Shown: in pieces, positions 1 through 64,000 of the stretch | Position numbering within the stretch: the first letter of the stretch is position 1 | Layout: each line of letters starts with the position of its first letter | Source: Rhodospirillales bacterium | GTDB lineage: Bacteria; Pseudomonadota; Alphaproteobacteria; Bin95 | Length of the DNA: 64,000 nt | Assembly (NCBI GenBank): GCA_038143065.1 | Contig: JAYQLI010000012.1 | Location: 1-64,000, forward strand | Direction of reading: 5' to 3' | Notes under the pieces: model-generated | Told to the model about the DNA's origin: nothing | Databases searched by the model: none | What the model saw: only the letters and a program-made list of their open reading frames with translations | Made by a program: the position numbers and the translations under genes

Positions 1-1496
1 GCGCAACACTGTAGGCGTCTTGATGTGTCCCAATCACAGCTAGCGTGGCCTTTTCAGTCAGGAGCCCTTTGTCGAGCATATCCAGTGCCTTCAGACTGGC
101 TTCGGTCGTTTTGTCGTTTGATTGGTTCTCCGCTGAACGTGCTGGTTCTGTACCCTGTTGTGATTTCTTCAGGCTGTTCTTCAGGTTCATTGGGAGGCTT
201 TCTTCAATGACATCACCTACGGGACTGTGTAGATCCTCATCTGATATGGAGAAGCCCTGTACCCGCTCTGCTTTGTATTCATCATATGGCGTGTCATAGC
301 GCTTGCCTGTAAGCATTTCTTTCTTAAGGCGCGGTGTGAGATGACTGTAGTGGCGCTCTATCATCAAAATAGACGTGCCCATTTGTACAGCAAGCGTATG
401 CACATCCATCCCGTCATTTAGCAGTGAGAATGTGGCATAAGTATGGCGCAAAGCTATAAAGCGTGCGATCCTGCCCTGTTCTTGGACAGGTGAGTAATCC
501 AGTATCCCTCATGAGGATCCTAAACGTCTGACGCAGGTTGGCACTGGCTGTGCCATCAGGCAGTCGGAAGACAGGTTCATCTCGTTTTGACTTAATCAGT
601 TGCTCAAAACTCAAATGCGCAATATCGGGGCATCTGCTTTGAATGCGTTTGAGATAGTTTATGGTTCCTGCCCGGCAGATAATATCACGGCGGCCTGTTT
701 TGCCCGAAACACTCATTTCCAGGTATTTGAGGCCCTTGTCTTCAAATAGGCTGATATGTTTCCAGCGCAGGTTATTCTGCTTCTGTGCCATGCCGCATGC
801 CCGTGTTTGCCAGAATAAGAATGTAGTCACGCAGCAAATGGCGCATGTCGCGGGACTTGCCCTCTCGTCCTGCATCAATCCAACTGGGCAGTTTGCGAAT
901 GAGTGTCGCATATTCTTCTCTGGTGAAGTCAGGTCGCCGAACGCTATCCGCCCTTTGTTCACCAGCACAGGGATCTGAGACTTATTCATGTATCCACGTG
1001 CCACAGCTTCATCGAAGATCCGATTGAGTGCTGAGTTATGGGTATTTAGTGTAGAGGCTCTTGGCTCTCGGCCCATCTTCTCTTCACGCCAGCGCGCAAA
1101 CTTTTGCAGCATCTCGTAATCAATACTGGTGACAAAGAGATCTCCAAAGAAGGGAACCAGATACTTATCAATCACGATGATGTAATCACGAAAGCTCTTC
1201 TTGCCTACACCATTCTCAAGCTGCTCTTTCATGGTTGCTCTACACAGTGCAGCCACATCAGCAAACCTTTTAGAGATAACAGGCAAGCCGTTCTTTTGGC
1301 GGAAGCGATAGTCTAGGTAAATCTCGCGCGCCGCGTCTTTAGCATCCTGCAAAATACGCTTCTTGGTGCTCACACGGACTTGTCGTCCGTCCATCATAAA
1401 TACAACTTGCCAGACTGAGCTGTGTTTACGTTTAAAAAGACGAACCTCACCATCCATCAACGTGGGCGTATTTGGGTTCAGTTTAGGCAAAGTCAT
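1..1496 (-). CDS. Tyrosine recombinase/phage integrase of a tRNA-Met island (frameshifted, 3' end runs off the window)
   Basis: ORF 414..1511 has an integrase-like N-terminus and TLNTHNSALNRIF. Across frameshifts it reads GKTGRR...RTLYSLRHTYAT...LAVQMGTSILMIERHY. Lies just downstream of the tRNA-Met 3' end. Confidence 0.9.
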
Positions 1497-1621
1497 CACC
1501 GTGTTTAACACTGTGATTCTGCACTCATAATTCTCAGAAAGCGAGAAAAAACTGTGCTAGAGGTGTGCTACGCGCAAAACGCGTCAAGCGAAATATTAAG
1601 TCATTGATTATATTGGAATTT

Positions 1622-1698
1622 TGGTAGCGGAGGAGGGACTTGAACCCCCGACACGCGGATTATGATTCCGCTGCTCTAACCACCTGAGCTACTCCGCC
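1622..1698 (-). tRNA. tRNA-Met (CAT), elongator type
   Basis: Reverse complement GGCGGAGTAGCTCAGGTGGTTAGAGCAGCGGAATCATAATCCGCGTGTCGGGGGTTCAAGTCCCTCCTCCGCTACCA folds into a full cloverleaf with CAT anticodon and encoded CCA. Confidence 0.96.
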
Positions 1699-1983
1699 AA
1701 CGCGCTCGATTTAGGCTTATTCCTAAACTAGGTCAAGTTCATTATCCAACATAAGCCACTTAATACAGTTCTCAAAGCTGGAAGCCGCTGGGAAGACTGA
1801 ATAAGGCAGTGGCTTTACCACTTAGACAAACTGGCAGCGCACAGCTTAGCAAAATTTCATACTTTATTATAAGGGTGCAGGGTTGCGCCTGATTATCAGT
1901 GCAAACTTCATTAAAAACCGCATCCGCTAGCCACGTTTCAAGCAACGCACGCTATTTTAGCTCGCACAAATTTGTTCAACTGT

Positions 1984-2847
1984 TCAACTTTTGCGCTCAC
2001 CACTGCTGCATGAAAGGAGAAGCCGCTTTTTCAATACAACATCGCCTTCACCGGCCAATGCGATGCGAGAGATTGCCTCTGATAAGGCTTCATACGTAAC
2101 AGACATTCGATGCGCATTGGCATGAATCAAAGTTTCCTCGCTGATCATCAGCGCCACATGGCCTTTCCAAAACACGAGATCACCGCGTTGCAAGGGTGCA
2201 TCTGGCGGTAAAACGGCCCCCAACGCGCGCTGTTGTAAGTCACTGTCAGCCGGGCAGTTATGAGCGCAAATCATGTGACTCAATCGAACAAGGCCCGAGC
2301 AATCAATCCCCAATGCGCTGTCGCCCCCCCAAAGATAGGGAACGCCGAGCAATTGTTCCGCAACGGCCACCGGGTCTGACGGCGGATCGGTTAGCGCCTG
2401 AACATGTTGTTTGGGCACCCAGCCGAACTGGGTTTTTATAAAACCAGTCTCCTCCTGTAGGTTTTGCAGTTGACTGCCCATCACCAAGAGCGCTGTGATG
2501 CCCGACTTCATATCACACTGCCCATAAGAATGGCTGATTGGCACCGAGATATAATGCGTGCTTGGCGCTTGGTTTGGGGGTCGAAGTTGCTGTGATTGTA
2601 TATATCCAACATAACCATGCGCGCAGGCTTTTACAAAACTCCACCCCGCATGCTCGTCATAGACGGTTACTTGTTCTCCGGGATAGAGTTGCCGCTGCAG
2701 CGCGCCCGCAGGGGCGCTGCATAAATTGCCAAGGCCACCCGCAACTTGTTGCGGCCAGCCTTCAACAAATCGCTCAGCCTGCACCTTGCCTTTCAGGTCA
2801 AGCGCAGCCACGCGGCCGTTACAGGCTAAAAGTCTGGGATCTCTCAT
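1984..2847 (-). CDS. NlpC/P60 (C40) peptidase with N-terminal SH3-like region
   Basis: PYLWGG...GIDCSGL...GDLVFWKGHVA motifs. Start MRDPRL overlaps the upstream stop (ATGA). Confidence 0.9.
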   Translation of the reverse strand: MRDPRLLACNGRVAALDLKGKVQAERFVEGWPQQVAGGLGNLCSAPAGALQRQLYPGEQVTVYDEHAGWSFVKACAHGYVGYIQSQQLRPPNQAPSTHYISVPISHSYGQCDMKSGITALLVMGSQLQNLQEETGFIKTQFGWVPKQHVQALTDPPSDPVAVAEQLLGVPYLWGGDSALGIDCSGLVRLSHMICAHNCPADSDLQQRALGAVLPPDAPLQRGDLVFWKGHVALMISEETLIHANAHRMSVTYEALSEAISRIALAGEGDVVLKKRLLLSCSSGERKS

Positions 2848-4229
2848 AACGAAAGAAGTTTCGGCAAAGCCGAGGCGAGCGCACGGATGCCTTGCGATGT
2901 TCCCCCCTTCGTGATGCCTGCGGCGTCCTTTGGCGCCCAACCGTAAATATCGAAATGTATGTATTTATCGGCCTCTGCGACAAACCGCCTTAAGAAAAGG
3001 GCCGCCGTAATCGAGCCTGCAAACCCGCCTGCGGGCGCATTGTCTAGATCCGCAATACCAGGTTCAATCATCGGCTCATAGCCCTCCCAAAACGGCAGTC
3101 GCCACAGCGGATCAAGGCTGGCTTTACCCGCCTGCATCAACATCTCGGAAATTGCATCCTGATTGGTGTAAAAAGGCGCCAGCTGCGGGCCCAGCGCCAC
3201 CCGCGCGGCGCCCGTCAATGTTGCCAGTGAAACAATTAAATCCGGCCGGTCTTCGCTGGCATAGCTCAGCGCATCGCCAAGCACCAATCTTCCTTCTGCA
3301 TCTGTATTGTTGATTTCAACGCTAAGCCCTTTGCGCGAGATCAAAATATCTTGCGGTCTGAAAGATGCCCCCGAGACCGCGTTTTCAACAGCCGGGATCA
3401 AGACCCGCAACTGCAGGGGTAAATTTAAATCCAAGATTAACTGCGCCAAAGCCAGCGCATGGGCGGCGCCGCCCATATCCTTTTTCATCAATCCCATCGA
3501 GGATCCGGGCTTTAAATTTAGGCCTCCTGTATCAAAGCATACGCCTTTGCCCACCAATGTCAGTTTCGGCCCCATCGTTCCAAAGCCCAGATCGATTAAG
3601 CGCGGCGCGTTCGGCGAAGCCCGCCCAACGGCGTGAATCATAGGAAAATTCTGATCGATCAAAGCCTCGCCGATGATCACATCAAAAGTTCCGTGATATT
3701 GCGCCGCCAGCTGACGGGCGACCAGCTCAATCTCGGCGGGGCCCATATCAGACGCGGGCGTATTGATCAGATCACGGCACAGAGCTTCAGATTTTGCCAA
3801 GCTTTCGATATGCCCTTTATCCATACCGGACGGTGCGATTAATCGAGGCAGCGCCCGTGACGTTGAGCGATACCGATCAAACGCATAGCCCAAAAGCAAC
3901 CAGCCTAAAACTTCATATTCCGCGTTCTCTAAAGGCACGGGCTCGGGCAGCTTATAGACACCGCCTGGTAATTTTGCAGCGGCGGCGGCCAATACAAAGC
4001 GGTTTCGCGCCCGGCTTTGCGTATCGCCCAGTCCCAAAATTGCAAGTTTTGCTTCACCGCTCGCAGTTGGGCACAGCACAGCTTCACCAAAACCGCCGGT
4101 AAACCCCTGCTGGGCGATCCAGCGCTGGGCAGGCGCCGCTAGGCCCGCCACTACCTCATTAACAGTGTCACTGTTGCATAACAGAACAGGAATAGAAGCG
4201 TGATCTTCTGATATAAACTCGAGCGTCAT
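2844..4229 (-). CDS. Leucyl aminopeptidase (M17 family)
   Basis: VGKGVCFDTGG, MKKDMGGAA, NTDAEGRL and ATLTGA motifs. Confidence 0.95.
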   Translation of the reverse strand: MTLEFISEDHASIPVLLCNSDTVNEVVAGLAAPAQRWIAQQGFTGGFGEAVLCPTASGEAKLAILGLGDTQSRARNRFVLAAAAAKLPGGVYKLPEPVPLENAEYEVLGWLLLGYAFDRYRSTSRALPRLIAPSGMDKGHIESLAKSEALCRDLINTPASDMGPAEIELVARQLAAQYHGTFDVIIGEALIDQNFPMIHAVGRASPNAPRLIDLGFGTMGPKLTLVGKGVCFDTGGLNLKPGSSMGLMKKDMGGAAHALALAQLILDLNLPLQLRVLIPAVENAVSGASFRPQDILISRKGLSVEINNTDAEGRLVLGDALSYASEDRPDLIVSLATLTGAARVALGPQLAPFYTNQDAISEMLMQAGKASLDPLWRLPFWEGYEPMIEPGIADLDNAPAGGFAGSITAALFLRRFVAEADKYIHFDIYGWAPKDAAGITKGGTSQGIRALASALPKLLSL

Positions 4230-4445
4230 AGGGCGCGTTTCCTTCGGTTTGGCGCAGAACGCGCGCTTAGTCTTTGCCGCCGCGGTCGCATGTCAAATAA
4301 GATCAGACAGCAGGGGTTGAAATATTTTAACACCGTCTGATAGTAACAATGACGGTGGCAAAAGAACAGATATGGCAGATCATCTTCGCCTCTGTTATCG
4401 CCACTGCGTAGATGCGTTTATCTTTGTCTAGAAAGGCCCCCGCTT

Positions 4446-5096
4446 ATGGATTTTGTCAAACCGCTTCCCGCCTATCTCATTCAACGCTATCATGGATGGT
4501 TCGCGACGGGCTTTTCCGAAAACCAGGCCTGGTATAAGCGATTGGCCACTGAGGGCCAGCGCCCAAGAGCCATGATTATTTCCTGTTGTGACTCGCGGGT
4601 GCATGCCACATCTATCTTTGGCGCAGAGCAAGGTGAGTTTTTTATTCATCGAAATATTGCGAATTTGGTGCCGCCTTATAGCCCAGATGGATCGCAACAC
4701 GGAACCAGCGCTGCCGTCGAATACGCGGTCACCGCGCTTAATGTGTCGCAATTGATCATTCTGGGGCATTCAAATTGTGGCGGCGTAAAAGGATGCTTGG
4801 ATATGTGCCGGGGCCACGCACCGCAGCTTGAAGAGAAAACCAGTTTCGTTGGGCGTTGGATGGATATTTTGCGGCCGGGATATGAGGCGATCAAAGATCA
4901 CTCTTCCGAAGAGGAGATGGCTCAAAATTTGGAAAAGCAGGCGGTGCTGACATCTTTGACAAATTTGATGACCTTTCCTTTTGTAGAAAAGGCGGTTCAA
5001 GATGGTTCGCTATCCTTGCACGGCTTATGGACTGATATTGGTGAGGGCAGTTTGGAAGCCTTTGACCCGGCGACGCAAAGGTTTAAGCCTGTCTAA
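4446..5096 (+). CDS. Beta-class carbonic anhydrase
   Basis: CCDSRV, RNIANLV and GHSNCGG zinc-binding motifs. Confidence 0.95.
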   Translation: MDFVKPLPAYLIQRYHGWFATGFSENQAWYKRLATEGQRPRAMIISCCDSRVHATSIFGAEQGEFFIHRNIANLVPPYSPDGSQHGTSAAVEYAVTALNVSQLIILGHSNCGGVKGCLDMCRGHAPQLEEKTSFVGRWMDILRPGYEAIKDHSSEEEMAQNLEKQAVLTSLTNLMTFPFVEKAVQDGSLSLHGLWTDIGEGSLEAFDPATQRFKPV

Positions 5097-5190
5097 GCTT
5101 TTTAAAATAAATTTGAGCAACAAAAACACTTCCATGCGCTGCCGCCAAGACTTGTTTTGAGTTTTTCTGCGTGCCGATGAGGCAAGCACA

Positions 5191-5385
5191 TCACGCCGCG
5201 TTATCGTTTTTCGTCTGTCTTAGTCGCATGATCGCAATATTTGCGTTTTGAATATCCTTCGAAAATTGACGTTTGACCTCATCACTCGTCATTTTCGGTG
5301 TGGCGAGCGCGCGCAGTGATTGTGCAATTAAATTATCGATCTGCTCTGTGTTCTCTTTATCAGCCAACATGCACTTCACGTCCAA
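5191..5385 (-). CDS. Small hypothetical protein
   Basis: 64-aa helical-looking ORF in an intergenic gap; no recognisable motif. Confidence 0.4.
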   Translation of the reverse strand: MDVKCMLADKENTEQIDNLIAQSLRALATPKMTSDEVKRQFSKDIQNANIAIMRLRQTKNDNAA

Positions 5386-5580
5386 ACATTCTCGGTTGCC
5401 TGTTTATAGCAAACCGGAGATGCCATCACATATAAACATTCGGATAAGTTTTAACTACTTTAGACGATCTCTATATTCTCATGGGGCTCTTTATCAATTT
5501 GATAATACTTAAGGGTAAGACGTTTGCAGGACGCGTCCTTTACGATAATATAAAAATTTAAAGGCAAGAGTGTTTTTGGA

Positions 5581-6603
5581 TCAGGCTTTTTGAAGCACGC
5601 GCTGGCCTAACACTTCGGCGATTTGAACGGCATTCAGTGCCGCGCCTTTGCGCAAATTGTCAGACACGCACCATAGATTCAACCCATTTTCTAAGGTGCT
5701 ATCCTGCCGGATGCGGCTGACAAATGTTGCGAAATCACCAACGCATTCCACGGGTGAGACATAACCCCCATCCTCGCGCTTATCGATTACCATCAAGCCA
5801 GGCGCTTCGCGCAGGATGTCGCGGGCCTCATCCTCATCCAAGAACTCTTCAAATTCGATATTAATCGCTTCGGAATGCCCCACAAAAACCGGAACCCGCA
5901 CGCATGTTGCGGTGACTTTTATTTTCGGATCAATAATCTTTTTGGTTTCGGCAACCATTTTCCATTCTTCCTTGGTGGTGCCATCTTCCATAAACACATC
6001 AATATGAGGAATGACATTAAAGGCGATTTGTTTTGGATAGACTTTTGGTGCCACTTCCTGGCCCGGCACATACATGCCTTTGGTTTGGTTCCAAAGCTCG
6101 TCAATCGCTTCCTTACCGCTGCCCGACACTGATTGGTAGGTGCTGACCACCACGCGCTTGATGGTGGCACGATCATGAAGCGGTTTGAGCGCAACCACCA
6201 TCTGCGCGGTTGAACAATTGGGGTTGGCGATTATATTTTTTTTCGAATATCCAAAAATCGCATCCGCATTTACCTCCGGTACGATCAACGGAACATCTGG
6301 GTCATAGCGATATAAAGAGCTGTTATCGATCACAACGCAGCCGGCCTTGGCTGCGCGCGGCGCGTGCAGTTTTGTGGCTTCAGAGCCCACGGCAAAAAGT
6401 GCGATATCCCATCCTGAAAAGTCAAATTGTTCCAAATCTTTGGTTGATAAAATCTGATCGCCAAAACTCAATTCGGTTCCCAAGGAGCGTCTGCTTGCAA
6501 GCGCAACGATTTTATCAATTGGAAAATGCCGTTCTGCCAAGATATTCAGAATTTCTCGGCCAACATTGCCCGTGGCGCCAACAACAGCAACTTTATAACC
6601 CAT
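5581..6603 (-). CDS. asd: Aspartate-semialdehyde dehydrogenase
   Basis: GATGNVG, NPNCST, TCVRVPVFVGHSE and DNLRKGAALNAVQIAE motifs. Confidence 0.97.
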   Translation of the reverse strand: MGYKVAVVGATGNVGREILNILAERHFPIDKIVALASRRSLGTELSFGDQILSTKDLEQFDFSGWDIALFAVGSEATKLHAPRAAKAGCVVIDNSSLYRYDPDVPLIVPEVNADAIFGYSKKNIIANPNCSTAQMVVALKPLHDRATIKRVVVSTYQSVSGSGKEAIDELWNQTKGMYVPGQEVAPKVYPKQIAFNVIPHIDVFMEDGTTKEEWKMVAETKKIIDPKIKVTATCVRVPVFVGHSEAINIEFEEFLDEDEARDILREAPGLMVIDKREDGGYVSPVECVGDFATFVSRIRQDSTLENGLNLWCVSDNLRKGAALNAVQIAEVLGQRVLQKA

Positions 6604-6788
6604 AATTTAAGCTCCTTATGCCGTTTAAACGGCTCGTGATCTCGGTTAGGCGGCTTCTAACGCAACATTTGTGGTTAGGAAAGGCGAAAGCGGCCCTTTC
6701 AAATTGAATATCACCCCCGTCAAGAAGGCCTTTCAGCCGCGCCACAGCGCAGGGCCTGGCCGGGCCTCCCAAATCGGAGGCAAAATAC

Positions 6789-7772
6789 TTACTGGGTTAA
6801 ATTTTTGGCCGAGGACTTAATCGCCGCATATTGGCCAGAGGGGCGATAACACCAAAGATATTCTGGTAAAATCGCCTCAAGGGATGTGGGCTCAATTCCC
6901 ATATCTGCAAATCCTTTGGCGGTTTCGGAGACGATATTATCAACCGTCAAATCTTTCAGTTGATCCCGCGTTAAAATCCCGTTTTTGAAAAGCCTAAGCG
7001 TGACGGTTTCTAAGAAATCAAACCCGGCAGCCATCGGCCGCGCCAAGAAAAATGGAATATTTACCAAAAGGCGGCGGCGCTCAATCACCGATAGCATACG
7101 CGTCATCAAACCCGCAAAATCAATGACCTCTGGCCCGCCAAGCTCATAAGTCCCGACAGCTATTTCCCGCGTCAACGCGATTTCAACAGCTTGGGCAATA
7201 TCATCCACATAAACCGGTTGGAAGCGCGTTGCCGCCCCGGCAAAAGGCAAAACAGGCCCCGTTTGGGCCATTGAGGCAAAGCGATTGAAAAACTGATCTT
7301 CAGGGCCAAAAACAACAGAGGGCCTAAAAATATACGCCCGTGGCATATGGCTTAATACGGCCGCTTCGCCGGCGCGCTTACTCTGCGCGTACTCACTTTC
7401 CGAAAGGCTTGCGCTGGCCAAGGATGAGATATGCACCAAGCTTTGCACGCCGTTTGCCGCCGAAAGCCTGGCAATACGCGCGGCGCCGTCTTCCTGAACC
7501 GCTTTAAAATTATTCTTTCCCAAGCGATCAAACGTTCCAACGCAATTCACCGTCGCATCGGCGTTTTCCAAAGCGGCTGTCACGCTGCCATCGTCGCGGA
7601 TATTGCAAAAAACAGGTTCGACTTGCCCGACCGCTCCGTATGATTTGACGAATAGAGCCTCATTCGGACGCCGCACAGCAACCCTGACGCGCCATCCTTG
7701 TTTCGCCATACGACGTGCAATATAGCGCCCGACAAACCCCGAGCCTCCAAAGATGGTTACCAATTGCGACAT
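6789..7772 (-). CDS. Complex I NDUFA9-like NAD-dependent epimerase/dehydratase
   Basis: MSQLVTIFGGSGFVGRY Rossmann start, YAQSK, RPSVVFGPED and FQPVYVDD motifs. Confidence 0.9.
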   Translation of the reverse strand: MSQLVTIFGGSGFVGRYIARRMAKQGWRVRVAVRRPNEALFVKSYGAVGQVEPVFCNIRDDGSVTAALENADATVNCVGTFDRLGKNNFKAVQEDGAARIARLSAANGVQSLVHISSLASASLSESEYAQSKRAGEAAVLSHMPRAYIFRPSVVFGPEDQFFNRFASMAQTGPVLPFAGAATRFQPVYVDDIAQAVEIALTREIAVGTYELGGPEVIDFAGLMTRMLSVIERRRLLVNIPFFLARPMAAGFDFLETVTLRLFKNGILTRDQLKDLTVDNIVSETAKGFADMGIEPTSLEAILPEYLWCYRPSGQYAAIKSSAKNLTQ

Positions 7773-7910
7773 AGGCTTCTCCAACGATTGTTCCTTGCGG
7801 GGTTGAATACTCTGGCTATCGCCTCTGAGCAAGATACAAATATCTGAGGAAAACCCAGAAACGCGTTGACTCCACAAATCGCTATAGCTACATGCACAAA
7901 GATGGTGAGT

Positions 7911-7987
7911 GCCCAGGTGGCGGAATTGGTAGACGCGCTAGCTTCAGGTGCTAGTGTCTGTATGGAATAGAGTCCTCTCCAGTACCA
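7911..7987 (+). tRNA. tRNA-Leu (CAG); T-arm and 3' end corrupted in this sequence
   Basis: GCCCAGGTGGCGGAATTGGTAGACGCGCTAGCTTCAGGTGCTAGTGTCTGTATGGA is a canonical 5' two-thirds. The 3' part reads ATAGAGTCCTCTCCAGTACCA instead of CGTGGAGGTTCGAGTCCTCTCCTGGGCACCA. Confidence 0.88.
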
Positions 7988-8044
7988 CTTGAAGTATGCT
8001 AAGAAATTTGTCGGGTTTAACCATCTGGAAATGAACATTCCGTA

Positions 8045-8720
8045 ATAATACAGCCACGATTAGAAGACGTATCAACAGCCTGTCTGCTAATCCTGAATTA
8101 TGCCTATGCAGAACTTCATTAGATAGGCCTTATCCATACCCTCAAGACTATTTATCAAAGGAGAAGGTGAAGATCTTAGCCATAAGCGAGGCACCTTTAT
8201 CCCAATGAGAGTTGAAATGGGGATAGTGACAAGGCCTTAGGTTCAGGCTCAGATCACTGATTACGCCTCTCTTGGGAGAAACTAGGCTTCCAGTCAGTCC
8301 ATAGAGATCGTAGGGCTTAAGTTGGAAGATATCTCTGGCTTGAGAAATGGATCTGTATCCATATACTGGTCCTAATTCAGCAAGACGTTTGAAGACCAGA
8401 AGCAGCCAAAGAACCTTACAGCCTGTCTGCTATCCAAGCTATGCCTATGGAGAACTGGACTTGAAAAGGCAGATGATACCTACCTATTTATATAGGAGAG
8501 GGTGAAGATAGCCATGCTACGCATGCTTGCAATGCCCTGAACAAGTGGGGGAAGAAGGACTTAGGTTGGCCTCAGATCATTGCCTCTCTTAGGGATAATT
8601 CAGAGACCGTCTGAGAGCCGTGGAGTGCGGTCTTGAGATCTGATTGATCAAATTGGCCTGGATGGAAGTCGTTTAGCTCAATTGGGAATAGTTACCCTTA
8701 GTTAGTTACCAAAACTCTCA
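8045..8720 (+). pseudogene. 5'-truncated tyrosine integrase remnant, homologous to the integrase at 57154
   Basis: Nucleotide similarity to 57580-58200, e.g. TATCAAAGGAGAAGGTGAAGAT...AGCCATAAGCGAGG and TTCAGAGACCGTCTGAGAGC. Confidence 0.8.
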
Positions 8721-9001
8721 AACTGAAAGAGCATGGACGATATTAATTCCCAAGAATATTAAAACAGACAATTTTTTAATTAGATTTCCCACTATGCCGT
8801 TAAAATGTGGCTGAAAAAGGGACTTTTTCTTGTTGCAGTCTCATAAGATAATCCATGGAAACCAGGTGCCCAAAGGTCTGATTGATAGCCAACGTTTGAG
8901 GCTCATTTAAAATTGCAAAACTCTCAAGCCATGGACGATATTAATTTCGTGAACAAAAAGTGACAATTTTGAAAGCTATGTTTCATTAATGTCGCCTAAA
9001 A

Positions 9002-10836
9002 TTATTCAGGCGGTCTAGTTTAATCCAATTGACGTTTGGACAGGATATTCATTTCATTAAGATTTGCTAATTTCCAATTGACTTGAAATTTTCCAAAGCC
9101 GTCTCTTCATCGCCTTGATCAAAGCTATGTATGACAACATGATATGCCACATCTCATTAATACCTGGCTCATCATAATTTTTCTTGATTTGAGCTTTTAT
9201 ATAAGTTTTCGCTTGCGCATATGCTTTATCATTTTTTCAAACTCGGCGATTAGATATGTCCAAGCAAATCTTTTAAATTCAAAGACTGAAATGAGGTGCT
9301 ATATTTTCCAGTATTTCTAAACATTGATAATGACTTATCATACTGACCGCAGTGTCTTGCTAAGCTAGCTGCACTCGACATAATAGATGGGTCATTGGTG
9401 TTCATCATCTTTTCCAGTCGTCCGGTGGCTATTTCTAACTTACCCAAATAATTTCTCTCTATCATCTGCGCTAAACTTAAAGCGTAAGGATAATCACTAT
9501 TAAATTTTAAAACTTTTTGGGTAAGCTTGTAAGCTTCATTAACATTGTTCTGGAAATCAGACGAAACGCCAAACCATAAAGCCCCCAGAGGAACCAAGCT
9601 TGATCCTCTAAATCAAGGTAAGGATTATTGGGCTCTAAGGTTTTATTAATTTCCAATATTCTTTTATATTCTTGAATTCCCTCTGGAGTCTGCCGTTCAA
9701 ACGCTAATCTTGCTTCTAATCTGTTTAGGTAAACTTCAGGTGTAAATTCATTTTTAATTCCCTCAGAAGCTACATTTAAAGACAATACGCCAGGGATTAC
9801 TTCACTCGAAACTGCTGTGCTAATTTGGTGAATTTCAAAAATATCGTTATCTACAAATCGAAAGTCTCCTGACCAAATAATTTTATCACTCTTTAGATCT
9901 GTAAGATCCAGATTGATTCTGAATTTATTTCTGAGGGATTTTAGAAAGCTTTTGAGTGTAAATTCAACTCCATAAATTATGACTTTCAGTTCTGCCTTGG
10001 TTATTTGCTTACAAGAAATAGTCTACAGAACTTGGATCATGAATAAAGAGCTCATTGTAACGTTTTAGGGGTGATTGAAACGTGGTTGGTTAGAGCAGCA
10101 AGGGTTTTCGTTTGTGTATCATCATTTTTTTTGGTTTCAAATGGATAGATTAACAAAGACTTCTTATTAGCAGCGACCTCAAATCCACTTTTGTAGAATT
10201 CATACTAAAAAGTGAAATATACTATCGCCACTAATAAAATTAATACGATTGAGGCAATAGCCTGAAGTAGCTTTTGCTGAATGGCTTTTTTTCTTTTCGT
10301 TTTTCTAAACCGTCTAGCAACAAATCAAAAAGGCGTGGAATTCGTTTTGCTTAACCTTTTGAAGACCAATGTCGTTGAACTCGCGAGAGGTCTTGCCTTG
10401 ACGGCAAATCATAGACGCTTTTCGATAGCGTAATCCCACCTGTTCAGGCCAAGGCTTCTAGTCTTGCAGCTATATTTACCCCGTCACCAAGGAGATTTTC
10501 TTTTCTTTTACCCCACATCACCTGAGTTGATCCCAAGGGTGGAATTCTAGTTTTACAGACGTATCGTCGGAAGAGTTTCTATCTTTGATAGCCTTCTGAA
10601 ATTCTACGGCGCATTCAACTGCTGAGACTGCACTTGGAAATTCCGCCAGAATGAGTTCACCGCCTGTATTAAACAGACGGCCCTTATACTTTGTTTCAAA
10701 TAACGCAGTTAGGATTTTCTCGCAGGCACGGAGATTTAATTGTGCTGCTCTCATCTGCTTCCATGTGTTTGCTATACCCAACAACATCGGTAGCAAAGAT
10801 GACTGCAATCTTACGTTCAATTTTTTCTTCAGACAT
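9002..10836 (-). CDS. Class III adenylate/guanylate cyclase with TM, TolB-like and TPR regions (many frameshifts)
   Basis: KIAVIFATDVVGYSKHME, GRLFNTGG..LAEFPSAVSAVECAVEFQ and GDGVNIAARLEA across frames. Paralog of 58311-60228. Confidence 0.8.
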
Positions 10837-10953
10837 AAAGCTCGCCACACAGGTGAAATTTTTATGCTTAGCATGCCGTGTGTTGCAAGCAGAGTGTCTA
10901 TAAGAACGTAGGGAAATTCATGCACACTGTTGCAATATATGCCAAGCCTCGCC

Positions 10954-12129
10954 CGTCTAGCCCCCTATACTCGCCCGTTGATTTTTGGTTTCTCGTAAGG
11001 TTTCTGGGACGTAAGGGCGCATGTTTAATGGCATGGTGAGGTCTGATCTGGTTGTATTGCCTGAGCCAGGCATTGATTGCGACCCGGAGCTTGTTTGATG
11101 GTGGAACCATTCGCGTTGAGGACTTCTTTTCGCAAGGTGCCGTTAAAGCGCTCGTTATACCCATTTTCCCAAGGGCTGCCTGGATAGATTTGCATTGGTT
11201 TGATCCCAACCTTCTTCAGCCATCCTGTAGATGCATGGCAATGAACTCTGGTCCGTTGTCAGAGCGAATAAATTCTGGCTTACCATGTTTAATCAGCAGT
11301 GGGTGCAATGCGTTCAAAACATCGTTGCATTCATTTTGGACCGCACTGCCACGCAGAGCGCCTCACGGGTATATTCATCATCTAGAACCGTGAGCATTTT
11401 AGCTAGCTGTGCCCATTGCTAGCTTTATCGCACAAAAGCTCGATCGCCCAAATATGATTGGGTGTAAAGGCCGCAACCTGATGATGGAGCTGTCTTTGAT
11501 AAAGCCATTACGCTTCTTGTGCCGACGCGGCAGCTGCAAACCTTCGTTCCATAAGCGCTCGATCCTCTTGGTTACACGCCAGCTCATCGCAGCAGGCTGT
11601 GACTTTCCTATAACCATACCACCCATATTGCTTGGCCAGCCGGATCATCGCCAAGCGAAGTTCGGTATCATCTGTGGGTTTGGCTTGATAGCGCAGAGTT
11701 GAGCGGCTACATCCAGAACAGCGCAAGCACGCCGCCTGGAAATATCCAGCTTTTGACGCGTATGAATAACAGCCTGACGAAGCTGAGCCCGCGTCAGGCC
11801 CGCGGCTTTAAATGATCAAGGCTCTCCTTCAGGATCAATTTGTCTAACTGCAAGTCGACGATCTTCTTCAAGCGCTCGTTTTCTTTCTTGAGCGATTTCA
11901 TCTCAGAAACCACGAACGAGAAAGGCCTCCAAACTTCTACGCCGTAATAATAACTCTTTATCTGAAATCCCAGCTTGCGACACGCACTCACAACGTCCAA
12001 ACCATCGTGCAAATGAACATCAATTCGCGTAATAACTTCAACACATCTTCATCAGAATAACGCTTTCGAACCATGTTTCCTTACTCCCTTTGCCAATATA
12101 TAACAGCACAGTTCTAGGGGGCTAAGACA
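10954..12129 (-). mobile_element. IS3-family insertion sequence, copy 1 (indel-rich)
   Basis: Reverse-complement homolog of 16808-18004 with both terminal IRs; orfA ends LKESLDHLKPRA. Confidence 0.9.
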
Positions 12130-12728
12130 AGGCTTTAGCCGAAGCAAAAGTAAAGCGCATAACGGGGGGTGATGATTGCAGGTCGTGCCCTGTACAGTTT
12201 ATATGGCTCCCTGAATATTGTTGGTAAAATCATAATTACCACGAATAACTTGCCAAAGATAAATGGTAGGGATCATGGAATTTACGAAGGTTGCAAATTG
12301 TCCCTTCAAAGACGCTTCGAGGCTTCATGAGCAGGACAAAACTTTTGCAGATAAACTCGAGGCAGAGCTTTCGGGCATCCTAAACTGGGCTGCCAGGAGT
12401 TGCCTCGAGTGGTAGGAGCAGGGGCTCAACCCTCCACAGATCGTCAAGGATCCAACTCGATCACTACCCAGCAGGATATGGATACCGCGGGCAAGTTCTG
12501 TTGATGCTCAGCTGGTGCTTGATCCTGCGTCTAAAATCCAATCATCGGAGTTGTATCAAGAATACCGATCATGGTGTCAGCGGCATGGGCTACAGCCAGC
12601 GGGACGACAAGCAATTTAAGGCATCCATGCTGAGGGTCGAGGGGATTGCAGATGGCAGAATCAAAGCTGGACGGCACTTTGCTGGGGTTAGGTATCGTTG
12701 GGACGAAAAGGATGTGATCGGAGGGTAA
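12130..12728 (+). pseudogene. P4-family primase/D5-like helicase C-terminal remnant truncated by IS3
   Basis: LAEAKVKRITGGD...KIIITTNNLPKINGRDHGI..RLQIVPF...ELSGILNWA across frames. Confidence 0.8.
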
Positions 12729-12752
12729 CGATAAGGACGTGCTCTTCTAAAG

Positions 12753-12837
12753 GGTGTCACCGGTGTCAGGTGGAAACAAGTTTTTATAATGTTTTTCTTT
12801 CAGAAAACTTTTGGTTTTACCTGGCACACCTGACACC
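12753..12837. repeat. Ori-like inverted repeats around an AT-rich spacer (copy 1)
   Basis: GGTGTCAGGT (12762-12771) and ACCTGACACC (12828-12837) are a perfect IR, with extra half-sites. Near-identical copy at 61582-61664. Confidence 0.75.
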
Positions 12838-12888
12838 AAGGTCGTTAATAGAGCCTTAGGTCTCGAGCTTCGAAAGAACTTTTCTCCT

Positions 12889-14990
12889 TCATAAGCGTCT
12901 TTTGTAGATGTTCAAAACATATTTTTTGACAGGTGTAAATTTTTTAAGGTTCCCAGAAATTTGTGGGCAATATGCCGTTTTCGAATCTATTGCCTGGATA
13001 ACCTCGACACTCTGCTCTCGTACCAGGATTGATGTTTTCTCTGATATACGACCCGTAGTTGCTAGTAAGAGTTTAGCATTGCCACCATGAATTTTCTCCC
13101 ACGCCAATTAGCTCTCCTAATAGCGGACGGTTGGACTAGATCTGAATACGTCTTTGCATTGTGCAATCCAGGTTTGAACTTCTGAGTCCAACTTCAATGG
13201 TTGCGATTACGTCGATGCCATCATCGCCACTTTTTTCCAACATGTTCTTCAAAAGCCTGCACGTGCAAAACCACGCTGCCACATCGGCTTCAAACTTAAA
13301 CCATAAATTCCTTTTCCTTTTGATCGTTCGCAGTTTGGTTGAAAGTATAGAGCTAGCAGATCTGTCTAAATACGGCCCGCAGGGCTTTATCGCCACGTTC
13401 ATGGCGGTTTTACAAATGTTTGATTGATCTTTAGATCAATGCCGTATCGCTCGGCGAGGAGAGACGCTTTGTTAGAAACAGCTCCTTTATGTGTCTTGCG
13501 TGACCTCTGGACAAAATGCGATCTTTCGCTTGTCCAATTGAAGTTCAGAATATAGTTTTTTTGAACTTAATTTGTTGATGTATTGTGCTCGGGGTAAGTA
13601 GATCACCCTATCTCTACGCCCTTTAGTTTTGCGACCTCTAGTAATCTCTTTTTCTAATTGTTTCAAAGACTTTTCTCTTTGTTCTAAGACCCAAAAATCC
13701 CTAATTATGCTTACAATTACTAAAAGCAAGGTGAGCTTCAATTTTTTGATGTCTTGGCCGTGTTCAAAATTTATGGCAGGTGAAAACCAGACTCGTGATC
13801 TTCTGGTTTGACAAACCCACAAAGCACGTAAAGATGTCCGATAAACCAATTTAAAAAAATACTTTGCCTGAAATTTCGTTAAAAAATACCTTCAAATTCT
13901 CCGACCTGTAAATCACAGTAGGCATCTGGTGGAATAGTCCAATATTTATTAGAAACGCATTCATCAAATAAATCGATAACCGACCGCTCAAGCTCGTTTA
14001 TCGATACCTCCGATTCTATATTTTTGAAACAACCCTGTGGATCTGTATCCCAAGACCCTGAAGTTACAAAAGACCGCTCTTGCGAAATTAGAATTTCATT
14101 ATCAAGTGACCAGCCATGCAGATCACTCAATGGAAGATCTTGAAAAGCCTTCCCATAAATGTTTCAGTTCTGCATGAGTAAAATTCTTAGGTTCTAGCGT
14201 CATATACCTGATGGATCGGCTTTGCACTACAAATGAACGGAACTTGGGAAGCTTGAGTGCAAAATCTGAGAAGGGTCCAATTCATTTAGAAAACGAAAAA
14301 TTTGTTCAGGTATTCCTGTAAAATCCTCCCGCTGAACTTTGATTGTATCCTGTACTAATTCTAAAATTTTAGTTATAAATTTTGTTCTGTTTCAATTTCA
14401 AATAACTCTTTAAATACGTCGTCCTCATCGGAGGTGGAAGAGTAGTCTCTTAGTCCATCCGGATCGTCTAGAAGAGACAAGCCACTTTCATAAACCTTTT
14501 GAGAAAATCATTAAATTTAACGCTTGAATGTTGTTTGCAATATTCCAAAAATCGTAAAGTTTTTCTGTGTGAGGATTAAATGCTTCACCTTCCTCCTCAA
14601 CTTCGTACTCGACAGAGCCTATAAAAGAACTCTCTAAAATGCTGCATGCAAAGAATTCTAATAAAAGTCTGTCTTTGCTAGGCTTTTCAAACTTTAGATT
14701 TCGCTTAGCACCTAAGCATATGTTCCATATGGCAGCTTTTTAGCTCTAATGTTCTTCACTTATTGTAAAACGTCCATCGAGAGCATCCGCTATTAGTTCG
14801 CCGATTTCTGGTTTTGAGATAAGAATCTGCCTGTAAAAAAGTCCGTCTGTAAAATTTAATTGTATTTGCTTGGCAGTCTTCCAGGTAGTAAAATTCTCCA
14901 TTATCATTGAATAGAATAAAGCTCCAAACCTTGTTGCAGAAGGAATTATAACTGATTTTTTGGCCAGGATCTAAAATATCTTCTAAAACA
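12889..14990 (-). CDS. Large AT-rich protein with a C-terminal Mrr-like restriction endonuclease domain (frameshifted; start approximate)
   Basis: Reconstructed WFKFEADVAAWF..GF...SGDDGIDVIAT...WIAQCK...PSAIRELIG...LLLATTG, preceded by HFVRGHAR...YG...TFVKPHERG. Confidence 0.65.
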
Positions 14991-15702
14991 AATGTTTCCT
15001 ATTTGGTTTAATGTCAATAACTCAAGGTCTGTATAATCAACAAAATTATCTCGGGTATTTGCCTTTCGTATCGAGAGGTTATTGACGTTGATATTCCTAA
15101 ACTCAGAAGACTTCTCGCATACAAGAATAAAAAACAGGTATCTTGTTACTCACGTAGCTGAGCTCATAATTGCTCAACTTGCGGCTAAGTACATGATCAC
15201 CATTTTTAGGGAGTTTTCATCACTCCGCTGTCATCAACAACATGAAGCGGGCCAATACCGTACAAATACTCTGGTTGACGAAAATTTGATGCGCCCTAAT
15301 TGGGATCGAACCCTTGGCTTCTAAAAGGTTGGTCGGTTTTTGGTGGGCGATGTTCTAAAATAGCACGTAGGTTTTCAAATACCAACTCAGGCTCCGATGC
15401 GATGTCTTTTTGATTTTTCAAAATTCGTAAATTAAAAAGTTCGTAGAATTATTTTATAGCTTTTAAATCTTAATTTGAAACAAAAAATTTTGAAATTTTG
15501 TAGTTTTTATAAATTCACAGGACCTTAAACTTTAAGCTTCGCATAACTTGTAGTTTTGGCATATCCGATATTTAGGGCGGCGTTTATGGATGACTCAAAC
15601 TCTCATCTTATCACTAAGTTCAAAATTCCCGGAGGGCATTTTGAAAAAGGCGTAGCAATCATAACTCCACTGAGTTTCTGAATGTATTATTTGACCTTAT
15701 AA

Positions 15703-15955
15703 AAACTGGTTAACACATCACAGCTCACCTCACTGTCAAAGCCTAAGTATATACAACGGGCACAGGGGGTGTGGCCCATGCGTACCCACTCATCTGGTAC
15801 CGACTTATTGTATCGAAACAGGCAGCTTACCTTGAAATGAGTTCACGAATTAGTCTACGCCATCGAGTGAACCTATGTCGTCCCACCCCTTGGACACATC
15901 TTGTCGCCATTTTGGTCCACATTGGCACATTAAGGAATAGGTCGTGTGTTGACAG
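15703..15955 (+). repeat. Conserved ~250-bp non-coding module, copy 1
   Basis: Aligns along its length with 62871-63122; the first ~80 bp also align with 61429-61509. Confidence 0.85.
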
Positions 15956-16026
15956 GCTGTGTGTACCGTGTGATTTTATACGCAGAATTGACGTAAGTGT
16001 CTGATAATGAAAACGAAGCGATTTAG

Positions 16027-16083
16027 AGCTTCAGGTGCTAGTGTCTGTATGGACGTGGAGGTTCGAGTCCTCTCCTGGCACCA
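16027..16083 (+). repeat. att site: 57-bp duplicate of the tRNA-Leu 3' half
   Basis: AGCTTCAGGTGCTAGTGTCTGTATGGACGTGGAGGTTCGAGTCCTCTCCTGGCACCA with no 5' half. TGTGTAC arm-like repeats at ~15960, 16139 and 16162. Confidence 0.92.
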
Positions 16084-16353
16084 TTATTTAAAATAAATCA
16101 ATGAATTACAGATATTTATTTAACTCTTTGTTGCGACTTGTGTACCAATTTTTGGTATATTTGTGTACTAGTTATTTGGCCTACTTAAATTACCAAGTCT
16201 TCTAATTCATTTCTTGACACACAATTAGTTGGTATTGCTCCAAGGTTGCGAAGTTAATCATTGGGGTTGAAGAGATATCAGTGTTGCGACAACTTGTAGC
16301 TTGTTTGGTTTATTCTCCGCTTTATCTTTACGCCAACAATCAGGAGAACCATC

Positions 16354-16510
16354 ATGAAACTTATCACAACGTCATTTTTTGTTCTTATCCTGTCTACTCC
16401 CTTTGTGGCAGCTGACGGATGCGGAAACCACGGTAAAGACGTGACTATGTCCTGCGCTGTAGGACAAATTTGGAATCGAGACGCAGCGGTGCATGGACAC
16501 AAACGCCTAA
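16354..16510 (+). CDS. Small secreted Cys-containing protein (not in ORF track; probably one frameshift)
   Basis: RBS CAGGAG, then MKLITTSFFVLILSTPFVAADGCGNHGKDVTMSCAVGQIWN..TQRCMDTNA*. Confidence 0.55.
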
Positions 16511-16536
16511 GAAATTAAAGCCTAATTGGAGTGCTT

Positions 16537-16755
16537 ATGTTGGTTGCTAAAAAAATTATCGCTGCAAATCTAATCGTTGGTGGCGCTATAGTGGTCGCCG
16601 CTGGAACAGCAGCGATTGCTTATGCAATGTCTGACCCCAATTTCAGAGACAAGATCAAGGACTGCTCTGACAGAATGCGTGATTGCGCAAACAGAATGTG
16701 TAATCGTTCTTCCGATAGTGGTGATCCTGAAATGGCTAACTCAACCTCTAATTAA
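16537..16755 (+). CDS. Small membrane-anchored hypothetical protein
   Basis: GGAG RBS, hydrophobic N-terminal segment, and Cys every 7 residues (DCSDRMRDCANRMC). Confidence 0.55.
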   Translation: MLVAKKIIAANLIVGGAIVVAAGTAAIAYAMSDPNFRDKIKDCSDRMRDCANRMCNRSSDSGDPEMANSTSN

Positions 16756-16807
16756 GTTACACCTACGACGACAAGACGATATGGCCTTAGACATGTATCT
16801 GCCGTGT

Positions 16808-18004
16808 TGTCTTAGCCCTAGAACTGTGCCAGTATATTTTGGCAAAGGGAGTAAGGAAACATGGTTCGAAAGCGTTATTCTGATGAAGATGTGTTGAAGT
16901 TATTACGCGAGATTGATGTTCATTTGCACGATGGTTTGGACGTTTTGAGTGCGTGTCGCAAAGCTGGGATTTCTGATAAGAGTTATTATTACTGGCGTAA
17001 GAAGTTTGGAGGCCTTTCTCGTTCACAGGTTTCTGAGATGAAATTGCTCAAGAAAGAAAACGAGCGCTTGAAGAAGATCGTCGCTGACTTGCAGTTAGAC
17101 AAGGTGATCCTGAAGGAGAGCCTTGATCATCTAAAGCCGCGGGCCTGACGCGGGCTCAGCTTCGTCAGGCTGTTATTCATACGCGTCAAAAGCTGGATAT
17201 TTCTGAGCGGCGTGCTTGCGCTGTTCTGGATGTAGCCCGCTCAAGTCTGCGCTATCAAGCCCAACCCACAGATGACACCAAACTTCGCTTGGCGATGATC
17301 CGGCTGGCCAAGCAATATGGGTGGTATGGCTATAGGAAAGTCACAGCCCTGCTGCGCATGGAAGGCTGGCGTGTTAACCACAAGAGGATCGAGCGCTTAT
17401 GGAACGAAGAAGGTTTACAGCTGCCGCGCCGGCACAAGAAGCGCAAACGGCTTTATCACAAAGACAGTTCCATCATCAGGCTGCGGCCCACACATCCGAA
17501 CCATATTTGGGCGATCGACTTTGTGCACGATAAGCTTAGCAATGGGCGCAGCTATAAAATGTTCACGGTTCTAGATGAATACACCCGTGAAGCGCTCTGC
17601 GTGGCAGTGCGGCCCAAAATGAATGCGATGATGTTTTGGAGACATTGCACCCGCTGTTGATTAAACATGGTAAGCCAGAGTTTATTCGCTCTGACAACGG
17701 ACCCGAGTTTATTGCCACGCATCTACAGGACTGGCTGAAAAGGATTGGGATCAAACCAATGCAAATCTATCCAGGCAGCCCTTGGGAAAATGGATACAAC
17801 GAACGCTTTAACGGCACCTTGCGAAAAGAAGTGCTCAACGCGGAATGGTTCCACACCACACAAACAAGCTCAGGTCGCAATCAATGCTTGGCTCAGGCAA
17901 TACAACCAGATCAGACCTCACCATGCATTAAACATGCGCCCACCCGTCCCAGAAACCCTATTAGAGAAACCAAAAATCAATGGACGAATATAGGGGGCTG
18001 GACA
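16808..18004 (+). mobile_element. IS3-family insertion sequence, copy 2 (orfA 16861-17148, orfB ~17145-17993)
   Basis: TG...CA termini with IRs TGTCTTAGCCCTA / TAGGGGGCTGGACA. HTH orfA; DDE orfB with WAIDF, IRSDNGPEF and PWENGYNERFN. Confidence 0.95.
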
Positions 18005-18281
18005 GTATGGGGTCAATAGGTATTAAAACCTTCTCAGGTACACCCATGTTTCATTGACAAAAGCGGGGCCCCAGAGTATTATTAAAGTTGTTTTTAGGTG
18101 CGCTCTTATACGCCTATAAGTGTAAGATAAAAGATTTACTTCGGCCTTCCTGCGTTGCCAGCTTTCGTCTCAAACCCAATCCCCCAAAAATATAAAAATA
18201 AGAAATAAGTTTGACCTGAACTGAGGTGCTTCGTATCGTTTGGGTTAGTGAAATCGATTTAATTTAAAGAGGGATATTGAA

Positions 18282-18731
18282 ATGAAACATTCAGGTGGCT
18301 GCCATTGTGGGCAGGTGAAGTTTGAAACTGACTTGAACCCAATGCTTTCGATGCAATGTAATTGTTCCTCATGCCGACGTTTAACTGGGTCTGTGAATAT
18401 GGGTATGTATTATCAAGAAGATGAAGTGAATTTTTCGGGAGACCAAGTTTATTATGAGTATGAAGGTGGTAGTGGTGGAAATATGAAGATGGGTTTCTGC
18501 CCCAAATGTTATGTCAGAGTTTCAGCCAGACCAGAAATATTAGAGGGCGTTGTGGGTATGCCACTCGGAACATTTGACAAGGCGAAAGAAGTTGAAGGTT
18601 TGAAGCTGGAAATCTGGACAAGTGAAAAGCTAAAGTTTCTTAAAGACAACGATTGCTTTGAAATGCGGGTTGAAGATAGCGGCCTGATGGAGCGTCTTGC
18701 GACTTTAATCGAGAGTGTTGAAAACAGATAA
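18282..18731 (+). CDS. GFA/CENP-V family zinc protein
   Basis: GGCHCGQV, CNCSSCRR and FCPKC motifs. Confidence 0.9.
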   Translation: MKHSGGCHCGQVKFETDLNPMLSMQCNCSSCRRLTGSVNMGMYYQEDEVNFSGDQVYYEYEGGSGGNMKMGFCPKCYVRVSARPEILEGVVGMPLGTFDKAKEVEGLKLEIWTSEKLKFLKDNDCFEMRVEDSGLMERLATLIESVENR

Positions 18732-19180
18732 CCTATCTTTTGTCAGCATTGAATTGAATGCCATTGGCTCTAACTCTAACAAGTAGCCAACAAACTGGTC
18801 ACCAGTGGGGTACCGTATAGGCCAGATACGAAGTATGTACCCACGATAGATAGATTAACCGAACTGTCCTTTTAGCATATTTAAAAGTTCTTCATGGTTT
18901 TGGTTAGTGACTGTCACGGGTTATCGAGACTTCTACTCCATCTTTATGCTTCTTGTCACGACGTAAACGACCCGATTGCTTGGGTTCCAACACGTTGTTC
19001 GCTTTTGCATACACGCTCGTAACAGCAAGATTGGTTGCCATAGTGTGAGTGTATAAATTCATATTACCACCTCACTTCTAATTTGCTTTGTTCATTAAAA
19101 TACGGTGGAAAGTCCAAATTGTTTAACCAGCCACAAAGTCTACTACATTATGAAGTCTGTCATAGTATTTACTCTTAATG

Positions 19181-19245
19181 CCCACCCGTCCCAGAAACCC
19201 TATTAGAGTAACCAAAAATCAATGGACGAATATAGGGGCTGGACA
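19181..19245 (+). mobile_element. IS3 right-end fragment
   Basis: Matches 17939-18004, including the IR. Confidence 0.85.
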
Positions 19246-19247
19246 GT

Positions 19248-19510
19248 TGATGCCGTGGTAAAGCGCTATGCCAAGCTTAGGAGGCTCACCTGACCTCCAA
19301 AGCAGCGTGTTCCACTCCACCCGCAAGTGGTTCATCACCCAGTGTGAGCGTACAGGCACCCCTGAGCACTTCACTGCCTCCCTTGTGGGGCATCACTCTG
19401 CACGCTCTGCCAATAAGCTTACTTATGGGCTGTACTCAGCTGGCATCAGTGATGCGCAAAAGCGAGATATCATTGATCAGGTAAAGATGCCTCAGGGCGC
19501 AAGGCTATAA
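19248..19510 (+). pseudogene. C-terminal fragment of a tyrosine recombinase
   Basis: VFHSTRKWFIT...LVGH...TYGLYS supplies the H-x-x-R, GH and Y motifs; abuts the IS3 end. Confidence 0.8.
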
Positions 19511-19799
19511 GCCAAACAGTAAAAGCTGACCCCCTCTTATCCCTGACATCGAAACCTTTGAGGAGCGAGTGGCCATTATGGTGCACGCGGGCGGCATTCC
19601 AACCGACCAAGCTAAGGACCTTGCAGCGCAAGCCCAAGGTTTCCGCAGTCAGGCTCATTACTGGGCGTGGCTCAGGGTCTATGTCGACAGGAAACGGTTG
19701 GGGTAGGCCCCCGACCAAAAACCAAGCCAGCTTCCCAGAGCGGGGGGCTGGGTATGCTTTTCCTATTTTTTTGCAAAGAGGGGTTGGGGTAGGTGCAGT

Positions 19800-19953
19800 G
19801 TGGCAGGCACTCACAACATCCCTATCTCCATGAAGATGAACTTCAACCTTGAGCAAAATCTTCAACGCGTCTTCGTCCGAATACGGTTTCAGTGCCATCC
19901 TTGAAACCTCCTGTGACCATTAAGTAATGGCATAGTTTTAGTAGGATAAGACA
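19800..19953 (-). mobile_element. Diverged IS3 left-end fragment
   Basis: TGTCTTATCCTACTA terminus; MALKPYSDEDALKILLKVEVHLH resembles orfA at 16861. Confidence 0.8.
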
Positions 19954-20046
19954 GGAGTTCCTTGAGGCGTGTAATAATTACGGAAGCGATGATATCTTGG
20001 GCATTAAGCGCAAATATATAAGTCAAACGTGCAATGTGATCTAAAA

Positions 20047-21743
20047 TTAACTGATCAACTCGAATTTTGTGACATCGACCATGCCGCGATCCGTGATTTT
20101 CAGAGCGGGTATAACGGGTAGAGCAAGGAAAGCAAGTTGCAGAAAAGGCTCATTGAGGCATACGCCGAGAGACATAGCAGCGGCGCGCAGATTTTTCAGC
20201 TCTGTGCGCACTTGCTCAAAGGGCAAAAGGCTCATCAGGCCAGCGACAGGCAAGGCAAGTTCAGCTATTACCCTACCGCCCTGGGCAACTACAAAAACCG
20301 CCTCCGATCTCTGATAGGCGGTTAGCAGCGATAGCAATATCGCCATAATCCATTCCCACACAAACGATGTTATGATGGTCATGACAAACAGTTGAGGCGA
20401 TAGCACCAGCCTGTAGGCCAAAGCCGCGCACAAAACCTGTGGCAATATTGCCGTTTTTACCATGTCTCTCCACTACTGCTATGCGCGCCAGATCGCGGGT
20501 CGGATCTGGATGTTTGTCACCGTCGCGTATCGGAATCGTCTCGTATAGATGCTCGGTGATAATTTGGCCTTCTATGATACCGATTACATCGGTGTCTTCT
20601 CGGTTGGCCGTGGTGCGGAAATCTTGTGCTCGTACCTTTGGGGCCTTCACCGAGTTACGCGCTACAGGTGCTTGGCTGCCCCGTGCGGCAAATGCGGACT
20701 CGCTGACCTGTATGCCGCCTGCCAGCACTATCTCGACTGTACATGCCTGCACATCAGACAGCGCAACGATATCGGCTCGCTTGCCTGGCGAGATCTGACC
20801 GCGATCTTTAAGACCAAAGGCCTCAGCCCCGGAAAGTGATGCTGCGCGATAGGCGGCAAGTGGCGGGGTACCCAGGCGGATCAGCTCGGCCACCATAAAA
20901 TTTAAATGACCTTCCTCGGCGATATCCAACGGATTTCGATCAGCGGTACACAGGCACATGTAAGGCGCTGTGGTTTGGGTGAGTAGCGGTTGTAGAGCAT
21001 GCAGATCATTACTGACTGATCCTTCGCGGATCAGGATGCGCAACCCCTTTTGTAGTTTTTCTCGCGCTTCTTCTAAAGTTGTCGCTTCGTGCTCGGTTCG
21101 TATGCCAGCACTTGCATATGCATTGAGATCGCGTCCGGACAGTAGCGGGCAATGTCCGTCAATATGGCCAAATTCAAAAAGCCTTAGTTTGGCGATGGCG
21201 GCTGGATCGCAATGGATCACTCCGGGGTAGTTCATGAACTCCGCAAGCCCAATGCCAGAAGGGTGGCCCATCAAAGGTACGAGGTCTGTGGCGTCAATTT
21301 GCGCACCTGCAGTTTCCATATAAGTCGATGGCACACAAGAAGATAGCTGCACTCGGATATCCATAAGTGTGTTCAGGCTGGCTTCCTGGAAGTAGCGGAT
21401 GCCATCGGGGCCGATAACATTGGCAATCTCGTGAGGATCGCAAATTGCGGTGGTAACACCAAGAGGTGTAACGCAGCGGTCAAACTCAAACGGGGTAACA
21501 AGAGACGACCTCAATATGCAGATGCGTGTCGATAAAACCTGGCACCAACGTTTGGCCATCCACATCTATTTGGACCTTGCTCTTATAGTCTGCTCCAATA
21601 CCGACAATGGTGTCTTCACAGATTGCTACATCACCTTCAATCATTGTGTCGGTTACCAGATCCCAGACAATACCACCCCGCAAAACTAAGTCAGCAGGCT
21701 CATCCCCGCGTCCCTGCGCAATTCGAGTCTCCAAATCACTCAT
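20047..21743 (-). CDS. ade: Adenine deaminase family amidohydrolase (two frameshifts)
   Basis: [42 protein letters not shown] and LPVAGLMS motifs. Confidence 0.9.
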
Positions 21744-21747
21744 TTAC

Positions 21748-23317
21748 TTACTCCGCTGTTGCCATACCAAGCCTTCGCAAAACCCGTCGTTCCACAATCA
21801 CCACCGCCTGATAAAATAAAACGGATAATAGGACCGATACGGCAGCAACAGTCCAGATCATGCCATAGTCAAGAAAACCGCGCGACTGATTCAAAAGATT
21901 GCCAAGCCCTTTCCCAGTTGCCAGCCATTCAGCGATCATTACGCCCAGCAGAGCACGTGGGACGGTAAGACGTGTGGCTGCAAAAAGATACGGTAGCGAG
22001 GCAGGTATTGTTACCATCCGCATCTCAGTCCAGCGACTGGCTCCATAGGCTCGCGGCAAGTCTTCGGCGCTGCGCGGAACCAATGCCAGACCCTGTGCAA
22101 GTGTGACAAAGGCCGGAAAAAAAGTAACCGATATTGTCACCCAAAGTGTCAGAGATGTCCCGCGTCCTAGGATCAGAACCAGCAGCGGCGTTAGTGCCAC
22201 CAACGGCATAGTTTGCGTGACAAGCGCTAAGGGCATGAAAGCCTCAACAGCACGGGGCATCAACCGCGACGAGATAGCTAAAATGAAGGCAAAGCCCAAC
22301 CCTGCAGCCATACCCACCAGAGTAATTGGCAGGGTTTCTAACAAAGCGGCCAAAAGGCGAACCTGGGCGCTTTTGGCTGTGGTTGCAAAACAGATAGTCC
22401 ACAACACCCCATGGTGTTTTGGAGATCAGCCCAGGAACTCCGGTAAGTTTTATAAAGCCCCACCAGACAAAAAACGGAAGCGCAACAGTGATTAGTGTCA
22501 AAATTGTCCGTTTGACTGGGGTACTATTCATAGGCGTGGCGTTTGGCACCGCGGTGTTCAAAGTTACCGCGCGTGTCGCGCCAATGGTTCGGCGAGCGAG
22601 TAGAGCAAAGAAACCATAGGACAAACCTGCGATCAGAGTCGCGACAAGGCCTATGCCCCATAGTCTGTCTGGTTCTCCTCGCCCCAGTGAACCCAACAGA
22701 TAAGCCCCTAATCCCCAGCGCCCACCTCCGCCAAACTCAGCCAAGATTGCGCCAAGCACCGCGTTAGGAGCGGCGACTCGAAGGCCAGCAAGTATGGACG
22801 GCAACGCACCTCTAAACTGTACCCGCCGTAGTATATCCCAGCGATTACCGCCATAGGCACGGATTACATCTACAGCTCGGCTATCAGTCTGACTTAGTCC
22901 AATCACAGTGGCGGTCATAGTTACGAAGTAGACACCAAGTGCGGCAAGTGCGATACGCGGCGCCATGCCAGACAGTGTCAGAGCGAGAATGGGCGCGATA
23001 GCGATTGGTGGCAATGCAAAAGCAGCGATGTTCACACCGCGAAACAGGCGTAGCGCCGTTGGAGATAAGGCAAAAATCACCCCAGCGCCGATGCCAAGTA
23101 CATTGCCTATTAAAAATCCAATAGCTGACGAATAGAGGGTCGCCCAGATATGACGTGGATAGTCACCCCAATCGAACCAGAGCCGTATCAGGATTTCTGA
23201 AAGACCGGGCAAAGCGCCGTCCGCCACGAGGTCAAGCCGCCCTGCTATTTCCCAGATCATCAATAAGATCGCTGCTGCGCTCGTCCCACGCGATCGTCCA
23301 GACGCCTCAGCCGTCAT
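21748..23317 (-). CDS. ABC permease, SsuC/ThiX type, two fused membrane domains (one frameshift)
   Basis: ORFs 22244-23401 and 21748-22407 each carry a RAYG(G/A)..W...R....P..LP EAA-like loop. Confidence 0.85.
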
Positions 23318-24078
23318 GCAGCACCTCTGTAATGTGGTCGCATACCTTGTGGAACTCTGGGTCAGAAAATAACGTGGCCACCCGAGGTCGGCTGAATTCA
23401 ATGTCGATCACGTCCACAATTTGACCTGGATTACCATGCATAACCACCACTCGGTCCGCCAAAAACACTGCTTCATCTATGCCGTGTGTGACCAGCAGCG
23501 CTGTTGAACCGATTTCTGTCCAGATGCGCTGCAATTCAAGGTTCATCTGCCGCCGCAGGATCTGATCTAACGCGCCAAAGGTTCATCCATAAACAGAATT
23601 CTCGGATGAGTGACTAAGGCTCGTGCTATTGCGACCGCTGGCGCATGCCGCCAGACAACTCTCCAGGCAAAGCATCTTCGAAGCCACTCAGACCAACAAG
23701 ATCGATCATGTTTTGGATGTGTTCGGACTCTTTAACGATCGAACGTCTTAGAACCTCGAGAGGAACTTCAACATTACTCCGTACACTGCGCCATGGCAGC
23801 AACGCCGCGTCCTGAAACGCAACACCTGTTTCGCCAGCGTTGGCGGCTTGCATTGGCGCTTTTCCTGCTATCCAAACATCACCTTCATCCGCCAACTCTA
23901 GGCCTAAAGCAACCCGCATAACCGTTGATTTGCCGCAGCCTGATGGGCCAACGATCGCGGTAAAGGATCCCGTTGGGCAGGACAGGGTTACGTTGCGTAA
24001 AGCTTCGACAACCTTGCCCCGACCAGAAAAGGTCTTGCAGACCCCGGAAAGGGAAATCCCGTCCGGGGCCAACATCAA
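23307..24078 (-). CDS. ABC ATP-binding protein, SsuB/ThiZ type (frameshifted)
   Basis: GPSGCGKST, LSGGMRQR and VTHGIDEAVFLADRV motifs. Confidence 0.92.
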
Positions 24079-25046
24079 ATCTCCTCAAGCAGGGTGGTGT
24101 CGAACATGTCGCGCGTTCCCTTGATGCCAACCTTGGAAAGCGCGCGGAGATTGGCTTCTATACCTTCTTCAGTCATCGACATATATCCTGCAGGGCTGTC
24201 CATGAGCGGCTTCTGGGCATTATTAAAGAAGATCTCGTTGTCAATTGAGCGCCCTGTGCCTGCGAACCAGGTATTAGCCCATTTTGGCGGCCACAGATTA
24301 GCATCTTTAAAATTTTCGTCCCAGCCCTTGCGTGAGGCGCGCAGCCACGATACCAATTCGGCACGCTTTGTAGAAAGTGTCTCCTCGGTCACTACAACGG
24401 TATCATTATAGATCGTAAACCCAAAATCATATAGAAGGAATGATGTCGCTTCGACGCCCTGCTGACTGATCGTGTATGGAACGTTAGTCGTGAAATCGAG
24501 GCTGGCGTCAATCTCGCCCTTGATGAGTGGCGTAGGATCATAGGCGTAAGGCACTATATTAACATTTGCCGGATCAATCCCGTTCAATGCCAGCATTGCA
24601 TTGACTGAGATCACGTTAACTGGTGGTACGGCCAGTGTTTTCCCTATCAGGTCCTTGGGTTCGTTGATAGGGTTAGAGACAAGCGACACGATACCAATCG
24701 GGTTCTTCTGATATTGCGCACCAATAATCTTGAACGGTGCGCCCTGTTCCGCAATTGCCTTGATTGTGGTGTCAGGAGTGGTTAGGGCCAGATCAGCGCG
24801 ACTTGCGATTATAGTGCTTTCTGGGATCACATCGGGACCACCGGACAAATAGGTTAGATCAAGGCCTTCTTCGGCATAGTATCCGTTATCGATGCCAATG
24901 AAATAGCCAGCAAACTCAGCGTCATTGATCCATGCCGCTTGCATTGTGAAAGTTGTGCCGGCCAAGGCCCGTATAGGCATTGAGGCGGCAACTGCGCTGG
25001 CAGCAGCGGTTCCGAGGAAACGGCGTCGGTTTAGTCTGAGGCTCAT
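24075..25046 (-). CDS. NMT1/THI5 (ThiY)-like ABC substrate-binding protein with Tat signal
   Basis: RRRFL twin-arginine signal; W..DAEFAGYFIG...GYYAEEGLD...GGP and PKDLIGK motifs. Confidence 0.88.
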   Translation of the reverse strand: MSLRLNRRRFLGTAAASAVAASMPIRALAGTTFTMQAAWINDAEFAGYFIGIDNGYYAEEGLDLTYLSGGPDVIPESTIIASRADLALTTPDTTIKAIAEQGAPFKIIGAQYQKNPIGIVSLVSNPINEPKDLIGKTLAVPPVNVISVNAMLALNGIDPANVNIVPYAYDPTPLIKGEIDASLDFTTNVPYTISQQGVEATSFLLYDFGFTIYNDTVVVTEETLSTKRAELVSWLRASRKGWDENFKDANLWPPKWANTWFAGTGRSIDNEIFFNNAQKPLMDSPAGYMSMTEEGIEANLRALSKVGIKGTRDMFDTTLLEEI

Positions 25047-25073
25047 GGGTAGGTACTCCTTTTGTTTGGATGA

Positions 25074-25811
25074 TCAGGCGAGGCCTTGCAAGCGCTGAAG
25101 TTCCTGCAAGGGTGGTGTTTCGGTAATCTGTTTTGGTTCGAGTAACGGCCACTTGACTCCGCTTGGCCGTTTAGCCCGTCGCTCGACCACATGCGCTTTT
25201 TTCGGAGTTAAGATGGTGTCAACCAAAATATCAGTTTCGGACGGCTGTAATTGTTCTTCAACAAGTTGAACATCGTGGACCACGGCATGAACAGGCGTAT
25301 GTTCGTCCACCAGACCAATGTCAGTGAACATGCCCCATTCGAGATCAAAGAAGCCGTGGCCTTTTCCAAAGCGGACGCCGTTTACGGATACGGCGGATGC
25401 TCCAGTTACTAGATAGTCGAAGCGCCCTTTGTGTGCGATCTCTTCCAACGTGATCGGCACGCCGAAATGCTCCATCCCATCGAGCCAAGAAGCATATAGT
25501 GCTGCACCATCAGGCACTTTGGCTGGATCAAGGTAGAGAAAGCCGCGGTAAATCCCATAAGTTGACATGACGAATGGTTTGGAATCTTCAATCATACGAC
25601 GGCGCAAATCTGCAAGACAATTATCAGGTGTGATGAATGCGAAGCGGCTGTTTTGATAGGCTTCGCTCTCGATAACGCGGTCGGTTGCGTCTTCCGAGCC
25701 GTCGAAGTCGGGAATGACTTCAGCAAAATTCATGTGAAACCTGGTGTCAGGCCTCGCTACGTCCTTGAGTTTAGTCCATATCCTTTGGCGGATGATTTTG
25801 GAGGTAGACAT
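25074..25811 (-). CDS. 5-formyltetrahydrofolate cyclo-ligase paralog (COG0212/MTHFSD-like)
   Basis: K.IIRQRIW start, FITPD, ASAVS..GVRFGKGHGFFDLEWG, VHD.Q and DILVD.ILTP motifs. Confidence 0.85.
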   Translation of the reverse strand: MSTSKIIRQRIWTKLKDVARPDTRFHMNFAEVIPDFDGSEDATDRVIESEAYQNSRFAFITPDNCLADLRRRMIEDSKPFVMSTYGIYRGFLYLDPAKVPDGAALYASWLDGMEHFGVPITLEEIAHKGRFDYLVTGASAVSVNGVRFGKGHGFFDLEWGMFTDIGLVDEHTPVHAVVHDVQLVEEQLQPSETDILVDTILTPKKAHVVERRAKRPSGVKWPLLEPKQITETPPLQELQRLQGLA

Positions 25812-25834
25812 TTTTATCTTTTCAATTGTTTCTA

Positions 25835-25863
25835 TGTTTCATAAGAATGAAACAACCGTTCCA
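25835..25863. promoter_or_regulatory. Putative RpiR operator in the divergent promoter
   Basis: Perfect IR TGTTTCAT-AAGA-ATGAAACA, overlapping TGAAAC-N4-GTTCCA. Confidence 0.55.
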
Positions 25864-25886
25864 AACGTCAAGAGAATTCTTACCCC

Positions 25887-26735
25887 ATGGCTTCAAGATT
25901 GGTCCTCAGAATTCAGGAGCGTTCAGCGCGCCTGACGTCGAGTGAAAAGAAAATTGCACAGGTTTTACTTCAAAATCAAAACCTTGTTGAAACGCATACC
26001 GCGACGGAACTTGCTGCCAAAGCCGGAGTTTCTAAGGCAACAACTGCCCGTTTTTTCCGCAGTTTGGGATATGTTGACTTTGAAGAGGTCAGGTTACAGG
26101 CCCGCGAAGAGCGAAATCGTCGCGAACCCTATACAGCTTTCGAATCGACTTCGCAGACAGTAACCCTCGGGCGGGCCATTTCCGATCATCTTGATTTGGA
26201 ACTAGATAATCTAACACGTACATTTGAAGAGTTACGCGCAGACCTCATGCCAAGTATCGCCCAAATGCTGGAAGAGGCACCTCGCATTTGGTTTGTCGGC
26301 TTTGGCGATGAACAGGGGTTGGGTCGGTTGGGTCAATCACTATTTAACCGGCTGCGGCACGGCGTGCATGAGTTGCGGGGGCAGGGGCAAACTTGGGCAA
26401 ATGAGCTGTCTATGATGGGCCCGCGAGATGTCTTGATCCTACTTACCTTTGAGCCGCGTCCAAAGGTGGTGCGTGCATTGCTGGCCCATGCACGCACCAC
26501 GCGAATGAGGGTAATTACGCTTACTGATCATGCCTATGCTCCACAGGCAGAACGGTTCTCTGAAGTTGTCCTTCCTTGCCATGTGGCGAGCTATGGTATG
26601 CTTCCAACGCACGCCACTATGCTTTCGATCTTGCGGCTAATAGCGGTGACTTATCTAGGACGTAACCCGGATGCTGTTACCCAGCGCATCTCAACGTTGG
26701 CGGCTATAGATGAAGAGTTTGACCTGTTTGAATAG
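25887..26735 (+). CDS. RpiR/MurR family regulator (HTH + SIS)
   Basis: LTSSEKKIA...TATELAAKAGVSKATTARFFRSLGY motif. Confidence 0.93.
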   Translation: MASRLVLRIQERSARLTSSEKKIAQVLLQNQNLVETHTATELAAKAGVSKATTARFFRSLGYVDFEEVRLQAREERNRREPYTAFESTSQTVTLGRAISDHLDLELDNLTRTFEELRADLMPSIAQMLEEAPRIWFVGFGDEQGLGRLGQSLFNRLRHGVHELRGQGQTWANELSMMGPRDVLILLTFEPRPKVVRALLAHARTTRMRVITLTDHAYAPQAERFSEVVLPCHVASYGMLPTHATMLSILRLIAVTYLGRNPDAVTQRISTLAAIDEEFDLFE

Positions 26736-27221
26736 CTGAAGGTTTCAAAAGAACTATTGACACTCTTGAATTAAATTACAGCCCTCAAGAGAAAGATCAA
26801 AAACCATAAGATAAAGAAGTCATTATTTAGCTTGGTGTGGACCACTTTTTAAATCTCTGACGAGATGGGGAGTGTTTTGTAATCCAAAGACTCTGCAAAG
26901 TCGCGCTGCACATCTCAAGCAAATTTAATCTGACAAAACCTTCGATATGGTAAAATTGACTGTCCGTTTTCACAAAGGTCTAGCATCATATGCGTATAAG
27001 CGGTTCGCCAAAAGGCGCTTGAAAGAAGAGCGCGACTGTCAGCGCTGAATATATAAAGCCAGCAACCCATATTTTGGCGATGCCTTGATCTGTTCTGCCT
27101 GCCCATGGTCCGATCAGGGGCAAAACTTGCGTGGATGGATCAGCCAACCGAACGATTAAGAGGCGCTCATCATATCCTACATGTCGTAAAATCATAATGT
27201 CTGCTTTCACCCTCGTACTCA

Positions 27222-28364
27222 CTATTGCTCACCAAACGTAATTTCAAGCATCGCTTTCTGAATAGCGTCGGGCATGCCCGGGTCGTATTGAGTATGGGAA
27301 GCTCCCTTTACAATCTGACATGTTTTCTTCAGCGCAAAACTTTCACTTTCAGTTCGCTCGTCCGTATCTGCTTCGCTCTCTAATAGCTTTTCGATAACTT
27401 CGTAGGCAAAAGCGGGGGGGCAGAGCATGTCAAATTCGCCGGTGATCAATCTTATTTTTTTCCGTAAAGAGCGAACAAGTTCCTCGCGACTTTCGATAAC
27501 ACGCTCACCATCTCCGTTGATTTTCGCAACTACTGTCTCAAGAAAGTTTTTCGAGTTAATTGAAGAGGCATGCGAATTCAAACTCTTGTAAAAGCTCAAA
27601 CCCAACTTAACGATATCCTCATCTGAAGTCAGTAGCTCGATACTGGTTGCGGGGGGATTAGCATTGTTGGCACCTACAGTTGCGCCCAGAGCATCCCACT
27701 TCAACCAGCTTACCGCTGCTTTTTGACTTTTCTCTGGGCTATCGCCCGTCATCAATTCCCAATATTTGTTTACGAGTTCTAACCCGGGATTTTCAGATTT
27801 TTTCAATCTTTCCAAATCAGCTCGTGTCTTGTACCCAACATGCCCGATGAAATGGCGCCACTGCGCAGGATAATACTTTCCCTTGCCGTTTTTACCGTCC
27901 CCATAGTCGTGGTCCAAATCCTGCTCCCGAATCAGCCATAATCCGCGCAATACCAAACCGGAAACAGTACTCCCAAAATATTTGGCGGCATACGCCAACC
28001 CTAGAGTAGCGCCATTCGAACCGCCATAAACAACAGCCCATTTGTCGATACCAAAATGCTGCCTTAACACTTCACAATCGTCGATGTTTGCGTCGATACC
28101 GGTGGAGGTATCGGTCCCAGTAACCTCTTCAATTTTAGACCGTCCCCACCCGCGTTGATGAAAGTAGATTATTCGAAACTTAGAGCGTATCTCTTCGCTC
28201 AAAATATCCAACCTGTGCTCTTCATTTTCCGCTGGTCCCCAGCCGCCGTGCAGGACCAGCATCGGTGCGCCATCTGGGTTACCGAGTTCGACAGTATACA
28301 GCGAGAGACCGGTTTTTACTTCGACCATTGATGTTTGTGAGTTGTGAGCAATCTGAGATACCAT
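27222..28364 (-). CDS. Proline iminopeptidase-like alpha/beta hydrolase
   Basis: GNPDGAPMLVLHGGWG, QRGWGRS, GGSNGATLGLAYA, LVLRG, D(MLCP) and ASH motifs. Confidence 0.82.
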   Translation of the reverse strand: MVSQIAHNSQTSMVEVKTGLSLYTVELGNPDGAPMLVLHGGWGPAENEEHRLDILSEEIRSKFRIIYFHQRGWGRSKIEEVTGTDTSTGIDANIDDCEVLRQHFGIDKWAVVYGGSNGATLGLAYAAKYFGSTVSGLVLRGLWLIREQDLDHDYGDGKNGKGKYYPAQWRHFIGHVGYKTRADLERLKKSENPGLELVNKYWELMTGDSPEKSQKAAVSWLKWDALGATVGANNANPPATSIELLTSDEDIVKLGLSFYKSLNSHASSINSKNFLETVVAKINGDGERVIESREELVRSLRKKIRLITGEFDMLCPPAFAYEVIEKLLESEADTDERTESESFALKKTCQIVKGASHTQYDPGMPDAIQKAMLEITFGEQ

Positions 28365-28559
28365 CCTAGATTTCCTGAGCAATTTTCGACAAGGCACTTC
28401 AGCTTTACTACGAAGCTTGCATGTATGTTATCATATAATCTTGGCGACAGATTACCTATGCATCCCCATTCTCACTTGGCGGAATGAAAGCTAAAGAATG
28501 ATATACTCCTCCCACCGCAGCGGCTTGTTGCATAAAGCAATCACTCCACTATACATCGG

Positions 28560-28745
28560 GAGGACCACTTCTGGGACCGCTTTATGATTTCAATTGAAAA
28601 TAAGTATATGTAATTAAATAGAAGTATAGAAAGTACGACGTCCTCTCCTGGGCACCAAAATTCTAGTAGAATTTATAATAAAACAAGCAAAAACAGTGGT
28701 ATAGTTTTGAAGTGGACCACTTTTGGGACCGCTTACAGGACCAGT
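28560..28745. repeat. att junction: 18-bp tRNA-Leu 3' end (28640-28657) flanked by GGACC arm-like repeats
   Basis: Core GTCCTCTCCTGGGCACCA; GGACCACTT(C/T)TGGGACCGCTT at 28562 and 28714. Confidence 0.88.
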
Positions 28746-28828
28746 TTGTCGAAACTGTTCGCTAAATAGTCAGCGTTAAACCACCGGTTTTACTTGCAAC
28801 TGGCAGCTAAGTCTCAAAGCTAACAGCT

Positions 28829-30172
28829 ATGAGTGATGATATGCCGCTTAAACTCCGACGCTATGTATTTCGCCGTGCCAATGGCAGCTTTCGATATAAA
28901 CGCAACGTTCCTTTGCATCTTAGAGCCCTGATTGGGAAAGCAACGCTCTATCGCCAGCTTGGGGATAGCTACAAAGAAGCCATGCAAAACCTGCCCTTAG
29001 TACATGCTCGAATCGAAGCACTGCTAGAAGGTGAGAAAGAGAAATCTGCACGAGATCGCAGTATTGAGATTATTAGGGGTGCGCTGGGCGATGAAGTGGC
29101 GGACATGGTGCTGGCCAATGCCGTACCTGAGTATTCTGAGATTGAGGATGCGCTTAATGAGTTGGGTAAGGCTCTACATAAGCAAAAGCTACCTTCAGAG
29201 ATTGTAGAACAAGTTTATTCAGGCAAGTTAAGGCAAGAGGTCATAACGCTTGAGACGGTACTTAAAGACTACGTTGCCTATAAGTCAGATACACCCAAAG
29301 CAGAAAAGGAAATTACGCAGCGGGTTGAAAGGCTGCGTAAAGACATGCAGCACATCTACGGTAAGCAAAAGCTTAAGTATGTCTCGCTTAGTGATATCAG
29401 CAGGCAAGATGCCAATGATCTAAGGGATCACCTACTAAGCCGTGTGTCGGCCAATAGCGCTGTTAGAATGCTGGGGGTTGTGAGAACGGCTATTAACCAT
29501 GCAATCGTGGAGCATAGTCTCAACATCCCCAATGTTTTTACAAACCTTCGCATTAAAGGTGCGGGTGCCAGTAAGCTAGATAGGCTACCGCTGAGTGACA
29601 CTCAGATCGTTCATTTAGAGACAGCTTACTCGAATGATACAACAGCTTGGGCGCTGTTTGTTTGTCTGAGAGATACGGGTTGCAGAGTATCAGAGATAGC
29701 GGGCCTGAGGGTCAAAGACTGTGACACTGACAAAGAATGTTTAATCATATCCCCTACCCCCTGGAGAACACTAAAGACCAATAACTCGCACCGCTCTGTG
29801 CCACTCTCGCCAGAGGCTATCAAAGCCCTTGAGGAAGTATTCCAAGGCAAAGATCCTGAGGCACCTCTCTTTCCCCGATACGCAAAGGAGCGTGGAGGGG
29901 ATAACTGCTCAGCCATGCTCATGAAGCGCCTCAGAACCATAATCACAGACAAGAAGCTTACGATGCATTCACTACGCCACCGCATGAAGGACAAGCTGAG
30001 GAATACAGGCTGCCCGGAGGCCATCTCCATGGCCATACTCGGGCATGGCTCTAACACAGTCGCTGCGAACTATGGTTCAGGCTATGCCCTAGACGTCATG
30101 GGAGCATATGGAAACGGATTTGGTAAATCATTAAAATCAAAAAGTTCCGAGGGTTTGCGAATTACGGATTGA
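28829..30172 (+). CDS. Tyrosine integrase with DUF6538-like N-terminus
   Basis: FRYKRNVP..LR N-terminus; TGCRVSEI, LKT, HSLRH and ILGH...Y catalytic residues. Confidence 0.93.
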   Translation: MSDDMPLKLRRYVFRRANGSFRYKRNVPLHLRALIGKATLYRQLGDSYKEAMQNLPLVHARIEALLEGEKEKSARDRSIEIIRGALGDEVADMVLANAVPEYSEIEDALNELGKALHKQKLPSEIVEQVYSGKLRQEVITLETVLKDYVAYKSDTPKAEKEITQRVERLRKDMQHIYGKQKLKYVSLSDISRQDANDLRDHLLSRVSANSAVRMLGVVRTAINHAIVEHSLNIPNVFTNLRIKGAGASKLDRLPLSDTQIVHLETAYSNDTTAWALFVCLRDTGCRVSEIAGLRVKDCDTDKECLIISPTPWRTLKTNNSHRSVPLSPEAIKALEEVFQGKDPEAPLFPRYAKERGGDNCSAMLMKRLRTIITDKKLTMHSLRHRMKDKLRNTGCPEAISMAILGHGSNTVAANYGSGYALDVMGAYGNGFGKSLKSKSSEGLRITD

Positions 30173-31276
30173 ATTTATAAATACACCAAGGTCGATGGAC
30201 ACAGTCTCGATGAATTACGTGCTTTTGCACTTTTGATGGGCGTACTATTGCATGTCCTAATGCTCTTCCTGGAACTATTTGATGGCTCCGAACCAAGATT
30301 CGGTGGCTCCATCATCTTTATTTGGATCCACACATGGCGCATGGGAGCTATTTATGCAAGAAGGTTTTTTACCGCCCTCATATACAGAAGAGAGATGTCG
30401 GCAACTACGCAGTTAATAGGTTGATCAGATTGGGTGTACTTATCTTGCTTTTAGGGCCGTAATTCCAGAAATTTGAAGGGACCAATGATTTCTTCAAACT
30501 ACCTTGAGCTTATTTCATGGCTCCTATATGATGTTCCATTCACATTGCGTTTAGACCATTTGTGGTTCCTGTATTACTTGTTGATATTTTATGGAAATTG
30601 TTGCTTAAGCGCATTACGCCAAAGGTTTAAATTTATCACTGATTATTGAGCTGAGCTTTTCCCGCATTTTTGTTTTGTTGCCAATACTGATATTACTTTC
30701 TCCACTCAACAAGCCTACAGGCGGTATTTTTGGAGATATTCCAACCACATTCGGTGAAGTGAAACTTGGTTCAATGTTATTCATGGCTTCGTTCTTTTTG
30801 ATTGGAATGCAGATACAAAAGAGTGCGCGTTTCCTCGAATCAGTTACAACTCAAGAATTCGCTTTTGGCTGCCCATCTTGATAATAGTGAGTTTGGTGCC
30901 GATTGGCTTACTGGGCTGGGGCGGAATGAAAGATGATCCTTTCGTCCCAGACAATATTTGAGATGTGGATTGCCAATGGGCTATCTGGCAGTGCAGCTTT
31001 GTTACTTGTGTTTTCAATAATGGGCTTTGCTATGCAGCAAATCTCATCGAGCGGCCCAACTCTCAACTGGCTGATAAAGCTTTCATATCCAATTTACGTA
31101 TTCCATTTAATGTTCGTGACTAGCGTCAGTGGGACCTTAATGTATTGGGCGTCAATGATGGCTTGTCAAAATTTGAGTTCGCATCAGGAATTCTTGGGCC
31201 AGTGATAATCTATTACGCCATAGTTTTCTGGACGCCGCTTGATTGGGTGTTCAATGGTTATAAAAACTCCAAGTAA
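30170..31276 (+). CDS. Acyltransferase-3 / MdoC-like membrane protein (heavily frameshifted)
   Basis: LDELRAFALLMGVLLH, IHTWRM, DHLWFLYYLL and SYPIYVFH across frames. Confidence 0.75.
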
Positions 31277-31335
31277 CGATCAAAGTCATCTTAAACTAAT
31301 TACTATTTTGAATAATGGTGTGCGAAATAGCCTGA

Positions 31336-31716
31336 TGCTAATAAGTGTATATTTTGCGAAATTGTTTCTACAAACCGGGTGATTGATCAAGGAAACAAAT
31401 GTTTTGTTGTTCGTAGATGCCTTCCCAGTCATTGAAAAGGGGCACACACTGATTATACCAAAGCGGCATATCTCAGATTATTTTGACACCACTGATGATG
31501 AAAAAGTTGAAATACAAAATCTTTTATGAAACATCGACAGTTTACTGCTGCATTGTGATGAAAAATCAAAGGCTTCAATATAGGAATTAATGTCGAAGGT
31601 CTCAGGTCAGTTGTTTCATTAGTTGTCCATGTACATCTTATACCCCCCAGGCTTGGGGATGTTCATAATCCCCGAGGTTTATTTAGAGGCGTTATTCCTG
31701 AAAGCAGCAATATAAA
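31336..31716 (+). CDS. HIT family hydrolase (frameshifted)
   Basis: CIFC, DAFPV..GHTLIIPKRH, GFNIGIN, HVHLIP and GDV.NPRG across frames. Confidence 0.78.
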
Positions 31717-31783
31717 TGAATGAACTCACTTGAGATAATACCAGCAAACTACCAGAGTGTCCCCAAAGTGGCACGAGGAGACG

Positions 31784-32097
31784 GCTTAAAGGCTAAGCAT
31801 AAGAGGTGTATCAAAAAAGGAAGTGCTTAAAGAGAGCATCAGAGAGCAACCCTAAAGACATAGAAAAAATATCCCAAAGCTATGGAAATAAAGACAGCCT
31901 TAATAGCAGACGATAAAGAATAAATTGTATTGTAGTTTGTTCTAAGCTGACAGGGTGTTGGGAACACCCAAACCCTTATGTATTTTATATTATATATTAC
32001 GAATTAAGTATTACGACTTACATATTACGTCTTACGAATTACCCGTTACAGCTTATCCTTTAACCCCTGCCTTAGGAGCCTTTCCTAAGGTGTTTTT
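31784..32097. repeat. TAAAG and TTAC short-repeat tracts plus hairpin (ori- or terminus-like)
   Basis: Repeated TAAAG at 31787-31918; seven TTAC at 31997-32049; perfect IR CCTTAGGA-N5-TCCTAAGG at 32070-32090. Confidence 0.55.
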
Positions 32098-32131
32098 TAT
32101 TTATGTATTAAGAACAGAAAGATAAATTAGA

Positions 32132-32717
32132 ATGACCAAGTATATTGATCCAAAGCTCTCTCAAGAGACCCTAGAAACCTACCAAGGCTATAGCCTTCAG
32201 GTGTTTACATCAGGGCGCATTAAGCTCAGCTTTCATAAAAGCCATAAAGACAGAGTTGAGTATTATGCAGTAAAGCCTAAGCGCTCCAGAGAAGCTTATA
32301 AGCGTCAGTATAATCGTAGTGCCTTAACTAAGCCCGAGCATTACCAGTTAATGGAAGAGCTACTGGCTGAACACCACAACAGCCTCATCTACAGGGTGCA
32401 CCTTAAGGGGGATATTAATGCTACTGCTGATAATGCCCATGTGCTTATCTTAACAGAAAAGAAGCATCAGTATGTGTTACTAGATACGCTAACCCACCAA
32501 TGGCAGCTAACAACTCAAGTCATAAACGCCTTACTAATAGCAAGTGGTCCTAAGAAAGGACGCAGTGCTATCTTCAATGAGTACATGGCCAGCTATCAGC
32601 ATGACTGGGCGGATATAATCTTCACTGAGCAGGACTACAGAGACGGGTGTCGTGCAGATACAGTTAGTAGATCTGTTCACCACGGTCAGTCATCAAGATG
32701 ATGACTTTACGTTCTAA
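32132..32717 (+). CDS. Hypothetical protein of the mobile backbone
   Basis: Clean 189-aa ORF with RBS-like GAAAG; probable terminal frameshift to QDDDFTF*. Confidence 0.65.
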
Positions 32718-32989
32718 ACCTAAAAGGCAACATCATCCCCGTGGTAGGCATGAGGGCTATAACGTTCAAACTTTCAAAACTTAGAGAGCGAAACAGACCT
32801 TCGCTGCGTGGACATCAATGTCTGCTATGTGGACGAAGTTGCCCTTCCAGAATGCATTACGAACGGCAATTTGTTGGGTCTTTAAATCGAACAGCGTGAA
32901 TTTTATTCGATGCAGTTACTCGTAGGGTGCTTGTCATTGATAAATCTCGAAACCTTTCGAGACCCGTATAAATCAAATGAGCTGCCGAT

Positions 32990-33720
32990 TCAAGCTGACG
33001 CCGAGTTGTAAATGACCGGCATTTTCCCTGTCCATGTGTTCCACGTTTTGTCAGAATAGATTAGTTTGGCCATAAAGTGTGCGACGTTGATACGACTGGT
33101 AGTTCCGGCGTCAAATATCGCATTTCGAGTTGGTGACTCGAGAATCTTATAGTCCGTCACTTCAGTTTCCATCGATTAGCTCCGTCAGGACGGACAGCGA
33201 CCCATTGTATTTGCGGGATGGTTCTGACCAATTTTTGTGCAGTAAATAGTCAAAGCGGCTTTTTCGTTGTCGACGTGGGGTGGCAGTACCAAACGAAGCA
33301 AGCCAATAACGCATTTTTGATTGAAAGAAATCCGCTCATCCAAATCCTGATTGCTGTTCCCAGTTGTGTTCATAAGAAAATAAATTTGATGGCCTCAGTT
33401 GGTTCGTTTTCGCGGATAGCGTCGCACAAACGGCAGACCGCGTCAGTTACAAGCCTGGTGGGTCTTCCGTATATTCCTTGTTGTTAAACAGCCCCAAACA
33501 GGAAACCACCGCGTGACATCCCCGCACAAGAGTAATTGCGCCAGTATTACTCATATCCAAAATGCTCTTTTCAATCACGGACAAATTGGCGTGGTTTTTT
33601 ACCTTTAGGCACGCTTTCAAGGGATCTTACAACGATCCTAACTGCTTAATGTTTTAGAAGTTCTTCCACAAGCAGATGTCCAGTAGGCTCCACTGCGTCT
33701 TCGATAATGAGAATAGTCAT
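32990..33720 (-). CDS. NAD(P)-binding atypical SDR (frameshifted)
   Basis: MTILII..SG.TG.LLV start; TTSRINVAHFMA..W.GKMPVIYN end. Confidence 0.7.
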
Positions 33721-33824
33721 ATTCGTTCCAGTCTTCTGGGTTCTAGCTTTACTGTCTGCGCGTTCAGGGGTATTTTTTTGCTATGCGAATTGACTAAATT
33801 TTATGTTTTGATATGCATATATGC

Positions 33825-34703
33825 ATGGATTGTGATCGATTGCTGATTGGAATAAAGTATGGCGTTTTTGGTGACCAGAGGAAGGTTCACTATCTGCAGC
33901 CGCGTGCTTTGGAAGATGGCACAAATCCAACGCCGGGCTCGTCAGGTCACTGGGTTTCGAGTAAGAGTTTGGCATTGTTCTGTTTGAATGTAGGTCGCAG
34001 TCTACAACTTACCCTGGTGGTGCAGAACTTTGACTAAGCGTCCGCGTTTGGGGATAGCAGGCCGTGTTTCGATGAATGCTTTTGGTCAACGCAAGCGCTA
34101 AAAGGAAAAATCTGTATTTCTGCCAGTGAAACTTATGCCGCTGTGTTGTTACCTCCACTATTAATTATGTATTTTGGAACCGGATATTCATGTCGAAATT
34201 GTTGTCGCCAATCATGCAAGCGATCTGCGCCGCCGCGAAGCCGATATCGCAATCCGTAACTTTAGGCCGACGGAACCCGATCTGATTGCCAAGAAGGTCG
34301 GAGTTGATGCAGTACTATACGCAACGCCAGACTATATCGAAAGTGCTGGCTTCGGCAACCCAACAATGCCCCAAGAATTGCAGCATGCACATTTTGTGAA
34401 TTGGACTATGCGGCGGTGTTTATGATCAAAGGCCCAATAGGTTCATTCGGTTTGACTGAGGAAAACTTTCCCGCTTTTAACGGAAAGCCATCTGGTCATG
34501 TGGGAACCAGGCGCCAAGGGAGCGGCCATCGGTATTCTGGACGCTCACATTGGTGATGCGGACCAATCGTGCAAACGTGTCCTCCCCGACCTTGAACCGC
34601 TTATCTTCCCCATCTGGCTCGTTTCTACACAGGGGAACTCACTACGAGTCATTGCATTCGAAGGGTCTTTGATTTTCTAGCTGAGGAGCTTCATCGAGGA
34701 TAA
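33825..34703 (+). CDS. LysR family regulator (frameshifted)
   Basis: DWN...FL..EEGSLSAAA HTH and DLRRREADIAIRNFRP motif. Confidence 0.8.
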
Positions 34704-34838
34704 GAGCACTTGCATGAAGCAGGCGTTTTGTTGCAAACAGAAAATTGGTAAGTTGGGCTCTAAACAGCCATTTGCTGCAATTTGAAAGAATGACCGCTTT
34801 AGCCCAGAGAAAAATCTGAGCCGCTAGGGCCATTAAGT

Positions 34839-36879
34839 TTAAAACGTTTGGCAAAGACGTCTAGAGTCCAGGTATACTAGCATGGATATTTCGGCTCGCC
34901 ACCGCATCCCCAACCCTAAATAGGTTATGACCTCCATAATTAGATATGCTCGGTTGTGCCTCACCTGCTATCAACGCCGGAATATCAACTATTCCATGGG
35001 TTTGCCGCGTTGGCCACCAGCTCAGTAGTAAAGCTCGTCATTCGGCAATGTGCCGTGTTCGACCACAATATAATCTGCCTTTAATTTATAGGGATGGTCG
35101 CCGTAATCAGAGTTAAATTCAGCTAGTACTCCGTTACCTTCGGCTGATACTGTTCAACCTGAAATCAGGTGTCACCTCAACCTGATGGTCATGAAACGCT
35201 TTAATATACATCGGGAAGTTTGATGCCCCCATTTCATGAACCGCATGGCGGTCGGGCGTTACCAGACGCACTTTAAACCCGCGCTTTGCGAGCTCAACTA
35301 CTGTTGATGCAGCTTGATGCTGTCCGTGGTCATCATAAACCAAAACCATCTCTTCACCCGAAGCTATCTTGAGCGCCTCCCCTGACAGCACATCCCATGT
35401 TGAGTGCGCCAGTTCACCACCCTTAATATGCTCAATATCAGGCACACCACCTGTTGCTACCACCACAATATCAGGTTTGAGGGATTCGATCATCTCGCGA
35501 TCTGCAAATTGTTGCCAATGGATATCAACCCCCAGCCTCATTACCTCACTGCTCAGCCAATCAACAATGCCGATCGTGGTCTTTACGTACCTGACTTTTT
35601 GCAGCAAGGCGAACTTGTCCCCCTAATTCAGAAGACGCTTCGATCAACGTCGTCGTGCCCTCGCAAGGCTCGAAACACGGGCCGCTTCTAACCCTGCAGG
35701 CCCGCCACCGACAACCACAACCTTTTTTGCTGTGCCGCCAGATGGTGGAGTGATATGTGGAATACTTCGTTCTCGAGTTGTCGCAACATTATGGATGCAC
35801 AACATCTCACCTTCATTATAGATGCGGTCAATACAATATCCTGCCCCCACACAAGGTCGGATTTCTTCGGCGCGGCCCTCTTTAAGTTTATTGACCAAAT
35901 GCGGATCAGCGATATGCGCCCGCGTCATGCCCACCAAATCAACCAGCTTTTCTTGGATGGCATATCGCGCGGTTGCAAGGTCAGGAGATGCGCGCGCATG
36001 GATGGTTGGCGTTTTCAGCTCAGCCTTAAACGTCCCCGCCAATTGCAGGAACGGAGCCAGCTCTTTAAACATTGCAGGTACCGGATAATTTGCCAGCATA
36101 TATTCCGTATCTGACCTCCCTACATTTAGATTGAAATAATCAATCGTACCGTCTGCTTCAATAATCTTCAGGGCTTCCTAACGCTTCTTCTTTTTGCAAG
36201 CTTCTGTTAGCTTACTGTCCATTTCAACCCGCGCGCCAATCACAAAATCAGTGCCACTATTCCTCTTTAACCTTGTCATAAAGTTCACGCAGAAAACGCA
36301 TCCGCCCTATTAAATCGCCGCCATATTCATCATCACGCAGGTTTGTATCAGGCGAAAGAAACTGCCAGGCAAATGCCCATTTTGCAAAATCTTCAACCAT
36401 CAAGCCCTGCGTCACGGCGTGCGGCGGCAACATAATCACCAATAACGCGTTTGATGTCAGCATGGTCCATCACTTTCGGAAACCCTCGATGGGCAGGTTC
36501 ACGCACGCGAAAGGTGCAATCACTGGCAGCCAATCGCCGTCATTCCACGTAGTTCGGCGTCCCAAATGCGAAATTTGGCACACAATACGGCAATCTTCTT
36601 TATGGATGCGCTCAGCAAATTCTCTAAAATAAGGGATCATCCGATCAGACGACACATCTAGCTGACCGAAGACAGAAGGTGAGTCAGGGCTCACGCAAGA
36701 TGACCCAACCTATCCATCGTCATCCCGATCCCGCCTTTGGCTTTTTCCAAATGGTAACGTTGATATCGCTCTTTTGGCATACCATCCTCTGCTAATGCAG
36801 GCGCGTGGTACGTGCTGACAATACGATTTTTAAGAGTCATCGCCCCCAATTGAAACGGCAATAAAAGCGGGTCTGACAT
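34839..36879 (-). CDS. NADH:flavin oxidoreductase, StcD/HpbA (N-methylproline demethylase)-like (frameshifted)
   Basis: MSDPLL.P...LKNRI, HLGRRTTWNDGDWLP, RDDEYGG, TRAHIADP, CVGAGYCIDR and VVGGGPAGLEAARV motifs. Confidence 0.85.
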
Positions 36880-36984
36880 GGCACACTCTCAATTGAAAAT
36901 TTGAGTTCAAAGTATTCGCAAATATGAATTTAGACGGTGCACGAATGCGCCCTTTAAGGCTAAACCACCTTAAATTTTGTCAAT

Positions 36985-37008
36985 TGTCTAGCCCCTATAC
37001 TCGCCCAG
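36985..37008 (-). mobile_element. Isolated IS3 right terminal repeat
   Basis: TGTCTAGCCCCTATACTCGCCC matches 10954-10977. Confidence 0.7.
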
Positions 37009-37427
37009 TCATTTTAAGTCGGTTGTACTAAGTAAGAATTACTGTTTTTTTCTAGGCATAGCTACACACAGGTTTGTGGAGCCAGGAAAGTCCAGTGAAA
37101 AGAATTTTTTATGACAGCAGAGCTCTGTCGAAAGTCATAATTTTGGTGCGTCTTGTAGCTCTACTTTAAAAACCAAAGAACGAAAAAGAACTTTACTCTT
37201 TAGCTCTCGGCAGGCAGAGCGTGTTTTAGCGCTCATGGACCCAAAGGTCAGCGTTGCGGACAAAGCCGACTTTTAAGCTCAAAGCCTTAATGTTGATTTT
37301 AGGCCTATTGATAATTTCAGGATTGCAAAATGCTAAATGGCCTTTCCATTACCGATATTCTTATTAAGGTTGAGGTTGCGTGCCGGTATCATCCAGCCAA
37401 GCCACTTGTGCGTTTAAGGAAACTGCT

Positions 37428-38405
37428 ATGCCGATTGATTTTGCAAATGCCCAATCAACTGACACTAAAACGATCCCTGTGATCGACGTTTCAGTGCGGT
37501 TTCTGGTGACGGCATCAACGGTGTTGCAGACGCGATTTACGCCGTTGCCGCGATAAACCATGGTTTTTTTATATCTCGAACCATGGGATAGAATCTGCCC
37601 TGATGGAACAGGCATTTGCAGTCGCCAAAGCATTTTTGAACTACCCGAAAGCGAAAAACAAGCTGTCGCTGTGGACAAAATCAACGCGGCTGGCTGGCGC
37701 AGGATGTCGCGTTTGCAGGGTCAAAGACCCATGACCTAAAAAAGAGGTCTTCTTTTGGGGCGCGCACACGGCGGCAGATGACGCGGACGTGTTGCTGGCA
37801 AACCGCTATGCGCTCTGAACCAATGGCCGAAAGATTTTCCCCGCCTCTGCAGATTTGGTTCCTTACTACGACGCCGTTTGTAAAGTGGCTCGCTGCGTCA
37901 TAGGCGGCGGTGGCCATCAGTCTTGATCAGCCCGCCGACTTCTTTGATGAAGTTTTATGCTAAACCCCTCGCGCAGGCAGATGGTTTATTACCCAGCATC
38001 AACAGCGCGAGACGAAGCAGAGGCCCGCTTCGGCGTTGCCCCACACACGGATTTCGGTGTGCTGACCGTTTTGATGCAAAGACAGCAGTGGCGGGCTTCA
38101 AGTGCGAGCTAAATCTATGACTGGATCGAAGCGCCACTATTCCTGGCACTTTGGTTTGCAATATCGGTGATCTATTTGGCGCGATGGAGCAACAAACGAT
38201 TTGCCTCAACTGTGCATCGCGTGATTAACCGTACCAGCCACCCGCGCTATTCCATACCCCGTATTTTTTGATCCGCATACAGATACAGTCATTGATCCGG
38301 TCTGATCTTGGCGTATCCGCCCACAATAGCCTGTTCGACCCCGTCCGCACCGGGCAATATATCATGGAACGCAATGCAAAGAGCTTTGCCCAATATAAAA
38401 AATAG
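37428..38405 (+). CDS. 2-oxoglutarate/Fe(II) oxygenase, IPNS family (frameshifted; not in ORF track)
   Basis: IPVIDVS, GFFYISNHG, PHTDFGVLT, NIGD...W.N..F.STVHRV and RYSIP across frames. Confidence 0.85.
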
Positions 38406-38949
38406 GGAAATCGAGACGGCTAATCCATTTTTAACGCAAACAGATTGACGAATATCATTGCGGTTCTTCTTGCCTAAATCTCAACCTTAAGAGCAGCCAT
38501 TGATAAAGAGTGCAAAATTAGTCACTTTGCGCTGCTCAGCCGCCATTCGCTGCAATGCGATTAAATGTCCGCTTTGGGTGGGCGCGCCATGCCTTGTAAA
38601 TGTTGACGCAGCAATCCAAAATAGCCTCCCCTTTCTTCGGTGGAGGTTTTTAAGCTTTGCGTCAGTTGAAAAACCCGCGATGTGGCAACAACCGTCAAGC
38701 CAGACTTTTGTCCGTGGTATTTTCTTAGAACCCATACAATACTTTTGCCGAATTCGTTAACAAATATGGAGGATCGAGCAAAAACCCTAACTTTCTCAGT
38801 CACGCTACAAAGTAGAAATCCAATTTTGCAGGATGCAGCAGCACGGTTATCTGTTACCTCTAGAATGACCAACACGATTCCTGAACCATCCTGCAGCGCG
38901 AGTACCTGAGGAGGCTCTGCACGGTCGAAACATTCGTCTTTCAAGTTTA

Positions 38950-40430
38950 CCGTTAATCGCTTTAGAACTCACTGGGTTTCGCAGTCGAAACTTGATATGT
39001 TTTGGTTCGAGATAAGCGTCCAAACCTTCTCGTCCAAGTTCACGACCCTGACCCACTCATTTTCCAACCACCAAATGGGGCTTGAAGCTCTGAAGTGTCG
39101 TTCACGTTGACGCCCACGGCACCAAACTCCAAGCTTTCCGCCAGCGTCCAAAGTCGGTCTAGATCCTTGCCGTAGATGTAAGCTGCGAGCCCATACTCTA
39201 GGCCGTTTGCGATATTCAGCATTTCAGCTTCTGTCTCATAAGCGGCAATGGCGGCGATGGGGCCATAGGTTTCCTCGATCATAGGCAGCGCGTTCAGAGG
39301 TGTGTCATCCAGCACAGTCGGGCGGAAGTAATGTCATTGGCAAACTCTGATGCTTGCGGTGTAGCGCCGCCCGCTATCAGACGCGCGCCCTTTTGGGTGG
39401 CGTCCTGAATGTGCCGCAACGCACGATCTGTTACCGAAGCATTCAGTGTTGGTCCATAACTCACGCCATCCTCAAGCCCGTTGTTGTTCCGTCGCATCCG
39501 CGAGCGCCCAGCTATAAGAGCTGAAAACTTTTTATGGACCCGTTGATCTACAAGGAATCCGGTTCACGGTGATACATATCTGACCCATATTGGAAAAGGC
39601 ACGCCGGTGAGCGGCTATGGCTGCCTCTGCGATGTCAGCATCGGCAGTTACAATGGAATGGCATGACCGCCAGCGAGTTCCAGACAGGTACGCTTGAGGT
39701 TTCCAGCAGATGCGCGCAAAATGGCTGCCCTGCCCCCACAGAAGCGTGGTCGCTGAAATGATCCGAACATCTTTATGGGAGAGAGCGCTTTGCCAGCCAC
39801 CCGGACCAAGCCCTGGTAGGTCTGTTATGGCACCGGAGGGAACACCAGCCTCGTGCAGGCAATCAACAACCATTGCGATGGCCAATGGCGTCTCATGTGG
39901 TGATTTCACGACCAATGGCACCCAGCAGCTAAAGCCGGGCCAACTTTTCCAGCAATACAGATCAACCGGGTAATTCCACGGTACTATAGCGCTTCGCCAC
40001 ACCCACCGCTTGACGTGACGAGGTTGCGAATATCAGGCGCAGAAGCGGGGCGGATCGACCCATAGATACGTGTGCCTTCCTCTGCGTAGTACCGTAGCAC
40101 TTCGGCCCCGAACGAAATTTCCTTAATATTATCAGAAACAGTTTTGCCTTGTTCTGCTGGAGTAAACGCCATGTCCGGCGTACGCTCATCGATCAAATTG
40201 GCCGCGCGCCGCAAGATATCGCCGCGCGCACGTACGCCCATCGCCTCAAAATCAACACGAACCGCATCGGCGGCCGCAACAGCGCGATCAACAATGGCAG
40301 CGTCTGCCAGAAGCGTAGATCCGACACGGTCCGGTGGCAGGATTGAAAATGATGTGAAGGTCTCAGGGCCACTGTGCATTTCCCAGTGGCCATTAATGAA
40401 GAAAAATCCACGTTCCCGCATACCACTCAC
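38950..40430 (-). CDS. NAD-dependent aldehyde dehydrogenase, SSADH-like (frameshifted)
   Basis: AIVPWNYP, FSNMGQICI, EETYGP and APFGGWK.SG.GRE motifs. Confidence 0.88.
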
Positions 40431-41197
40431 CTTAGCTTCAATCGGCGGGCAAGCTCCGCATAATTACGATCATTCTGTTCGGTCGCGGCCACTTTATCCG
40501 TGGTGTTGGGGCTTTGCATGATGAATGGCTCTTTTCAGAGCGACGACACGCTCAGCCGTCGCAGCATTGATCGCATGACCGATGGCGATAGCGATAGACG
40601 TCGCAGGTCGCCTTGGTCTTACCCCGCATTCCTCGACCTCAATTCCCCGCATCCCCTAAAAGGCACACCGGTGTCACGATAACGACATCTGCCAGTTCAA
40701 ACAGCCGCTTGCCGCAAGAATGACGCGAGAGTGACGGGAGGAATGCGGGGATGGAAGTAACCCCAATCAGTTTCAGCCGCTTTGCCCTGCGGCAATATCA
40801 AGTGTGACGGCATTCAGACCGGAGTGAGAGAATATGAGCATTGCGTCCCCTTGAACGGTATCATGCGCAGCAAGGATCGCATCGCCGTAGCCTTCCTGAC
40901 TATGGATGAACCGGTACTGCCGCGCGCCTCATCCCAGAGAACCCGGTGGAACGAAATCATGGAACTTTCGACAATTGGCCCGAAAACCTGTGACGGTCCC
41001 GTGCGCGGAAACATCTCCATTGCGGCAAATGAACCATGGCCTGTACCAAATGTGAACACCAACTTGTCGTCAAGGATCGCCTTGGCACAGATATCTGCAA
41101 CGGCGTTGATTGCGTCGCTTTGGCTGTCTTGAACCTTTTGCAACCGTTCAATCAGATCTGAAAGATAACGGGTTGGCATATCGTTCATGGTATTCAT
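40430..41197 (-). CDS. SIS-domain sugar isomerase-like protein (frameshifted)
   Basis: INAVADICA...VFTFGTGHG and IGVTS...SRHSCGKRLFELAD across frames. Confidence 0.78.
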
Positions 41198-41935
41198 CCT
41201 TTGTCAGTGATTGCATCAAGGGCGATTTGGAACATTCGGGCTTCGCCCGCGGCCAAAGGGTCAGACCTAATTTTTCCTGGCTGATCCCATCAACGGTGCC
41301 CAGACACAACGTTGCCGACGCAACACCAAGATCGCCAGCCGCAGCAATGAGCGCCGAGGTCTCCATATCCGTGGCAAGGACACCCTTGTCATGCAGCGTT
41401 TGACAATATTGTAGACACGCGGCCCTGGCTGGCGTCTCAATCGCAAACATATCACGGCAGAAAGCATCAAAAAAGTCGCAAAAAGCCCGGTATGAGCAAT
41501 GACACCCTGTCCTGACAGCTGCGGCATTCAAGCGTGGACCAGCTCTTCATTCGCTGTCAGTTTGCCGCCATCGCGGTTATACGCCCCACCGGTACCCTCA
41601 TAGCTCGGCGCATCTTGGCTGATCAGAAATTCGCCAGGGCGTGCTGGAGGGAAATGCATCGCCGTGCCTATTCGAACGAACCGTTTTAGTCCGAGATAGG
41701 CCAGTTCATGCAGGACAATCGTTGCAATAGGCGATCCCATTCCAAAGGCGGCAATGCTGACGCGGACGCCATTGTAGTGGCCCGTGACGGTCTGGAGGCC
41801 GCGTTTGATGGGCAGGAAGACAGGATCGAACAATCGTGTCGCAATTCGGTCGATACGGTCAGGGTCACCGACAAGGATCGCACATTCTCCGACATCATTT
41901 GGGCTATGCCCCAGATACCAAGCGCGCTTTGTCAT
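41190..41935 (-). CDS. Nucleoside phosphorylase, uridine phosphorylase/PNP-like (frameshifted)
   Basis: LVGDPDRI, FGMGSP, RIGT and ATDMETS motifs. Confidence 0.87.
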
Positions 41936-42743
41936 AAAGCTGGTCCTTTCTCTTTGAGTGAGGAGGAGGTTCGCCGCTACAATCCCCGCCTTTGCCGCCT
42001 CGACGGGCGTCGCGCCAGACATCTGCTGTGATGAAGCCGCCTGCAAAACTATCTCCCGAACCGGTCATATCCCGACACTTGGCAGGTGAAACCGTCAGCA
42101 GGGTTTCGGTGCCGTCAATTGTAACACTGACGCCTTCTGCACCCCGTGTTTCTATCACGATAGCCGAGGTCGCTGTTACCATCCCGCGTTCTGCCCTATT
42201 GCAGAAAATAACATCTGTAGAAGCGCTAAGTGCCGCGCAGATCTCTGGCGTAAAACTTTGCGCATCATCTTTCATGGCCCAATACAGACGGGAATTGGGT
42301 GCACGGGCTGATAGTATATCTTCCGTGACCTGCGGTGGCCCAACAGACACACATAGATGCGAAGCATGACCGATGAGACGCTTTTGTGAGTCTGTCAGAA
42401 CTCTTGACCAGGTGCCCCGGGGTCGTAAAGACATGTACATGCGCCGTCCGGGTCAGGTCAGCATAGCAACTGGGGACCGAGCACCAGATATCTGTGCCAC
42501 CCCTCTGTTAATAGACCATATCTTTGCAATTCCTTCTGAGCCAATCGCCCAACTGATCATCTCCGACCCATCAACGGCGCAGCTTTCAAACCTGCCTGCA
42601 AGGTGGCCCCCAGCTATATATGATGGACACCCGCCCGCACGCGGCCATGTTGTCCTCACGGCCCGCGCGGTTCGCTCAGCACCACTGGTCCCTCACAGAT
42701 ACATCACATGATCCAGGCTGGCATATCCGGTGACGACCAACAT
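41932..42743 (-). CDS. PfkB family carbohydrate kinase (frameshifted)
   Basis: RAGGCPSY, FCNRAE, TRGAEG and DMTGSGDSFAGG motifs. Confidence 0.85.
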
Positions 42744-43295
42744 CAAGTAAACATCTCCTTGGCCTCAGCCAAGGTGACTACCCGCCCGAGATATCGCGAG
42801 ATATCCTCAAGGCTGGCGTCACCTAGATTTGCGCGGTTTGTATTGACTGCATCACCCACAACAGCCACGTCAAACCCATGCCCAAAGGCGTCCTGTGCAG
42901 TGGCGCGCACACAGACATTGGTTTTAACGCCACAGATAACGACGCTATCTACACCCTGTTCGCGCAAGAACAGGGACAATTCTGTTGCAAAAAATGCGCT
43001 ATAGCGCCTCTTCTTGAGTGTAATTTCTCGTTTGCGGTCCTGAGGGCCAAAACCCTTAAAGAACGCGGCGTCGAAGCCACCTTCGATCCCATGAAATGGC
43101 AGTTTCGGTTGTTCGAAATCGGTGAACCCGTCACGGTGGACATCGGCGATATGGACTATGATGGCTTCGGTCGCGGCGACAACGCCAATCAGATCCAAAC
43201 AAGGCTGAACGACGTCAGATGCCGCCGGATAGTAATTTCCGCCATCCGGGTGCAGAAAGAATTCTGCATATCGATCACCAAAGTGCTATGCTCAT
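42743..43295 (-). CDS. Isochorismatase-family cysteine hydrolase (RutB/nicotinamidase-like)
   Basis: LVIDMQNSF, KRRYSAFF and GVKTNVCVRATAQDA supply the D-K-C triad. Confidence 0.87.
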
Positions 43296-44177
43296 GCTTT
43301 TGCCTTTCTCTGTGCCTGGATGCTGGCTACAACCAAAGCGATGAGTACCATCACGTAAGGCAGCATGCCAATCAGCTTGGGCGGCAAACCTTCAAGCTGA
43401 AGTCTGATTTGCGCAGCTTCGAGCGCCCCAAATAGCAGGCAAGCAAAAGCTGTCGTGACGGGATCGGTCGCGGCCGAAATAAAATGCCGCCAAAGCGATA
43501 AAGCCAGCCGTAAGCCCTTCATTAAATAGCCCAAGCGATACCAGCGCCAGATGCGCACCGGCAAGGCCACAAAAGAACCCGGCGCAGGCCGTGGTGAAAT
43601 CCTGAATGGTCAAATGCTGCAAAACCAGATCGCGCCATCTCTGAGGCGTTTCCGGTTGCGCGAATCCAAAGCCCGATACGTGTGCTGGCCAGCACAAATG
43701 GCAATAAACCAACTGTCATCCAAGCGAAAAGCGTCAATGGATCAAGCGCCGCAAGACTTGGTCCGACCAGTGGCACGACCTCAAGTCCAGCGGGCAGAAG
43801 CTTTGGCAAAAGCGCTACATCAGGAAGCCGCAGAGTGCCTGATGAGCGATACACCCAACTGAGAATGAAACCGAGTACACCGGCCACCAAAATGTTCAGA
43901 CCCAAACCAGCAACAATCATATTAGCTCCGGCGCGCGTAATACTGAGAGAGAACAGCCAACCAATTGCGGCGCTAGCCAAAGCTGCAGCCAAACAGGCGA
44001 TAATCCAACTGCCCGTGGCTGAGGATACAATCACAGCCACAAAAGCCCCGGCCAACATCTTGGCCTCAAGCCCGATGTTCACGATGCCGGCGCGTTGTTG
44101 ATCCAGCCCGCCCATTGCCGCCAAAGGATTGGCGTTGTTAACATGATTGCGGATGCGATTAGATGCTCAAACTGCAT
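43292..44177 (-). CDS. Nucleoside ABC permease 2 (frameshifted)
   Basis: RAGIVNIGLE, GFIALAA and LPYV motifs. Confidence 0.85.
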
Positions 44178-45205
44178 GGGTCTGCCTCCGTCTGTTCTTC
44201 ATAAGACGCGCGGCTTCGATGACGGCAAAGATCATCACTGTCCCTTGAATGATATTTACCAGTCTAATGGAATATTTGAAAAGAAGAGTTGGAACCGTTG
44301 TCCCGGCAGAGGCTAGAGCTCCGAATAGCACTGCGCCAAACAAAATACCGATCGGGTGGTTCCGTGCTAGCAAGGCCACGGCCATGCCTGTAAAACCATA
44401 TCCGGGTGAAAACCCGTCTGAGAAGCGATGCATCTGCCCCAACCCATGTGATGCACCGCCAAAGCCGGCAATCACGCCGGACAACACCATGACCAAAATG
44501 ATGACCGCAGGAACCGAGATCCCGACCGCACGCGCGAAGCGGGGGTTTTGACCCACCACCGCTCCCTCGAAACCTGAGGGTGTGTTGCGGCACCAGGTCC
44601 AGTAGGCAATGATGCAAAGTAGCCCGATGATGAAGCCTGCGTGTAATGTTGAGGGTGGCATCAAACGCTCAAGTTCAGCAGTTTCATGAATGAGCGGCGT
44701 GACGTTGTTTTCCGGATTGGGGTGACAGAAGGGGACCATTGACCAAGTACCCACTGATACCGGCTGCAATGAAGTTCAGCATCAAGGTTGAGACAACTCA
44801 TCCGCCTCATACTTTGCCAAAAGCACGCCGGGCAGCCATAGCCACAATCCGCCTGTTACTGCCGCAGCGATAAAAGCCAACGGGATAATTCCACTCCAAT
44901 AGACGCAGGGAGCGTGAATGCGACAAAAAAATTGCAGCCAAACCACCTAAGACAAACGCGCCATCCACACCGACGTTGAATACGCCTGAACGAAAGCAAA
45001 TGGCTGTGGCGACAGCGGTGAACAGCAGTGGCGTAGACGCAGAAAGTGTGGCCGCAAATCGCCGGACATTTCCGAATGCTTCTGTTGCCATCAGAGTAAG
45101 GATTTCAACTGGGTTTTCGCCAATTGTCAATAGAACAATGGCGGCAATGGCGAAAGCGAACAGCAGGCAATACAATGCCCAGACTGCGTTCAGTGCAGTA
45201 CCCAT
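44167..45205 (-). CDS. Nucleoside ABC permease 1 (frameshifted)
   Basis: FRSGVFNVG, G.NPRFA..G and GYGFTGMAVALLARNHP motifs. Confidence 0.85.
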
Positions 45206-46740
45206 TACTGCCGTCCCTGTACCACATCATCCGCCTGATCAGAGGCAGGTTGCTAGCGGGAGCGTTGACAGTGCCAACTATTGTTCCTCTGCAATGACAT
45301 TTTTGCGCGTGGACAGCTCAATCAGTTCGTCCAACTCCTCTGAGATTAACAGAACGGCTCCACCACTATCTCTGAAATCACGGATTAATTGGTGAATGGC
45401 AGCAATACCGTTTAGATCGACCCCGCGCGTGGGTTGCGATGCGATCAAACCTGAGGAGCAGTGGCGATTTCACGCGCAAACACAAGCTTTTGCTGATTTC
45501 CCCCGGACAGGCTGCTGACGGATCGGATGGTCCGTCGTATTTGATATCAAGCGCTTGCAGCCGATCCTGTGCAATCTTGCGCATTGCTGCTCGGTTTAGC
45601 CATACGCCATGGCCAATAGGGGAGGTCCTGTGGCTGCCTGCCACTACATTTGTTTCGATGCTAGACTGTATGCTCAAACCTTGACGGCGATCTGCTGATA
45701 TAGGGCAATGCCATGACGACGTCGTTGAGAAGGATTTAGGGCCGACAAAGCTATACCATTCAGCTTCACGAGACCAGAAGATGGTCGCAACCCGACCAAA
45801 CATTCAGCCAATTCGTTTTGACCGTTGCCTGACACGCCCGCTATGCCCAGAATTTCACCGCGGCCGATAGTTAAAGAGATGTTATGCAGTGTGGCTTCGG
45901 TTCACACTGCGTGTGTTCAAAGACGCAATACTCAGCAGCTCGGATTGCGGCTTAGGCGCCTCATCGTTTACGCCATCATGCAATTCGCCGTTGACAATGT
46001 GGCGTGAAATCTCATCTGCAGTGCACTCCGCGACAGAACTATGGAACAACCGTCTCACCTTGCCGGATGACAGTGACTTCATCTGCAAGTGCTGTAACTT
46101 CGCCAATCTTGTGGCTAATGAACAATAAAGCCGTTCCTTGCGTACGCAGATTGCAGGAGAAGAGTGAAGAGTTCGTCAACCTGTACAGGGCCAGTACCGC
46201 CGTTGGCTCATCAAGGATCAAAGTCCGACATCCCCGGCGCAAAAGGCGTATGATCTCGACAAATTGTAGAATATGGACGGGTGCGTTTGCTGCATGTTGA
46301 TCCCAGTCAATCAACGCGCCAATTTGTTCTGCCAAGGCTTGCCCTCTGGTTTCTGCGCGGCAGGCCAATCAATCAAGACAAGGGCCCGCACGACCGTTTG
46401 ACCGGCTCTTCCCCAAGAACGAGATTCTCTAATAACGAGAGATCGGGCGCGATCATAAATTCCTGATGCACCATTCCGATACCATGGCGCAGCGCGTCGC
46501 CAGGGTTGGTAAAGTCTACGCGCACACCATCGACGAAAATCTCACCCCCATCCGGGCGCTCAACTCCTTGCAATAGACGCATCAACGTGGATTTTCCTGC
46601 ACCGTTTTCGCCCACAACAGCGTGAATCGATCCAGCTTGTGTTGCAATTGACGTTGCGGTTTGCAACCACGGGAGCCATAGGTCTTTCGAAGTCCTACCG
46701 CTTGAAGCCCGGAAGAGGATGGTGGTGCGCGCAATGACCT
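45205..46740 (-). CDS. Sugar/nucleoside ABC ATP-binding protein, double domain (frameshifted)
   Basis: VGENGAGKSTL, ILDEPTAVL, ISHK, GVSGNGQ and QPTRGVD motifs. Confidence 0.88.
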
Positions 46741-46749
46741 AACCGCCTA

Positions 46750-47771
46750 ATTTACTGAAAGAAGTCAGGTAGCCTCGTTTGAAACATCCCAGACGTCAAT
46801 GTCGCCTGCAATGATTTGGGCTTTCATATCTTCCACTTTCTCCACATAACTGGCGGGGATGATATCTTTGGTATGCATCATGGGCGATAGGGCAACACCG
46901 TTTTCCGCCAGTCCAAAATGCATCACTTCGCCACCGGGAAACGTATCAGCCGCATAGTTGGTCACGATCTCATCAACAGCGACGTCCACACGTTTGACCA
47001 TGGATGTCAGTACATGCCCCGGGGCAAGGCCGTCCTGGTCATTGTCAACGCCAATCGCATAGTGACCACGCGCTTTGGCAGCTTCAATAATTCCAATCCC
47101 AGTGCCACCAGCCACTTGATACACGATGTCGGCACCATCATCAAACATAGCATTCGCCATCTGGGCGCCTTTTGCGGGATCACCAAAGCTATCCGCATAG
47201 GCAATTTTGATTTCGATATCTGGATTGACGGCTTCTGCGCCCTGGATAAAGCCAACAATGAATTTGTCGATTCCGGGCGCTTTAAAGCCCCCGATCACAC
47301 CAATGACAGCATCTTCATTAATCCCCTGAATCGATGTATCCGGCGTGACCTGCGCGGCCAAAGCCCCTGCAAGATAAGATCCTTCATGTTCACCAAACAC
47401 AACCGATGCAACGTTATCCCCTTCGCGGGTTTGGTTCATTATTACCCAGTTTGTATCTACATAATCTGGCCAGCGCCTCCATTGGCTCTCCGTGGATCCA
47501 CTCTAGTGAAATCACAAGCCCAAAGCCGCCATCAGCAGCGCGGCGCATGATCTCCTCGACCTGTGCGAAAACATCGGGTGACTCAATTGGACGCCCTGTA
47601 AATCCCGTTTTCTCCAGACCTGATTGAAGCCTGCATTCGCGGTATCGTTCCAGGACGCGTCACCCAGACCCCTTGGGCAATAATCAGTGCTGCGGGCCTT
47701 TCGTCCGCTGATACGGCCGTTGCCGCACAAAGCGCTATCGTTATTTTTGAAAGAAATTGCATTGCCTTCAT
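46750..47771 (-). CDS. BMP/PnrA family ABC substrate-binding protein (frameshifted)
   Basis: GLGDASWN, EHEGSYLAG, SFGDPAKG, AIGVD.DQ and TSMVKRVD motifs. Confidence 0.9.
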
Positions 47772-47774
47772 GGT

Positions 47775-48569
47775 TTATCTCCCTTTTGTAAGTTCCTTGT
47801 GGTCTTTGTGAATGCGGAGCGGCACTTGATAAGTCGTATGACGTGCCAAAGTTGTTTTGTAAGTGTACCGCTCGGCAGGATAGATGGCTTCGGCAACTTC
47901 CAGAAGCCTTTCATCATTCGAATAGGTCTGGCGCGTCACCACGGTGACTGCCGACGGGTCGTTAAGCGAGAGTGCTTGTTGTTCATGAGCCATTGCCAAA
48001 CGGGCCGTCACGATTTCAGATGCTGAGGCGATCTCATGCCCTGCATTTTGTAATGCGGAATACAAGGAAAACTGAGACTGATTGCCCGCAACCAGCGACT
48101 GCGTATCATGTTCTGAAAACTGTGCCAAAATTGCTTTGGGCACGAAACTTGAATGCAATGCTGCGGCCAATCCATCAACCAATCGAACACGCTCAAGACG
48201 CATCGCCGGTTCAAAACACCCAAGTGAGGCGCTGATTTGCCTGTCGGCGGTAGAAAATGACAAACGCGTTGCTCGGCGACATATCCTTGACCAGAAACGG
48301 TTTCTGTAAAACTCAGAAGACGCCCTAGGTCTCTCCGCAGATTTACTCCCGCAACAAATGTACCAGAACCCTGTTTACGGACGGCCAGCCCCTCTGCGAC
48401 CAAAAGTTCTACGGCTTTGACAACTGTTCCACGGCTGACTCCGTAGTTCCGGCTGAGTTCTGGTTCAGATGAGCATGCGGCTGCCCAATGGAAATGCACC
48501 ACTGGTTATTTGCTGACGCAGAATGTCTGCGAGGAACTGATATCTAGGCTGTCGTTTCAAGGCTTGCAT
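47775..48569 (-). CDS. GntR (HutC/UTRA) regulator (frameshifted)
   Basis: SEPELSRNYGVSRGTVVKAV...RKQGSGTFV HTH, followed by a UTRA-like domain. Confidence 0.88.
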
Positions 48570-48591
48570 TCTAAGCAGAATATATCAAACT

Positions 48592-48607
48592 AGTTGACTA
48601 GTCAACT
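48592..48607. promoter_or_regulatory. Putative GntR operator
   Basis: Perfect 16-bp palindrome AGTTGACTAGTCAACT about 22 bp upstream of the gntR start. Confidence 0.65.
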
Positions 48608-48979
48608 TTGAGATTATCTTTTATCGGTGTCAACAATCCATGCAATACATCATTTAGCTCCCGCATGGCGCCTGATTGCTCCGCCATCCCCCACGGGGAG
48701 CAACTTCTTAGCCGTTGACGGTGAACTGCAAGAAGTAATTTGGTCATTGTTGATATGAATGGCGGTTTTGATGAATCAACCCAATGCACCTAGAACATGG
48801 CACGCAAGGCAAACATACACGACACGCGCGAACGCATCTAAAAAAGTCAAACCTTTAGTAAGTGAAAGTAGGTTGGAAAGTTGGATAGTTTGTATCTAAG
48901 GTATTGTTTAGATTGTAGAAGTAAGCCTTTCAAAAAGAGAAAGATCTTTGGAAATGTATTGGAAAGTTGTTGGAAAGCT

Positions 48980-49192
48980 TGTTCCTTATGCCCCCTAGAA
49001 CTGTGCCAGTATATATTACAGCGGAGTAAGGAAACATGGCTGAAAGCGTTATTCTGATGAAGATGTTGAAGTTATTGCGCGAGATTGATGTTCATTTGCA
49101 CGATGGTTTGGACGTTGTGAGGCAAAAAAGTTGCAAAGCTGGGGATTTCAGATAAGAGTTATTATTTCGGCGGGCAGTTTGGAGGCCTTTTC
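48980..49192 (+). mobile_element. IS3 left-end fragment with partial orfA
   Basis: Matches 16808-17020 (GCCCCCTAGAACTGTGCCAGTATAT...GAGTAAGGAAACATGG). Confidence 0.85.
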
Positions 49193-49690
49193 GCAAAAAA
49201 TAGCAGATAAATTCGATCGCTGGTATAAACATAAAGATCTCACTGCAAATATAATCGATGAGATTTCCTTCTGCCGTTATTAACGGTACGAACATTGATC
49301 CAAGAATGTGTTTTGCACTCCATTCGGGCAAGAAATACATCTTGCCTGGCAATACAGCACGTCGACTTTGGCGGAGGGATATTGTGATTTGAATTTTTGG
49401 CAAAAGCCAAGTTATCGCAATACAGAGCCAACAAAACGCGCCTGAAGCCACTTGGAAGCTCTCCAAGACTCCAGTATAAAGCGCAGCGAAAGACTGGAGT
49501 GAGCCCAAAGTAGCCGTTGCTGCAAAGCGTCGACTGAAGGAATAAGCGGGAGGCTAAATCCTTTCCTCAAAAAGTGCAGAACATAGTGATTGGCCTGAGC
49601 CGTCAAAAGCTAAATGAGAAGCGTCTTCAGTTCGGCAGAAAACAAGGCAGCACCTCTTCAGGTGCCACCAGTCTGTTTCGGCCAATAATA

Positions 49691-51094
49691 CTACTTCAAA
49701 ATGATTTCCGGCCCCATGATGAGGTTGGGTAGAAAGGTCGAAATCCAAGGCACGTAGGTTACCAAGATCAAGAAAACAAAAAGAACGCCTAGGAATGGAA
49801 GCGCAGCCTTGACGACCGACATCATTGGCATGCCAGCAACGCCTGAAGTGACAAATAAATTTAACCCAACCGGTGGCGTGATCATACCAATTTCCATGTT
49901 AACAACCATAATGATACCGAGGTGAATCGGATCAATGCCCAGTTCTATCGCAATTGGAAAGACCAGTGGAGCGACAATCACAAGTAATCCTGAAGGCTCC
50001 ATGAACTGCCCACCAATCAGCAGGATGATGTTCACGACGATAAGGAACATAACCGGTCCGAAGCCCGCCGATAACATTGCATTAGCCACATGTTGTGGAA
50101 CTTGTTCATCCGTCAGAACATGCTTAAGAATGAGCGCGTTTGCGATTACAAATAAGAGCGTAACGGTGAGTTTGCCTGTTTCCAGCAGCGTGTGCTTTGT
50201 ATCGGATGGAAGAAAGCTGTCACCAGCGCCCAAGGCTGACGCCATAAAGAAGTGGTCCCTCTTGGACCCTCATAGGCAGCGGAAAGATCGCGCGGGCCTT
50301 TTTCGGCAAGTGGACCCATATCTTTGTAGATAAAGTTGGCAATGAAGAATGCATAGACCGCAGCAACCGCGGCCGCTGATTGGGGTGAATACCCCTCCAT
50401 AGATACCGCCAAGGATAATCACGATTAAGAAAAGGCCCCAACCGGCTTCGCGTCCTGAGGCAAAAACCTCTCTCCATCCTCGCCATTCGCCTTTGGGTAA
50501 GTTTTTCACCTTTGCAATGACATAAATCGCGGTCATAAGCATAAAGCCAGCCAAAAGCCCCGGGATGACGCCAGCGAGAAACATCCGTCCAACCGAAACT
50601 TCCACCGAAGCCGCATAGACAACCATCACGATAGAGGGTGGAATAAGAATTCCCAGCGTACCTGCATTGCAGATCACACCTGCAGCAAAATCCTTTGAAT
50701 AGCCAACTTGGATCATTCCTCCAATAACGATCGTTCCAATTGCCACGACAGTTGCTGGTGAAGAACCTGACAGGGCTGCAAACAGCATGCAGGCAAAAAC
50801 GCCGGCAATGGCCAGCCCACCGGGCAAGTGTCCGACACAGGCAATTGAAAACCGGATGATCCGCTGGGCAACGCCGCCAGTTGTCATGAACGAAGAGGCT
50901 AGAATAAAAAACGGGATCGCAAGAAGCGTATAGTGGCCCTCGAAGGCGCTGAACAGGGTTTGGGCCACTGATGCAAGTGAACTGTCAGAAAAGGCTAGCA
51001 GAAACAGCAGGGAGGACATGCCAAGTGCGACCGCGATCGGTACACCGATAACCAGCATGCCGATGACTAAGGTAAAAAGTAGAACAACTTCCAT
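49691..51094 (-). CDS. dctM: TRAP transporter large permease (frameshifted)
   Basis: LLAIPFFILA, SGSSPAT, LGILIPPS and EIGMITPPVGLNLFV motifs. Confidence 0.93.
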
Positions 51095-51761
51095 CAGGAT
51101 TTCTTTCTCAACTGCTCACGAGCATCTTGGATTTCATCTTCAACCTCATGACTGGCCACCAACCGGTCAGCCGCGCCGACCCAGAGAGCCCATGCAGCTT
51201 GCAGAAACCGGAAAAGCATCAAAGCCATTGACAATGGCAGAACGAGATATGGCAAAAGGCGTGGGATTTTCTCGTATTCTTCGCTTTCATTGAAGACAGT
51301 TTCCATCCATCCTAATATGGCGGGATGCGGGATGTCATTGACCTCGTACCATCCTTTGTCGCGGTACTTTTCTTCAAAACCGAGCGGAAACCAACGCCCC
51401 TCCGTGCCCGGCAGATTGGCGAAATTCGCCCAGTAGTCCCAAGCTCCTTTCAGCATTAGGAAAGCTGAAGGCAACGCATACAGCCACAGCAACCAACCCC
51501 CAAGACGCGGCGTGATTTCGAAGTTAGAATATTGACGACGATATCAACACCAAGATGTGAACCCTTTTTGACGGCATAAGAGGCGCCGAGGAGTACCAAC
51601 CAACCGAAGAGAAAGACAGTTAGCTCAAGAGCCCAAAGAATGTTTTTGTTGAACCCATACCGCGCCACGACGTTGGCGAATGTAATCAATGTCATTACGC
51701 CAAGAATGGCTGAGATCAACGTCTCCTCAATACGATCGGTAAACGATTTTGAGTGATTCAT
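51094..51761 (-). CDS. dctQ: TRAP transporter small permease (one frameshift)
   Basis: NVVARY...WALEL...LGASY...HLGVD motif. Confidence 0.9.
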
Positions 51762-51827
51762 AATTTAACTTTCCAAGCATGTTAGAAGGCGTCTAAAACG
51801 CCTCCGAACAGGTTGAATCAAGTGACT

Positions 51828-52820
51828 TTAATTAAGGGATTGTGCTGCGTTGATCATGTCCTGACCAACATCATCCGCGAATTGATCCCAGACTGGTTTC
51901 ATAACATCAACCCATGCCTGACGCTCTTCAGGCGTTAGAGTCCGAACTGTGCTGCCCGCCTCAATTATAGCTTGCCGGTTGGCTTGGTTTACAGCAAAGG
52001 ATTGAGCATTGCGAAGCTCAGTTACCTCGTTCAAGATCGTTAAAAACTGGTCGCGGACATCGGCTTCCAGGCTATCAAGCCAATCAACACTGGTCACAAC
52101 CAGATAGTCAATAATACCGTGGTTGGTTTCCGTGATACCGTCCTGTACTTCGAAAAACTTCTTACCATAAATGTTTGACCACGTGTTTTCTTGCCCATCA
52201 ACGACACCTTGCTGTAACCCACCATAGACTTCAGAAGGCCATTTTTTGTGGAGCTCCTCCGGAGTGCTTCCATTTGGGCCACCAAAACGTCTGACGACAT
52301 CACACGGAATTTAAGACCATTAGCGTCTGCTGGTGACATCAACGGTACATTAGCAGACATTTGTTTCATACCGTTATGCCAGAATGTCAAACCTTGAAGA
52401 CCACGCTTTTGCATACTGTCCAGCAAAGCCTGCCCAGCATCAGAGCCTTGGAATGCATCGACGGCTTCGATGTTCTCGAACATGAAAGGCAAGTCAAAGA
52501 TACGGAACTGTTTGGTGAACTTCTCAAATTTTTGACAGCGATAGGCGCTGCTAATTGAACATCATTCTGAAGCAATGCTTCAAGAACTTTATTATCGTCA
52601 TAAAGGGTTGAATTTGGGAAAACCTCCATACAGGCCTTGCCGTTCATCTCATCATTGACACGCTGCTCTAGCAACGTGGCTGCTATTCCTTTTGGATGTT
52701 TGTCAGTGTTGGTAACATGGCTAAATTTAATAACGGTTTCGCCTGTATCGCAAGCGGCAAACGCGGATGTAGCACCTAATGCAATGTCATCGATAATGCT
52801 GTGTTCAACAGAAATTTCAT
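51828..52820 (-). CDS. dctP: TRAP C4-dicarboxylate-type substrate-binding protein (frameshifted)
   Basis: FSHVT..KHPKG, VFPNSTL, FDLPF, GLKFRV.SS and DGQENTW motifs. Confidence 0.92.
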
Positions 52821-53000
52821 GATATCCTCCTTTGGTTCTTTTTACCGCGTTCCTGATTTCTTCTGGCGCGGCTTATGTTGGAAAGATTACTGGGATTGAC
52901 GCTGAAGATTAGTCGACAAAACTGTTCAGTTTTTACGATTAAATATTCAGGTTTAATCTGAAATAGTGGATAAAAATTAAACATACCCAGGGAGTTCAAA

Positions 53001-53913
53001 ATGTTTGAGGGTTTCGTGCGCGAGCGTATCGAAGGAGACGGTGCGACTTTGTTTGTTCGCCGCGCTGGACCTCAAGATGCACCTCCGCTTGTTCTTCTTC
53101 ACGGTTATCCGCAGACTTCCGCTATGTGGCACGGTGTGGGCACCAATTCTGGCACGCTCTTATCAAATCGTCTGTCCCGATTTACGCGGATATGGTCAAT
53201 CAGATAAACCAGTGTCAAATGCATCGCATCAGCCATATTCAAAACGTGCTATGGCCAATGACATTGTCGCTGTGATGCGGCGTTTGGGTCATGAACGGTT
53301 TCTGGTTGGCGCCCATGATCGGGGGCGCGGGTGGCGCATCGGATGGGTTTGGATCATCCTGATCGTGTTGCCGCCATGACTTTGCTCGACATCGCACCGA
53401 CCCGCGAAATGTATGCCAATACCAGTGTCGAATTTGCGCACGCTTATTGGCACTGGTTTTTCCTGACACAGCCAGACCCGCTGCCCGAAAAAATGATCGG
53501 AGCAGATCCCGAAACGTTCTGGAAGATGAAATGCTTTAAACAGGCAAAGCGGCGAAAATCCGTTTTCCTGCGAAGCTCTGACGGAATACCTGAGCGCCTT
53601 CGCAGAACCCCGACGCTATTCATGCAAGCTGTGAAGACTATCGTGCCGCCGCCAGATCGACATTGAACATGATGACGCAGATCAGGGTCGAAAACTCGAC
53701 ATGCCACTCTTGACGCTCTGGGCGAAAACGCGGAGTAATCGAAACATGCTTTGACGCACTTAGCACTCTGGCGGCAGCGGGCTGAAAGGGTTGAGGGCGA
53801 AGCGCTCGATACCTCTCACTATATGGCTGAAAGAAATCCCAGGTGACATAGCAGAGCGCATGTCTGATTTCTTTTTCCGCAATCCGATCCACGCAAAGGA
53901 AACTGCTCAATGA
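53001..53913 (+). CDS. Haloacetate/fluoroacetate dehalogenase-like alpha/beta hydrolase (frameshifted)
   Basis: LLHGYPQT..MW, AHDRG.RVAHRMGLDHP, DIAPT, AYWHWFF, CEDYRA and SHY.AE motifs. Confidence 0.85.
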
Positions 53914-55290
53914 CCCGCACGCTCTACGACAAACTGGTGGATAACCATAAGGTTTGCGATCTGCCCGATGGCGATATGCTGATTTATGTCGATTTTCACA
54001 TCATGAATGAATACACCAGTCCGCAGGCGTTTTCTGGTCTGGAAACAAGGGGTTAAGCGTCTGGCGTCCGGAGGCGCATCTGGCTGTGATCGATCATGTG
54101 AACGCAACCCGCAGTGTCGAAGCACATGATGCGGCAATCCAAAGCTGCTGATCGATAATTTGGAAAAAACTGCACCAAACATCAAATCGCATTTTACGGT
54201 TTGGGTGACCCGCGGCCAAGGCATTGAGCATGTTATAGTTCCAGAACAGGGCTTGGTCACGCCGGCATGCTGATAGCATGCGGCGATAGCCACACAACAA
54301 CCTATGGCGCCTACGGCGCGTTGGGGTTTGGCATCGGCACATCGAAGTGGAACATGTTCTAGCAACGCAAACGCTACGATATAAGCGTATGAAGACAATG
54401 CGCGTTATGATCGACACGAAAGCACCAGGCGTGACGGCAAAAGACATCATAATGAAGGTGGTCCAAGTCGTGGGCGCAGGTGGAGCCAATGGGTTTGCTG
54501 TTGAGTTTGCAGGTTCAGCCATTGTCGGTCTTGATATGGCCGGACGGATGACCGTCTGCAATATGGCGGTTGAGTTGGGCGCGCGTGCGGCGTTGATCGC
54601 AGCAGATGAAGTCACCGAAGCGGCGCTTACAAGGATACCCGCACAGCGGTCAATTTGCGTTTAATGGTGAAGACTGGGTCAGCGATTCCGGAGCCGTCTT
54701 TGACAAGGAGGTCACCGATTTCAGGGGCCGATATCGAGCCTTTGATCACATGGGGCACCAGTCCAGACCAATCAGTACCGATAACCGCGAATGTACCTTC
54801 TGCGTCTCGATTACGTCTCTCCCAAAGCCAAGGCGGCTTTAGCGCGGTCTTTGCAATACATGGGGCTCACAGAAGGGGCAAAGTCGGCCCAATCGATCAA
54901 AATCGACACGGCCTTTATTGGCTCGTGTACCAATAGTCGTATCGAAGATCTACGAGAGGCAGCCAAAATACTGGAAGGCCGGCAAGTCGCGGAGGCGTTG
55001 AAGCTATCGTAGTTCCTGGCTCCGCCATGACACGGATAAAGGCGGAATCCGAAGGTCTGCGCGCGATTTTGAGGACCGCAGGGTTTGATTGGCGACCAGA
55101 GGCGGGCTGTTCTTTGTGTCTAGCGATGAATGACGATATTGCTATGGAGGGGGAACGGGTAGCTTCATCGACTAACCGGAATTTTGAAGGGCGGCAGGGC
55201 CGAGGCGCACGCACCCATCTAATGTCACCCGCAATGGTCGCTGCAGCAGCCGTTTGTGGGCATCTGGCTGACATACGAGATTTTGAGTGA
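53910..55290 (+). CDS. leuC: LeuC-like aconitase-family dehydratase large subunit (frameshifted)
   Basis: [44 protein letters not shown] and [11 protein letters not shown] motifs. Confidence 0.9.
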
Positions 55291-55301
55291 AAGACAAACC
55301 A

Positions 55302-55901
55302 ATGATAAAAACTATTAAAGGAATCGCGCCCCTTGCCACTGGCGAATGTTGATACGGATGTGATCATGCCGAAACGGTTTTTGATTACAATCAGCCGCGA
55401 AGGCTTGCAGATGGTACCTTTGCCGATCTGCGCTTTGACGCAGCTGGCCAAAAGCGGCAAGAATTTATTCTAAATAAAACGCCTTGGACGCAAGCAACAA
55501 TCTTAGTTGTCGGAGATAATTTTGGATGCGGTTCAAGCCGAGAACATGCCGTCTGGGGAATGCGCCAATTGAAGATTGATGCCTGTATAGGAACAGGGTT
55601 CGCTGGGATATTTTATGATAATGCGCGTAAAAATGGTCTTGCTTTGCCGGTCGTATCTCCTGAAGTGCGAGACTTACTTTTACAATTTTCGGATAATCAA
55701 AGCGGCGCAGAGATTTCCATAAACCTTGAGCGCCGTATGATTGCCGCAGGTGAAAGTTCGGTGCCGTTCGAGATGGATGATACGCGAATAGCGCTGATCC
55801 GAGGCCGCGACGATACGCTTGACACGTTGAGCTACGCTTCTGCAATCCGCGAATTTGAGACTGGATTGGATGAAAAAATGCGGATAAGCGTTATAAAATG
55901 A
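55302..55901 (+). CDS. leuD: LeuD-like small subunit (frameshifted)
   Basis: NVDTDVIMP, NFGCGSSREHAVW and FAGIFYDNA.KNGL motifs. Confidence 0.9.
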
Positions 55902-56811
55902 ACCTGCAGAGGATATTGGATTGGACATAAGACAACTGGAGTGTTTCATCGCTGTCGCCGAAGAACTTCATTTCAGGAGCAAGCGAACGCCTAGGGCTAA
56001 GCCAATCCGCTCTCTCTGAACGGGTTTCTTCGTTGGAACACGAACTGGGCGCCCCGACTGTTTTTTAGAACTACTCTGACAAGTCAGTCTGACCCAAACT
56101 GGATCTGAATTTGCACAAGATGCAAAAAGGATCCTGACCGATATTGATAAATCGGTTTCCAATGTTCGCCACACCGCCGAGTCGGACCTTCACCACATTC
56201 GCGTAAGCGGTGTTGACGAGGCAATTTCGATGTTACTACCGCAGGTTCTACTGACATTTCGGCAGACCGATTTTAAGGTGCATGTACAGGTTCTGGAAAT
56301 ATCGTCATCCGAACAACATTCCCACGAGTTGATTGCCCATAGAACTGATGTGGCCTTCGTACGGACGCGCCTAGAAGATGACTTTATTTCCAGCGAACTT
56401 TTGCATCGTCAACCCATCGTAGTGGTCCTTGCCGAGACGATCCTCTTTCAAGATCGGTATCCCTGTCCATAGCAGACATCGCGGATCAACCAATCGTGGG
56501 TTACCCTAAGCACGCGCGACCAATCCTGCACGAGGCTTTGTGGAGTGGTTTTCGAAAAATTGGTGCCCAGCCAAATATAGTTGTGAGATTATTGACAAAT
56601 CCACCCTGTTGCAGTTTGTCGCCCCATGGGCTAGAATCGCCTTGGCACCAGCCTGGGTCAAGAATATTGCACCGCCTGGGATCTCTTTCGTCCCCTTTGA
56701 ACCTCCGAAAACCTGATCGATTTATAAGGTGGCATTTCGAAAGTCGGGTAACTCCGAGACTGTTAAAAGGTTCGTTGAAACCGTCAGAAAAAGCATTATC
56801 CAGGCGACTTA
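55898..56811 (+). CDS. LysR family regulator (frameshifted)
   Basis: DIRQLECFIAVAEELHF HTH start and DVAFVR motif. Confidence 0.85.
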
Positions 56812-57011
56812 ATTGCAAATATTTTTTGCCAATGGCTGCGTATTGCTTCGGCGCCTTTTTTGAAATTAAAACGTTATTAGGACTGGAAGTCAGCAACTTA
56901 TTAAGTAGGCGCAAAATTACGCTTTGTCCGCAAAGCAGACCTCAGGCATTGGCCTTGCGAATGTCTGATTTGGGTTAAGGTACAAATCGAAACGCTAATT
57001 ATGATTAAAAT

Positions 57012-57106
57012 CAGGACCACATTTAGACCGCTTTATAATTTCATCTTAAAAATAAGTAATTGTAATTAAATAGAAGTATATAAAGTACGACGTCCTTCTG
57101 GCACCA
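57012..57106 (+). repeat. Right end of island C: arm-like repeats plus degenerate tRNA-Leu 3' core
   Basis: About 95 bp homologous to 28561-28657, ending TGTAATTAAATAGAAGTATATAAAGTACGACGTCCTTCTGGCACCA. Confidence 0.85.
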
Positions 57107-57153
57107 ATACTTTTTCAGTATAACTTATTGAAATTCCTTCGAGTTTAACCATC

Positions 57154-58270
57154 ATGAGGGAGACCGTCGTGTCACACATTCCGTACACATTGTGCCGTTC
57201 AGGCACCTTCTATTATAACCGCCGTGTGCCTAAGCACGCAGTGAAAGCCTATGGTCCATTCATAAGGCAAGCTTTGTCTAAATGCCCTGAAGAAGCTGAA
57301 GCTTATGCAAAACGTCTGGGTAATGTATTGAGGGATCTTGGTGAATAATACGACAGACATCATCCCAATAGATGTTATTGCTGTCGTTAGTAGCTTTAAG
57401 CCAAGGCCAAGCTTGCTCTCTGATTACGTGAGTGAATACCTATCCCTTCGATCAGTCCATCATAAGCCAATCAAGGTAGCTGTAGACCCGTTCATATCTC
57501 TGGCTGGTGATAGAGATAAGTCAGTACGCACGTGAAGATAAGCTGTTTGTCCGTCTCATCTGAAATGAAAGGTAATAAGACTGCCACAATCAGAAGACGT
57601 ATCAATAGTTTGTCGCTAGTTCTCAACTATGCCTATGCAGAGCTGGACTTGATAAGCGTAATCCCTTCATGAGGCTCTTTATCAAAGGAGAGGGTGAAGA
57701 TAGCCATAAGCGAGGAACCTTTACCAATGAGCAGCTTAAATGGGGTTACGACAAGGCCTTAGCTTCAGGCAGTCAGACTGCTATACCATGCCTCTTTTAG
57801 GAGAAACAGGCTGTCATTAGCAGAGATCGTGGGGCTGAAGCTTGAAGATATCGATCTTGAGAATGACCTGATCCATATACGAGCCAATTCAGCAAGAAGA
57901 GAAGACGAGGAGCAGCCAGAGAACTCTTGCTCCTTAGTTGATGGCGCCATGCTGGCAATGGATCAAGACTATAATTTAGCTGCGGACGATACCCACCTAT
58001 TCCCAAGATATTAGAGATGGAAAGCGCCACGCATGCGTCTAATGCTTTGAACAAGTGGCTGAAGAAAGACTTTGATGGACTTACGGCACATTGCCTTAGG
58101 CATACATTCAGAGACCGTCTGAGAGCTGTGGAGTGCCCAATGGATCTGATTGATCAAATTGGTGAATGGAAATCAGTAAGTTCAATTGGGAATAGTTATG
58201 GGCTGGGGTATCGGATGGAGCTAATAAAGATAATTTTAGGTGAAATAATAGTAGATTATTTTTCAACCGC
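57154..58270 (+). CDS. Tyrosine integrase with DUF6538-like N-terminus (frameshifted)
   Basis: GTFYYNRRVP, ETG..LAEIVGL and AHCLRHTFRDRLR..IDQIG.W...Y motifs. Confidence 0.88.
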
Positions 58271-58310
58271 TCGGCTGCTTCCTCTGACGTTAAGTTAGAC
58301 CGAAAGGATG

Positions 58311-60228
58311 TTACTCAGGCATTACCGGCTTCCTATCAGAGTTTCTTTAGTCTCTGGAGAAATTCTTATCCGGGTTATACTTATTTTTCCTATTGCTCGC
58401 CTCAAAGAGGTCCATTCTTCTTTATATCAGGCTGGTAATTTCCACCATACTTTAGGTACGAATCTCTTGCCTCAGATTTCTGCTCTCTTGCATTGCAATG
58501 AAGGTTTTATCCCAAGAGCAATTGCTGTGATCCACCAAAAATATTGTTCATTTTCTGACAGATCCGTGGCTAATTTGTTCGCTTTATCATAGTTTTCAAG
58601 ATAAATTAATGCCATCGAGTAATTCAGCTTACATTAGCAGGCGGGTGTGGAGCTACTGCCAGAGCTTTTTCATAATTTTCAGAGGGATTTTTCAAACAAT
58701 CCGACTGTAAATAGGGAATTTGCAGCGGCCAATATACTGATTATCCCACGTGGATTTAAATCAGCCGCTTTTATAGCGTACTCTTTGGCAACTAACTTAA
58801 TTTCTTCATCATTGTACCTGGAAATTCTTTGTGGCTGTTTAATCATCAATCCAGCTAATAAACTGTAGCCGTCAGAAAGTTCAGGACCATATTTTACTGC
58901 TCTTTTTGCAACAGAAACCATGTCTCCTGAAATGTTCCAGTCTCTGTCAGGCTCTACACCGCTTGAGCGGTAAAATACCAAGCATACATAGATAACACTA
59001 GTGGGTTATTAGGTTCAGTTTCAAAAATTTCATCAAAGAGCAAACCAGCTTCTTTGACGCCCTCTAGAGAGAAACAGTTGCCAAAGGAATTCGCCTTCAA
59101 ATATCGTTGCCAATTTTCAGGGCTTTTAAAATATTTTCTGGTTTCTTCAAAAGACTGGTCCATCGTAAGTTTGACTTGAATTTATTCAGTATTTTTGAAG
59201 AGATATATCTTGAACCTCAAAGATATCCGTCAATTCAAAGTCATATTTTTCTGACCAAATAATCTTCTGTTTAACGATGTCTGAAAGTTCAACTGTGGTT
59301 CGTATTTTATTACCAGATATCTGATTTGATCCTCTTTAAAACATAATTCACGAGATAGTTTTCTTTAATTTCCGCATCAGAATAACCTGTTTGATGAATT
59401 CGCTTGTGTTGCTTGATTGCACCAGCAAACGGGGATAACCAGACAGAGATGAAATAATAATATCCGTCATTCCTTTGCTCAATTGATCGTCAGCACTGTC
59501 ATCAGATCTATTTTCAAATGGCATGACTAAAACCATGGCTCGATCAGGACTCCTGATATTAATTGCTTGATATCTTTTTTTAGTCCGATTTTCTTTAGTG
59601 AAGTAAAACGAAGTACCGATTACGATTGCCATCGCAATTAAACTAAAAAGCGCTAAAAGCATGCGGGGGTTATTGGACCTGTTAGTCTTTATTTTCCGTT
59701 TTTGATTAGGATTTAAGATTATGTCATATGCGTGGAACTCATTTTGCTTAACCTTTTGAATACCTAAGTCGTTAAATTCATACTTAGGTCTTACCTTGTT
59801 ACGAAATCATAGATTGCCTTAGATACTGTTATTCCACCGCTCTGTGCTAACGCTTGAGCCTTGCTGCAATGTTTACCCCATCACCTAGGAGGTTTTCTTT
59901 TTCTTTTACCACATCGCCTGAGTTGATCCCTATGCGGAACTCTAGCTTTACTGTGGTATACTCAGAATCATTCCTCAATTTAATAGCATTTTGAAACTCT
60001 ACAGCGCATTCAACTGCTGAGACTGCACTTGGAAATTCCGCCAGGTGGAACTCCACCCGAATTAAATAAACGGCCCTTATGTTTTTCAAATAATGCAGTT
60101 AGGATTTTCTCGCAGGCTCGAAGATTTTTAATCGTGCCGCTCTCATCTGCTTCCATGTGTTTGCTATATCCAACAACATCGGTAACAAAGATGACTGCTA
60201 TCTTACGTTCAATTTCTTCTTCAAACAT
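58311..60228 (-). CDS. Class III adenylate/guanylate cyclase with TM, TolB-like and TPR regions (frameshifted)
   Basis: TDVVGYS, EFRIGINSGDV...GDGVNIAARL, a TM helix, VLVMPFEN..D...L..G.TD.II..LS, and a C-terminal MPE*. Confidence 0.85.
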
Positions 60229-61072
60229 AGCTCGCCACACATGAAATTTTTTCATGTTTAGCATGCCGTGTTGTACAGAGTGTCTATAAGAACGTAGGGA
60301 AATTTATGCACACTGTCGCAATAAATGACAAATCACTTGCTCTACTTCCCATTTTTGACGCCTCTTATAGAAAGTACACCTTAGGGGTAAATCTATTATT
60401 GCTATATACCCGAAAGTATAGTACGGTTTAGGTATGCATTTGAGCACCTGATGAGAAACGTGTGCAAATGCCAGTAACCGCAAAAAAGCGATCTGCAATC
60501 CTGACATTGATGGAGTTAGCCCACATTAGATGTGGCGCTTGCTTTTACATTTGAAAAATCAAAAATTGAAAAATAAAAGCCAGAACTGATCATCATCTTG
60601 AAGGTTTATTACATATCTCAAGACATTCCAGTAACCGCCTCATTGAATGTCGAGATCACATTCAGTGGATCCTCCAGCAGCGAGATAAGAACGTTCCCCC
60701 GATGGAGAGGGTATTTACTATTTTCTGAACACGCACTTTATGTCCCGCATCTTTGAACGGTTGGCTTGGATGATGGAGTTGTTGGTAAAGCTTCCAGAAC
60801 GCTTTGAGAGCCGTTTTAAGACTGTTCAGCGTGAGCAATCAAATCTGATGACATAGTCATGGCTACAGACAGAAATCTATTCGAGGACAGTTTTTCTAAG
60901 CTGCATGATGGTCATAATGTTAGGATAGTTAGGCGGTCAGCATGAGGCCACTCATCGCCTGAAGTAGACTGTGCACCCCTTTGGTGATACGAAAAAAAGA
61001 CAGCAGAAGGCGGCTTTGGGTGAAGCTTGTTGATCTTAAAGCTCCTTCTCCCTTTAAAATTGGAAGAGATGA

Positions 61073-61266
61073 GAAGCTTAAAGTTGCTTAAAGTTGCTTA
61101 AAGTATATCCTTTAAGAAGAATCTCTATCTTTTTTATCAAAGTTAGAATTGAAAGCTTAAGGCCTACTTTAAGAGATACTTTAAGTAGCTTTAAATCATT
61201 TATCATCTCAAAATATAGAAGATAATAAAAAGCTTAAAGGTGAGATGTAAGATCCAACTTTAAGTA
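61073..61266. repeat. GCTTAAAG/CTTTAAG short-repeat tract
   Basis: Three tandem GCTTAAAGT units plus several CTTTAAG copies in a non-coding AT-rich stretch. Confidence 0.6.
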
Positions 61267-61428
61267 CTCCGAGGCTCCCAGCCAAAGACACTCTTTGTTT
61301 CTTCTGTCGTACCCCCGATGTATTACATTTCCTATACTAGGAACGACAAGGATCAGGCGCCTGTAAGCCAACCTATATACATTACTCAGACGTTTTTGAT
61401 GAGCCTCTGCAAACCAGCAACACCATAT

Positions 61429-61664
61429 TGGTTAACACACCCCCAGCTCACCTCACTGTCAAAGTCCAAGTATATATAACGGGCACAGGGGGTGTGGCCC
61501 ATGCGTACCACGCTGGGGTTCGTTATCGTTGGGACATTAAGGATGTGAGCGAAGGTAAAGATAGGGGCGTTCTCTTCTAAGGGTGTCACCGATGTCAGGT
61601 GAAAACAAAATTTTTATAATGTTTTTCTTTCAGAAAACTTTTGGTTTTACCTGACACACACACC
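61429..61664 (+). repeat. Conserved module copy 2 (61429-61509) fused to primase 3' tail and ori-like IR copy 2 (61512-61664)
   Basis: First part matches 15707-15787; second part matches 12681-12837. Confidence 0.85.
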
Positions 61665-61749
61665 CGACAATTGCCGGTTTTAACGGTTTGCTTTCAGAGT
61701 ATAAAAACTGAAAATAAAAATTGAATTTTCGATAGAAGGATTAAAAATA

Positions 61750-62808
61750 ATGGCTCCATTAGAGACTACAACAATCGGTGCCTTCCTAAGCCCAAGTATG
61801 TTCCCATTCGAGATTGGTTTGATCTGTCTCGTGAAACTGGAGGAATGAATACTGCTTGAAACGACGAGGATGTATTCAAGAGACATAAAGAATCAAGACG
61901 CTCATGAAGATCTCTTTTAAAAGCTACCAAAGAGATTTTGGATATTCAGCTTAGATCTGGAATTTCAATTCTACAGATGAGGTTCGTCGTGAAAATTATA
62001 TTCACTACCATTGCCGTCATTTAGATGGTTTTGATTTTGAAAGTTTAGAACATCGGGTTCTTACGTGATGGCGCATATGAAACCGACCTGCCGGCAATCA
62101 GAAATAAAATTAGCCATTCGGGGAAAGAGCTACAGTGTGCACGATTATGTAGCCAGTCAGAATTTGAGCTCCAAACCAGTAAAATTTACCTTACCAGGAC
62201 CTTTGACGATAATGGATACAACAGCAGATTGTTTTTACAACGATCGTCCAAAGTTAAACGCAGCCTTGGCGGAAACAGTGAATAAGGAAATCCTTTCGCT
62301 GGTCGAAGCAGGATGTAAATTACATCAGATTAAGATGAGCCCTGTTTGCTCGCTCGGTAAAGGATGCACTGGGCTTTGGTATGGAGGGATTAGAGAGATG
62401 CTTTCATAATGAATCTGACTGAACACGAATTGTTCATATGTGTTGTGGTTACCCTGATCTTGATGATGATGATTATAAAAAAGCAGATCCAACAAGTTAC
62501 CATCAACTTAGTGAAGCAATTGATGAAGCAGCATTTGATCAGATTTCGATCGAGGACAAGCATTGCTGTAATGATTTGACACTTTTAGAAAGGTTTCAAA
62601 AAATAAGACTGTTATTTTTGTGCTGTCGCAATAGCATCCAGCCGCCTAGAAACGGTCGACGAAGTAAAGAACGGCTTCAAGCAGCAATGAACCATATCGA
62701 CCAAGAGATCGGCTAGTAGTTGCTCCCGATTGTGGGTTAGGCCTCCTTTCACCAAAACTAGCTGAGGATAAATTGCGTGTAATGTGTCAGGCGGCAGCAC
62801 TTATTTGA
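61750..62808 (+). CDS. Cobalamin-independent methionine synthase II (MetE C-terminal domain) family protein (frameshifted)
   Basis: TTTIGAF, RRENYIHYHCRHL, KFTLPGPLT, HMCCGYP and PDCGLG motifs. Confidence 0.85.
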
Positions 62809-62824
62809 TGCCGACAAGAAGGCC

Positions 62825-62857
62825 AGATCATCTTCAAAGCCAGATGATCTTGACTTT
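62825..62857 (+). terminator. Possible intrinsic terminator
   Basis: AGATCATCT-N8-AGATGATCT hairpin just after the MetE-like stop; weak T tail. Confidence 0.4.
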
Positions 62858-62870
62858 AATCAATCTTTAC

Positions 62871-63122
62871 AAACTGGTTAACACACCCACAGCTCACCTC
62901 ACGGTCAAAGCCCAAGTATATATAACGGGCATAGGGGTATAAGCCCATGCGTCCCATCTTTGTGGTACCACTTATTGTATCGAAACATGCTACCCACGCT
63001 TTGGAATGAGTTTTACGAAATAGCTACATCGAGTGATCTAAATCTATAGTCCACTCTTGGATCTTGTCACATTTATTTGGCTCATATTGGTACACATCAA
63101 GGGATAGGCCATATGTTGACAG
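62871..63122 (+). repeat. Conserved ~250-bp non-coding module, copy 3
   Basis: Aligns with 15703-15955. Confidence 0.85.
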
Positions 63123-63192
63123 ACAACTTTATTGATGTGACTAATATTTCAAGCGGTTTAAAAGTTCTGAAAATTCAAAATACTGAATAGAT

Positions 63193-64000
63193 ATGAAAAT
63201 TACATTAAGGATAATCATTCTCTTAGGGGTTTTTGCTCATCTGACACCAGCTCTACTTCTGTCTTACACTGATTACTCCAGCGAAGACGGATCTGGAAAA
63301 CAATTTCAACTTCATGATTGATCAACCGCAGAGAATGTGACAGGCGCTTACGACTTGGTTGAAGTCGGATTTCGGATTTTGTCACTGAGTTTGGAAAATC
63401 AAATGCTTAGTGCCTTTGAGCCTTTTAAGGCTGCATATTTTGAGGTTAATGGTGAGGTTTCTAAAATTGATTTAGCTGAACTAAAAGAAGAGTTGGGCGA
63501 TGAAGTTGATTTTGTATATAATAGACGAACATGGTGTCATCATACACAACATTTGAAAAGGATTTAAATCTAGATTTCTCAAAAGTTGCACCAGGCTTCA
63601 ACAAAACTCCAAGAAATAAGAATGATAAAGTCAGTATCAGGTAGTAAGATCATGTCTCCAAATGAGACCATTACTGGTAATGTTCGCAAATGCCCTGCTG
63701 GGCACTCCTGACAAAAAGTATATTCTAGAAAATTGGTATAAAATCATCTCCCAATTTGAGCACCAGATTATTTAAAGATCTTGATTTATTGAAAATTTCT
63801 AGTGACTTTGAACAATTTAATCCAGATCTCAAGTCAGTTATCATTTTTAATGGAAATGGAAAAGTAGCGAATAAACCTGATTTTGCTGTTATGAGATCAA
63901 AGAAAGTAACATTGTAGATGTTTATGAAAGTGGCGAGCGGCTTGATATTGATAGGGTATTAAAGCTTCTGAAAAATGGATTTATGTTAAAGCTGATATTG
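63193..64000 (+). CDS. Hypothetical exported protein (frameshifted, partial)
   Basis: MKITLRIIILLGVFAHLTPA signal-like start and ORF fragment 63337-63567; no family recognised. Confidence 0.35.

Follow-up and report, generated by a model that had tools for sequence, protein, structure and literature searches.

The locus raises the question of how ~74 kb of related mobile elements, carrying three lineages (A, B and C) of DUF6538-type tyrosine integrases, came to lie behind a single tRNA-Leu(CAG) gene, and whether such elements are of a known kind. We analyzed a 64,000-nt stretch of contig C12 (hereafter, the window). It is likely, in our judgement, that the stack is an additive genomic island: small integrative elements, every one equipped with a tyrosine integrase, would have entered the same tRNA-Leu(CAG) gene in succession. 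The first-pass annotation had proposed a tandem stack of related tRNA-Leu elements with integrases and nutrient cargo, and this proposal is supported by the Pfam matches, which show transporter and catabolic cargo, and by the anatomy. The target and its copies in the window are as follows:

7911..7990, + strand: broken tRNA-Leu(CAG), with an intact 5' part to 7966 and then a degenerate, element-derived 3' part, the attL of E1
16027..16083, + strand: 57-nt attR of E1, the displaced tRNA-Leu 3' part from the anticodon stem to CCA
28637..28657, + strand: att core at the right end of E2, an 18-21-nt copy of the tRNA-Leu 3' end
57092..57106, + strand: degenerate att copy at the E3/E4 border, 15 nt, which aligns to the perfect copy in L034 with three 1-nt gaps

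The first 56 nt of tRNA-Leu(CAG) occupy 7911-7966, and the element-derived 3' part that follows is without the 5' half of the T arm. The gene at 7911 is not intact, and neither ARAGORN nor Rfam called a tRNA there. When 7911-7966 was joined in silico to 16054-16083, removing E1, the tRNA-Leu(CAG) call was restored. The first 27 nt of 16027-16083 are identical to 7940-7966; this copy has CCTGGCACCA, one G fewer than the canonical acceptor, and the 57-mer of L034, an independent metagenome contig, is the same but with GGG. The recurrence of the tRNA-Leu 3' end that had been noted along the window was confirmed, with copies at 16027, 28637 and 57092 and a further partial copy outside it at C12:66766. 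When the whole 4.63-Mb assembly was searched for the 18-mer with up to 3 errors allowed, 22 matches were returned. Four are on C12 (16065, 28637, 57092 and 66766) and two on C13; one is in the tRNA-Leu(CAG) gene of C35 and one in a tRNA-Leu-like fragment of C51. The remaining 14 are spread over C3, C6, C28 and C35, and at least two of them form the 3' ends of further tRNA-like sequences. Integrase genes or remnants come after the partial copies; those reported near 8045, 28829 and 57154 were recovered at 8044-8778, 28829-30172 and 57154-58253. No terminal att copy that would define the right border (~82 kb) was found past C12:66786.

Under the additive-island explanation, integration would recombine the attP of an element, which carries a partial tRNA copy, with the tRNA gene. 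With each insertion, the 3'-end copy left before, and all that lies behind it, would be shifted downstream, so that the partial copies would mark the borders of modules; the order of insertion is what we infer from this scheme. The A-type has a 57-nt crossover and a cyclase-TPR partner, the B-type an 18-nt crossover, and the C-type is represented by remnants only. The A-type would cross over in the anticodon-stem/variable-arm region, leaving the 57-nt copy, with a class-III nucleotide-cyclase-TPR gene travelling along, and the B-type would do so in the last ~18 nt of the tRNA. The two crossover registers proposed at first for one tRNA were both seen again in L034 and in a single-cell genome (L004). 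The A-type elements comprise:

7967..16026, + strand: E1, A-type element of low GC (38%)
8044-8778, + strand: E1 integrase remnant, 5'-truncated (tblastn match to intact A-type proteins encoded by metagenome loci)
9082-10836, - strand: E1 cyclase-TPR gene remnant (tblastn with intact A-type proteins)
10955-12130: IS3 copy in E1 (repeat comparison)
15701-15787: 87-nt module of E1
57107..64000, continuing to C12:65457, + strand: E4, second A-type element
57154-58253, + strand: E4 integrase remnant (Pfam DUF6538 and Phage_integrase fragments, tblastn)
58972-60309, - strand: E4 cyclase-TPR remnant (tblastn)
61424-61510 and 62870-62956: 87-nt modules of E4

Among the 20 repeat families listed of the 42 found, 12 match between E1 and E4, with an identity of 73-81% across two long blocks (622 and 674 nt), while short blocks reach 93%. 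The offset of 8042/57572 against the left ends 7991/57107 indicates that ~414 nt of the 5' end of the E1 integrase are deleted. Intact A-type integrases (365-384 aa) and cyclase-TPR proteins (619-666 aa) are found in four metagenome loci; A-type elements have no replication gene. A primase had been considered as the block common to E1 and E4 (10333-10945 and 59730-60331) and was rejected, the block being the cyclase-TPR gene. The modules common to several segments and the conserved non-coding module described previously are real by repeat comparison; the latter, of 87 nt, has three copies in the window and is present in 8 of the 16 loci searched. A 1.28-kb element with 50-nt inverted ends follows E4 (C12:65458-66735). 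As had been stated from the letters, capsid, tail and conjugation families were not recognized, either among 79 ORFs or among 108 stop-to-stop frames of E1 and E4. Between E1 and the first B-type element lies a module without an integrase:

16084..19242, + strand: left part of E2, without integrase (Pfam, repeats)
16807-18003: IS3 copy in E2, transposase frames split
18282-18731: GFA-family gene in E2 (Pfam)
19243..19498, + strand: C-type integrase remnant (tblastn match 19289-19495), C-terminal 69 codons only
19499..28560: E2 cargo (Pfam), namely adenine deaminase, an ABC transporter with an NMT1/THI5-like binding protein, a 5-FTHF cyclo-ligase-like protein, an RpiR regulator and an alpha/beta hydrolase
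28561..28657, + strand: E2 right end, with a putative arm site (GGACC repeats 28562-28578) and the att core

By tblastn, the remnant at 19289-19495 is 84% identical to the 423-aa integrase of locus L005 over q354-422, and 19243-19498 is 85% identical at the nucleotide level to C12:75969-76228. This remnant was missing from the first-pass annotation. In Streptococcus, ICEs and IMEs with CIMEs show tandem accretion and cis-mobilizable remnants. As in those arrays, the att-flanked, integrase-less E2 adjoins an element of the same specificity, E3, and the right ends and arm motifs match; unlike them, the stack has no conjugation or mobilization genes. Because both att copies and the arms are kept, modules such as E2 could still move, mobilized in cis by the integrase of a neighbor. 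The neighbor of E2 is the B-type element:

28658..57091, + strand: E3, B-type element
28714-28742: left arm sites of E3 (putative)
28829-30172: open integrase of E3, 447 aa (Phage_integrase 7e-17)
32132-32701: conserved 189-aa gene, 55% to the 204-aa protein of L005
within E3: cargo in broken frames (Pfam), namely aldehyde dehydrogenase, SIS, PfkB, a nucleoside-type ABC transporter with a Bmp/PnrA protein, GntR, TRAP DctPQM, hydrolase and LysR
48993-49190: IS3 fragment
49255-49442: primase fragment, ~60 codons (primase HMM E 3.7e-6)
57013-57091: right end of E3

The stack carries cargo for taking up and degrading organic nitrogen and carbon compounds. The E3 integrase is the only open integrase in the window and is frame-shifted in the last ~10 codons, after the catalytic Tyr; R286, K316, H380, R383 and Y415 are kept in all 12 aligned integrases, this one included. 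Integrases of all three lineages join an N-terminal DUF6538 domain to a catalytic domain. Heterobivalent lambda-type tyrosine integrases use arm-type sites. The E3 protein resembles them in its catalytic and core-binding domains, its nearest solved relatives by sequence being 'Int protein' (6EN0 and related entries), XerA/XerD and chains such as 1Z1B, in its extra N-terminal domain, and in the short direct repeats that flank the core on both sides. The matches to solved relatives start at profile position 137 or later, which would leave the N-terminal part available for binding arm sites. The motif GGACC-N6-8-GGACC occurs three times in the 64 kb (0.13 expected), each time no more than 95 nt from the 28637 att, and recurs at the left ends of E5, a further element on C12, and of L008. 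These repeats, spaced by one helical turn and present on either side of the core, are likely arm-type sites, and would be bound by the N-terminal domain, which differs from that of the lambda-type enzymes in being DUF6538. The right ends at 28594-28644 and 57046-57096 are 92% alike. The P4-type primase remnant reported earlier stands as the single fragment at 49255-49442; the larger remnant lies outside the window (C12:70325-71655). The ori-like inverted repeats that had been described did not hold up, as only six short, AT-rich, imperfect pairs in three regions were found.

The same modules have other neighbors in other DNA. L034 carries a B-type right end with an 18-nt att, an A-type element, a 57-nt att and a B-type integrase; L004 begins with a foreign right end, followed by a 57-nt att and a B-type integrase; and L010 has a B-type right end, an att and an integrase. 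An A-type element directly follows the CCA of tRNA-Arg(TCT) in L037 and of tRNA-Arg(CCG) in L042. In HTCC2083, the 21 kb that follow tRNA-Leu(CAG) contain three integrase genes, interspersed with cyanate lyase and an ABC transporter; no att copies were found beside the second and third integrases. That a metagenome contig, a single-cell genome, MAGs and HTCC2083 all show this grammar with other modules indicates that the modules move independently. B-type integrase relatives adjoin tRNA-Leu in roseobacter-group genomes, and a tRNA-Leu gene or fragment lies directly upstream of the integrase in 8 of 11 B-type loci examined (whole genes called in five; fragments in L004, L005 and L010), and neither was found upstream of the integrase in L007, L009 and L017. 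In the metagenome-run comparison, made with 4 of the 24 runs listed, contigs that match the left flank at 99.6% identity depart at 7938 into other sequence, and another element end abuts 16027 in run X4. E1-specific sequence occurred in none of 60 related genomes, the sole matches being to its IS3 part. Metagenome joints 7956-16054 were rejected as E1 excision, since the foreign letters between the sides and the 21-25-nt length of the sides mark them as other organisms' tRNA-Leu genes. We saw neither an excision product nor a circle junction nor an empty site, and we infer present-day mobility, like the function of the arm sites.

The predicted backbone of an integrase and a P4-family primase exists in a relative, L005, where ~5 kb encode the integrase, the 204-aa protein, a P4-family primase/helicase (DUF5906; phrog_1156 9e-28; TIGR01613 score under its cut-off), an HNH endonuclease (phrog_1872 6e-13) and a 104-aa protein. 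This gene set recalls the marine virion-encapsidated integrative mobile elements (VEIMEs) and the P4 and PICI satellites. VEIMEs associated with Alphaproteobacteria have core replicative genes in common; primase/helicases are frequent in VEIME modules, module 2 adds HNH endonucleases, and HNH proteins are frequent in phage packaging machines (PMC9618062). The primase is 33% identical over 216 aa to the product of a gene of Roseobacter phage RDJL3. B-type elements might on these grounds be phage satellites, excised on helper infection, replicated by the P4-family primase and packaged in helper capsids, with the island a by-product of repeated satellite lysogeny. We regard this as doubtful: no capsid, terminase, capsid-size or antirepressor genes were recognized, either in the window or in the backbones of L005 and L012, the B-type copies of the window retain very little of the primase, and the A-type lacks any replication gene. 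The window elements also differ from these satellites (PMC9618062) in their far larger size (8-28 kb) and mostly metabolic cargo, and in that no packaging, capsid-remodelling or helper-control genes were recognized. The proposal concerns the route of transfer and is compatible with the additive-island explanation.

The broken frames could mean that the stack is a graveyard of long-dead pseudogenes in a genome shedding function. Between 8 and 82 kb, open frames of at least 150 aa cover 0-0.65 of most 4-kb bins (two E2 bins, at 0.83-0.87, are exceptions) versus 0.84 in the main chromosome, and of the assembly's 30 DUF6538-type integrase loci only 2 are full-length and stop-free. Lesions beyond read error include the E1 integrase truncation, the IS3 insertions, the integrase-less E2, the 1.28-kb inverted-end element and the loss of primase. 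Against wholesale decay, a broken copy on C12 and its intact counterpart on C8 differ by 210 substitutions and 51 indels, all of at most 3 nt and in both directions (28 and 23). Third positions account for 98 of 140 substitutions (70%) in five of the seven C8 frames compared (three TRAP genes, 459-aa and 206-aa), and DctP shows 15 synonymous changes and one non-synonymous, as expected of a gene kept by selection rather than of a pseudogene old enough for 51 indels. The E5 integrase (third-position substitutions 64/103, 8 indels) and, largely, the E4 integrase (95/178, 12 indels) are similar. Contigs of four metagenome studies differ from E1 (9083-10368/10377) by 20 other letters and 39 gaps, with identical counts in all four, and att copies are perfect in L034 where the window shows 1-nt gaps. 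General decay is thus unlikely; judged from these comparisons, most small frame breaks are probably sequence or assembly errors. Several modules are truly damaged, by the truncation of the E1 integrase, the entry of IS3 copies, the lack of an integrase in E2, and the splitting of the tRNA, whose element-derived half is faulty.

Contig misjoins at repeats could occur: the assembler might have linked, through repeats that they share, island variants from strains living together or from a second organism within the bin, so that the stack is contiguous in no cell. In the small contigs, 19.5% of the DNA is repeated on another small contig at 88% identity or more, and there is almost no match to the main chromosome, with which they have no mobile elements in common; 28 of the 29 other integrase loci lie on small contigs, whose composition is heterogeneous, and assembly contamination is 5.5%. 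The asd, pepA and carbonic anhydrase genes of C12 are second copies, its asd being 63-65% identical to that of the genus and the C35 copy 75-84%. Such a chimera is nevertheless improbable: the order of B-type right end, 18-nt att, A-type element, 57-nt att and B-type integrase recurs in L034 and partly in L004 and L010. Same-type copies within C12 are too diverged for collapsed repeats (E1 and E4 as given above; E3 and E5 integrases 94.6% identical), and metagenome contigs ~99.7% identical to the E2 interior (19912-26800) run unbroken over 6.9 kb. The Roseobacter-group host assigned earlier agrees with the roseobacter-like flank of the contig and is uncertain, because the main chromosome of the assembly belongs to another lineage.

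We conclude that the island is real and ordinary in kind, and that it is tycheposon-like in function. The concept of the additive flexible genomic island comes from work on Alteromonas. Such islands are cassettes accumulated beside a tRNA gene, bordered by repeats of its last ~20 bp, with metabolic and resistance genes and strain-variable content (PMC10872708). The stack shares the tRNA 3'-end repeats at cassette borders and differs in that most cassettes keep an integrase or remnant and that 57-nt and 18-nt registers alternate in one array. Prochlorococcus tycheposons (10.1101/2020.12.28.424599) likewise have an inward-facing, site-specific tyrosine integrase at one end, integration into tRNA genes with partial copies left behind, in some cases a small primase/helicase replication module beside the integrase, nutrient-acquisition cargo including cyanate genes (here in the HTCC2083 array), and degenerate remnants alongside full elements. 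They differ in host group; the A-type elements here have cyclase-TPR genes and no replication gene, and the integrases here have the DUF6538 N-terminal domain. Of the analogous, possibly undescribed family put forward by the first-pass annotation, the tycheposon-like island stands, and the novelty does not, this kind of element being known from other marine bacteria. Among the papers of the library searched, none joins 'tycheposon' and 'Roseobacter'. The locus shows a known route of island building, with landing at a tRNA gene and nutrient-uptake cargo, in a roseobacter-type group where it had not been described before.

The first 64 kb of contig C12, itself 143 kb long in an assembly of 4.63 Mb in 52 contigs, hold integrative elements that target tRNA-Leu, carry nutrient cargo and form a real stack in tandem. 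At 7911-7966, a tRNA-Leu(CAG) gene keeps its 5' part, which runs into a faulty 3' copy without half of the T arm (7967-7990). The missing 3' part, 57 nt in length, has been displaced downstream by 8.1 kb, to 16027-16083, and opens with 27 nt identical to 7940-7966. ARAGORN did not call a tRNA-Leu at 7911 and called a single tRNA in the window, tRNA-Met at 1622-1698, which was also the sole match in an Rfam search of the window. When both halves were joined in silico, ARAGORN called a tRNA-Leu(CAG). Four copies of the tRNA 3' end (att) recur on C12 after the tRNA 5' part, at the borders of cassettes as in additive islands; a closing copy beyond C12:66786 was searched for and not found, and long intact genes start again at ~82.9 kb on C12. 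The working tRNA-Leu(CAG) of the assembly (C35:367033-367119, on the main chromosome) differs in the anticodon stem and variable arm and has no adjoining element. The modules, termed E1 to E5, and the short att copies are listed below, with A-, B- and C-type denoting three lineages of DUF6538-type tyrosine integrases.

Modules and short att copies on C12
7967-16026: E1, low GC, related to E4
16084-28657: E2, mostly open cargo genes, an IS3 copy, no integrase except its last 69 codons (19289-19495)
28637-28657: short att copy, perfect
28658-57091: E3, starting with the sole open integrase gene (28829-30172); ~25 kb of transporter and catabolic genes with broken frames
57092-57106: short att copy with three 1-nt gaps
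57107 to C12:65457: E4, low GC, related to E1
C12:65458-66735 (1458-2735 of L001, the C12 locus past the window): 1.28-kb element, ~50-nt terminal inverted repeats around a broken DUF6538 integrase-like gene
C12:66766-66786: short att copy, perfect, outside the window
Beyond the window on C12: E5, B-type integrase in three pieces, conserved small gene, broken primase (70325-71655)
C12:74965-76224: C-type integrase remnant, with further cargo also beyond the window

The window cargo includes, by Pfam, ABC and TRAP transporters, adenine deaminase and aldehyde dehydrogenase. The 1.28-kb element, of which contig C5 holds a 90% copy, sits exactly where the 57-nt att of E4 should begin, and the tRNA-derived part of that att is replaced by the 39 nt following the element. 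The tRNA-Met(CAT) gene (1622-1698, minus strand), one of nine in the assembly, marks a second hot spot, with an open 365-aa integrase (Phage_int_SAM_5; 414-1511, minus strand) just downstream; it has broken relatives on seven small contigs (C2, C5, C8, C9, C33, C42 and C47).

All three integrase lineages share an N-terminal DUF6538 and a Phage_integrase catalytic domain. In the alignment, B-type proteins are 26-27% identical to A-type and 19-20% identical to C-type proteins, and the catalytic Arg, Lys, His-x-x-Arg and Tyr are kept in all 12 aligned integrases, including the tyrosine recombinase of the window. In E3, E4, E5 and their relatives, the integrase gene directly follows att and reads inward. 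A Sulfitobacter MAG locus (L005) shows the B-type backbone in the order tRNA-Leu, 431-aa integrase (77% identical to that of the window), 204-aa protein, 540-aa P4-family primase/helicase ~1 kb after the integrase, 209-aa HNH endonuclease, 104-aa protein and next integrase. Of this backbone, the window retains the small protein (32132-32701, 55% identical) and ~60 primase codons (49255-49442). This conserved small protein, 189 aa long in the window, gave no usable match in the protein atlas. In intact A-type elements from metagenome contigs, a 365-384-aa integrase gene is convergent with that of a 619-666-aa protein, which joins a class-III nucleotide-cyclase domain at its N terminus to TPR repeats at its C terminus. 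The first-pass annotation listed a P4-type primase remnant among the modules shared between segments; the block that E1 and E4 have in common (81% identity; 10333-10945 and 59730-60331) is no primase and forms the start of this cyclase gene. A weak Pox_D5 match at 12416-12616 (E 0.007) was dropped as a primase remnant, since it falls in a non-coding module of intact relatives, and the ori-like inverted repeats proposed earlier amount to weak AT-rich pairs.

Some metagenome A-type elements hold two or three class-III cyclase genes (L031, 719-3902 and 7256-9145; L042, 1941-5973), and one A-type-element cyclase is fused to a 2Fe-2S ferredoxin domain, others to TPR repeats. The cyclase-TPR proteins matched the PycC models of PADLOC weakly (best 1.8e-07). 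For two other L031 cyclases the matches to Pycsar cyclase models reached 6e-29 and 3e-26, and none of the Pycsar effector models (PycTM/PycTIR) was matched. The fold that class-III cyclases have in common may account for the PycC matches. A conserved non-coding module of 87 nt is present in the window at 15701-15787, 61424-61510 and 62870-62956, with 1-3 copies per A-type element, and also in L031 (three copies), L034 (two), L033, L038, L039 and L042-L044. Metagenome contigs show rearranged joints at this module (15776 to 15721; 15782/15787 to 12681/12693). A reading of the module as an RNA was set aside: a long hairpin is possible, yet the fold of the 12-copy alignment had 16 predicted pairs and 0 compensatory changes.

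Candidate sites for recombination were found beside att 28637. GGACC repeats 12 nt apart occur three times in the window, all by this att (chance expectation 0.13), with one located 59 nt before it and two 57-69 nt after it, and E5 and L008, a Sulfitobacter MAG locus, also carry the GGACC 21-mer at their left ends. By sequence, the solved relatives of the integrase are the 'Int protein' of 6EN0 and related entries, XerA/XerD, and integrase chains such as 1Z1B. Matches to these solved recombinases begin no earlier than profile position 137, so the DUF6538 part, lying ahead of them, may be an arm-binding domain. Judged from their sequence and placement, the GGACC repeats are likely recombination handles.

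The modules occur in differing neighborhoods. The distance from tRNA-Leu(CAG) to the B-type integrase behind it is 130-250 nt in HTCC2083, L008, L006 (from an uncultured Rhodobacteraceae MAG) and a Planktomarina MAG, and in strain nBUS_22 a B-type integrase follows tRNA-Leu(TAA); a tRNA or tRNA fragment was directly upstream in 8 of the 11 B-type loci examined, and none was in the other three. A-type elements with near-identical left ends directly follow the CCA of tRNA-Arg(TCT) in L037 and of tRNA-Arg(CCG) in L042. The L034 locus repeats the grammar of the window with different cargo, a peptide ABC transporter: its A-type element is bounded by a B-type right end with an 18-nt att on one side and by a 57-nt att and then a B-type integrase on the other. 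A single-cell genome locus (L004) begins with a foreign right end followed by a 57-nt att and a B-type integrase, and L010 shows the succession B-type right end, att, integrase. Behind the tRNA-Leu of HTCC2083 stand three integrase genes, separated by genes for cyanate lyase, an ABC transporter and enzymes related to amino acids. Different modules occupy the same site in L004, L005, L008, L011, L013 and L034, and, as in additive islands, the content of the site differs between related strains.

Metagenome contigs from 4 of 24 listed runs, representing four studies, were compared with the window, and the parts covered by contigs were interpreted. Some contigs match the left flank at 99.6% as far as 7938 and then diverge into different sequence. 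Over 6.9 kb of the E2 cargo the identity is ~99.7%, and a different element end abuts 16027. None of 60 related genomes contained E1-specific DNA, and the E3 cargo had weak, paralog-level matches at most in 36 relatives. Relatives carrying the whole region as one invariant block would have spoken against the stack proposed in the first-pass annotation; the modules instead vary between loci, contigs and relatives. Joints from 7956 to 16054 in metagenome contigs were considered as evidence of excision and rejected. Within E2, contigs from all four runs compared join 19193 back to 18159, which indicates that this 1035-nt unit is tandemly repeated, circular or differently flanked in nature; it contains a GFA-family gene (18282-18731), and 59-nt direct repeats lie at 17938-17996 and 19180-19238.

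The arrangement of 57-nt and 18-nt copies suggests an order of insertion. The A-type attP would hold the tRNA from the anticodon stem onward, and A-type integration would rebuild the tRNA on the left side of the element, with the former 57 nt remaining on its right. The last 18 nt of the rebuilt tRNA would then serve as the target of a B-type element. If B-type insertion followed A-type insertion, an 18-nt copy should stand just before the A-type left end, as is seen at 57092-57107 and in L034, and we infer that the events took place in this order. Accretion with cis-mobilisable remnants is a known concept for tandem elements, and the position of E2 beside E3 would fit it.

The broken frames could be read as decay or as sequence error. 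The TRAP region of E3 has a copy on contig C8 of the same assembly, in which DctP, DctQ and DctM are intact. The C12 and C8 copies differ by 210 substitutions and 51 indels, every indel being 1-3 nt long and both directions being represented (28 and 23). In five of the seven C8 frames compared (three TRAP genes, the 459-aa and the 206-aa frames), third codon positions take 98 of 140 substitutions, and DctP shows 15 synonymous changes and 1 non-synonymous change. Such few and third-position-biased substitutions are not expected of a pseudogene old enough to have gathered 51 indels, in which they should be far more numerous and even across positions. Likewise, third positions take 64 of 103 substitutions between the E5 and E3 integrases (8 indels) and 95 of 178 between those of E4 and L042 (12 indels). 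For two intact A-type integrase pairs from metagenome contigs, the same comparison put 58-61% of the substitutions at third positions (1 or 2 indels), and for a partial pair of B-type genes the share was 61% (0 indels). Against contigs of four studies, E1 shows more gap letters than substitutions (in each, 20 other letters and 39 gaps over 9083-10368/10377), and at small indels near att, L034, L037 and L042 agree together against the window. On the C8, integrase and independent-contig comparisons, the idea of E3 as a pseudogene graveyard was set aside, and most small frame breaks are, on these sequence comparisons, probably errors. Assembly-wide, the small contigs show patches of dense 1-3-nt indels that break frames, with substitutions that keep a purifying-selection pattern.

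The larger lesions are probably real, namely the 414-nt loss at the start of the E1 integrase, the IS3 copies, the absence of the E2 integrase, the inserted inverted-repeat element and the loss of the primase. Either sequence errors or real changes could account for the gaps of 1 nt in the att copies at 16074 and 57092 and for the shifted frame over the final 10 codons of the open integrase. This copy of the stack is partly damaged and of doubtful sequence quality. Pseudogene counts on this assembly need caution, and the apparent graveyard, probably an artefact of assembly quality, should not be read as genome decay.

The stack functions like tycheposon-built or additive islands, a kind already known. 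Tycheposons are defined by organisation, by cargo that serves local adaptation (nutrients) or phage interference, by integrase lineage and by a hallmark gene set (10.1101/2020.12.28.424599). The window agrees with them in organisation and in nutrient cargo, the latter shown also by HTCC2083 with its cyanate lyase and ABC transporter, and the likeness drawn here is one of organisation and cargo. The likeness to additive flexible genomic islands (PMC10872708) lies in the recurring tRNA 3' ends at cassette borders. The L005 backbone, which includes an HNH gene, resembles the alphaproteobacterial VEIME satellites with HNH genes (PMC9618062). For PICI/VEIME packaging, no terS or capsid genes were recognised in the window or in the L005 and L012 backbones. 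The trait of P4-type satellites that was found is the primase family alone, in relatives or as remnants; sid/psu, delta and epsilon functions were not recognised in the L005 and L012 backbones with Pfam, PHROGs and NCBIfam. No T4SS or relaxase Pfam family of the kind that marks ICEs or IMEs was present among the ORFs of the window and C12:64-92 kb.

The stack belongs to a roseobacter-group family, apparently undescribed, that has three lineages of integrase and uses two crossover registers. IMG/VR scans returned no relatives of the L005 primase, of the B-type integrase or of a fragment of the A-type cyclase; such scans detect close relatives only and are no evidence of absence from virions. 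In the plasmid collection, DNA matches were confined to the IS3 part (78.5%) and tRNA-like stretches, and integrase matches reached at most 41% identity. In the phage collection, the integrase reached at most 26% and the primase at most 33%, the best match being Roseobacter phage RDJL3. Literature searches found no mention of DUF6538 and no pairing of tycheposon with Roseobacter, and, by title or abstract start, work on roseobacter islands with tRNA-Leu, additive islands and Planktomarina gave no description of these elements.

The first-pass annotation had assumed a Roseobacter-group host. For the element family this stands: 14 of a set of 17 integrase loci are in records titled Rhodobacteraceae, Paracoccaceae or roseobacter genera, and the family is clearly at home in the roseobacter group. 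The host of C12 itself is uncertain. Its tRNA is of the same type as the tRNA-Leu(CAG) of HTCC2083, Planktomarina and a Sulfitobacter MAG, and the epimerase gene beside it is 61-62% identical to the counterparts by tRNA-Leu(CAG) in these three. In contrast, C35 carries a genus-type tRNA-Leu(CAG) and a genus-type asd (75-84% identical to genus relatives, versus 63-65% for the C12 asd), and its single secA, argJ and infB genes are 52-65% identical to those of a metagenome contig hosting an A-type element. No copy of the island's mobile elements is present on C35. The best DNA matches of the C12 asd (74%) are in another family (f94), with carbonic-anhydrase-asd synteny; a B-type-like integrase occurs in 5 of 151 genomes of that family, at no more than 44% identity. 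With a roseobacter-like flank, a C35 of other type and no shared elements, C12 could be an accessory replicon, a large stretch of acquired DNA, or part of a second genome in the bin, that of a roseobacter-like organism. The contamination of the assembly is 5.5%, and it may mix two entities. The second copies of asd, pepA and carbonic anhydrase on C12 (1984-7877) are 42-59% identical to the C35 copies; the small contigs (1.78 Mb) share 1.5 kb of DNA with C35 and differ from it in tetranucleotide composition.

Few marine heterotrophs are as abundant or as well studied as the roseobacters, whose gene exchange is usually put down to plasmids and gene transfer agents. We put forward, as a tentative and rather doubtful proposal, that pelagic roseobacters have their own counterpart of tycheposons, in which three DUF6538-integrase lineages dock at tRNA-Leu(CAG) through different registers, one of them a minimal primase-plus-HNH, satellite-like vehicle, and integrase-less cassettes with both arm sites are moved by their neighbors, jointly forming a main trade route for uptake operons (cyanate, nucleoside, TRAP). 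A stacking tRNA-Leu element family with uptake operons would be a third route of exchange in roseobacters, and, since HTCC2083 and Planktotalea are culturable, an experimentally tractable counterpart to the tycheposons of Prochlorococcus.

Follow-up and report, generated by a model that had tools for sequence, protein, structure and literature searches.

Canonical 5-formyl-THF cyclo-ligases (5-FCL or MTHFS; YgfA and YqgN; PDB 1ydm, 2jcb, 1sou and 3hy3) have paralogs of the COG0212/MTHFSD type, which were reportedly described by Pribat et al. in 2011, in Funct Integr Genomics 11:467. Known members match PF01812 and have the 5-FCL fold, fail the TIGR02727 model and group with the RRM-fused MTHFSD proteins. 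The transporter family known for the uptake of thiamin pyrimidines is represented by ThiXYZ, the ThiY protein of which binds FAMP (PDB 3ix1). The thiXYZ genes are usually under the control of a TPP riboswitch. A further described relative of the genes studied here is the adenine deaminase of the amidohydrolase superfamily (Agrobacterium tumefaciens Atu4426, PDB 3nqb). Passages of three papers associate a COG0212 paralog of unknown function with thiamin (PMC4120688, PMC5041015, PMC5874261). The locus analyzed here is a widely conserved roseobacter cluster in which a ThiY-like importer is joined to a folate-enzyme relative and, in this lineage, to an adenine deaminase. The cluster offers a testable setting for a long-unexplained enzyme family.

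Gene content and operator of the cluster

The window, that is the whole stretch of 64,000 nucleotides analyzed, carries the cluster at positions 20047 to 26735. An intact gene for an RpiR/MurR-family regulator of 282 aa (25887..26735, plus strand) is divergent from an operon on the minus strand. Using Pfam, an N-terminal HTH_6 domain (PF01418, 53 bits) and a C-terminal SIS domain (PF01380, 35.4 bits) were found in its product, which is the RpiR/MurR architecture. The operon starts with an intact gene for a COG0212-type 5-formyl-THF cyclo-ligase paralog of 'A' type, 245 aa (25074..25811; PF01812, 5-FTHF_cyc-lig), followed by an intact gene for an NMT1/THI5-like, ThiY-type periplasmic substrate-binding protein of 323 aa (24075..25046; PF09084). 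Genes for an ABC transporter ATPase (23310..24078), a fused two-domain ABC permease (21751..23401; 2 x BPD_transp_1 in Pfam) and an adenine deaminase (20047..21743; Amidohydro_1 and Adenine_deam_C in Pfam, and TIGR01178) complete the operon. Gaps and overlaps between the genes are at most 27 nt, and both this spacing and the gene content agree with the tight operon and divergent RpiR gene claimed in the earlier note. Half of the six genes are interrupted as written in the window, a point missed in the earlier note: the ATPase gene is split over three frames (shifts near 23634 and 23579), the permease gene over two (shift near 22386) and the deaminase gene over three (shifts near 21509 and 20293). 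In locus L003, the intact ATPase ortholog has 257 aa and the fused permease an open frame of 564 codons. The operon is confirmed as a biological entity, and its copy in this assembly is a defective or decayed sequence.

The region between the divergent genes (25828..25871, minus strand) was examined by inverted-repeat and motif searches. A −35-like TTGACG (25871-25866) is accompanied by four GAAAC-type half-sites: TGGAAC (25863-25858), GTTTCA (25853-25848), TGAAAC (25841-25836) and AGAAAC (25833-25828). The palindromic operator noticed earlier beside the RpiR gene is indeed present as the inverted repeat TGTTTCAT/ATGAAACA (25835-25842/25847-25854), and it lies inside this larger four-half-site operator. 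Of 78 intergenic regions in orthologous loci, 77 contain this set of spaced motifs. The composite operator occurs a single time in each of six genomes searched (G000 and five others), and the regulon is therefore local. The RpiR gene, found in 72 of 80 close loci and 66-87% identical to its counterparts in orthologous loci, probably encodes a repressor acting through promoter occlusion.

The core cluster (RpiR, COG0212-type protein, binding protein, ATPase and fused permease) recurs in 78 of the 80 close loci. The binding-protein gene was found in 78, in each case adjoining the gene for the COG0212-type protein, and the permease gene in 70; the remainder were lost at contig ends. The ThiY-type assignment of the binding protein was well founded, as it scores 140.4 bits on PF09084 (NMT1) and has ThiY with bound FAMP (3ix1) as its best solved relative (E 5e-13), at low identity over 210 aligned residues. 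This relative binds a thiamin breakdown product and no purine, an observation that speaks against a reading in terms of adenine. Both the ATPase and the permease belong to the nitrate/sulfonate/taurine type. The importer differs from ThiXYZ in that its permease is a fused double domain and in that it stands under a putative RpiR repressor, with no TPP riboswitch.

The deaminase had been called adenine deaminase-like. The family assignment stands, but the wording understates the case: the intact L003 ortholog, which is 82-90% identical to the window pieces, passes TIGR01178 as an equivalog-level adenine deaminase (581.3 bits, cut-off 472.5) and aligns end to end with 3nqb (E 1.7e-82). The three window pieces score 405.9, 75.1 and 48 bits against the same full-length model. 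As the last gene of the importer operon, the deaminase is specific to a lineage: among the 68 close loci with enough sequence, it follows the core cluster in 10 and is absent from 58. It is an accessory part of the cluster.

The COG0212-type protein and its relatives

The COG0212-type protein, 93% identical to its Thalassococcus lentus ortholog, scores 43.5 bits on PF01812 (cut-off 27) and 19.7 bits on TIGR02727 (MTHFS_bact/YgfA), below the equivalog cut-off of 84.9; the cluster copies in three further genomes (G031, G034, G035) score 20-24 bits on the latter. A separate canonical 5-FCL with 109-141 bits on TIGR02727 was found in all five cluster-bearing genomes. In the tree, the protein groups with MTHFSD-like proteins, the neighboring clades being an RRM-fused (P0118) and a Tpt1-fused (P0098) one, and canonical 5-FCL forms a very long outgroup far from it. 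Identity with canonical 5-FCL (YgfA) was rejected on the TIGR02727 score, the tree position and the separate 5-FCL genes, and the same three results uphold the proposal of a COG0212/MTHFSD-type paralog.

An AF2 model of the protein (pLDDT 96.1) was compared with known structures using Foldseek. The top 11 matches were all 5-FCL/MTHFS entries at 12-16% identity (E 7e-8 to 2e-5; TM 0.48-0.55 on the query, 0.58-0.72 on the target), so the predicted fold is that of 5-FCL. Ranked next were sugar-phosphate-binding regulatory proteins of the eIF2B/ribose-1,5-bisphosphate isomerase group. A G-x-G-x-G-[YF]-[YF]-D stretch is common to the protein and canonical 5-FCL; in addition to the low identity, the two differ by about 50 residues, which the COG0212-type protein has more, and its profile reaches E-values of only 4e-6 to 3e-2 against the canonical PDB entries. 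In an alignment with 40 diverse relatives, a G-x-R-x-G-K-G-x-G-[YF]-[FY]-D-x-E stretch was near-invariant, as were H179, Q182, D198 and T202 across free-standing, paired and fused forms. This conservation in all forms suggests catalysis.

The protein is clustered with an importer of a family known for the uptake of thiamin pyrimidines. Unlike known COG0212/MTHFSD paralogs, it belongs to a bacterial clade of its own that is linked to transporters (31 rows, support 100/100) and marked by the RpiR operator, A/B pairs, GntR fusions and adenine deaminase. A literature search returned no paper on this clade or on its partner genes. A GntR HTH stands at the N-terminus of nine relatives, of which one has UTRA as well. 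Importers adjoin the clade in 28 of 34 distant loci examined and are of four unrelated kinds: NMT1-ABC importers (20 of the 34 loci, 18 of these 20 with two paralogs, A and B, per cluster), ECF-type T+ATPase fusions (L168, L169, L171, L201), SSF symporters (L186, L188, L190, L194) and an NCS1 permease (L173). The SSF, NCS1 and ECF neighbors match generic family models only. Next to the NCS1 base permease in L173 is an adenine-PRT-like phosphoribosyltransferase. Adenine deaminases occur inside such clusters in three phyla, including Chloroflexota and Actinomycetota; besides the 10 loci of Rhodobacterales type, those of L169 (638.6 bits) and L171 (588.1 bits) exceed the TIGR01178 cut-off of 472.5, and that of L201 was identified with Pfam and tblastn alone. 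In L171 there is, in addition, a weak match to an MTH1187/YkoF-type 'thiamine-binding' domain (35 bits, cut-off 54.7), which again speaks against adenine. One of the five cluster-bearing genomes, G035, gave no adenine deaminase anywhere in the genome. Given this result and the 58 of 68 loci without the gene, the product is not necessarily adenine in every carrier. The earlier suggestion that an amino-heterocycle is imported and processed fits these neighborhoods.

Frame breaks and the CTADR motif

For comparison with the window, one spanning contig was taken from each of four public runs from four studies, about 99.7% identical to the window. All five break sites are in frame in all four runs, which carry one extra base at each of 23634 and 23579 (ATPase) and an extra AA at 22386 (permease), and are one base shorter at each of 21509 and 20293 (deaminase). 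Every break is a difference in homopolymer length, including runs of 1-3 bases. The Ala codon in the deaminase motif was confirmed in the window, where GCT at 20944-20942 gives CTAD. All four runs have T for G at 20943, and the site reads GAT (Asp) in these and in eight of eight orthologs. CTADR is a variant private to this assembly and no family trait. Intact cluster orthologs keep CTDD as does the known adenine deaminase, from which the window gene differs in having three frames and CTAD. The Asp concerned is presumably a catalytic or metal-binding residue.

The contig on which the window lies (C12) was placed using Asd. The C12 Asd shares 80-91% identity with its Rhodobacterales counterparts, but only 60% with a second Asd, encoded on C35, and 60-66% with that of the bin's 'genus'. 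The contig is of Rhodobacterales origin and was binned with an unrelated 2.86-Mb chromosome; the bin is chimeric, and the genome to which C12 belongs is a fragmented minority in it. Since four assemblies read in frame and with CTDDR, and since C12 sits in an unrelated bin, the most likely source of the five frameshifts and of the Asp-to-Ala change is consensus error in a minority genome of low coverage within a chimeric assembly. Short homopolymer-length changes at all five sites are typical of long-read consensus error, genes are fragmented along the whole window, and repeat copies on small contigs differ by 36 gaps versus 36 mismatches.

The other account, in which the operon has truly decayed to a cluster of pseudogenes in this strain, with five slippage frameshifts and loss of the catalytic Asp, is set against the four intact, near-identical environmental contigs and the origin of the contig, and we think it unlikely, if far from negligible. 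The window differs from the runs at 20 positions; 15 are substitutions common to all four runs and 11 of these are synonymous, so the window represents a genuinely different strain, as decay would have it. Two of the four nonsynonymous differences strike deaminase residues that are invariant in eight of eight and 10 of 10 orthologs. Such decay would likewise agree with the three unbroken genes, which contain no indels in 2.55 kb, and with the uneven indel density among the small-contig repeats (2 gaps in 1.4 kb at the low end, 36 in 2.5 kb at the high end).

Proposed function and alternatives

On balance, we favor, with some reserve, a self-contained uptake-and-conversion module for a base-like compound, under a local repressor, in a Rhodobacterales genome. 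The RpiR-type protein would bind the four-half-site operator, which overlaps the operon promoter. Upon relief of repression, the ThiY-like ABC importer would take up a nucleobase-like 4-aminopyrimidine compound, and the COG0212-type protein, cytoplasmic, with a 5-FCL fold and probably ATP-dependent, would convert it. In this sub-lineage the product may be adenine, which the canonical adenine deaminase would turn into hypoxanthine and ammonia.

As an alternative, the cluster may serve thiamin-pyrimidine salvage, in which FAMP, AmMP or HMP would be imported from seawater and the COG0212-type protein would carry out some step in B1-pyrimidine salvage or repair, possibly on the formyl group of FAMP, leaving the adenine deaminase a side role as an add-on. 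ThiY with FAMP as best solved relative, the weak Thiamine_BP match in L171 and the thiamin association cited for a COG0212 paralog are in line with this, and the four importer kinds of the clade fall in the same four broad families as those that a marine B1 paper gives in its list for pyrimidine-precursor uptake (thiY ABC, ykoF/Yko, the thiV sodium:solute symporter and cytX; PMC10881298). The specific vitamin B1 link proposed earlier nevertheless found no independent support. Scans at Rfam gathering thresholds detected a TPP riboswitch (RF00059) in none of 26 stretches (the window and 25 related loci), and no thiC/D/E/M, tenA or other gene of thiamin biosynthesis or salvage was found in the Pfam-scanned flanks of chosen loci. 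Control lies with RpiR or GntR repressors instead of a riboswitch, the non-NMT1 importers fit their families only generically, and the recurring neighbor enzymes are adenine deaminase and an APRT-like phosphoribosyltransferase. Thiamin breakdown products are also said to have given negative results when tested by Pribat et al. Taken together, we consider this alternative doubtful.

Within the favored uptake-and-conversion module, one specific chemistry is suggested by analogy. 5-Formyl-THF belongs to the 5-(N-formylamino)pyrimidines, and the enzymes of EC 6.3.3.1 and of EC 6.3.3.2 act as formamide cyclo-ligases. In a 5-FCL-type cyclization of a formamido-aminopyrimidine, the formamide oxygen would be phosphorylated and the neighboring amine would close the ring, as from Fapy-adenine to adenine; this is a quite tentative proposal, and we know of no precedent for free Fapy-adenine as a nutrient. 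We infer the ATP dependence, the flux direction toward adenine and the formamide cyclization. The extension to the whole transporter-linked clade is bolder and improbable as it stands: its members would be formamidopyrimidine cyclo-ligases with a new EC 6.3.3 activity, using ATP to close the ring again in ring-opened purines taken up by the cell, or in similar formamido-aminopyrimidines (Fapy-adenine to adenine being one case), with the A and B paralogs acting on different bases and the product passing to adenine deaminase or a phosphoribosyltransferase. If true, damaged purines would have a salvage route that has gone unrecognized, and a protein family present in all domains of life would receive its first reaction.

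Least probable, and in our opinion very much so, is simple import of a purine base, adenine or another, without conversion, the COG0212-type protein being a ligand sensor or co-regulator that acts with RpiR instead of a metabolic enzyme. The nine GntR fusions mean that the domain could be a sensor, the regulatory proteins ranked next to 5-FCL by fold point the same way, and no other enzyme is encoded in most close loci. Against this, the near-invariant glycine-rich/Asp/Glu stretch and the four further residues suggest catalysis, a pair of paralogs in one cluster is not readily squared with sensing, and the RpiR regulator already brings a SIS sensor domain of its own.

Gene content and reading frames of the operon

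Domain matches and gene order in the window agreed with the genes listed in the earlier note and with its divergent RpiR gene. On the minus strand, the operon starts at 25811 with a 245-aa 5-formyl-THF cyclo-ligase (5-FCL)-like protein (5-FTHF_cyc-lig, PF01812, 43.5 bits), followed by an NMT1/THI5-like binding protein of 323 aa (140 bits), an ABC ATPase, a fused permease with two BPD_transp_1 domains and, ending at 20047, an adenine deaminase composed of Amidohydro_1 and Adenine_deam_C. These genes overlap or are at most 27 nt apart. The RpiR-type regulator (HTH_6 and SIS, 282 aa) is located divergently at 25887-26735. As written in the window, open frames remain in just three genes, those for the regulator, the 5-FCL-like protein and the binding protein; the ATPase is spread over three frames, the deaminase likewise over three and the permease over two. 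Five frame shifts were located, at about 23634, 23579, 22386, 21509 and 20293, all of them homopolymer length changes (plus strand: CC for CCC, GG for GGG, A4 for A6, CC for C and A5 for A4).

The region 20000-26800 was compared with public sequencing runs, the match being given as the share of sampled words. Twenty runs from 10 studies carried it at 57-92% of sampled words; sources were seawater, estuary, aquatic, marine and plant metagenomes. One run from each of four studies was compared across the operon. Each yielded one spanning contig with 16-18 substitutions relative to the window, and in all four the frame was restored at exactly the five shift sites. The CTADR motif of the deaminase, noted earlier as either real or an error, is indeed encoded in the window (Ala codon GCT at 20944-20942) but is not a family trait: at position 20943 all four runs have T instead of G, giving GAT (Asp) and the CTDDR of the family, and the residue is Asp in eight of eight orthologs. 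A second private change in the deaminase of the window is an Asn where 10/10 orthologs have Lys. Fifteen substitutions were common to the four runs; since 11 of these are synonymous, the window appears to represent a genuinely distinct strain, not merely a noisy copy. The five shifts are probably errors of the consensus, real decay of the operon in this strain being the less likely reading.

Origin of contig C12

The assembly (G000) consists of one 2.86-Mb contig, C35, with a normal long-ORF density of 0.83, and 51 small contigs with densities of 0.07-0.91, 46 of them below the value of C35. RpoC encoded on C35 is 75-76% identical to that of its closest taxa, Azospirillum, Dongiaceae and Magnetospirillaceae, and 68-69% identical to that of Rhodobacteraceae. 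The Asd protein of the window (5581-6603) shows 80-91% identity to Rhodobacterales Asd and 60-66% to that of the 'same-genus' genomes of the bin; a second Asd, 60% identical to it, is encoded at C35:900001-901005. Because of this Rhodobacterales-like Asd and its second, divergent version on C35, the two contigs derive from different organisms. On these comparisons we conclude that C12, the contig of the window, represents a Rhodobacterales organism of low G+C content (48%), binned or co-assembled with an unrelated chromosome. Two alphaproteobacteria thus seem to be mixed in G000, either in a chimeric bin or through co-assembly, and its 'relatives' are not relatives of the window. Horizontal transfer into a Rhodospirillales-like C35 host, a reading initially based on the affinity of the C35 RpoC and on 'same-genus' genomes having only a ~30% identical paralog, was rejected given the distribution of the two Asd types over C12 and C35.

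Gene fragmentation was also found elsewhere in the window, with DctM in two ORFs (49691-51094) and pieces of BPD_transp_2, Bmp, PfkB, PNP and Aldedh. At 41528-47439, a cluster of the nucleoside uptake and salvage type is represented by fragments only (a Bmp/PnrA-like binding protein, two BPD_transp_2, PfkB and PNP_UDP_1 pieces). This cluster and the split DctM probably reflect the same indel problem as the operon, and we conclude that the C12 consensus is indel-prone. With an apparently chimeric assembly and indel-rich small contigs, 'pseudogenes' and odd residues on the latter call for caution and are not to be taken as biological.

A 2.5-kb repeat is shared at 93-97% identity among small contigs (window 34753-37266, C2:12935-15450 and C50:4371-6894); no copy was found on C35. 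Between the window and C2 copies, 36 gaps and 36 mismatches were counted, a ratio near 1:1. Mobile-element genes lie around the operon (window 414-1511, 1625-1698, 17289-18019 and 28829-30172), comprising an integrase-like ORF beside a tRNA gene, IS3-type rve fragments in two ORFs and a phage-type integrase. Small contig C13 carries a 97% copy of the alpha/beta-hydrolase gene found at 27222-28397.

Conservation of the cluster and its operator

Scanning one genome per species, 288 relatives of the 5-FCL-like protein were obtained, the best 80 of which (72-93% identical) were used as close loci. These belong mostly to Roseobacteraceae and Paracoccaceae, with some Thalassospira, Thiofilum and Hyphomicrobiales. 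Cultured strains with intact copies include Thalassococcus lentus KCTC 32084, Meridianimarinicoccus aquatilis SM1902 and Aliirhizobium smilacinae PTYR-5. The binding-protein gene is adjacent in 78 of the 80 loci, the permease gene in 70 and a divergent RpiR gene in 72, the misses falling at contig ends. The deaminase follows the permease in only 10 of the 68 close loci for which 700 nt or more of sequence were available downstream (at a spacing of 8 nt in L003). No recurrent flanking genes other than the core and the deaminase were found in the 80 loci, the flanks varying by genus. Presence of an adenine deaminase anywhere in the genome was not discriminating: among five carriers of the cluster without a linked copy, three encode one that passes the cut-off, in the fourth it is fragmented and in the fifth it is missing. 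As roseobacter loci go, this one is unremarkable; the copy in this assembly is defective. In a Paracoccaceae MAG, the operon-linked deaminase (L035:12078-13770) is split into two overlapping ORFs of 636 and 280 codons between stops, possibly by another assembly frameshift.

The intergenic region between regulator and operon measures 75 nt and contains a -35-like TTGACG. Four half-sites were recognized, in the order TGGAAC, 4 nt, GTTTCA, 6 nt, TGAAAC, 2 nt, AGAAAC, the GAAAC cores of the last two lying 3 nt apart. The palindromic operator described earlier is present as the middle pair of this array. A spacing-constrained pattern of all four half-sites matched 77 of 78 orthologous intergenic regions. 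Searches for the composite site in G000 and five carrier genomes recovered the cluster's own site and no other, once in each genome; an expanded regulon was therefore rejected, and the regulon is local. RpiR would repress the operon by promoter occlusion. A generic promoter and terminator scan of 19600-26900 gave no more hits than shuffled sequence. A lone perfect palindrome of the operator half-site type, TGAAACAGCTGTTTCA, is located on the chromosome of the other organism (G000:C35:393153-393168); by our own estimate, chance alone would give about 0.5 sites of this kind in a genome this large.

The 5-FCL-like enzyme and its possible substrate

Assignment of the enzyme to the COG0212 paralogs, as proposed earlier, was upheld, and it is no canonical 5-FCL: it scores 19.7 bits on the canonical 5-FCL model TIGR02727, against a cut-off of 84.9, and in 5/5 carrier genomes a separate gene scores 109-141 bits. 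The enzyme sequence had no match in the PDB at E <= 1, and a family profile reached 5-FCL entries only at E 4e-6 to 3e-2. Its AlphaFold model (pLDDT 96) has the 5-FCL/MTHFS fold; the best Foldseek matches were 1ydm, 2jcb, 1sou and 3hy6 (12-16% identity), followed by eIF2B-like and ribose-1,5-bisphosphate-isomerase-like proteins. Forty diverse relatives preserve, almost without variation, a G-x-R-x-G-K-G-x-G-[YF]-[FY]-D-x-E stretch along with several polar residues. A glycine-rich stretch of this kind presumably binds ATP in 5-FCL.

An exhaustive family search returned 1,191 cluster representatives at E <= 1e-3. Long representatives carry fusions to an N-terminal GntR HTH (n = 9), an RRM (n = 1), as in eukaryotic MTHFSD, or Tpt1 (n = 1). 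Odd architectures were seen in P0001, P0002, P0012 and P0025: a 517-aa protein with two 5-FCL-like units in tandem, a protein of 1810 aa matched in seven stretches, and the combinations GntR+UTRA+5-FCL-like and GntR+5-FCL-like+ferredoxin-type 4Fe-4S domain. In a maximum-likelihood tree, a canonical 5-FCL formed a very long outgroup and the window protein fell in a 100/100 clade of 31 rows, neighboured by Tpt1-fused, RRM-fused and PrpD-linked clades. A different COG0212-type paralog, about 30% identical, is found in the C35 organism and its genus (L167, G000:C35:2368000-2379000, and L084), where it adjoins PrpD/MmgE-like and PrpF-like genes, a context unrelated to transport; the PrpD-like gene on C35 is in two ORFs (303 and 136 aa) versus 478 aa in a relative.

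With a GntR-fused relative as seed, a second scan yielded 34 loci. NMT1-type ABC clusters make up 20 of them (Rhizobiales, Roseibium, Cohaesibacter, Devosia and others), and in 18 of these 20 a second paralog, about 47% identical, follows the permease, in the slot held by the deaminase in the window. Tandem paralog pairs occur in Chloroflexota (L168-L170 and L201) and in an Actinomycetota MAG (L171), the first member being fused to GntR in L168-L170. Of these five loci, L168, L169, L171 and L201 were scanned for their further genes. The pair is followed in L168, L169 and L201 by a 259-269-aa protein without Pfam match and a CbiQ/double-ATPase (ECF-type) fusion; the ECF-type fusion is also present in L171. 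Adenine deaminase genes lie in L169, L171 and L201, and the two of these scored on TIGR01178 were both above cut-off (638.6 and 588.1 bits). In a gammaproteobacterial MAG (L173), an NCS1 base permease and a phosphoribosyltransferase resembling adenine PRT (246 bits on NF004689, cut-off 175) are the neighbours, and a sodium:solute symporter is the neighbour in Bacillaceae (L186, L190 and L194) and a Lachnospiraceae MAG (L188). What stays constant across the clade loci is the combination of an importer and a local repressor with one or two members of the clade; the additional enzymes that recur act on adenine.

This combination fits a role in which the importer would take up a base-like compound that a single ATP-dependent step would turn into a standard purine-salvage intermediate. 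The substrate of 5-FCL is itself an N-formylaminopyrimidine. By chemical analogy with 5-FCL, the step might be cyclo-ligation of a 5-formamido-aminopyrimidine, for instance of Fapy-adenine, the ring-opened formamidopyrimidine form, to adenine. A thiamin-type pyrimidine is a serious rival as substrate, because the best solved relative of the binding protein binds FAMP and the importer families beside the clade are the same broad families as those in a list for pyrimidine-vitamer uptake within a marine B1 study (PMC10881298). Uptake and processing of an amino-heterocycle, as suggested by the earlier note, agrees with these comparisons. Three observations count against a B1-related substrate: no TPP riboswitch was found in the window and 25 related loci, thiamin genes were missing from the flanks scanned, and adenine-acting enzymes recur.

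Proteins of the COG0212/MTHFSD type are found across bacteria, archaea, plants and animals. Where later papers cite the COG0212 paralog (PMC4120688, PMC5041015 and PMC5874261), it is thiamin-associated with its function still open, and such passages dated up to 2018 still call these proteins function-unknown. Literature searches for the organisation of the clade, its adenine-deaminase partner or GntR fusions found nothing, and those for a formamidopyrimidine cyclo-ligase or this gene combination returned unrelated papers only. We file the locus as a further form of a known orphan-family association. The clade offers an unusually clean test bed: its single importer has a soluble binding protein open to ligand screening, the enzyme genes number one or two, the operator of the local repressor is defined, and in three phyla a bona fide adenine deaminase hints at the product. 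Near-identical sequence was present in runs of 10 studies of marine and estuarine samples, which points to a common dissolved metabolite as the probable substrate.

Follow-up and report, generated by a model that had tools for sequence, protein, structure and literature searches.

This region is one copy of an operon that is self-contained and horizontally mobile and that encodes a hydrolase of the fluoroacetate-dehalogenase family, a LeuC-like and a LeuD-like protein, and a LysR-type regulator, usually with a divergent dctPQM transporter. The operon is widespread in marine Roseobacter-group bacteria and other Proteobacteria, and intact copies appear to be present in cultured strains, for example Planktotalea frisia SH6-1, Pelagimonas varians DSM 23678, and Shimia abyssi DSM 100673. 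The reading that we adopt, with a probability of about 40%, is that a substituted C4-dicarboxylate would be imported, hydrolyzed to a hydroxy acid, and then dehydrated, that the LysR protein would induce the genes, and that the breaks in the genes of this copy are technical. Homologues of fluoroacetate dehalogenases are common even where no source of fluoroacetate is near, and what they act on in nature is a standing question. Their fixed association with a LeuCD-type enzyme and an importer of C4-dicarboxylates leaves a small set of candidate compounds that can be tested.

Seven genes and a palindrome were located in the window, which is the whole stretch of 64,000 nucleotides that was analyzed. 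The gene boundaries are based on homology to an intact relative, locus L009, whose matches on the plus strand run over 53001-53910 (hydrolase), 53910-55287 (LeuC-like), 55287-55898 (LeuD-like), and 55921-56809 (LysR).

49694..51094, minus strand: dctM, TRAP large permease (tblastn with the intact L009 protein; NCBIfam TIGR00786 on the L009 orthologue)
51097..51761, minus strand: dctQ, TRAP small permease (tblastn with the L009 protein)
51831..52901, minus strand: dctP, TRAP solute-binding protein with a C4-dicarboxylate-type site (tblastn; structure matches; mapped residues)
52937..52958, no strand: palindrome GATTAAA-N8-TTTAATC, candidate LysR operator, in the divergent promoter region between dctP and the hydrolase gene
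53001..53913, plus strand: alpha/beta hydrolase of the fluoroacetate-dehalogenase family (tblastn with the L009 protein; family matches)
53910..55290, plus strand: LeuC-like large subunit, Fe-S dehydratase (tblastn with L009; family matches)
55287..55901, plus strand: LeuD-like small subunit (tblastn with L009; GCGSSREHA present)
55921..56811, plus strand: LysR-type regulator with start TTG at 55921 (homology, tblastn with L009)
49478..56940, no strand: 7.46-kb block present twice in the assembly (blastn against the organism's own genome; pairwise alignment)

The preliminary description had placed dctMQP on the minus strand and the hydrolase, leuC-like, leuD-like, and lysR genes on the plus strand, and this placement is borne out, as are the family assignments (by Pfam, NCBIfam, and homology). 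Pfam Abhydrolase_1 matches fragments of the window hydrolase, and the LysR_substrate domain matches a fragment of the window regulator, while the complete regulator of L009 has matches to LysR-family models in NCBIfam. The overlap described between the hydrolase stop and the leuC start corresponds to ATGA at 53910-53913. The overlap described between leuD and lysR holds only with an ATG at 55898, which is out of the LysR frame, and the start indicated by homology is the TTG at 55921, 20 nt past the LeuD stop. The window contains no open frame for any of the seven genes.

The palindrome GATTAAA-N8-TTTAATC is unique in the window, and 0 of 100 shuffles match it. The pattern GATTAA-N10-TTAATC occurs once each in 43 of the 244 fetched loci, 5' of the hydrolase start where the position was checked. 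The palindrome is conserved before the operon and is a candidate operator for the LysR protein. An integrase-like fragment and AT-rich DNA adjoin the block. Terminal repeats or IS ends were sought at the block borders, and none were found there.

The pairing of the hydrolase with the LeuC-like protein, first noticed in this window, is conserved. Among the counted loci, which are related to one another and not independent, the hydrolase gene lies directly upstream of all 61 LeuC-like orthologues (69% identity or more) with upstream room, and LeuD and LysR are found downstream in 56 of 57 and 55 of 57, respectively. In a second LeuC group, with 55-64% identity and with members from Pseudomonas, Ewingella, Agaribacter, Porticoccaceae, and Azospirillum, 9 of 17 loci carry a hydrolase homologue no more than 6 kb away. 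When the loci are anchored on the hydrolase instead, LeuC is directly downstream in 44 of the 74 with downstream room and not in the other 30, some of which keep DctPQM. This asymmetry fits a hydrolase that acts first. Two related loci carry an unlinked hydrolase gene directly beside a divergent gene of the isopropylmalate/tartrate-dehydrogenase family, whose score of 224-228 bits is below the leuB cut-off (353). A DNA search of the genomes of 30 relatives matched leuCD paralogues at 64-81% identity and dctPQM at about 70% in one genome of the same class, and it gave no match for the hydrolase part. A literature search for a published description of a hydrolase paired with a LeuCD-like enzyme found none, in agreement with the earlier statement that no described pathway with it was known.

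Judged by its sequence, the hydrolase belongs fully to the fluoroacetate-dehalogenase family, and no catalytic, carboxylate-binding, or leaving-group residue of these enzymes is missing. The residues cited at the outset as typical of these enzymes are kept, and HGYPQT (at 53100-53117), GAHDRG/ARVAHR (which gives D-R-G-A-R), YWHWFF, CEDY, and SHYMAE are all encoded in the window. These motifs are spread over three frames, and a 1-nt shift at 53320 falls between the G and the A of D-R-G-A-R. The reading frame of the window hydrolase is not intact, with frame-shifting indels (8 in all) that are probably technical. The residues H34, G35, and P37 of the oxyanion motif HGxP are invariant in 108 of 108 aligned hydrolases, as are D106, R107, R110, D130, H151, W152, Y213, and H272. 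We take the Asp to be the nucleophile, the two Arg to hold the carboxylate, the His-Trp pair and the Tyr to form the pocket for the leaving group (halide), and the remaining His and Asp to be the base and the acid. D106, R107, and R110 align with the D-R-G-A-R of 3r3u, and H151, W152, Y213, H272, and D130 align with the matching residues of the same structure.

Matches of the hydrolase to solved fluoroacetate dehalogenases have E values of 4.9e-94 to 4.7e-74. The fold, HGxP, D-R-x-x-R, and pocket are shared with the enzymes of EC 3.8.1.3 (3r3u and its series, 1y37, and 9c9f) and their relative 3qyj (Alr0039). In contrast to those enzymes, the window family shares a constant operon with a LeuCD-like dehydratase, usually beside a C4-dicarboxylate importer, and its activity is only predicted. 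The cap segment also differs, with P-T-R-E-M-Y here and P-T-Y-E-Y-W in 3r3u.

The transporter has the P, Q, and M components of a DctP-type C4-dicarboxylate TRAP system, and DctP has the salt-bridge residue Arg169. Matches of DctP to solved structures have E values of 5.8e-101 to 2.2e-93. Nine site residues of DctP/IctP from Pseudomonas aeruginosa have been named (PMC12599236), and seven of them are kept here (V34, K41, S91, K94, R169, F192, and N209). The other two are changed, Q171 to M and L234 to I, and both changes occur in other solved DctPs. The three components and seven site residues are shared with P. aeruginosa DctPQM/IctPQM (PMC12599236; 9dsy, 9ht3), while the two substitutions and the position divergent to a hydrolase operon set the window system, whose ligand is putative, apart. 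DctP keeps a C4-dicarboxylate pocket. The site would suit a substituted dicarboxylate, but it would suit plain succinate or malate equally well. In addition, DctPQM is optional, being divergent upstream in 41 of the 55 loci with room and missing from 14. A site like that of ordinary succinate/malate binders and the loci without DctPQM suggest that the transporter may be generic.

A generic transporter is part of a different explanation, in which the operon places two unrelated jobs under one regulator. The hydrolase would detoxify bromo-, chloro-, or fluoroacetate, while the LeuCD-like pair would independently hydrate or dehydrate an ordinary dicarboxylate, for example maleate, citraconate, or D-malate, brought in by DctPQM. 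This seems somewhat unlikely. Its hydrolase half agrees with residues that are exactly those of fluoroacetate dehalogenases and with top solved relatives that bear this name. A residue signature parting LeuCD-linked from unlinked hydrolases was looked for among the 108 aligned sequences, and none was clear, with two weak positions at 180 and 252. This leaves room for an ordinary haloacetate dehalogenase, and together with the nearest solved relatives it suggests that the hydrolase may act simply on haloacetates, which would be turned into glycolate, not a substrate of LeuCD-type enzymes. The DctP site and the 30 of 74 hydrolase loci that lack an adjacent LeuCD are also consistent with two jobs, and marine Rhodobacteraceae are reported (PMC5437341) to be enriched in another class of haloacid dehalogenase. 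However, every one of the LeuC-like orthologues with upstream room (61/61) shares an operon with the hydrolase, with overlapping stop and start codons, and hydrolase homologues accompany the distant second LeuC group as well. Linkage that is so tight and so often repeated is unusual for unrelated functions.

In the reading that we adopt, the hydrolase and the LeuCD-like pair would act on the same compound in succession. DctPQM would import a C4-dicarboxylate with a leaving group on the carbon adjoining a carboxylate. The leaving group could be a halogen, as in 2-halosuccinate or 3-halomalate, or the oxygen of an epoxide, as in epoxysuccinate. The hydrolase would displace it by SN2 attack of its Asp nucleophile and so form a (2R)-hydroxy dicarboxylate, for example D-malate or a tartrate. 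The LeuCD-like Fe-S enzyme would then dehydrate this product, as isopropylmalate isomerase does with (2R,3S)-3-isopropylmalate. With meso-tartrate, for instance, the product would be enol-oxaloacetate, which would enter central metabolism. The LysR protein, acting on the conserved palindrome, would induce both divergent units.

The proposed logic, hydrolytic opening to a tartrate followed by dehydration, is that of the route in which epoxysuccinate hydrolase and tartrate dehydratase convert a substituted C4-dicarboxylate to tartrate and then to oxaloacetate. To our knowledge the enzymes of that route belong to other families, and no hydrolase of the fluoroacetate-dehalogenase type or dehydratase of the LeuCD type has been assigned there. 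We also know of no abundant natural halo- or epoxysuccinate in seawater. A bolder version, which we consider unlikely, is that oceanic enzymes of the fluoroacetate-dehalogenase family do not act on fluoroacetate and that, with a LeuCD-type dehydratase dedicated to the purpose, they make up a route of two steps, so far undescribed, from a halogenated or epoxidized C4-dicarboxylate of natural origin (for example 3-halomalate or epoxysuccinate) through tartrate to oxaloacetate. If this is true, organohalogen or oxidized dicarboxylate carbon would have a hidden sink, since the module is on a mobile block in many pelagic Roseobacters.

The order of the two enzymatic steps is not fixed by the data, and placing the hydrolase first fits the gene arrangement. 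In the reverse order, the LeuCD-like enzyme would hydrate a halomaleate-type dicarboxylate to a halomalate, and the hydrolase would then remove the halide to give tartrate. LeuCD-type enzymes such as maleate hydratase and isopropylmalate isomerase hydrate maleate-type double bonds, and 3-halomalate offers the leaving group beside a carboxylate that the hydrolase needs. Nevertheless this order is quite unlikely. The hydrolase gene is first in the operon and also occurs without LeuCD, which fits the hydrolase as an obligatory or first step, while LeuC-like orthologues never occur without the hydrolase (0 of 61). Tartrate would also need a further enzyme, and none is found in the block.

The frame breaks are confined to this assembly. 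Most likely they are errors in its consensus sequence, and the organism therefore probably has a working copy. Relative to L009, 39 frame-shifting indels break all seven window genes (2 in DctM, 2 in DctQ, 8 in DctP, 8 in the hydrolase, 10 in LeuC, 2 in LeuD, and 7 in LysR), and dctM also has one in-frame stop. A search of the organism's own genome with blastn found a second copy of the block, reversed and 96.6% identical (G000:C8:2881-10355), and a partial third copy (C50:58878-59913). The C8 copy has seven frame-shifting indels, with none in leuC, leuD, dctP, or dctQ, although its dctP has one in-frame stop. The window indels are absent from contigs of four marine metagenome studies, each represented by one run. 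When the metagenome contigs were aligned to the window, the 12 indels listed all coincided with frame-shift sites, and 11 of the 12 were seen in all four runs. Run X2 has no contig depth at 54209-54457, and this cover gap was not counted as evidence. One natural contig differs from positions 55407-56861 by 6 substitutions and 13 gaps. Third codon positions account for 136 of the 204 substitutions between the window copy and the C8 copy and for 88 of the 138 that are private to the window, and the latter proportion indicates purifying selection. The metagenome contigs without the indels, the C8 copy with its fewer indels, and the third-position substitutions together support assembly error.

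The same breaks could instead be real, the marks of a cluster of pseudogenes in decay on an island that is degenerating, although this is rather improbable. Decay would agree with damage to all seven genes, with the adjoining integrase-like fragment and AT-rich DNA, and with long-ORF cover that is patchy on the small contigs (7-91%) compared with 84% on the main contig. It would also agree with the scarcity of homopolymers of 3 or more, which adjoin only 13 of the 39 indels and make a homopolymer cause weak. However, natural loss would not give 39 indels with so few first- and second-position changes, and it would not leave the sign of purifying selection in the window-private substitutions. 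Four independent studies yielded contigs lacking the indels, and split genes are found on the main contig too. An alternative genetic code as the source of the short ORFs was dropped, since the genes are broken by frame shifts rather than by a single stop codon that recurs. The small contigs of this assembly carry many false frameshifts, and their gene calls need care.

The LeuCD-like pair is a paralogue distinct from the housekeeping enzyme. Like isopropylmalate isomerase, it belongs to the two-subunit aconitase family. The three Fe-S cysteines attributed to the LeuC-like protein are kept, with codons for GSCTNSR and GCSLCLAMN present in the window, and codons for GCGSSREHA of the LeuD-like protein, which includes the shared GSSREHA, are present as well. 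A separate housekeeping leuCD, whose existence the preliminary description had left to be confirmed, adjoins rplS-trmD-rimM on contig C35. The window contig has no match to the LeuA or LeuB family, in line with the earlier remark that neither gene is nearby, and all such matches are on C35. A quick tree of 59 rows places the LeuC-like proteins together in a single clade (SH-aLRT 99) and the alphaproteobacterial housekeeping proteins in a separate one (100). It is very improbable that the pair serves leucine synthesis as a spare isopropylmalate isomerase, with the hydrolase as a passenger, even though LeuC and LeuD of L009 exceed their NCBIfam cut-offs (576.8 bits versus 560.25 and 148.2 versus 116.25), given the separate clade, an identity of only 51% to the genome's own LeuC, the lack of leuA and leuB on the contig, and the location on a mobile block that also carries an importer and a regulator of catabolic type. 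Other LeuCD-like enzymes are maleate hydratase and dimethylmalate dehydratase. The LeuD-like protein differs from housekeeping LeuD in its N-terminal loop and its C-terminus.

The block at 49478-56940 carries dctMQP on the minus strand and, on the plus strand, genes for a hydrolase of the fluoroacetate-dehalogenase family, LeuC-like and LeuD-like proteins and a LysR-type regulator. The genes were placed by six-frame reading and by tblastn with the intact proteins of L009, the corresponding locus of a close relative.

Genes at 49691-56811, placed by tblastn with the L009 proteins
49694-51094, minus strand: dctM
51097-51761, minus strand: dctQ
51831-52901, minus strand: dctP
53001-53910, plus strand: alpha/beta hydrolase
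53910-55287, plus strand: LeuC-like gene
55287-55898, plus strand: LeuD-like gene
55921-56809, plus strand: LysR-type regulator, with a TTG start at 55921

Pfam and NCBIfam, applied to the window fragments and to the intact L009 proteins, bear out the families assigned in the preliminary description, and the overlap it reported at the hydrolase-leuC junction (stop with start) is present as ATGA. The overlap proposed for leuD and lysR does not hold: the ATG overlapping the leuD stop is outside the LysR frame, and homology favors the TTG at 55921. The motifs named earlier are all encoded, but those of the hydrolase are spread over three different frames. Left of the block (43500-48500) there are a broken GntR/UTRA regulator, a Bmp/PnrA-type ABC binding protein, and fragments of a branched-chain-type ABC permease.

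The seven genes in the window are not open frames, and the breaks are most likely technical, resulting from consensus errors. The longest ORF in the region has 274 amino acids, and compared to L009 there are 39 frame-shifting indels (DctM 2, DctQ 2, DctP 8, hydrolase 8, LeuC 10, LeuD 2, LysR 7). The block was aligned to Logan contigs, which are assembled rather than raw reads, from four marine runs of four studies. All 12 indels listed, out of 66 indel rows, coincide with frame-shift sites found against L009; 11 of these were seen in all four runs and the other in both runs covering that place. A natural contig differs from 55407-56861 by 13 gaps and 6 substitutions, and this dominance of indels suggests consensus error rather than divergence. 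Real decay of the window copy into pseudogenes, which concerns the state of that copy and is compatible with the functional readings, is improbable. Third codon positions hold 136 of the 204 substitutions between the window copy and a second copy on contig C8, and 88 of the 138 private to the window copy, indicating that the window allele evolved under protein-level constraint, at odds with a gene dead long enough to collect 39 indels. The errors look random, with only 13 of the 39 indels beside a homopolymer run of at least 3. Long ORFs cover 84% of the 2.86-Mb main contig (C35) and a patchy 7-91% of the 51 small contigs, and split genes occur on C35 too, for example an acyl-CoA dehydrogenase (L090:3333-4481). 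Gene calls in this assembly require frameshift-aware handling.

The second copy (C8:2881-10355) is 96.6% identical to the block, with 210 substitutions and 51 indel events. It has only 7 frame-shifting indels, none of them in LeuC, LeuD, DctP, or DctQ, and its DctP has one in-frame stop. A mosaic produced by recombination between two alleles appears a better account of the two copies than simple duplication. Their divergence is very uneven, with 103 substitutions in LeuC, 1 in LeuD, and 8 in DctM. The 51 small contigs have mosaic segments in common at 80-99% identity.

The pairing of hydrolase and LeuC-like genes is conserved in scans anchored on either partner. A scan with a hydrolase fragment found 80 loci, predominantly from marine Rhodobacteraceae; a LeuC-like gene lies directly downstream of the hydrolase in 44 of the 74 with room and is absent there in 30. 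The intact C8 LeuC also found 80 loci, 63 of them with LeuC identity of 69% or more. Among these near loci the hydrolase is directly upstream on the same strand in 61 of 61 with room, LeuD is next in 56/57, LysR follows in 55/57, and a divergent upstream DctP is found in 41/55, all being counts of related loci and hence non-independent trials. Where DctPQM is missing, the four-gene core adjoins a serine recombinase, DDE transposase, or TctA transporter gene. At 55-64% LeuC identity, a hydrolase homolog occurs within 6 kb in 9 of 17 loci (Stutzerimonas, Ectopseudomonas, Pseudomonas, Ewingella, Agaribacter, Porticoccaceae, Azospirillum, and one Rhodospirillales MAG), and the transporters differ, being TonB-dependent receptors or an SNF-family carrier. 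Two Porticoccaceae loci (L155, L162) have LeuC-LeuD-acyl-CoA dehydrogenase-amidohydrolase with a TonB receptor, an SNF carrier, and a dehalogenase-like hydrolase. In single-cell alphaproteobacterial genomes (L024, L032, L034, L049), dctPQM and a hydrolase (77-80% identical) occur, but downstream a MaoC-like and a rhodanese gene take the place of LeuCD-like genes.

The hydrolase closely matches solved fluoroacetate dehalogenases. In phmmer searches 3qyj had an E value of 4.9e-94 and 3r3u of 2.1e-77, with entries named fluoroacetate dehalogenase between them. Matching residues in the 3r3u alignment are D-R-G-A-R, the L-D-I Asp, H-W, the C-E-D-Y Tyr, and the base His, whose roles and numbering follow the literature on these enzymes. 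These residues and HGxP are invariant in all 108 aligned hydrolases (71 near-linked to a LeuC-like gene, 8 far-linked, 29 unlinked), and linked and unlinked proteins differ at two discriminating positions only, both weak.

The binding protein DctP has C4-dicarboxylate binders as its nearest solved chains (E 5.8e-101 to 2.2e-93). A study of 9dsy (DctP with succinate) and 9ht3 (IctP with itaconate) gives the site as V34, K41, S91, K94, R169, Q171, F192, N209, and L/V234 (PMC12599236). L009 DctP retains 7 of those nine residues; Q171 is replaced by M, as in 4o7m and 4mx6, and L234 by I, as in 4o94. The pocket is predicted to fit a C4-dicarboxylate with a small substituent at most. A palindrome, GATTAAA-N8-TTTAATC, at 52937-52958 is a candidate LysR operator; it is unique in the window and matched in 0 of 100 shuffles. 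Of 244 fetched loci, 43 contain a single occurrence of its relaxed form; where the hydrolase start is mapped, this form precedes it by about 40-65 nt. One locus without DctPQM has it as well.

The gene content suggests uptake, SN2 hydrolysis, and dehydration of a substituted C4-dicarboxylate, a tentative scheme with a probability of about 40%. Asp-nucleophile hydrolases of the fluoroacetate-dehalogenase subfamily attack the leaving-group-bearing carbon beside a carboxylate. Import of a succinate or malate bearing a halogen or an epoxide would be followed by SN2 hydrolysis to D-malate or a tartrate. Dehydration would follow, for example of meso-tartrate to enol-oxaloacetate, a step whose stereochemistry would make it the exact analog of 3-isopropylmalate to 2-isopropylmaleate. 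The near LeuC-like gene is always accompanied by the hydrolase while the reverse is untrue, suggesting that the hydrolase makes the substrate of the LeuCD-like enzyme. It is doubtful that the block holds two independent activities sharing one regulator, and unlikely that the two steps run in reverse order. (2R)-Hydroxy dicarboxylates are substrates of LeuCD-type and LeuB-type enzymes alike, and in two related loci an unlinked hydrolase gene abuts a divergent LeuB-type gene of the isopropylmalate/tartrate dehydrogenase family (L068:7680-9682, L070:7623-9640), converging on it with a 4-nt overlap. That gene scores far under the leuB cut-off.

The L009 orthologs of the LeuCD-like pair exceed the curated LeuC and LeuD cut-offs. 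The pair is very improbable as a spare leucine-pathway enzyme with the hydrolase as passenger: in a quick-search tree of 59 rows the 28 linked-near LeuC rows and the C8 copy form a single clade (support 99), separate from the alphaproteobacterial housekeeping clade (support 100) that includes the genome's own LeuC. A housekeeping leuCD is present on C35 next to rplS-trmD-rimM. Every LeuA- and LeuB-family match is on C35, in agreement with the earlier remark that neither gene is near the block. C35 also has a lone LeuD and a third LeuC paralog (L090:4482-5903; C35 about 906.5-907.9 kb), which adjoins acyl-CoA dehydrogenase, Rid-family, and SDR genes.

All the component families are known. Neither their fixed grouping nor its substrate has been described, and a full-text literature search found no description of the hydrolase and LeuCD-like pairing. 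A different enzyme, (S)-2-haloacid dehalogenase, is reported to be enriched in marine Rhodobacteraceae (PMC5437341), which makes organohalogen use plausible in that group but does not bear on the hydrolase-LeuCD module.

The block behaves as mobile accessory DNA, based on the lack of a match to its hydrolase part in the 30 relatives' genomes searched, the source of its nearest copies compared with that of the host chromosome's closest LeuC matches, and an integrase-like fragment and AT-rich flank. The host chromosome's LeuC has its closest matches in uncultured marine alphaproteobacteria (L165, 100%; Rhodospirillales-type genera, 71-76%). L009/L108 holds the nearest copy of the block (95% LeuC identity), and Roseobacter-group genomes come next. 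To the right, at 58017-58298, lies a weak phage-integrase-like match (E 3e-4), and 57000-64000 is AT-rich (36-43% GC) without long ORFs, probably marking an island border. Most carriers are alphaproteobacterial, whereas the MAG holding the L009/L108 copy bears the label Gammaproteobacteria; the discrepancy stems from lateral transfer or from a binning error.
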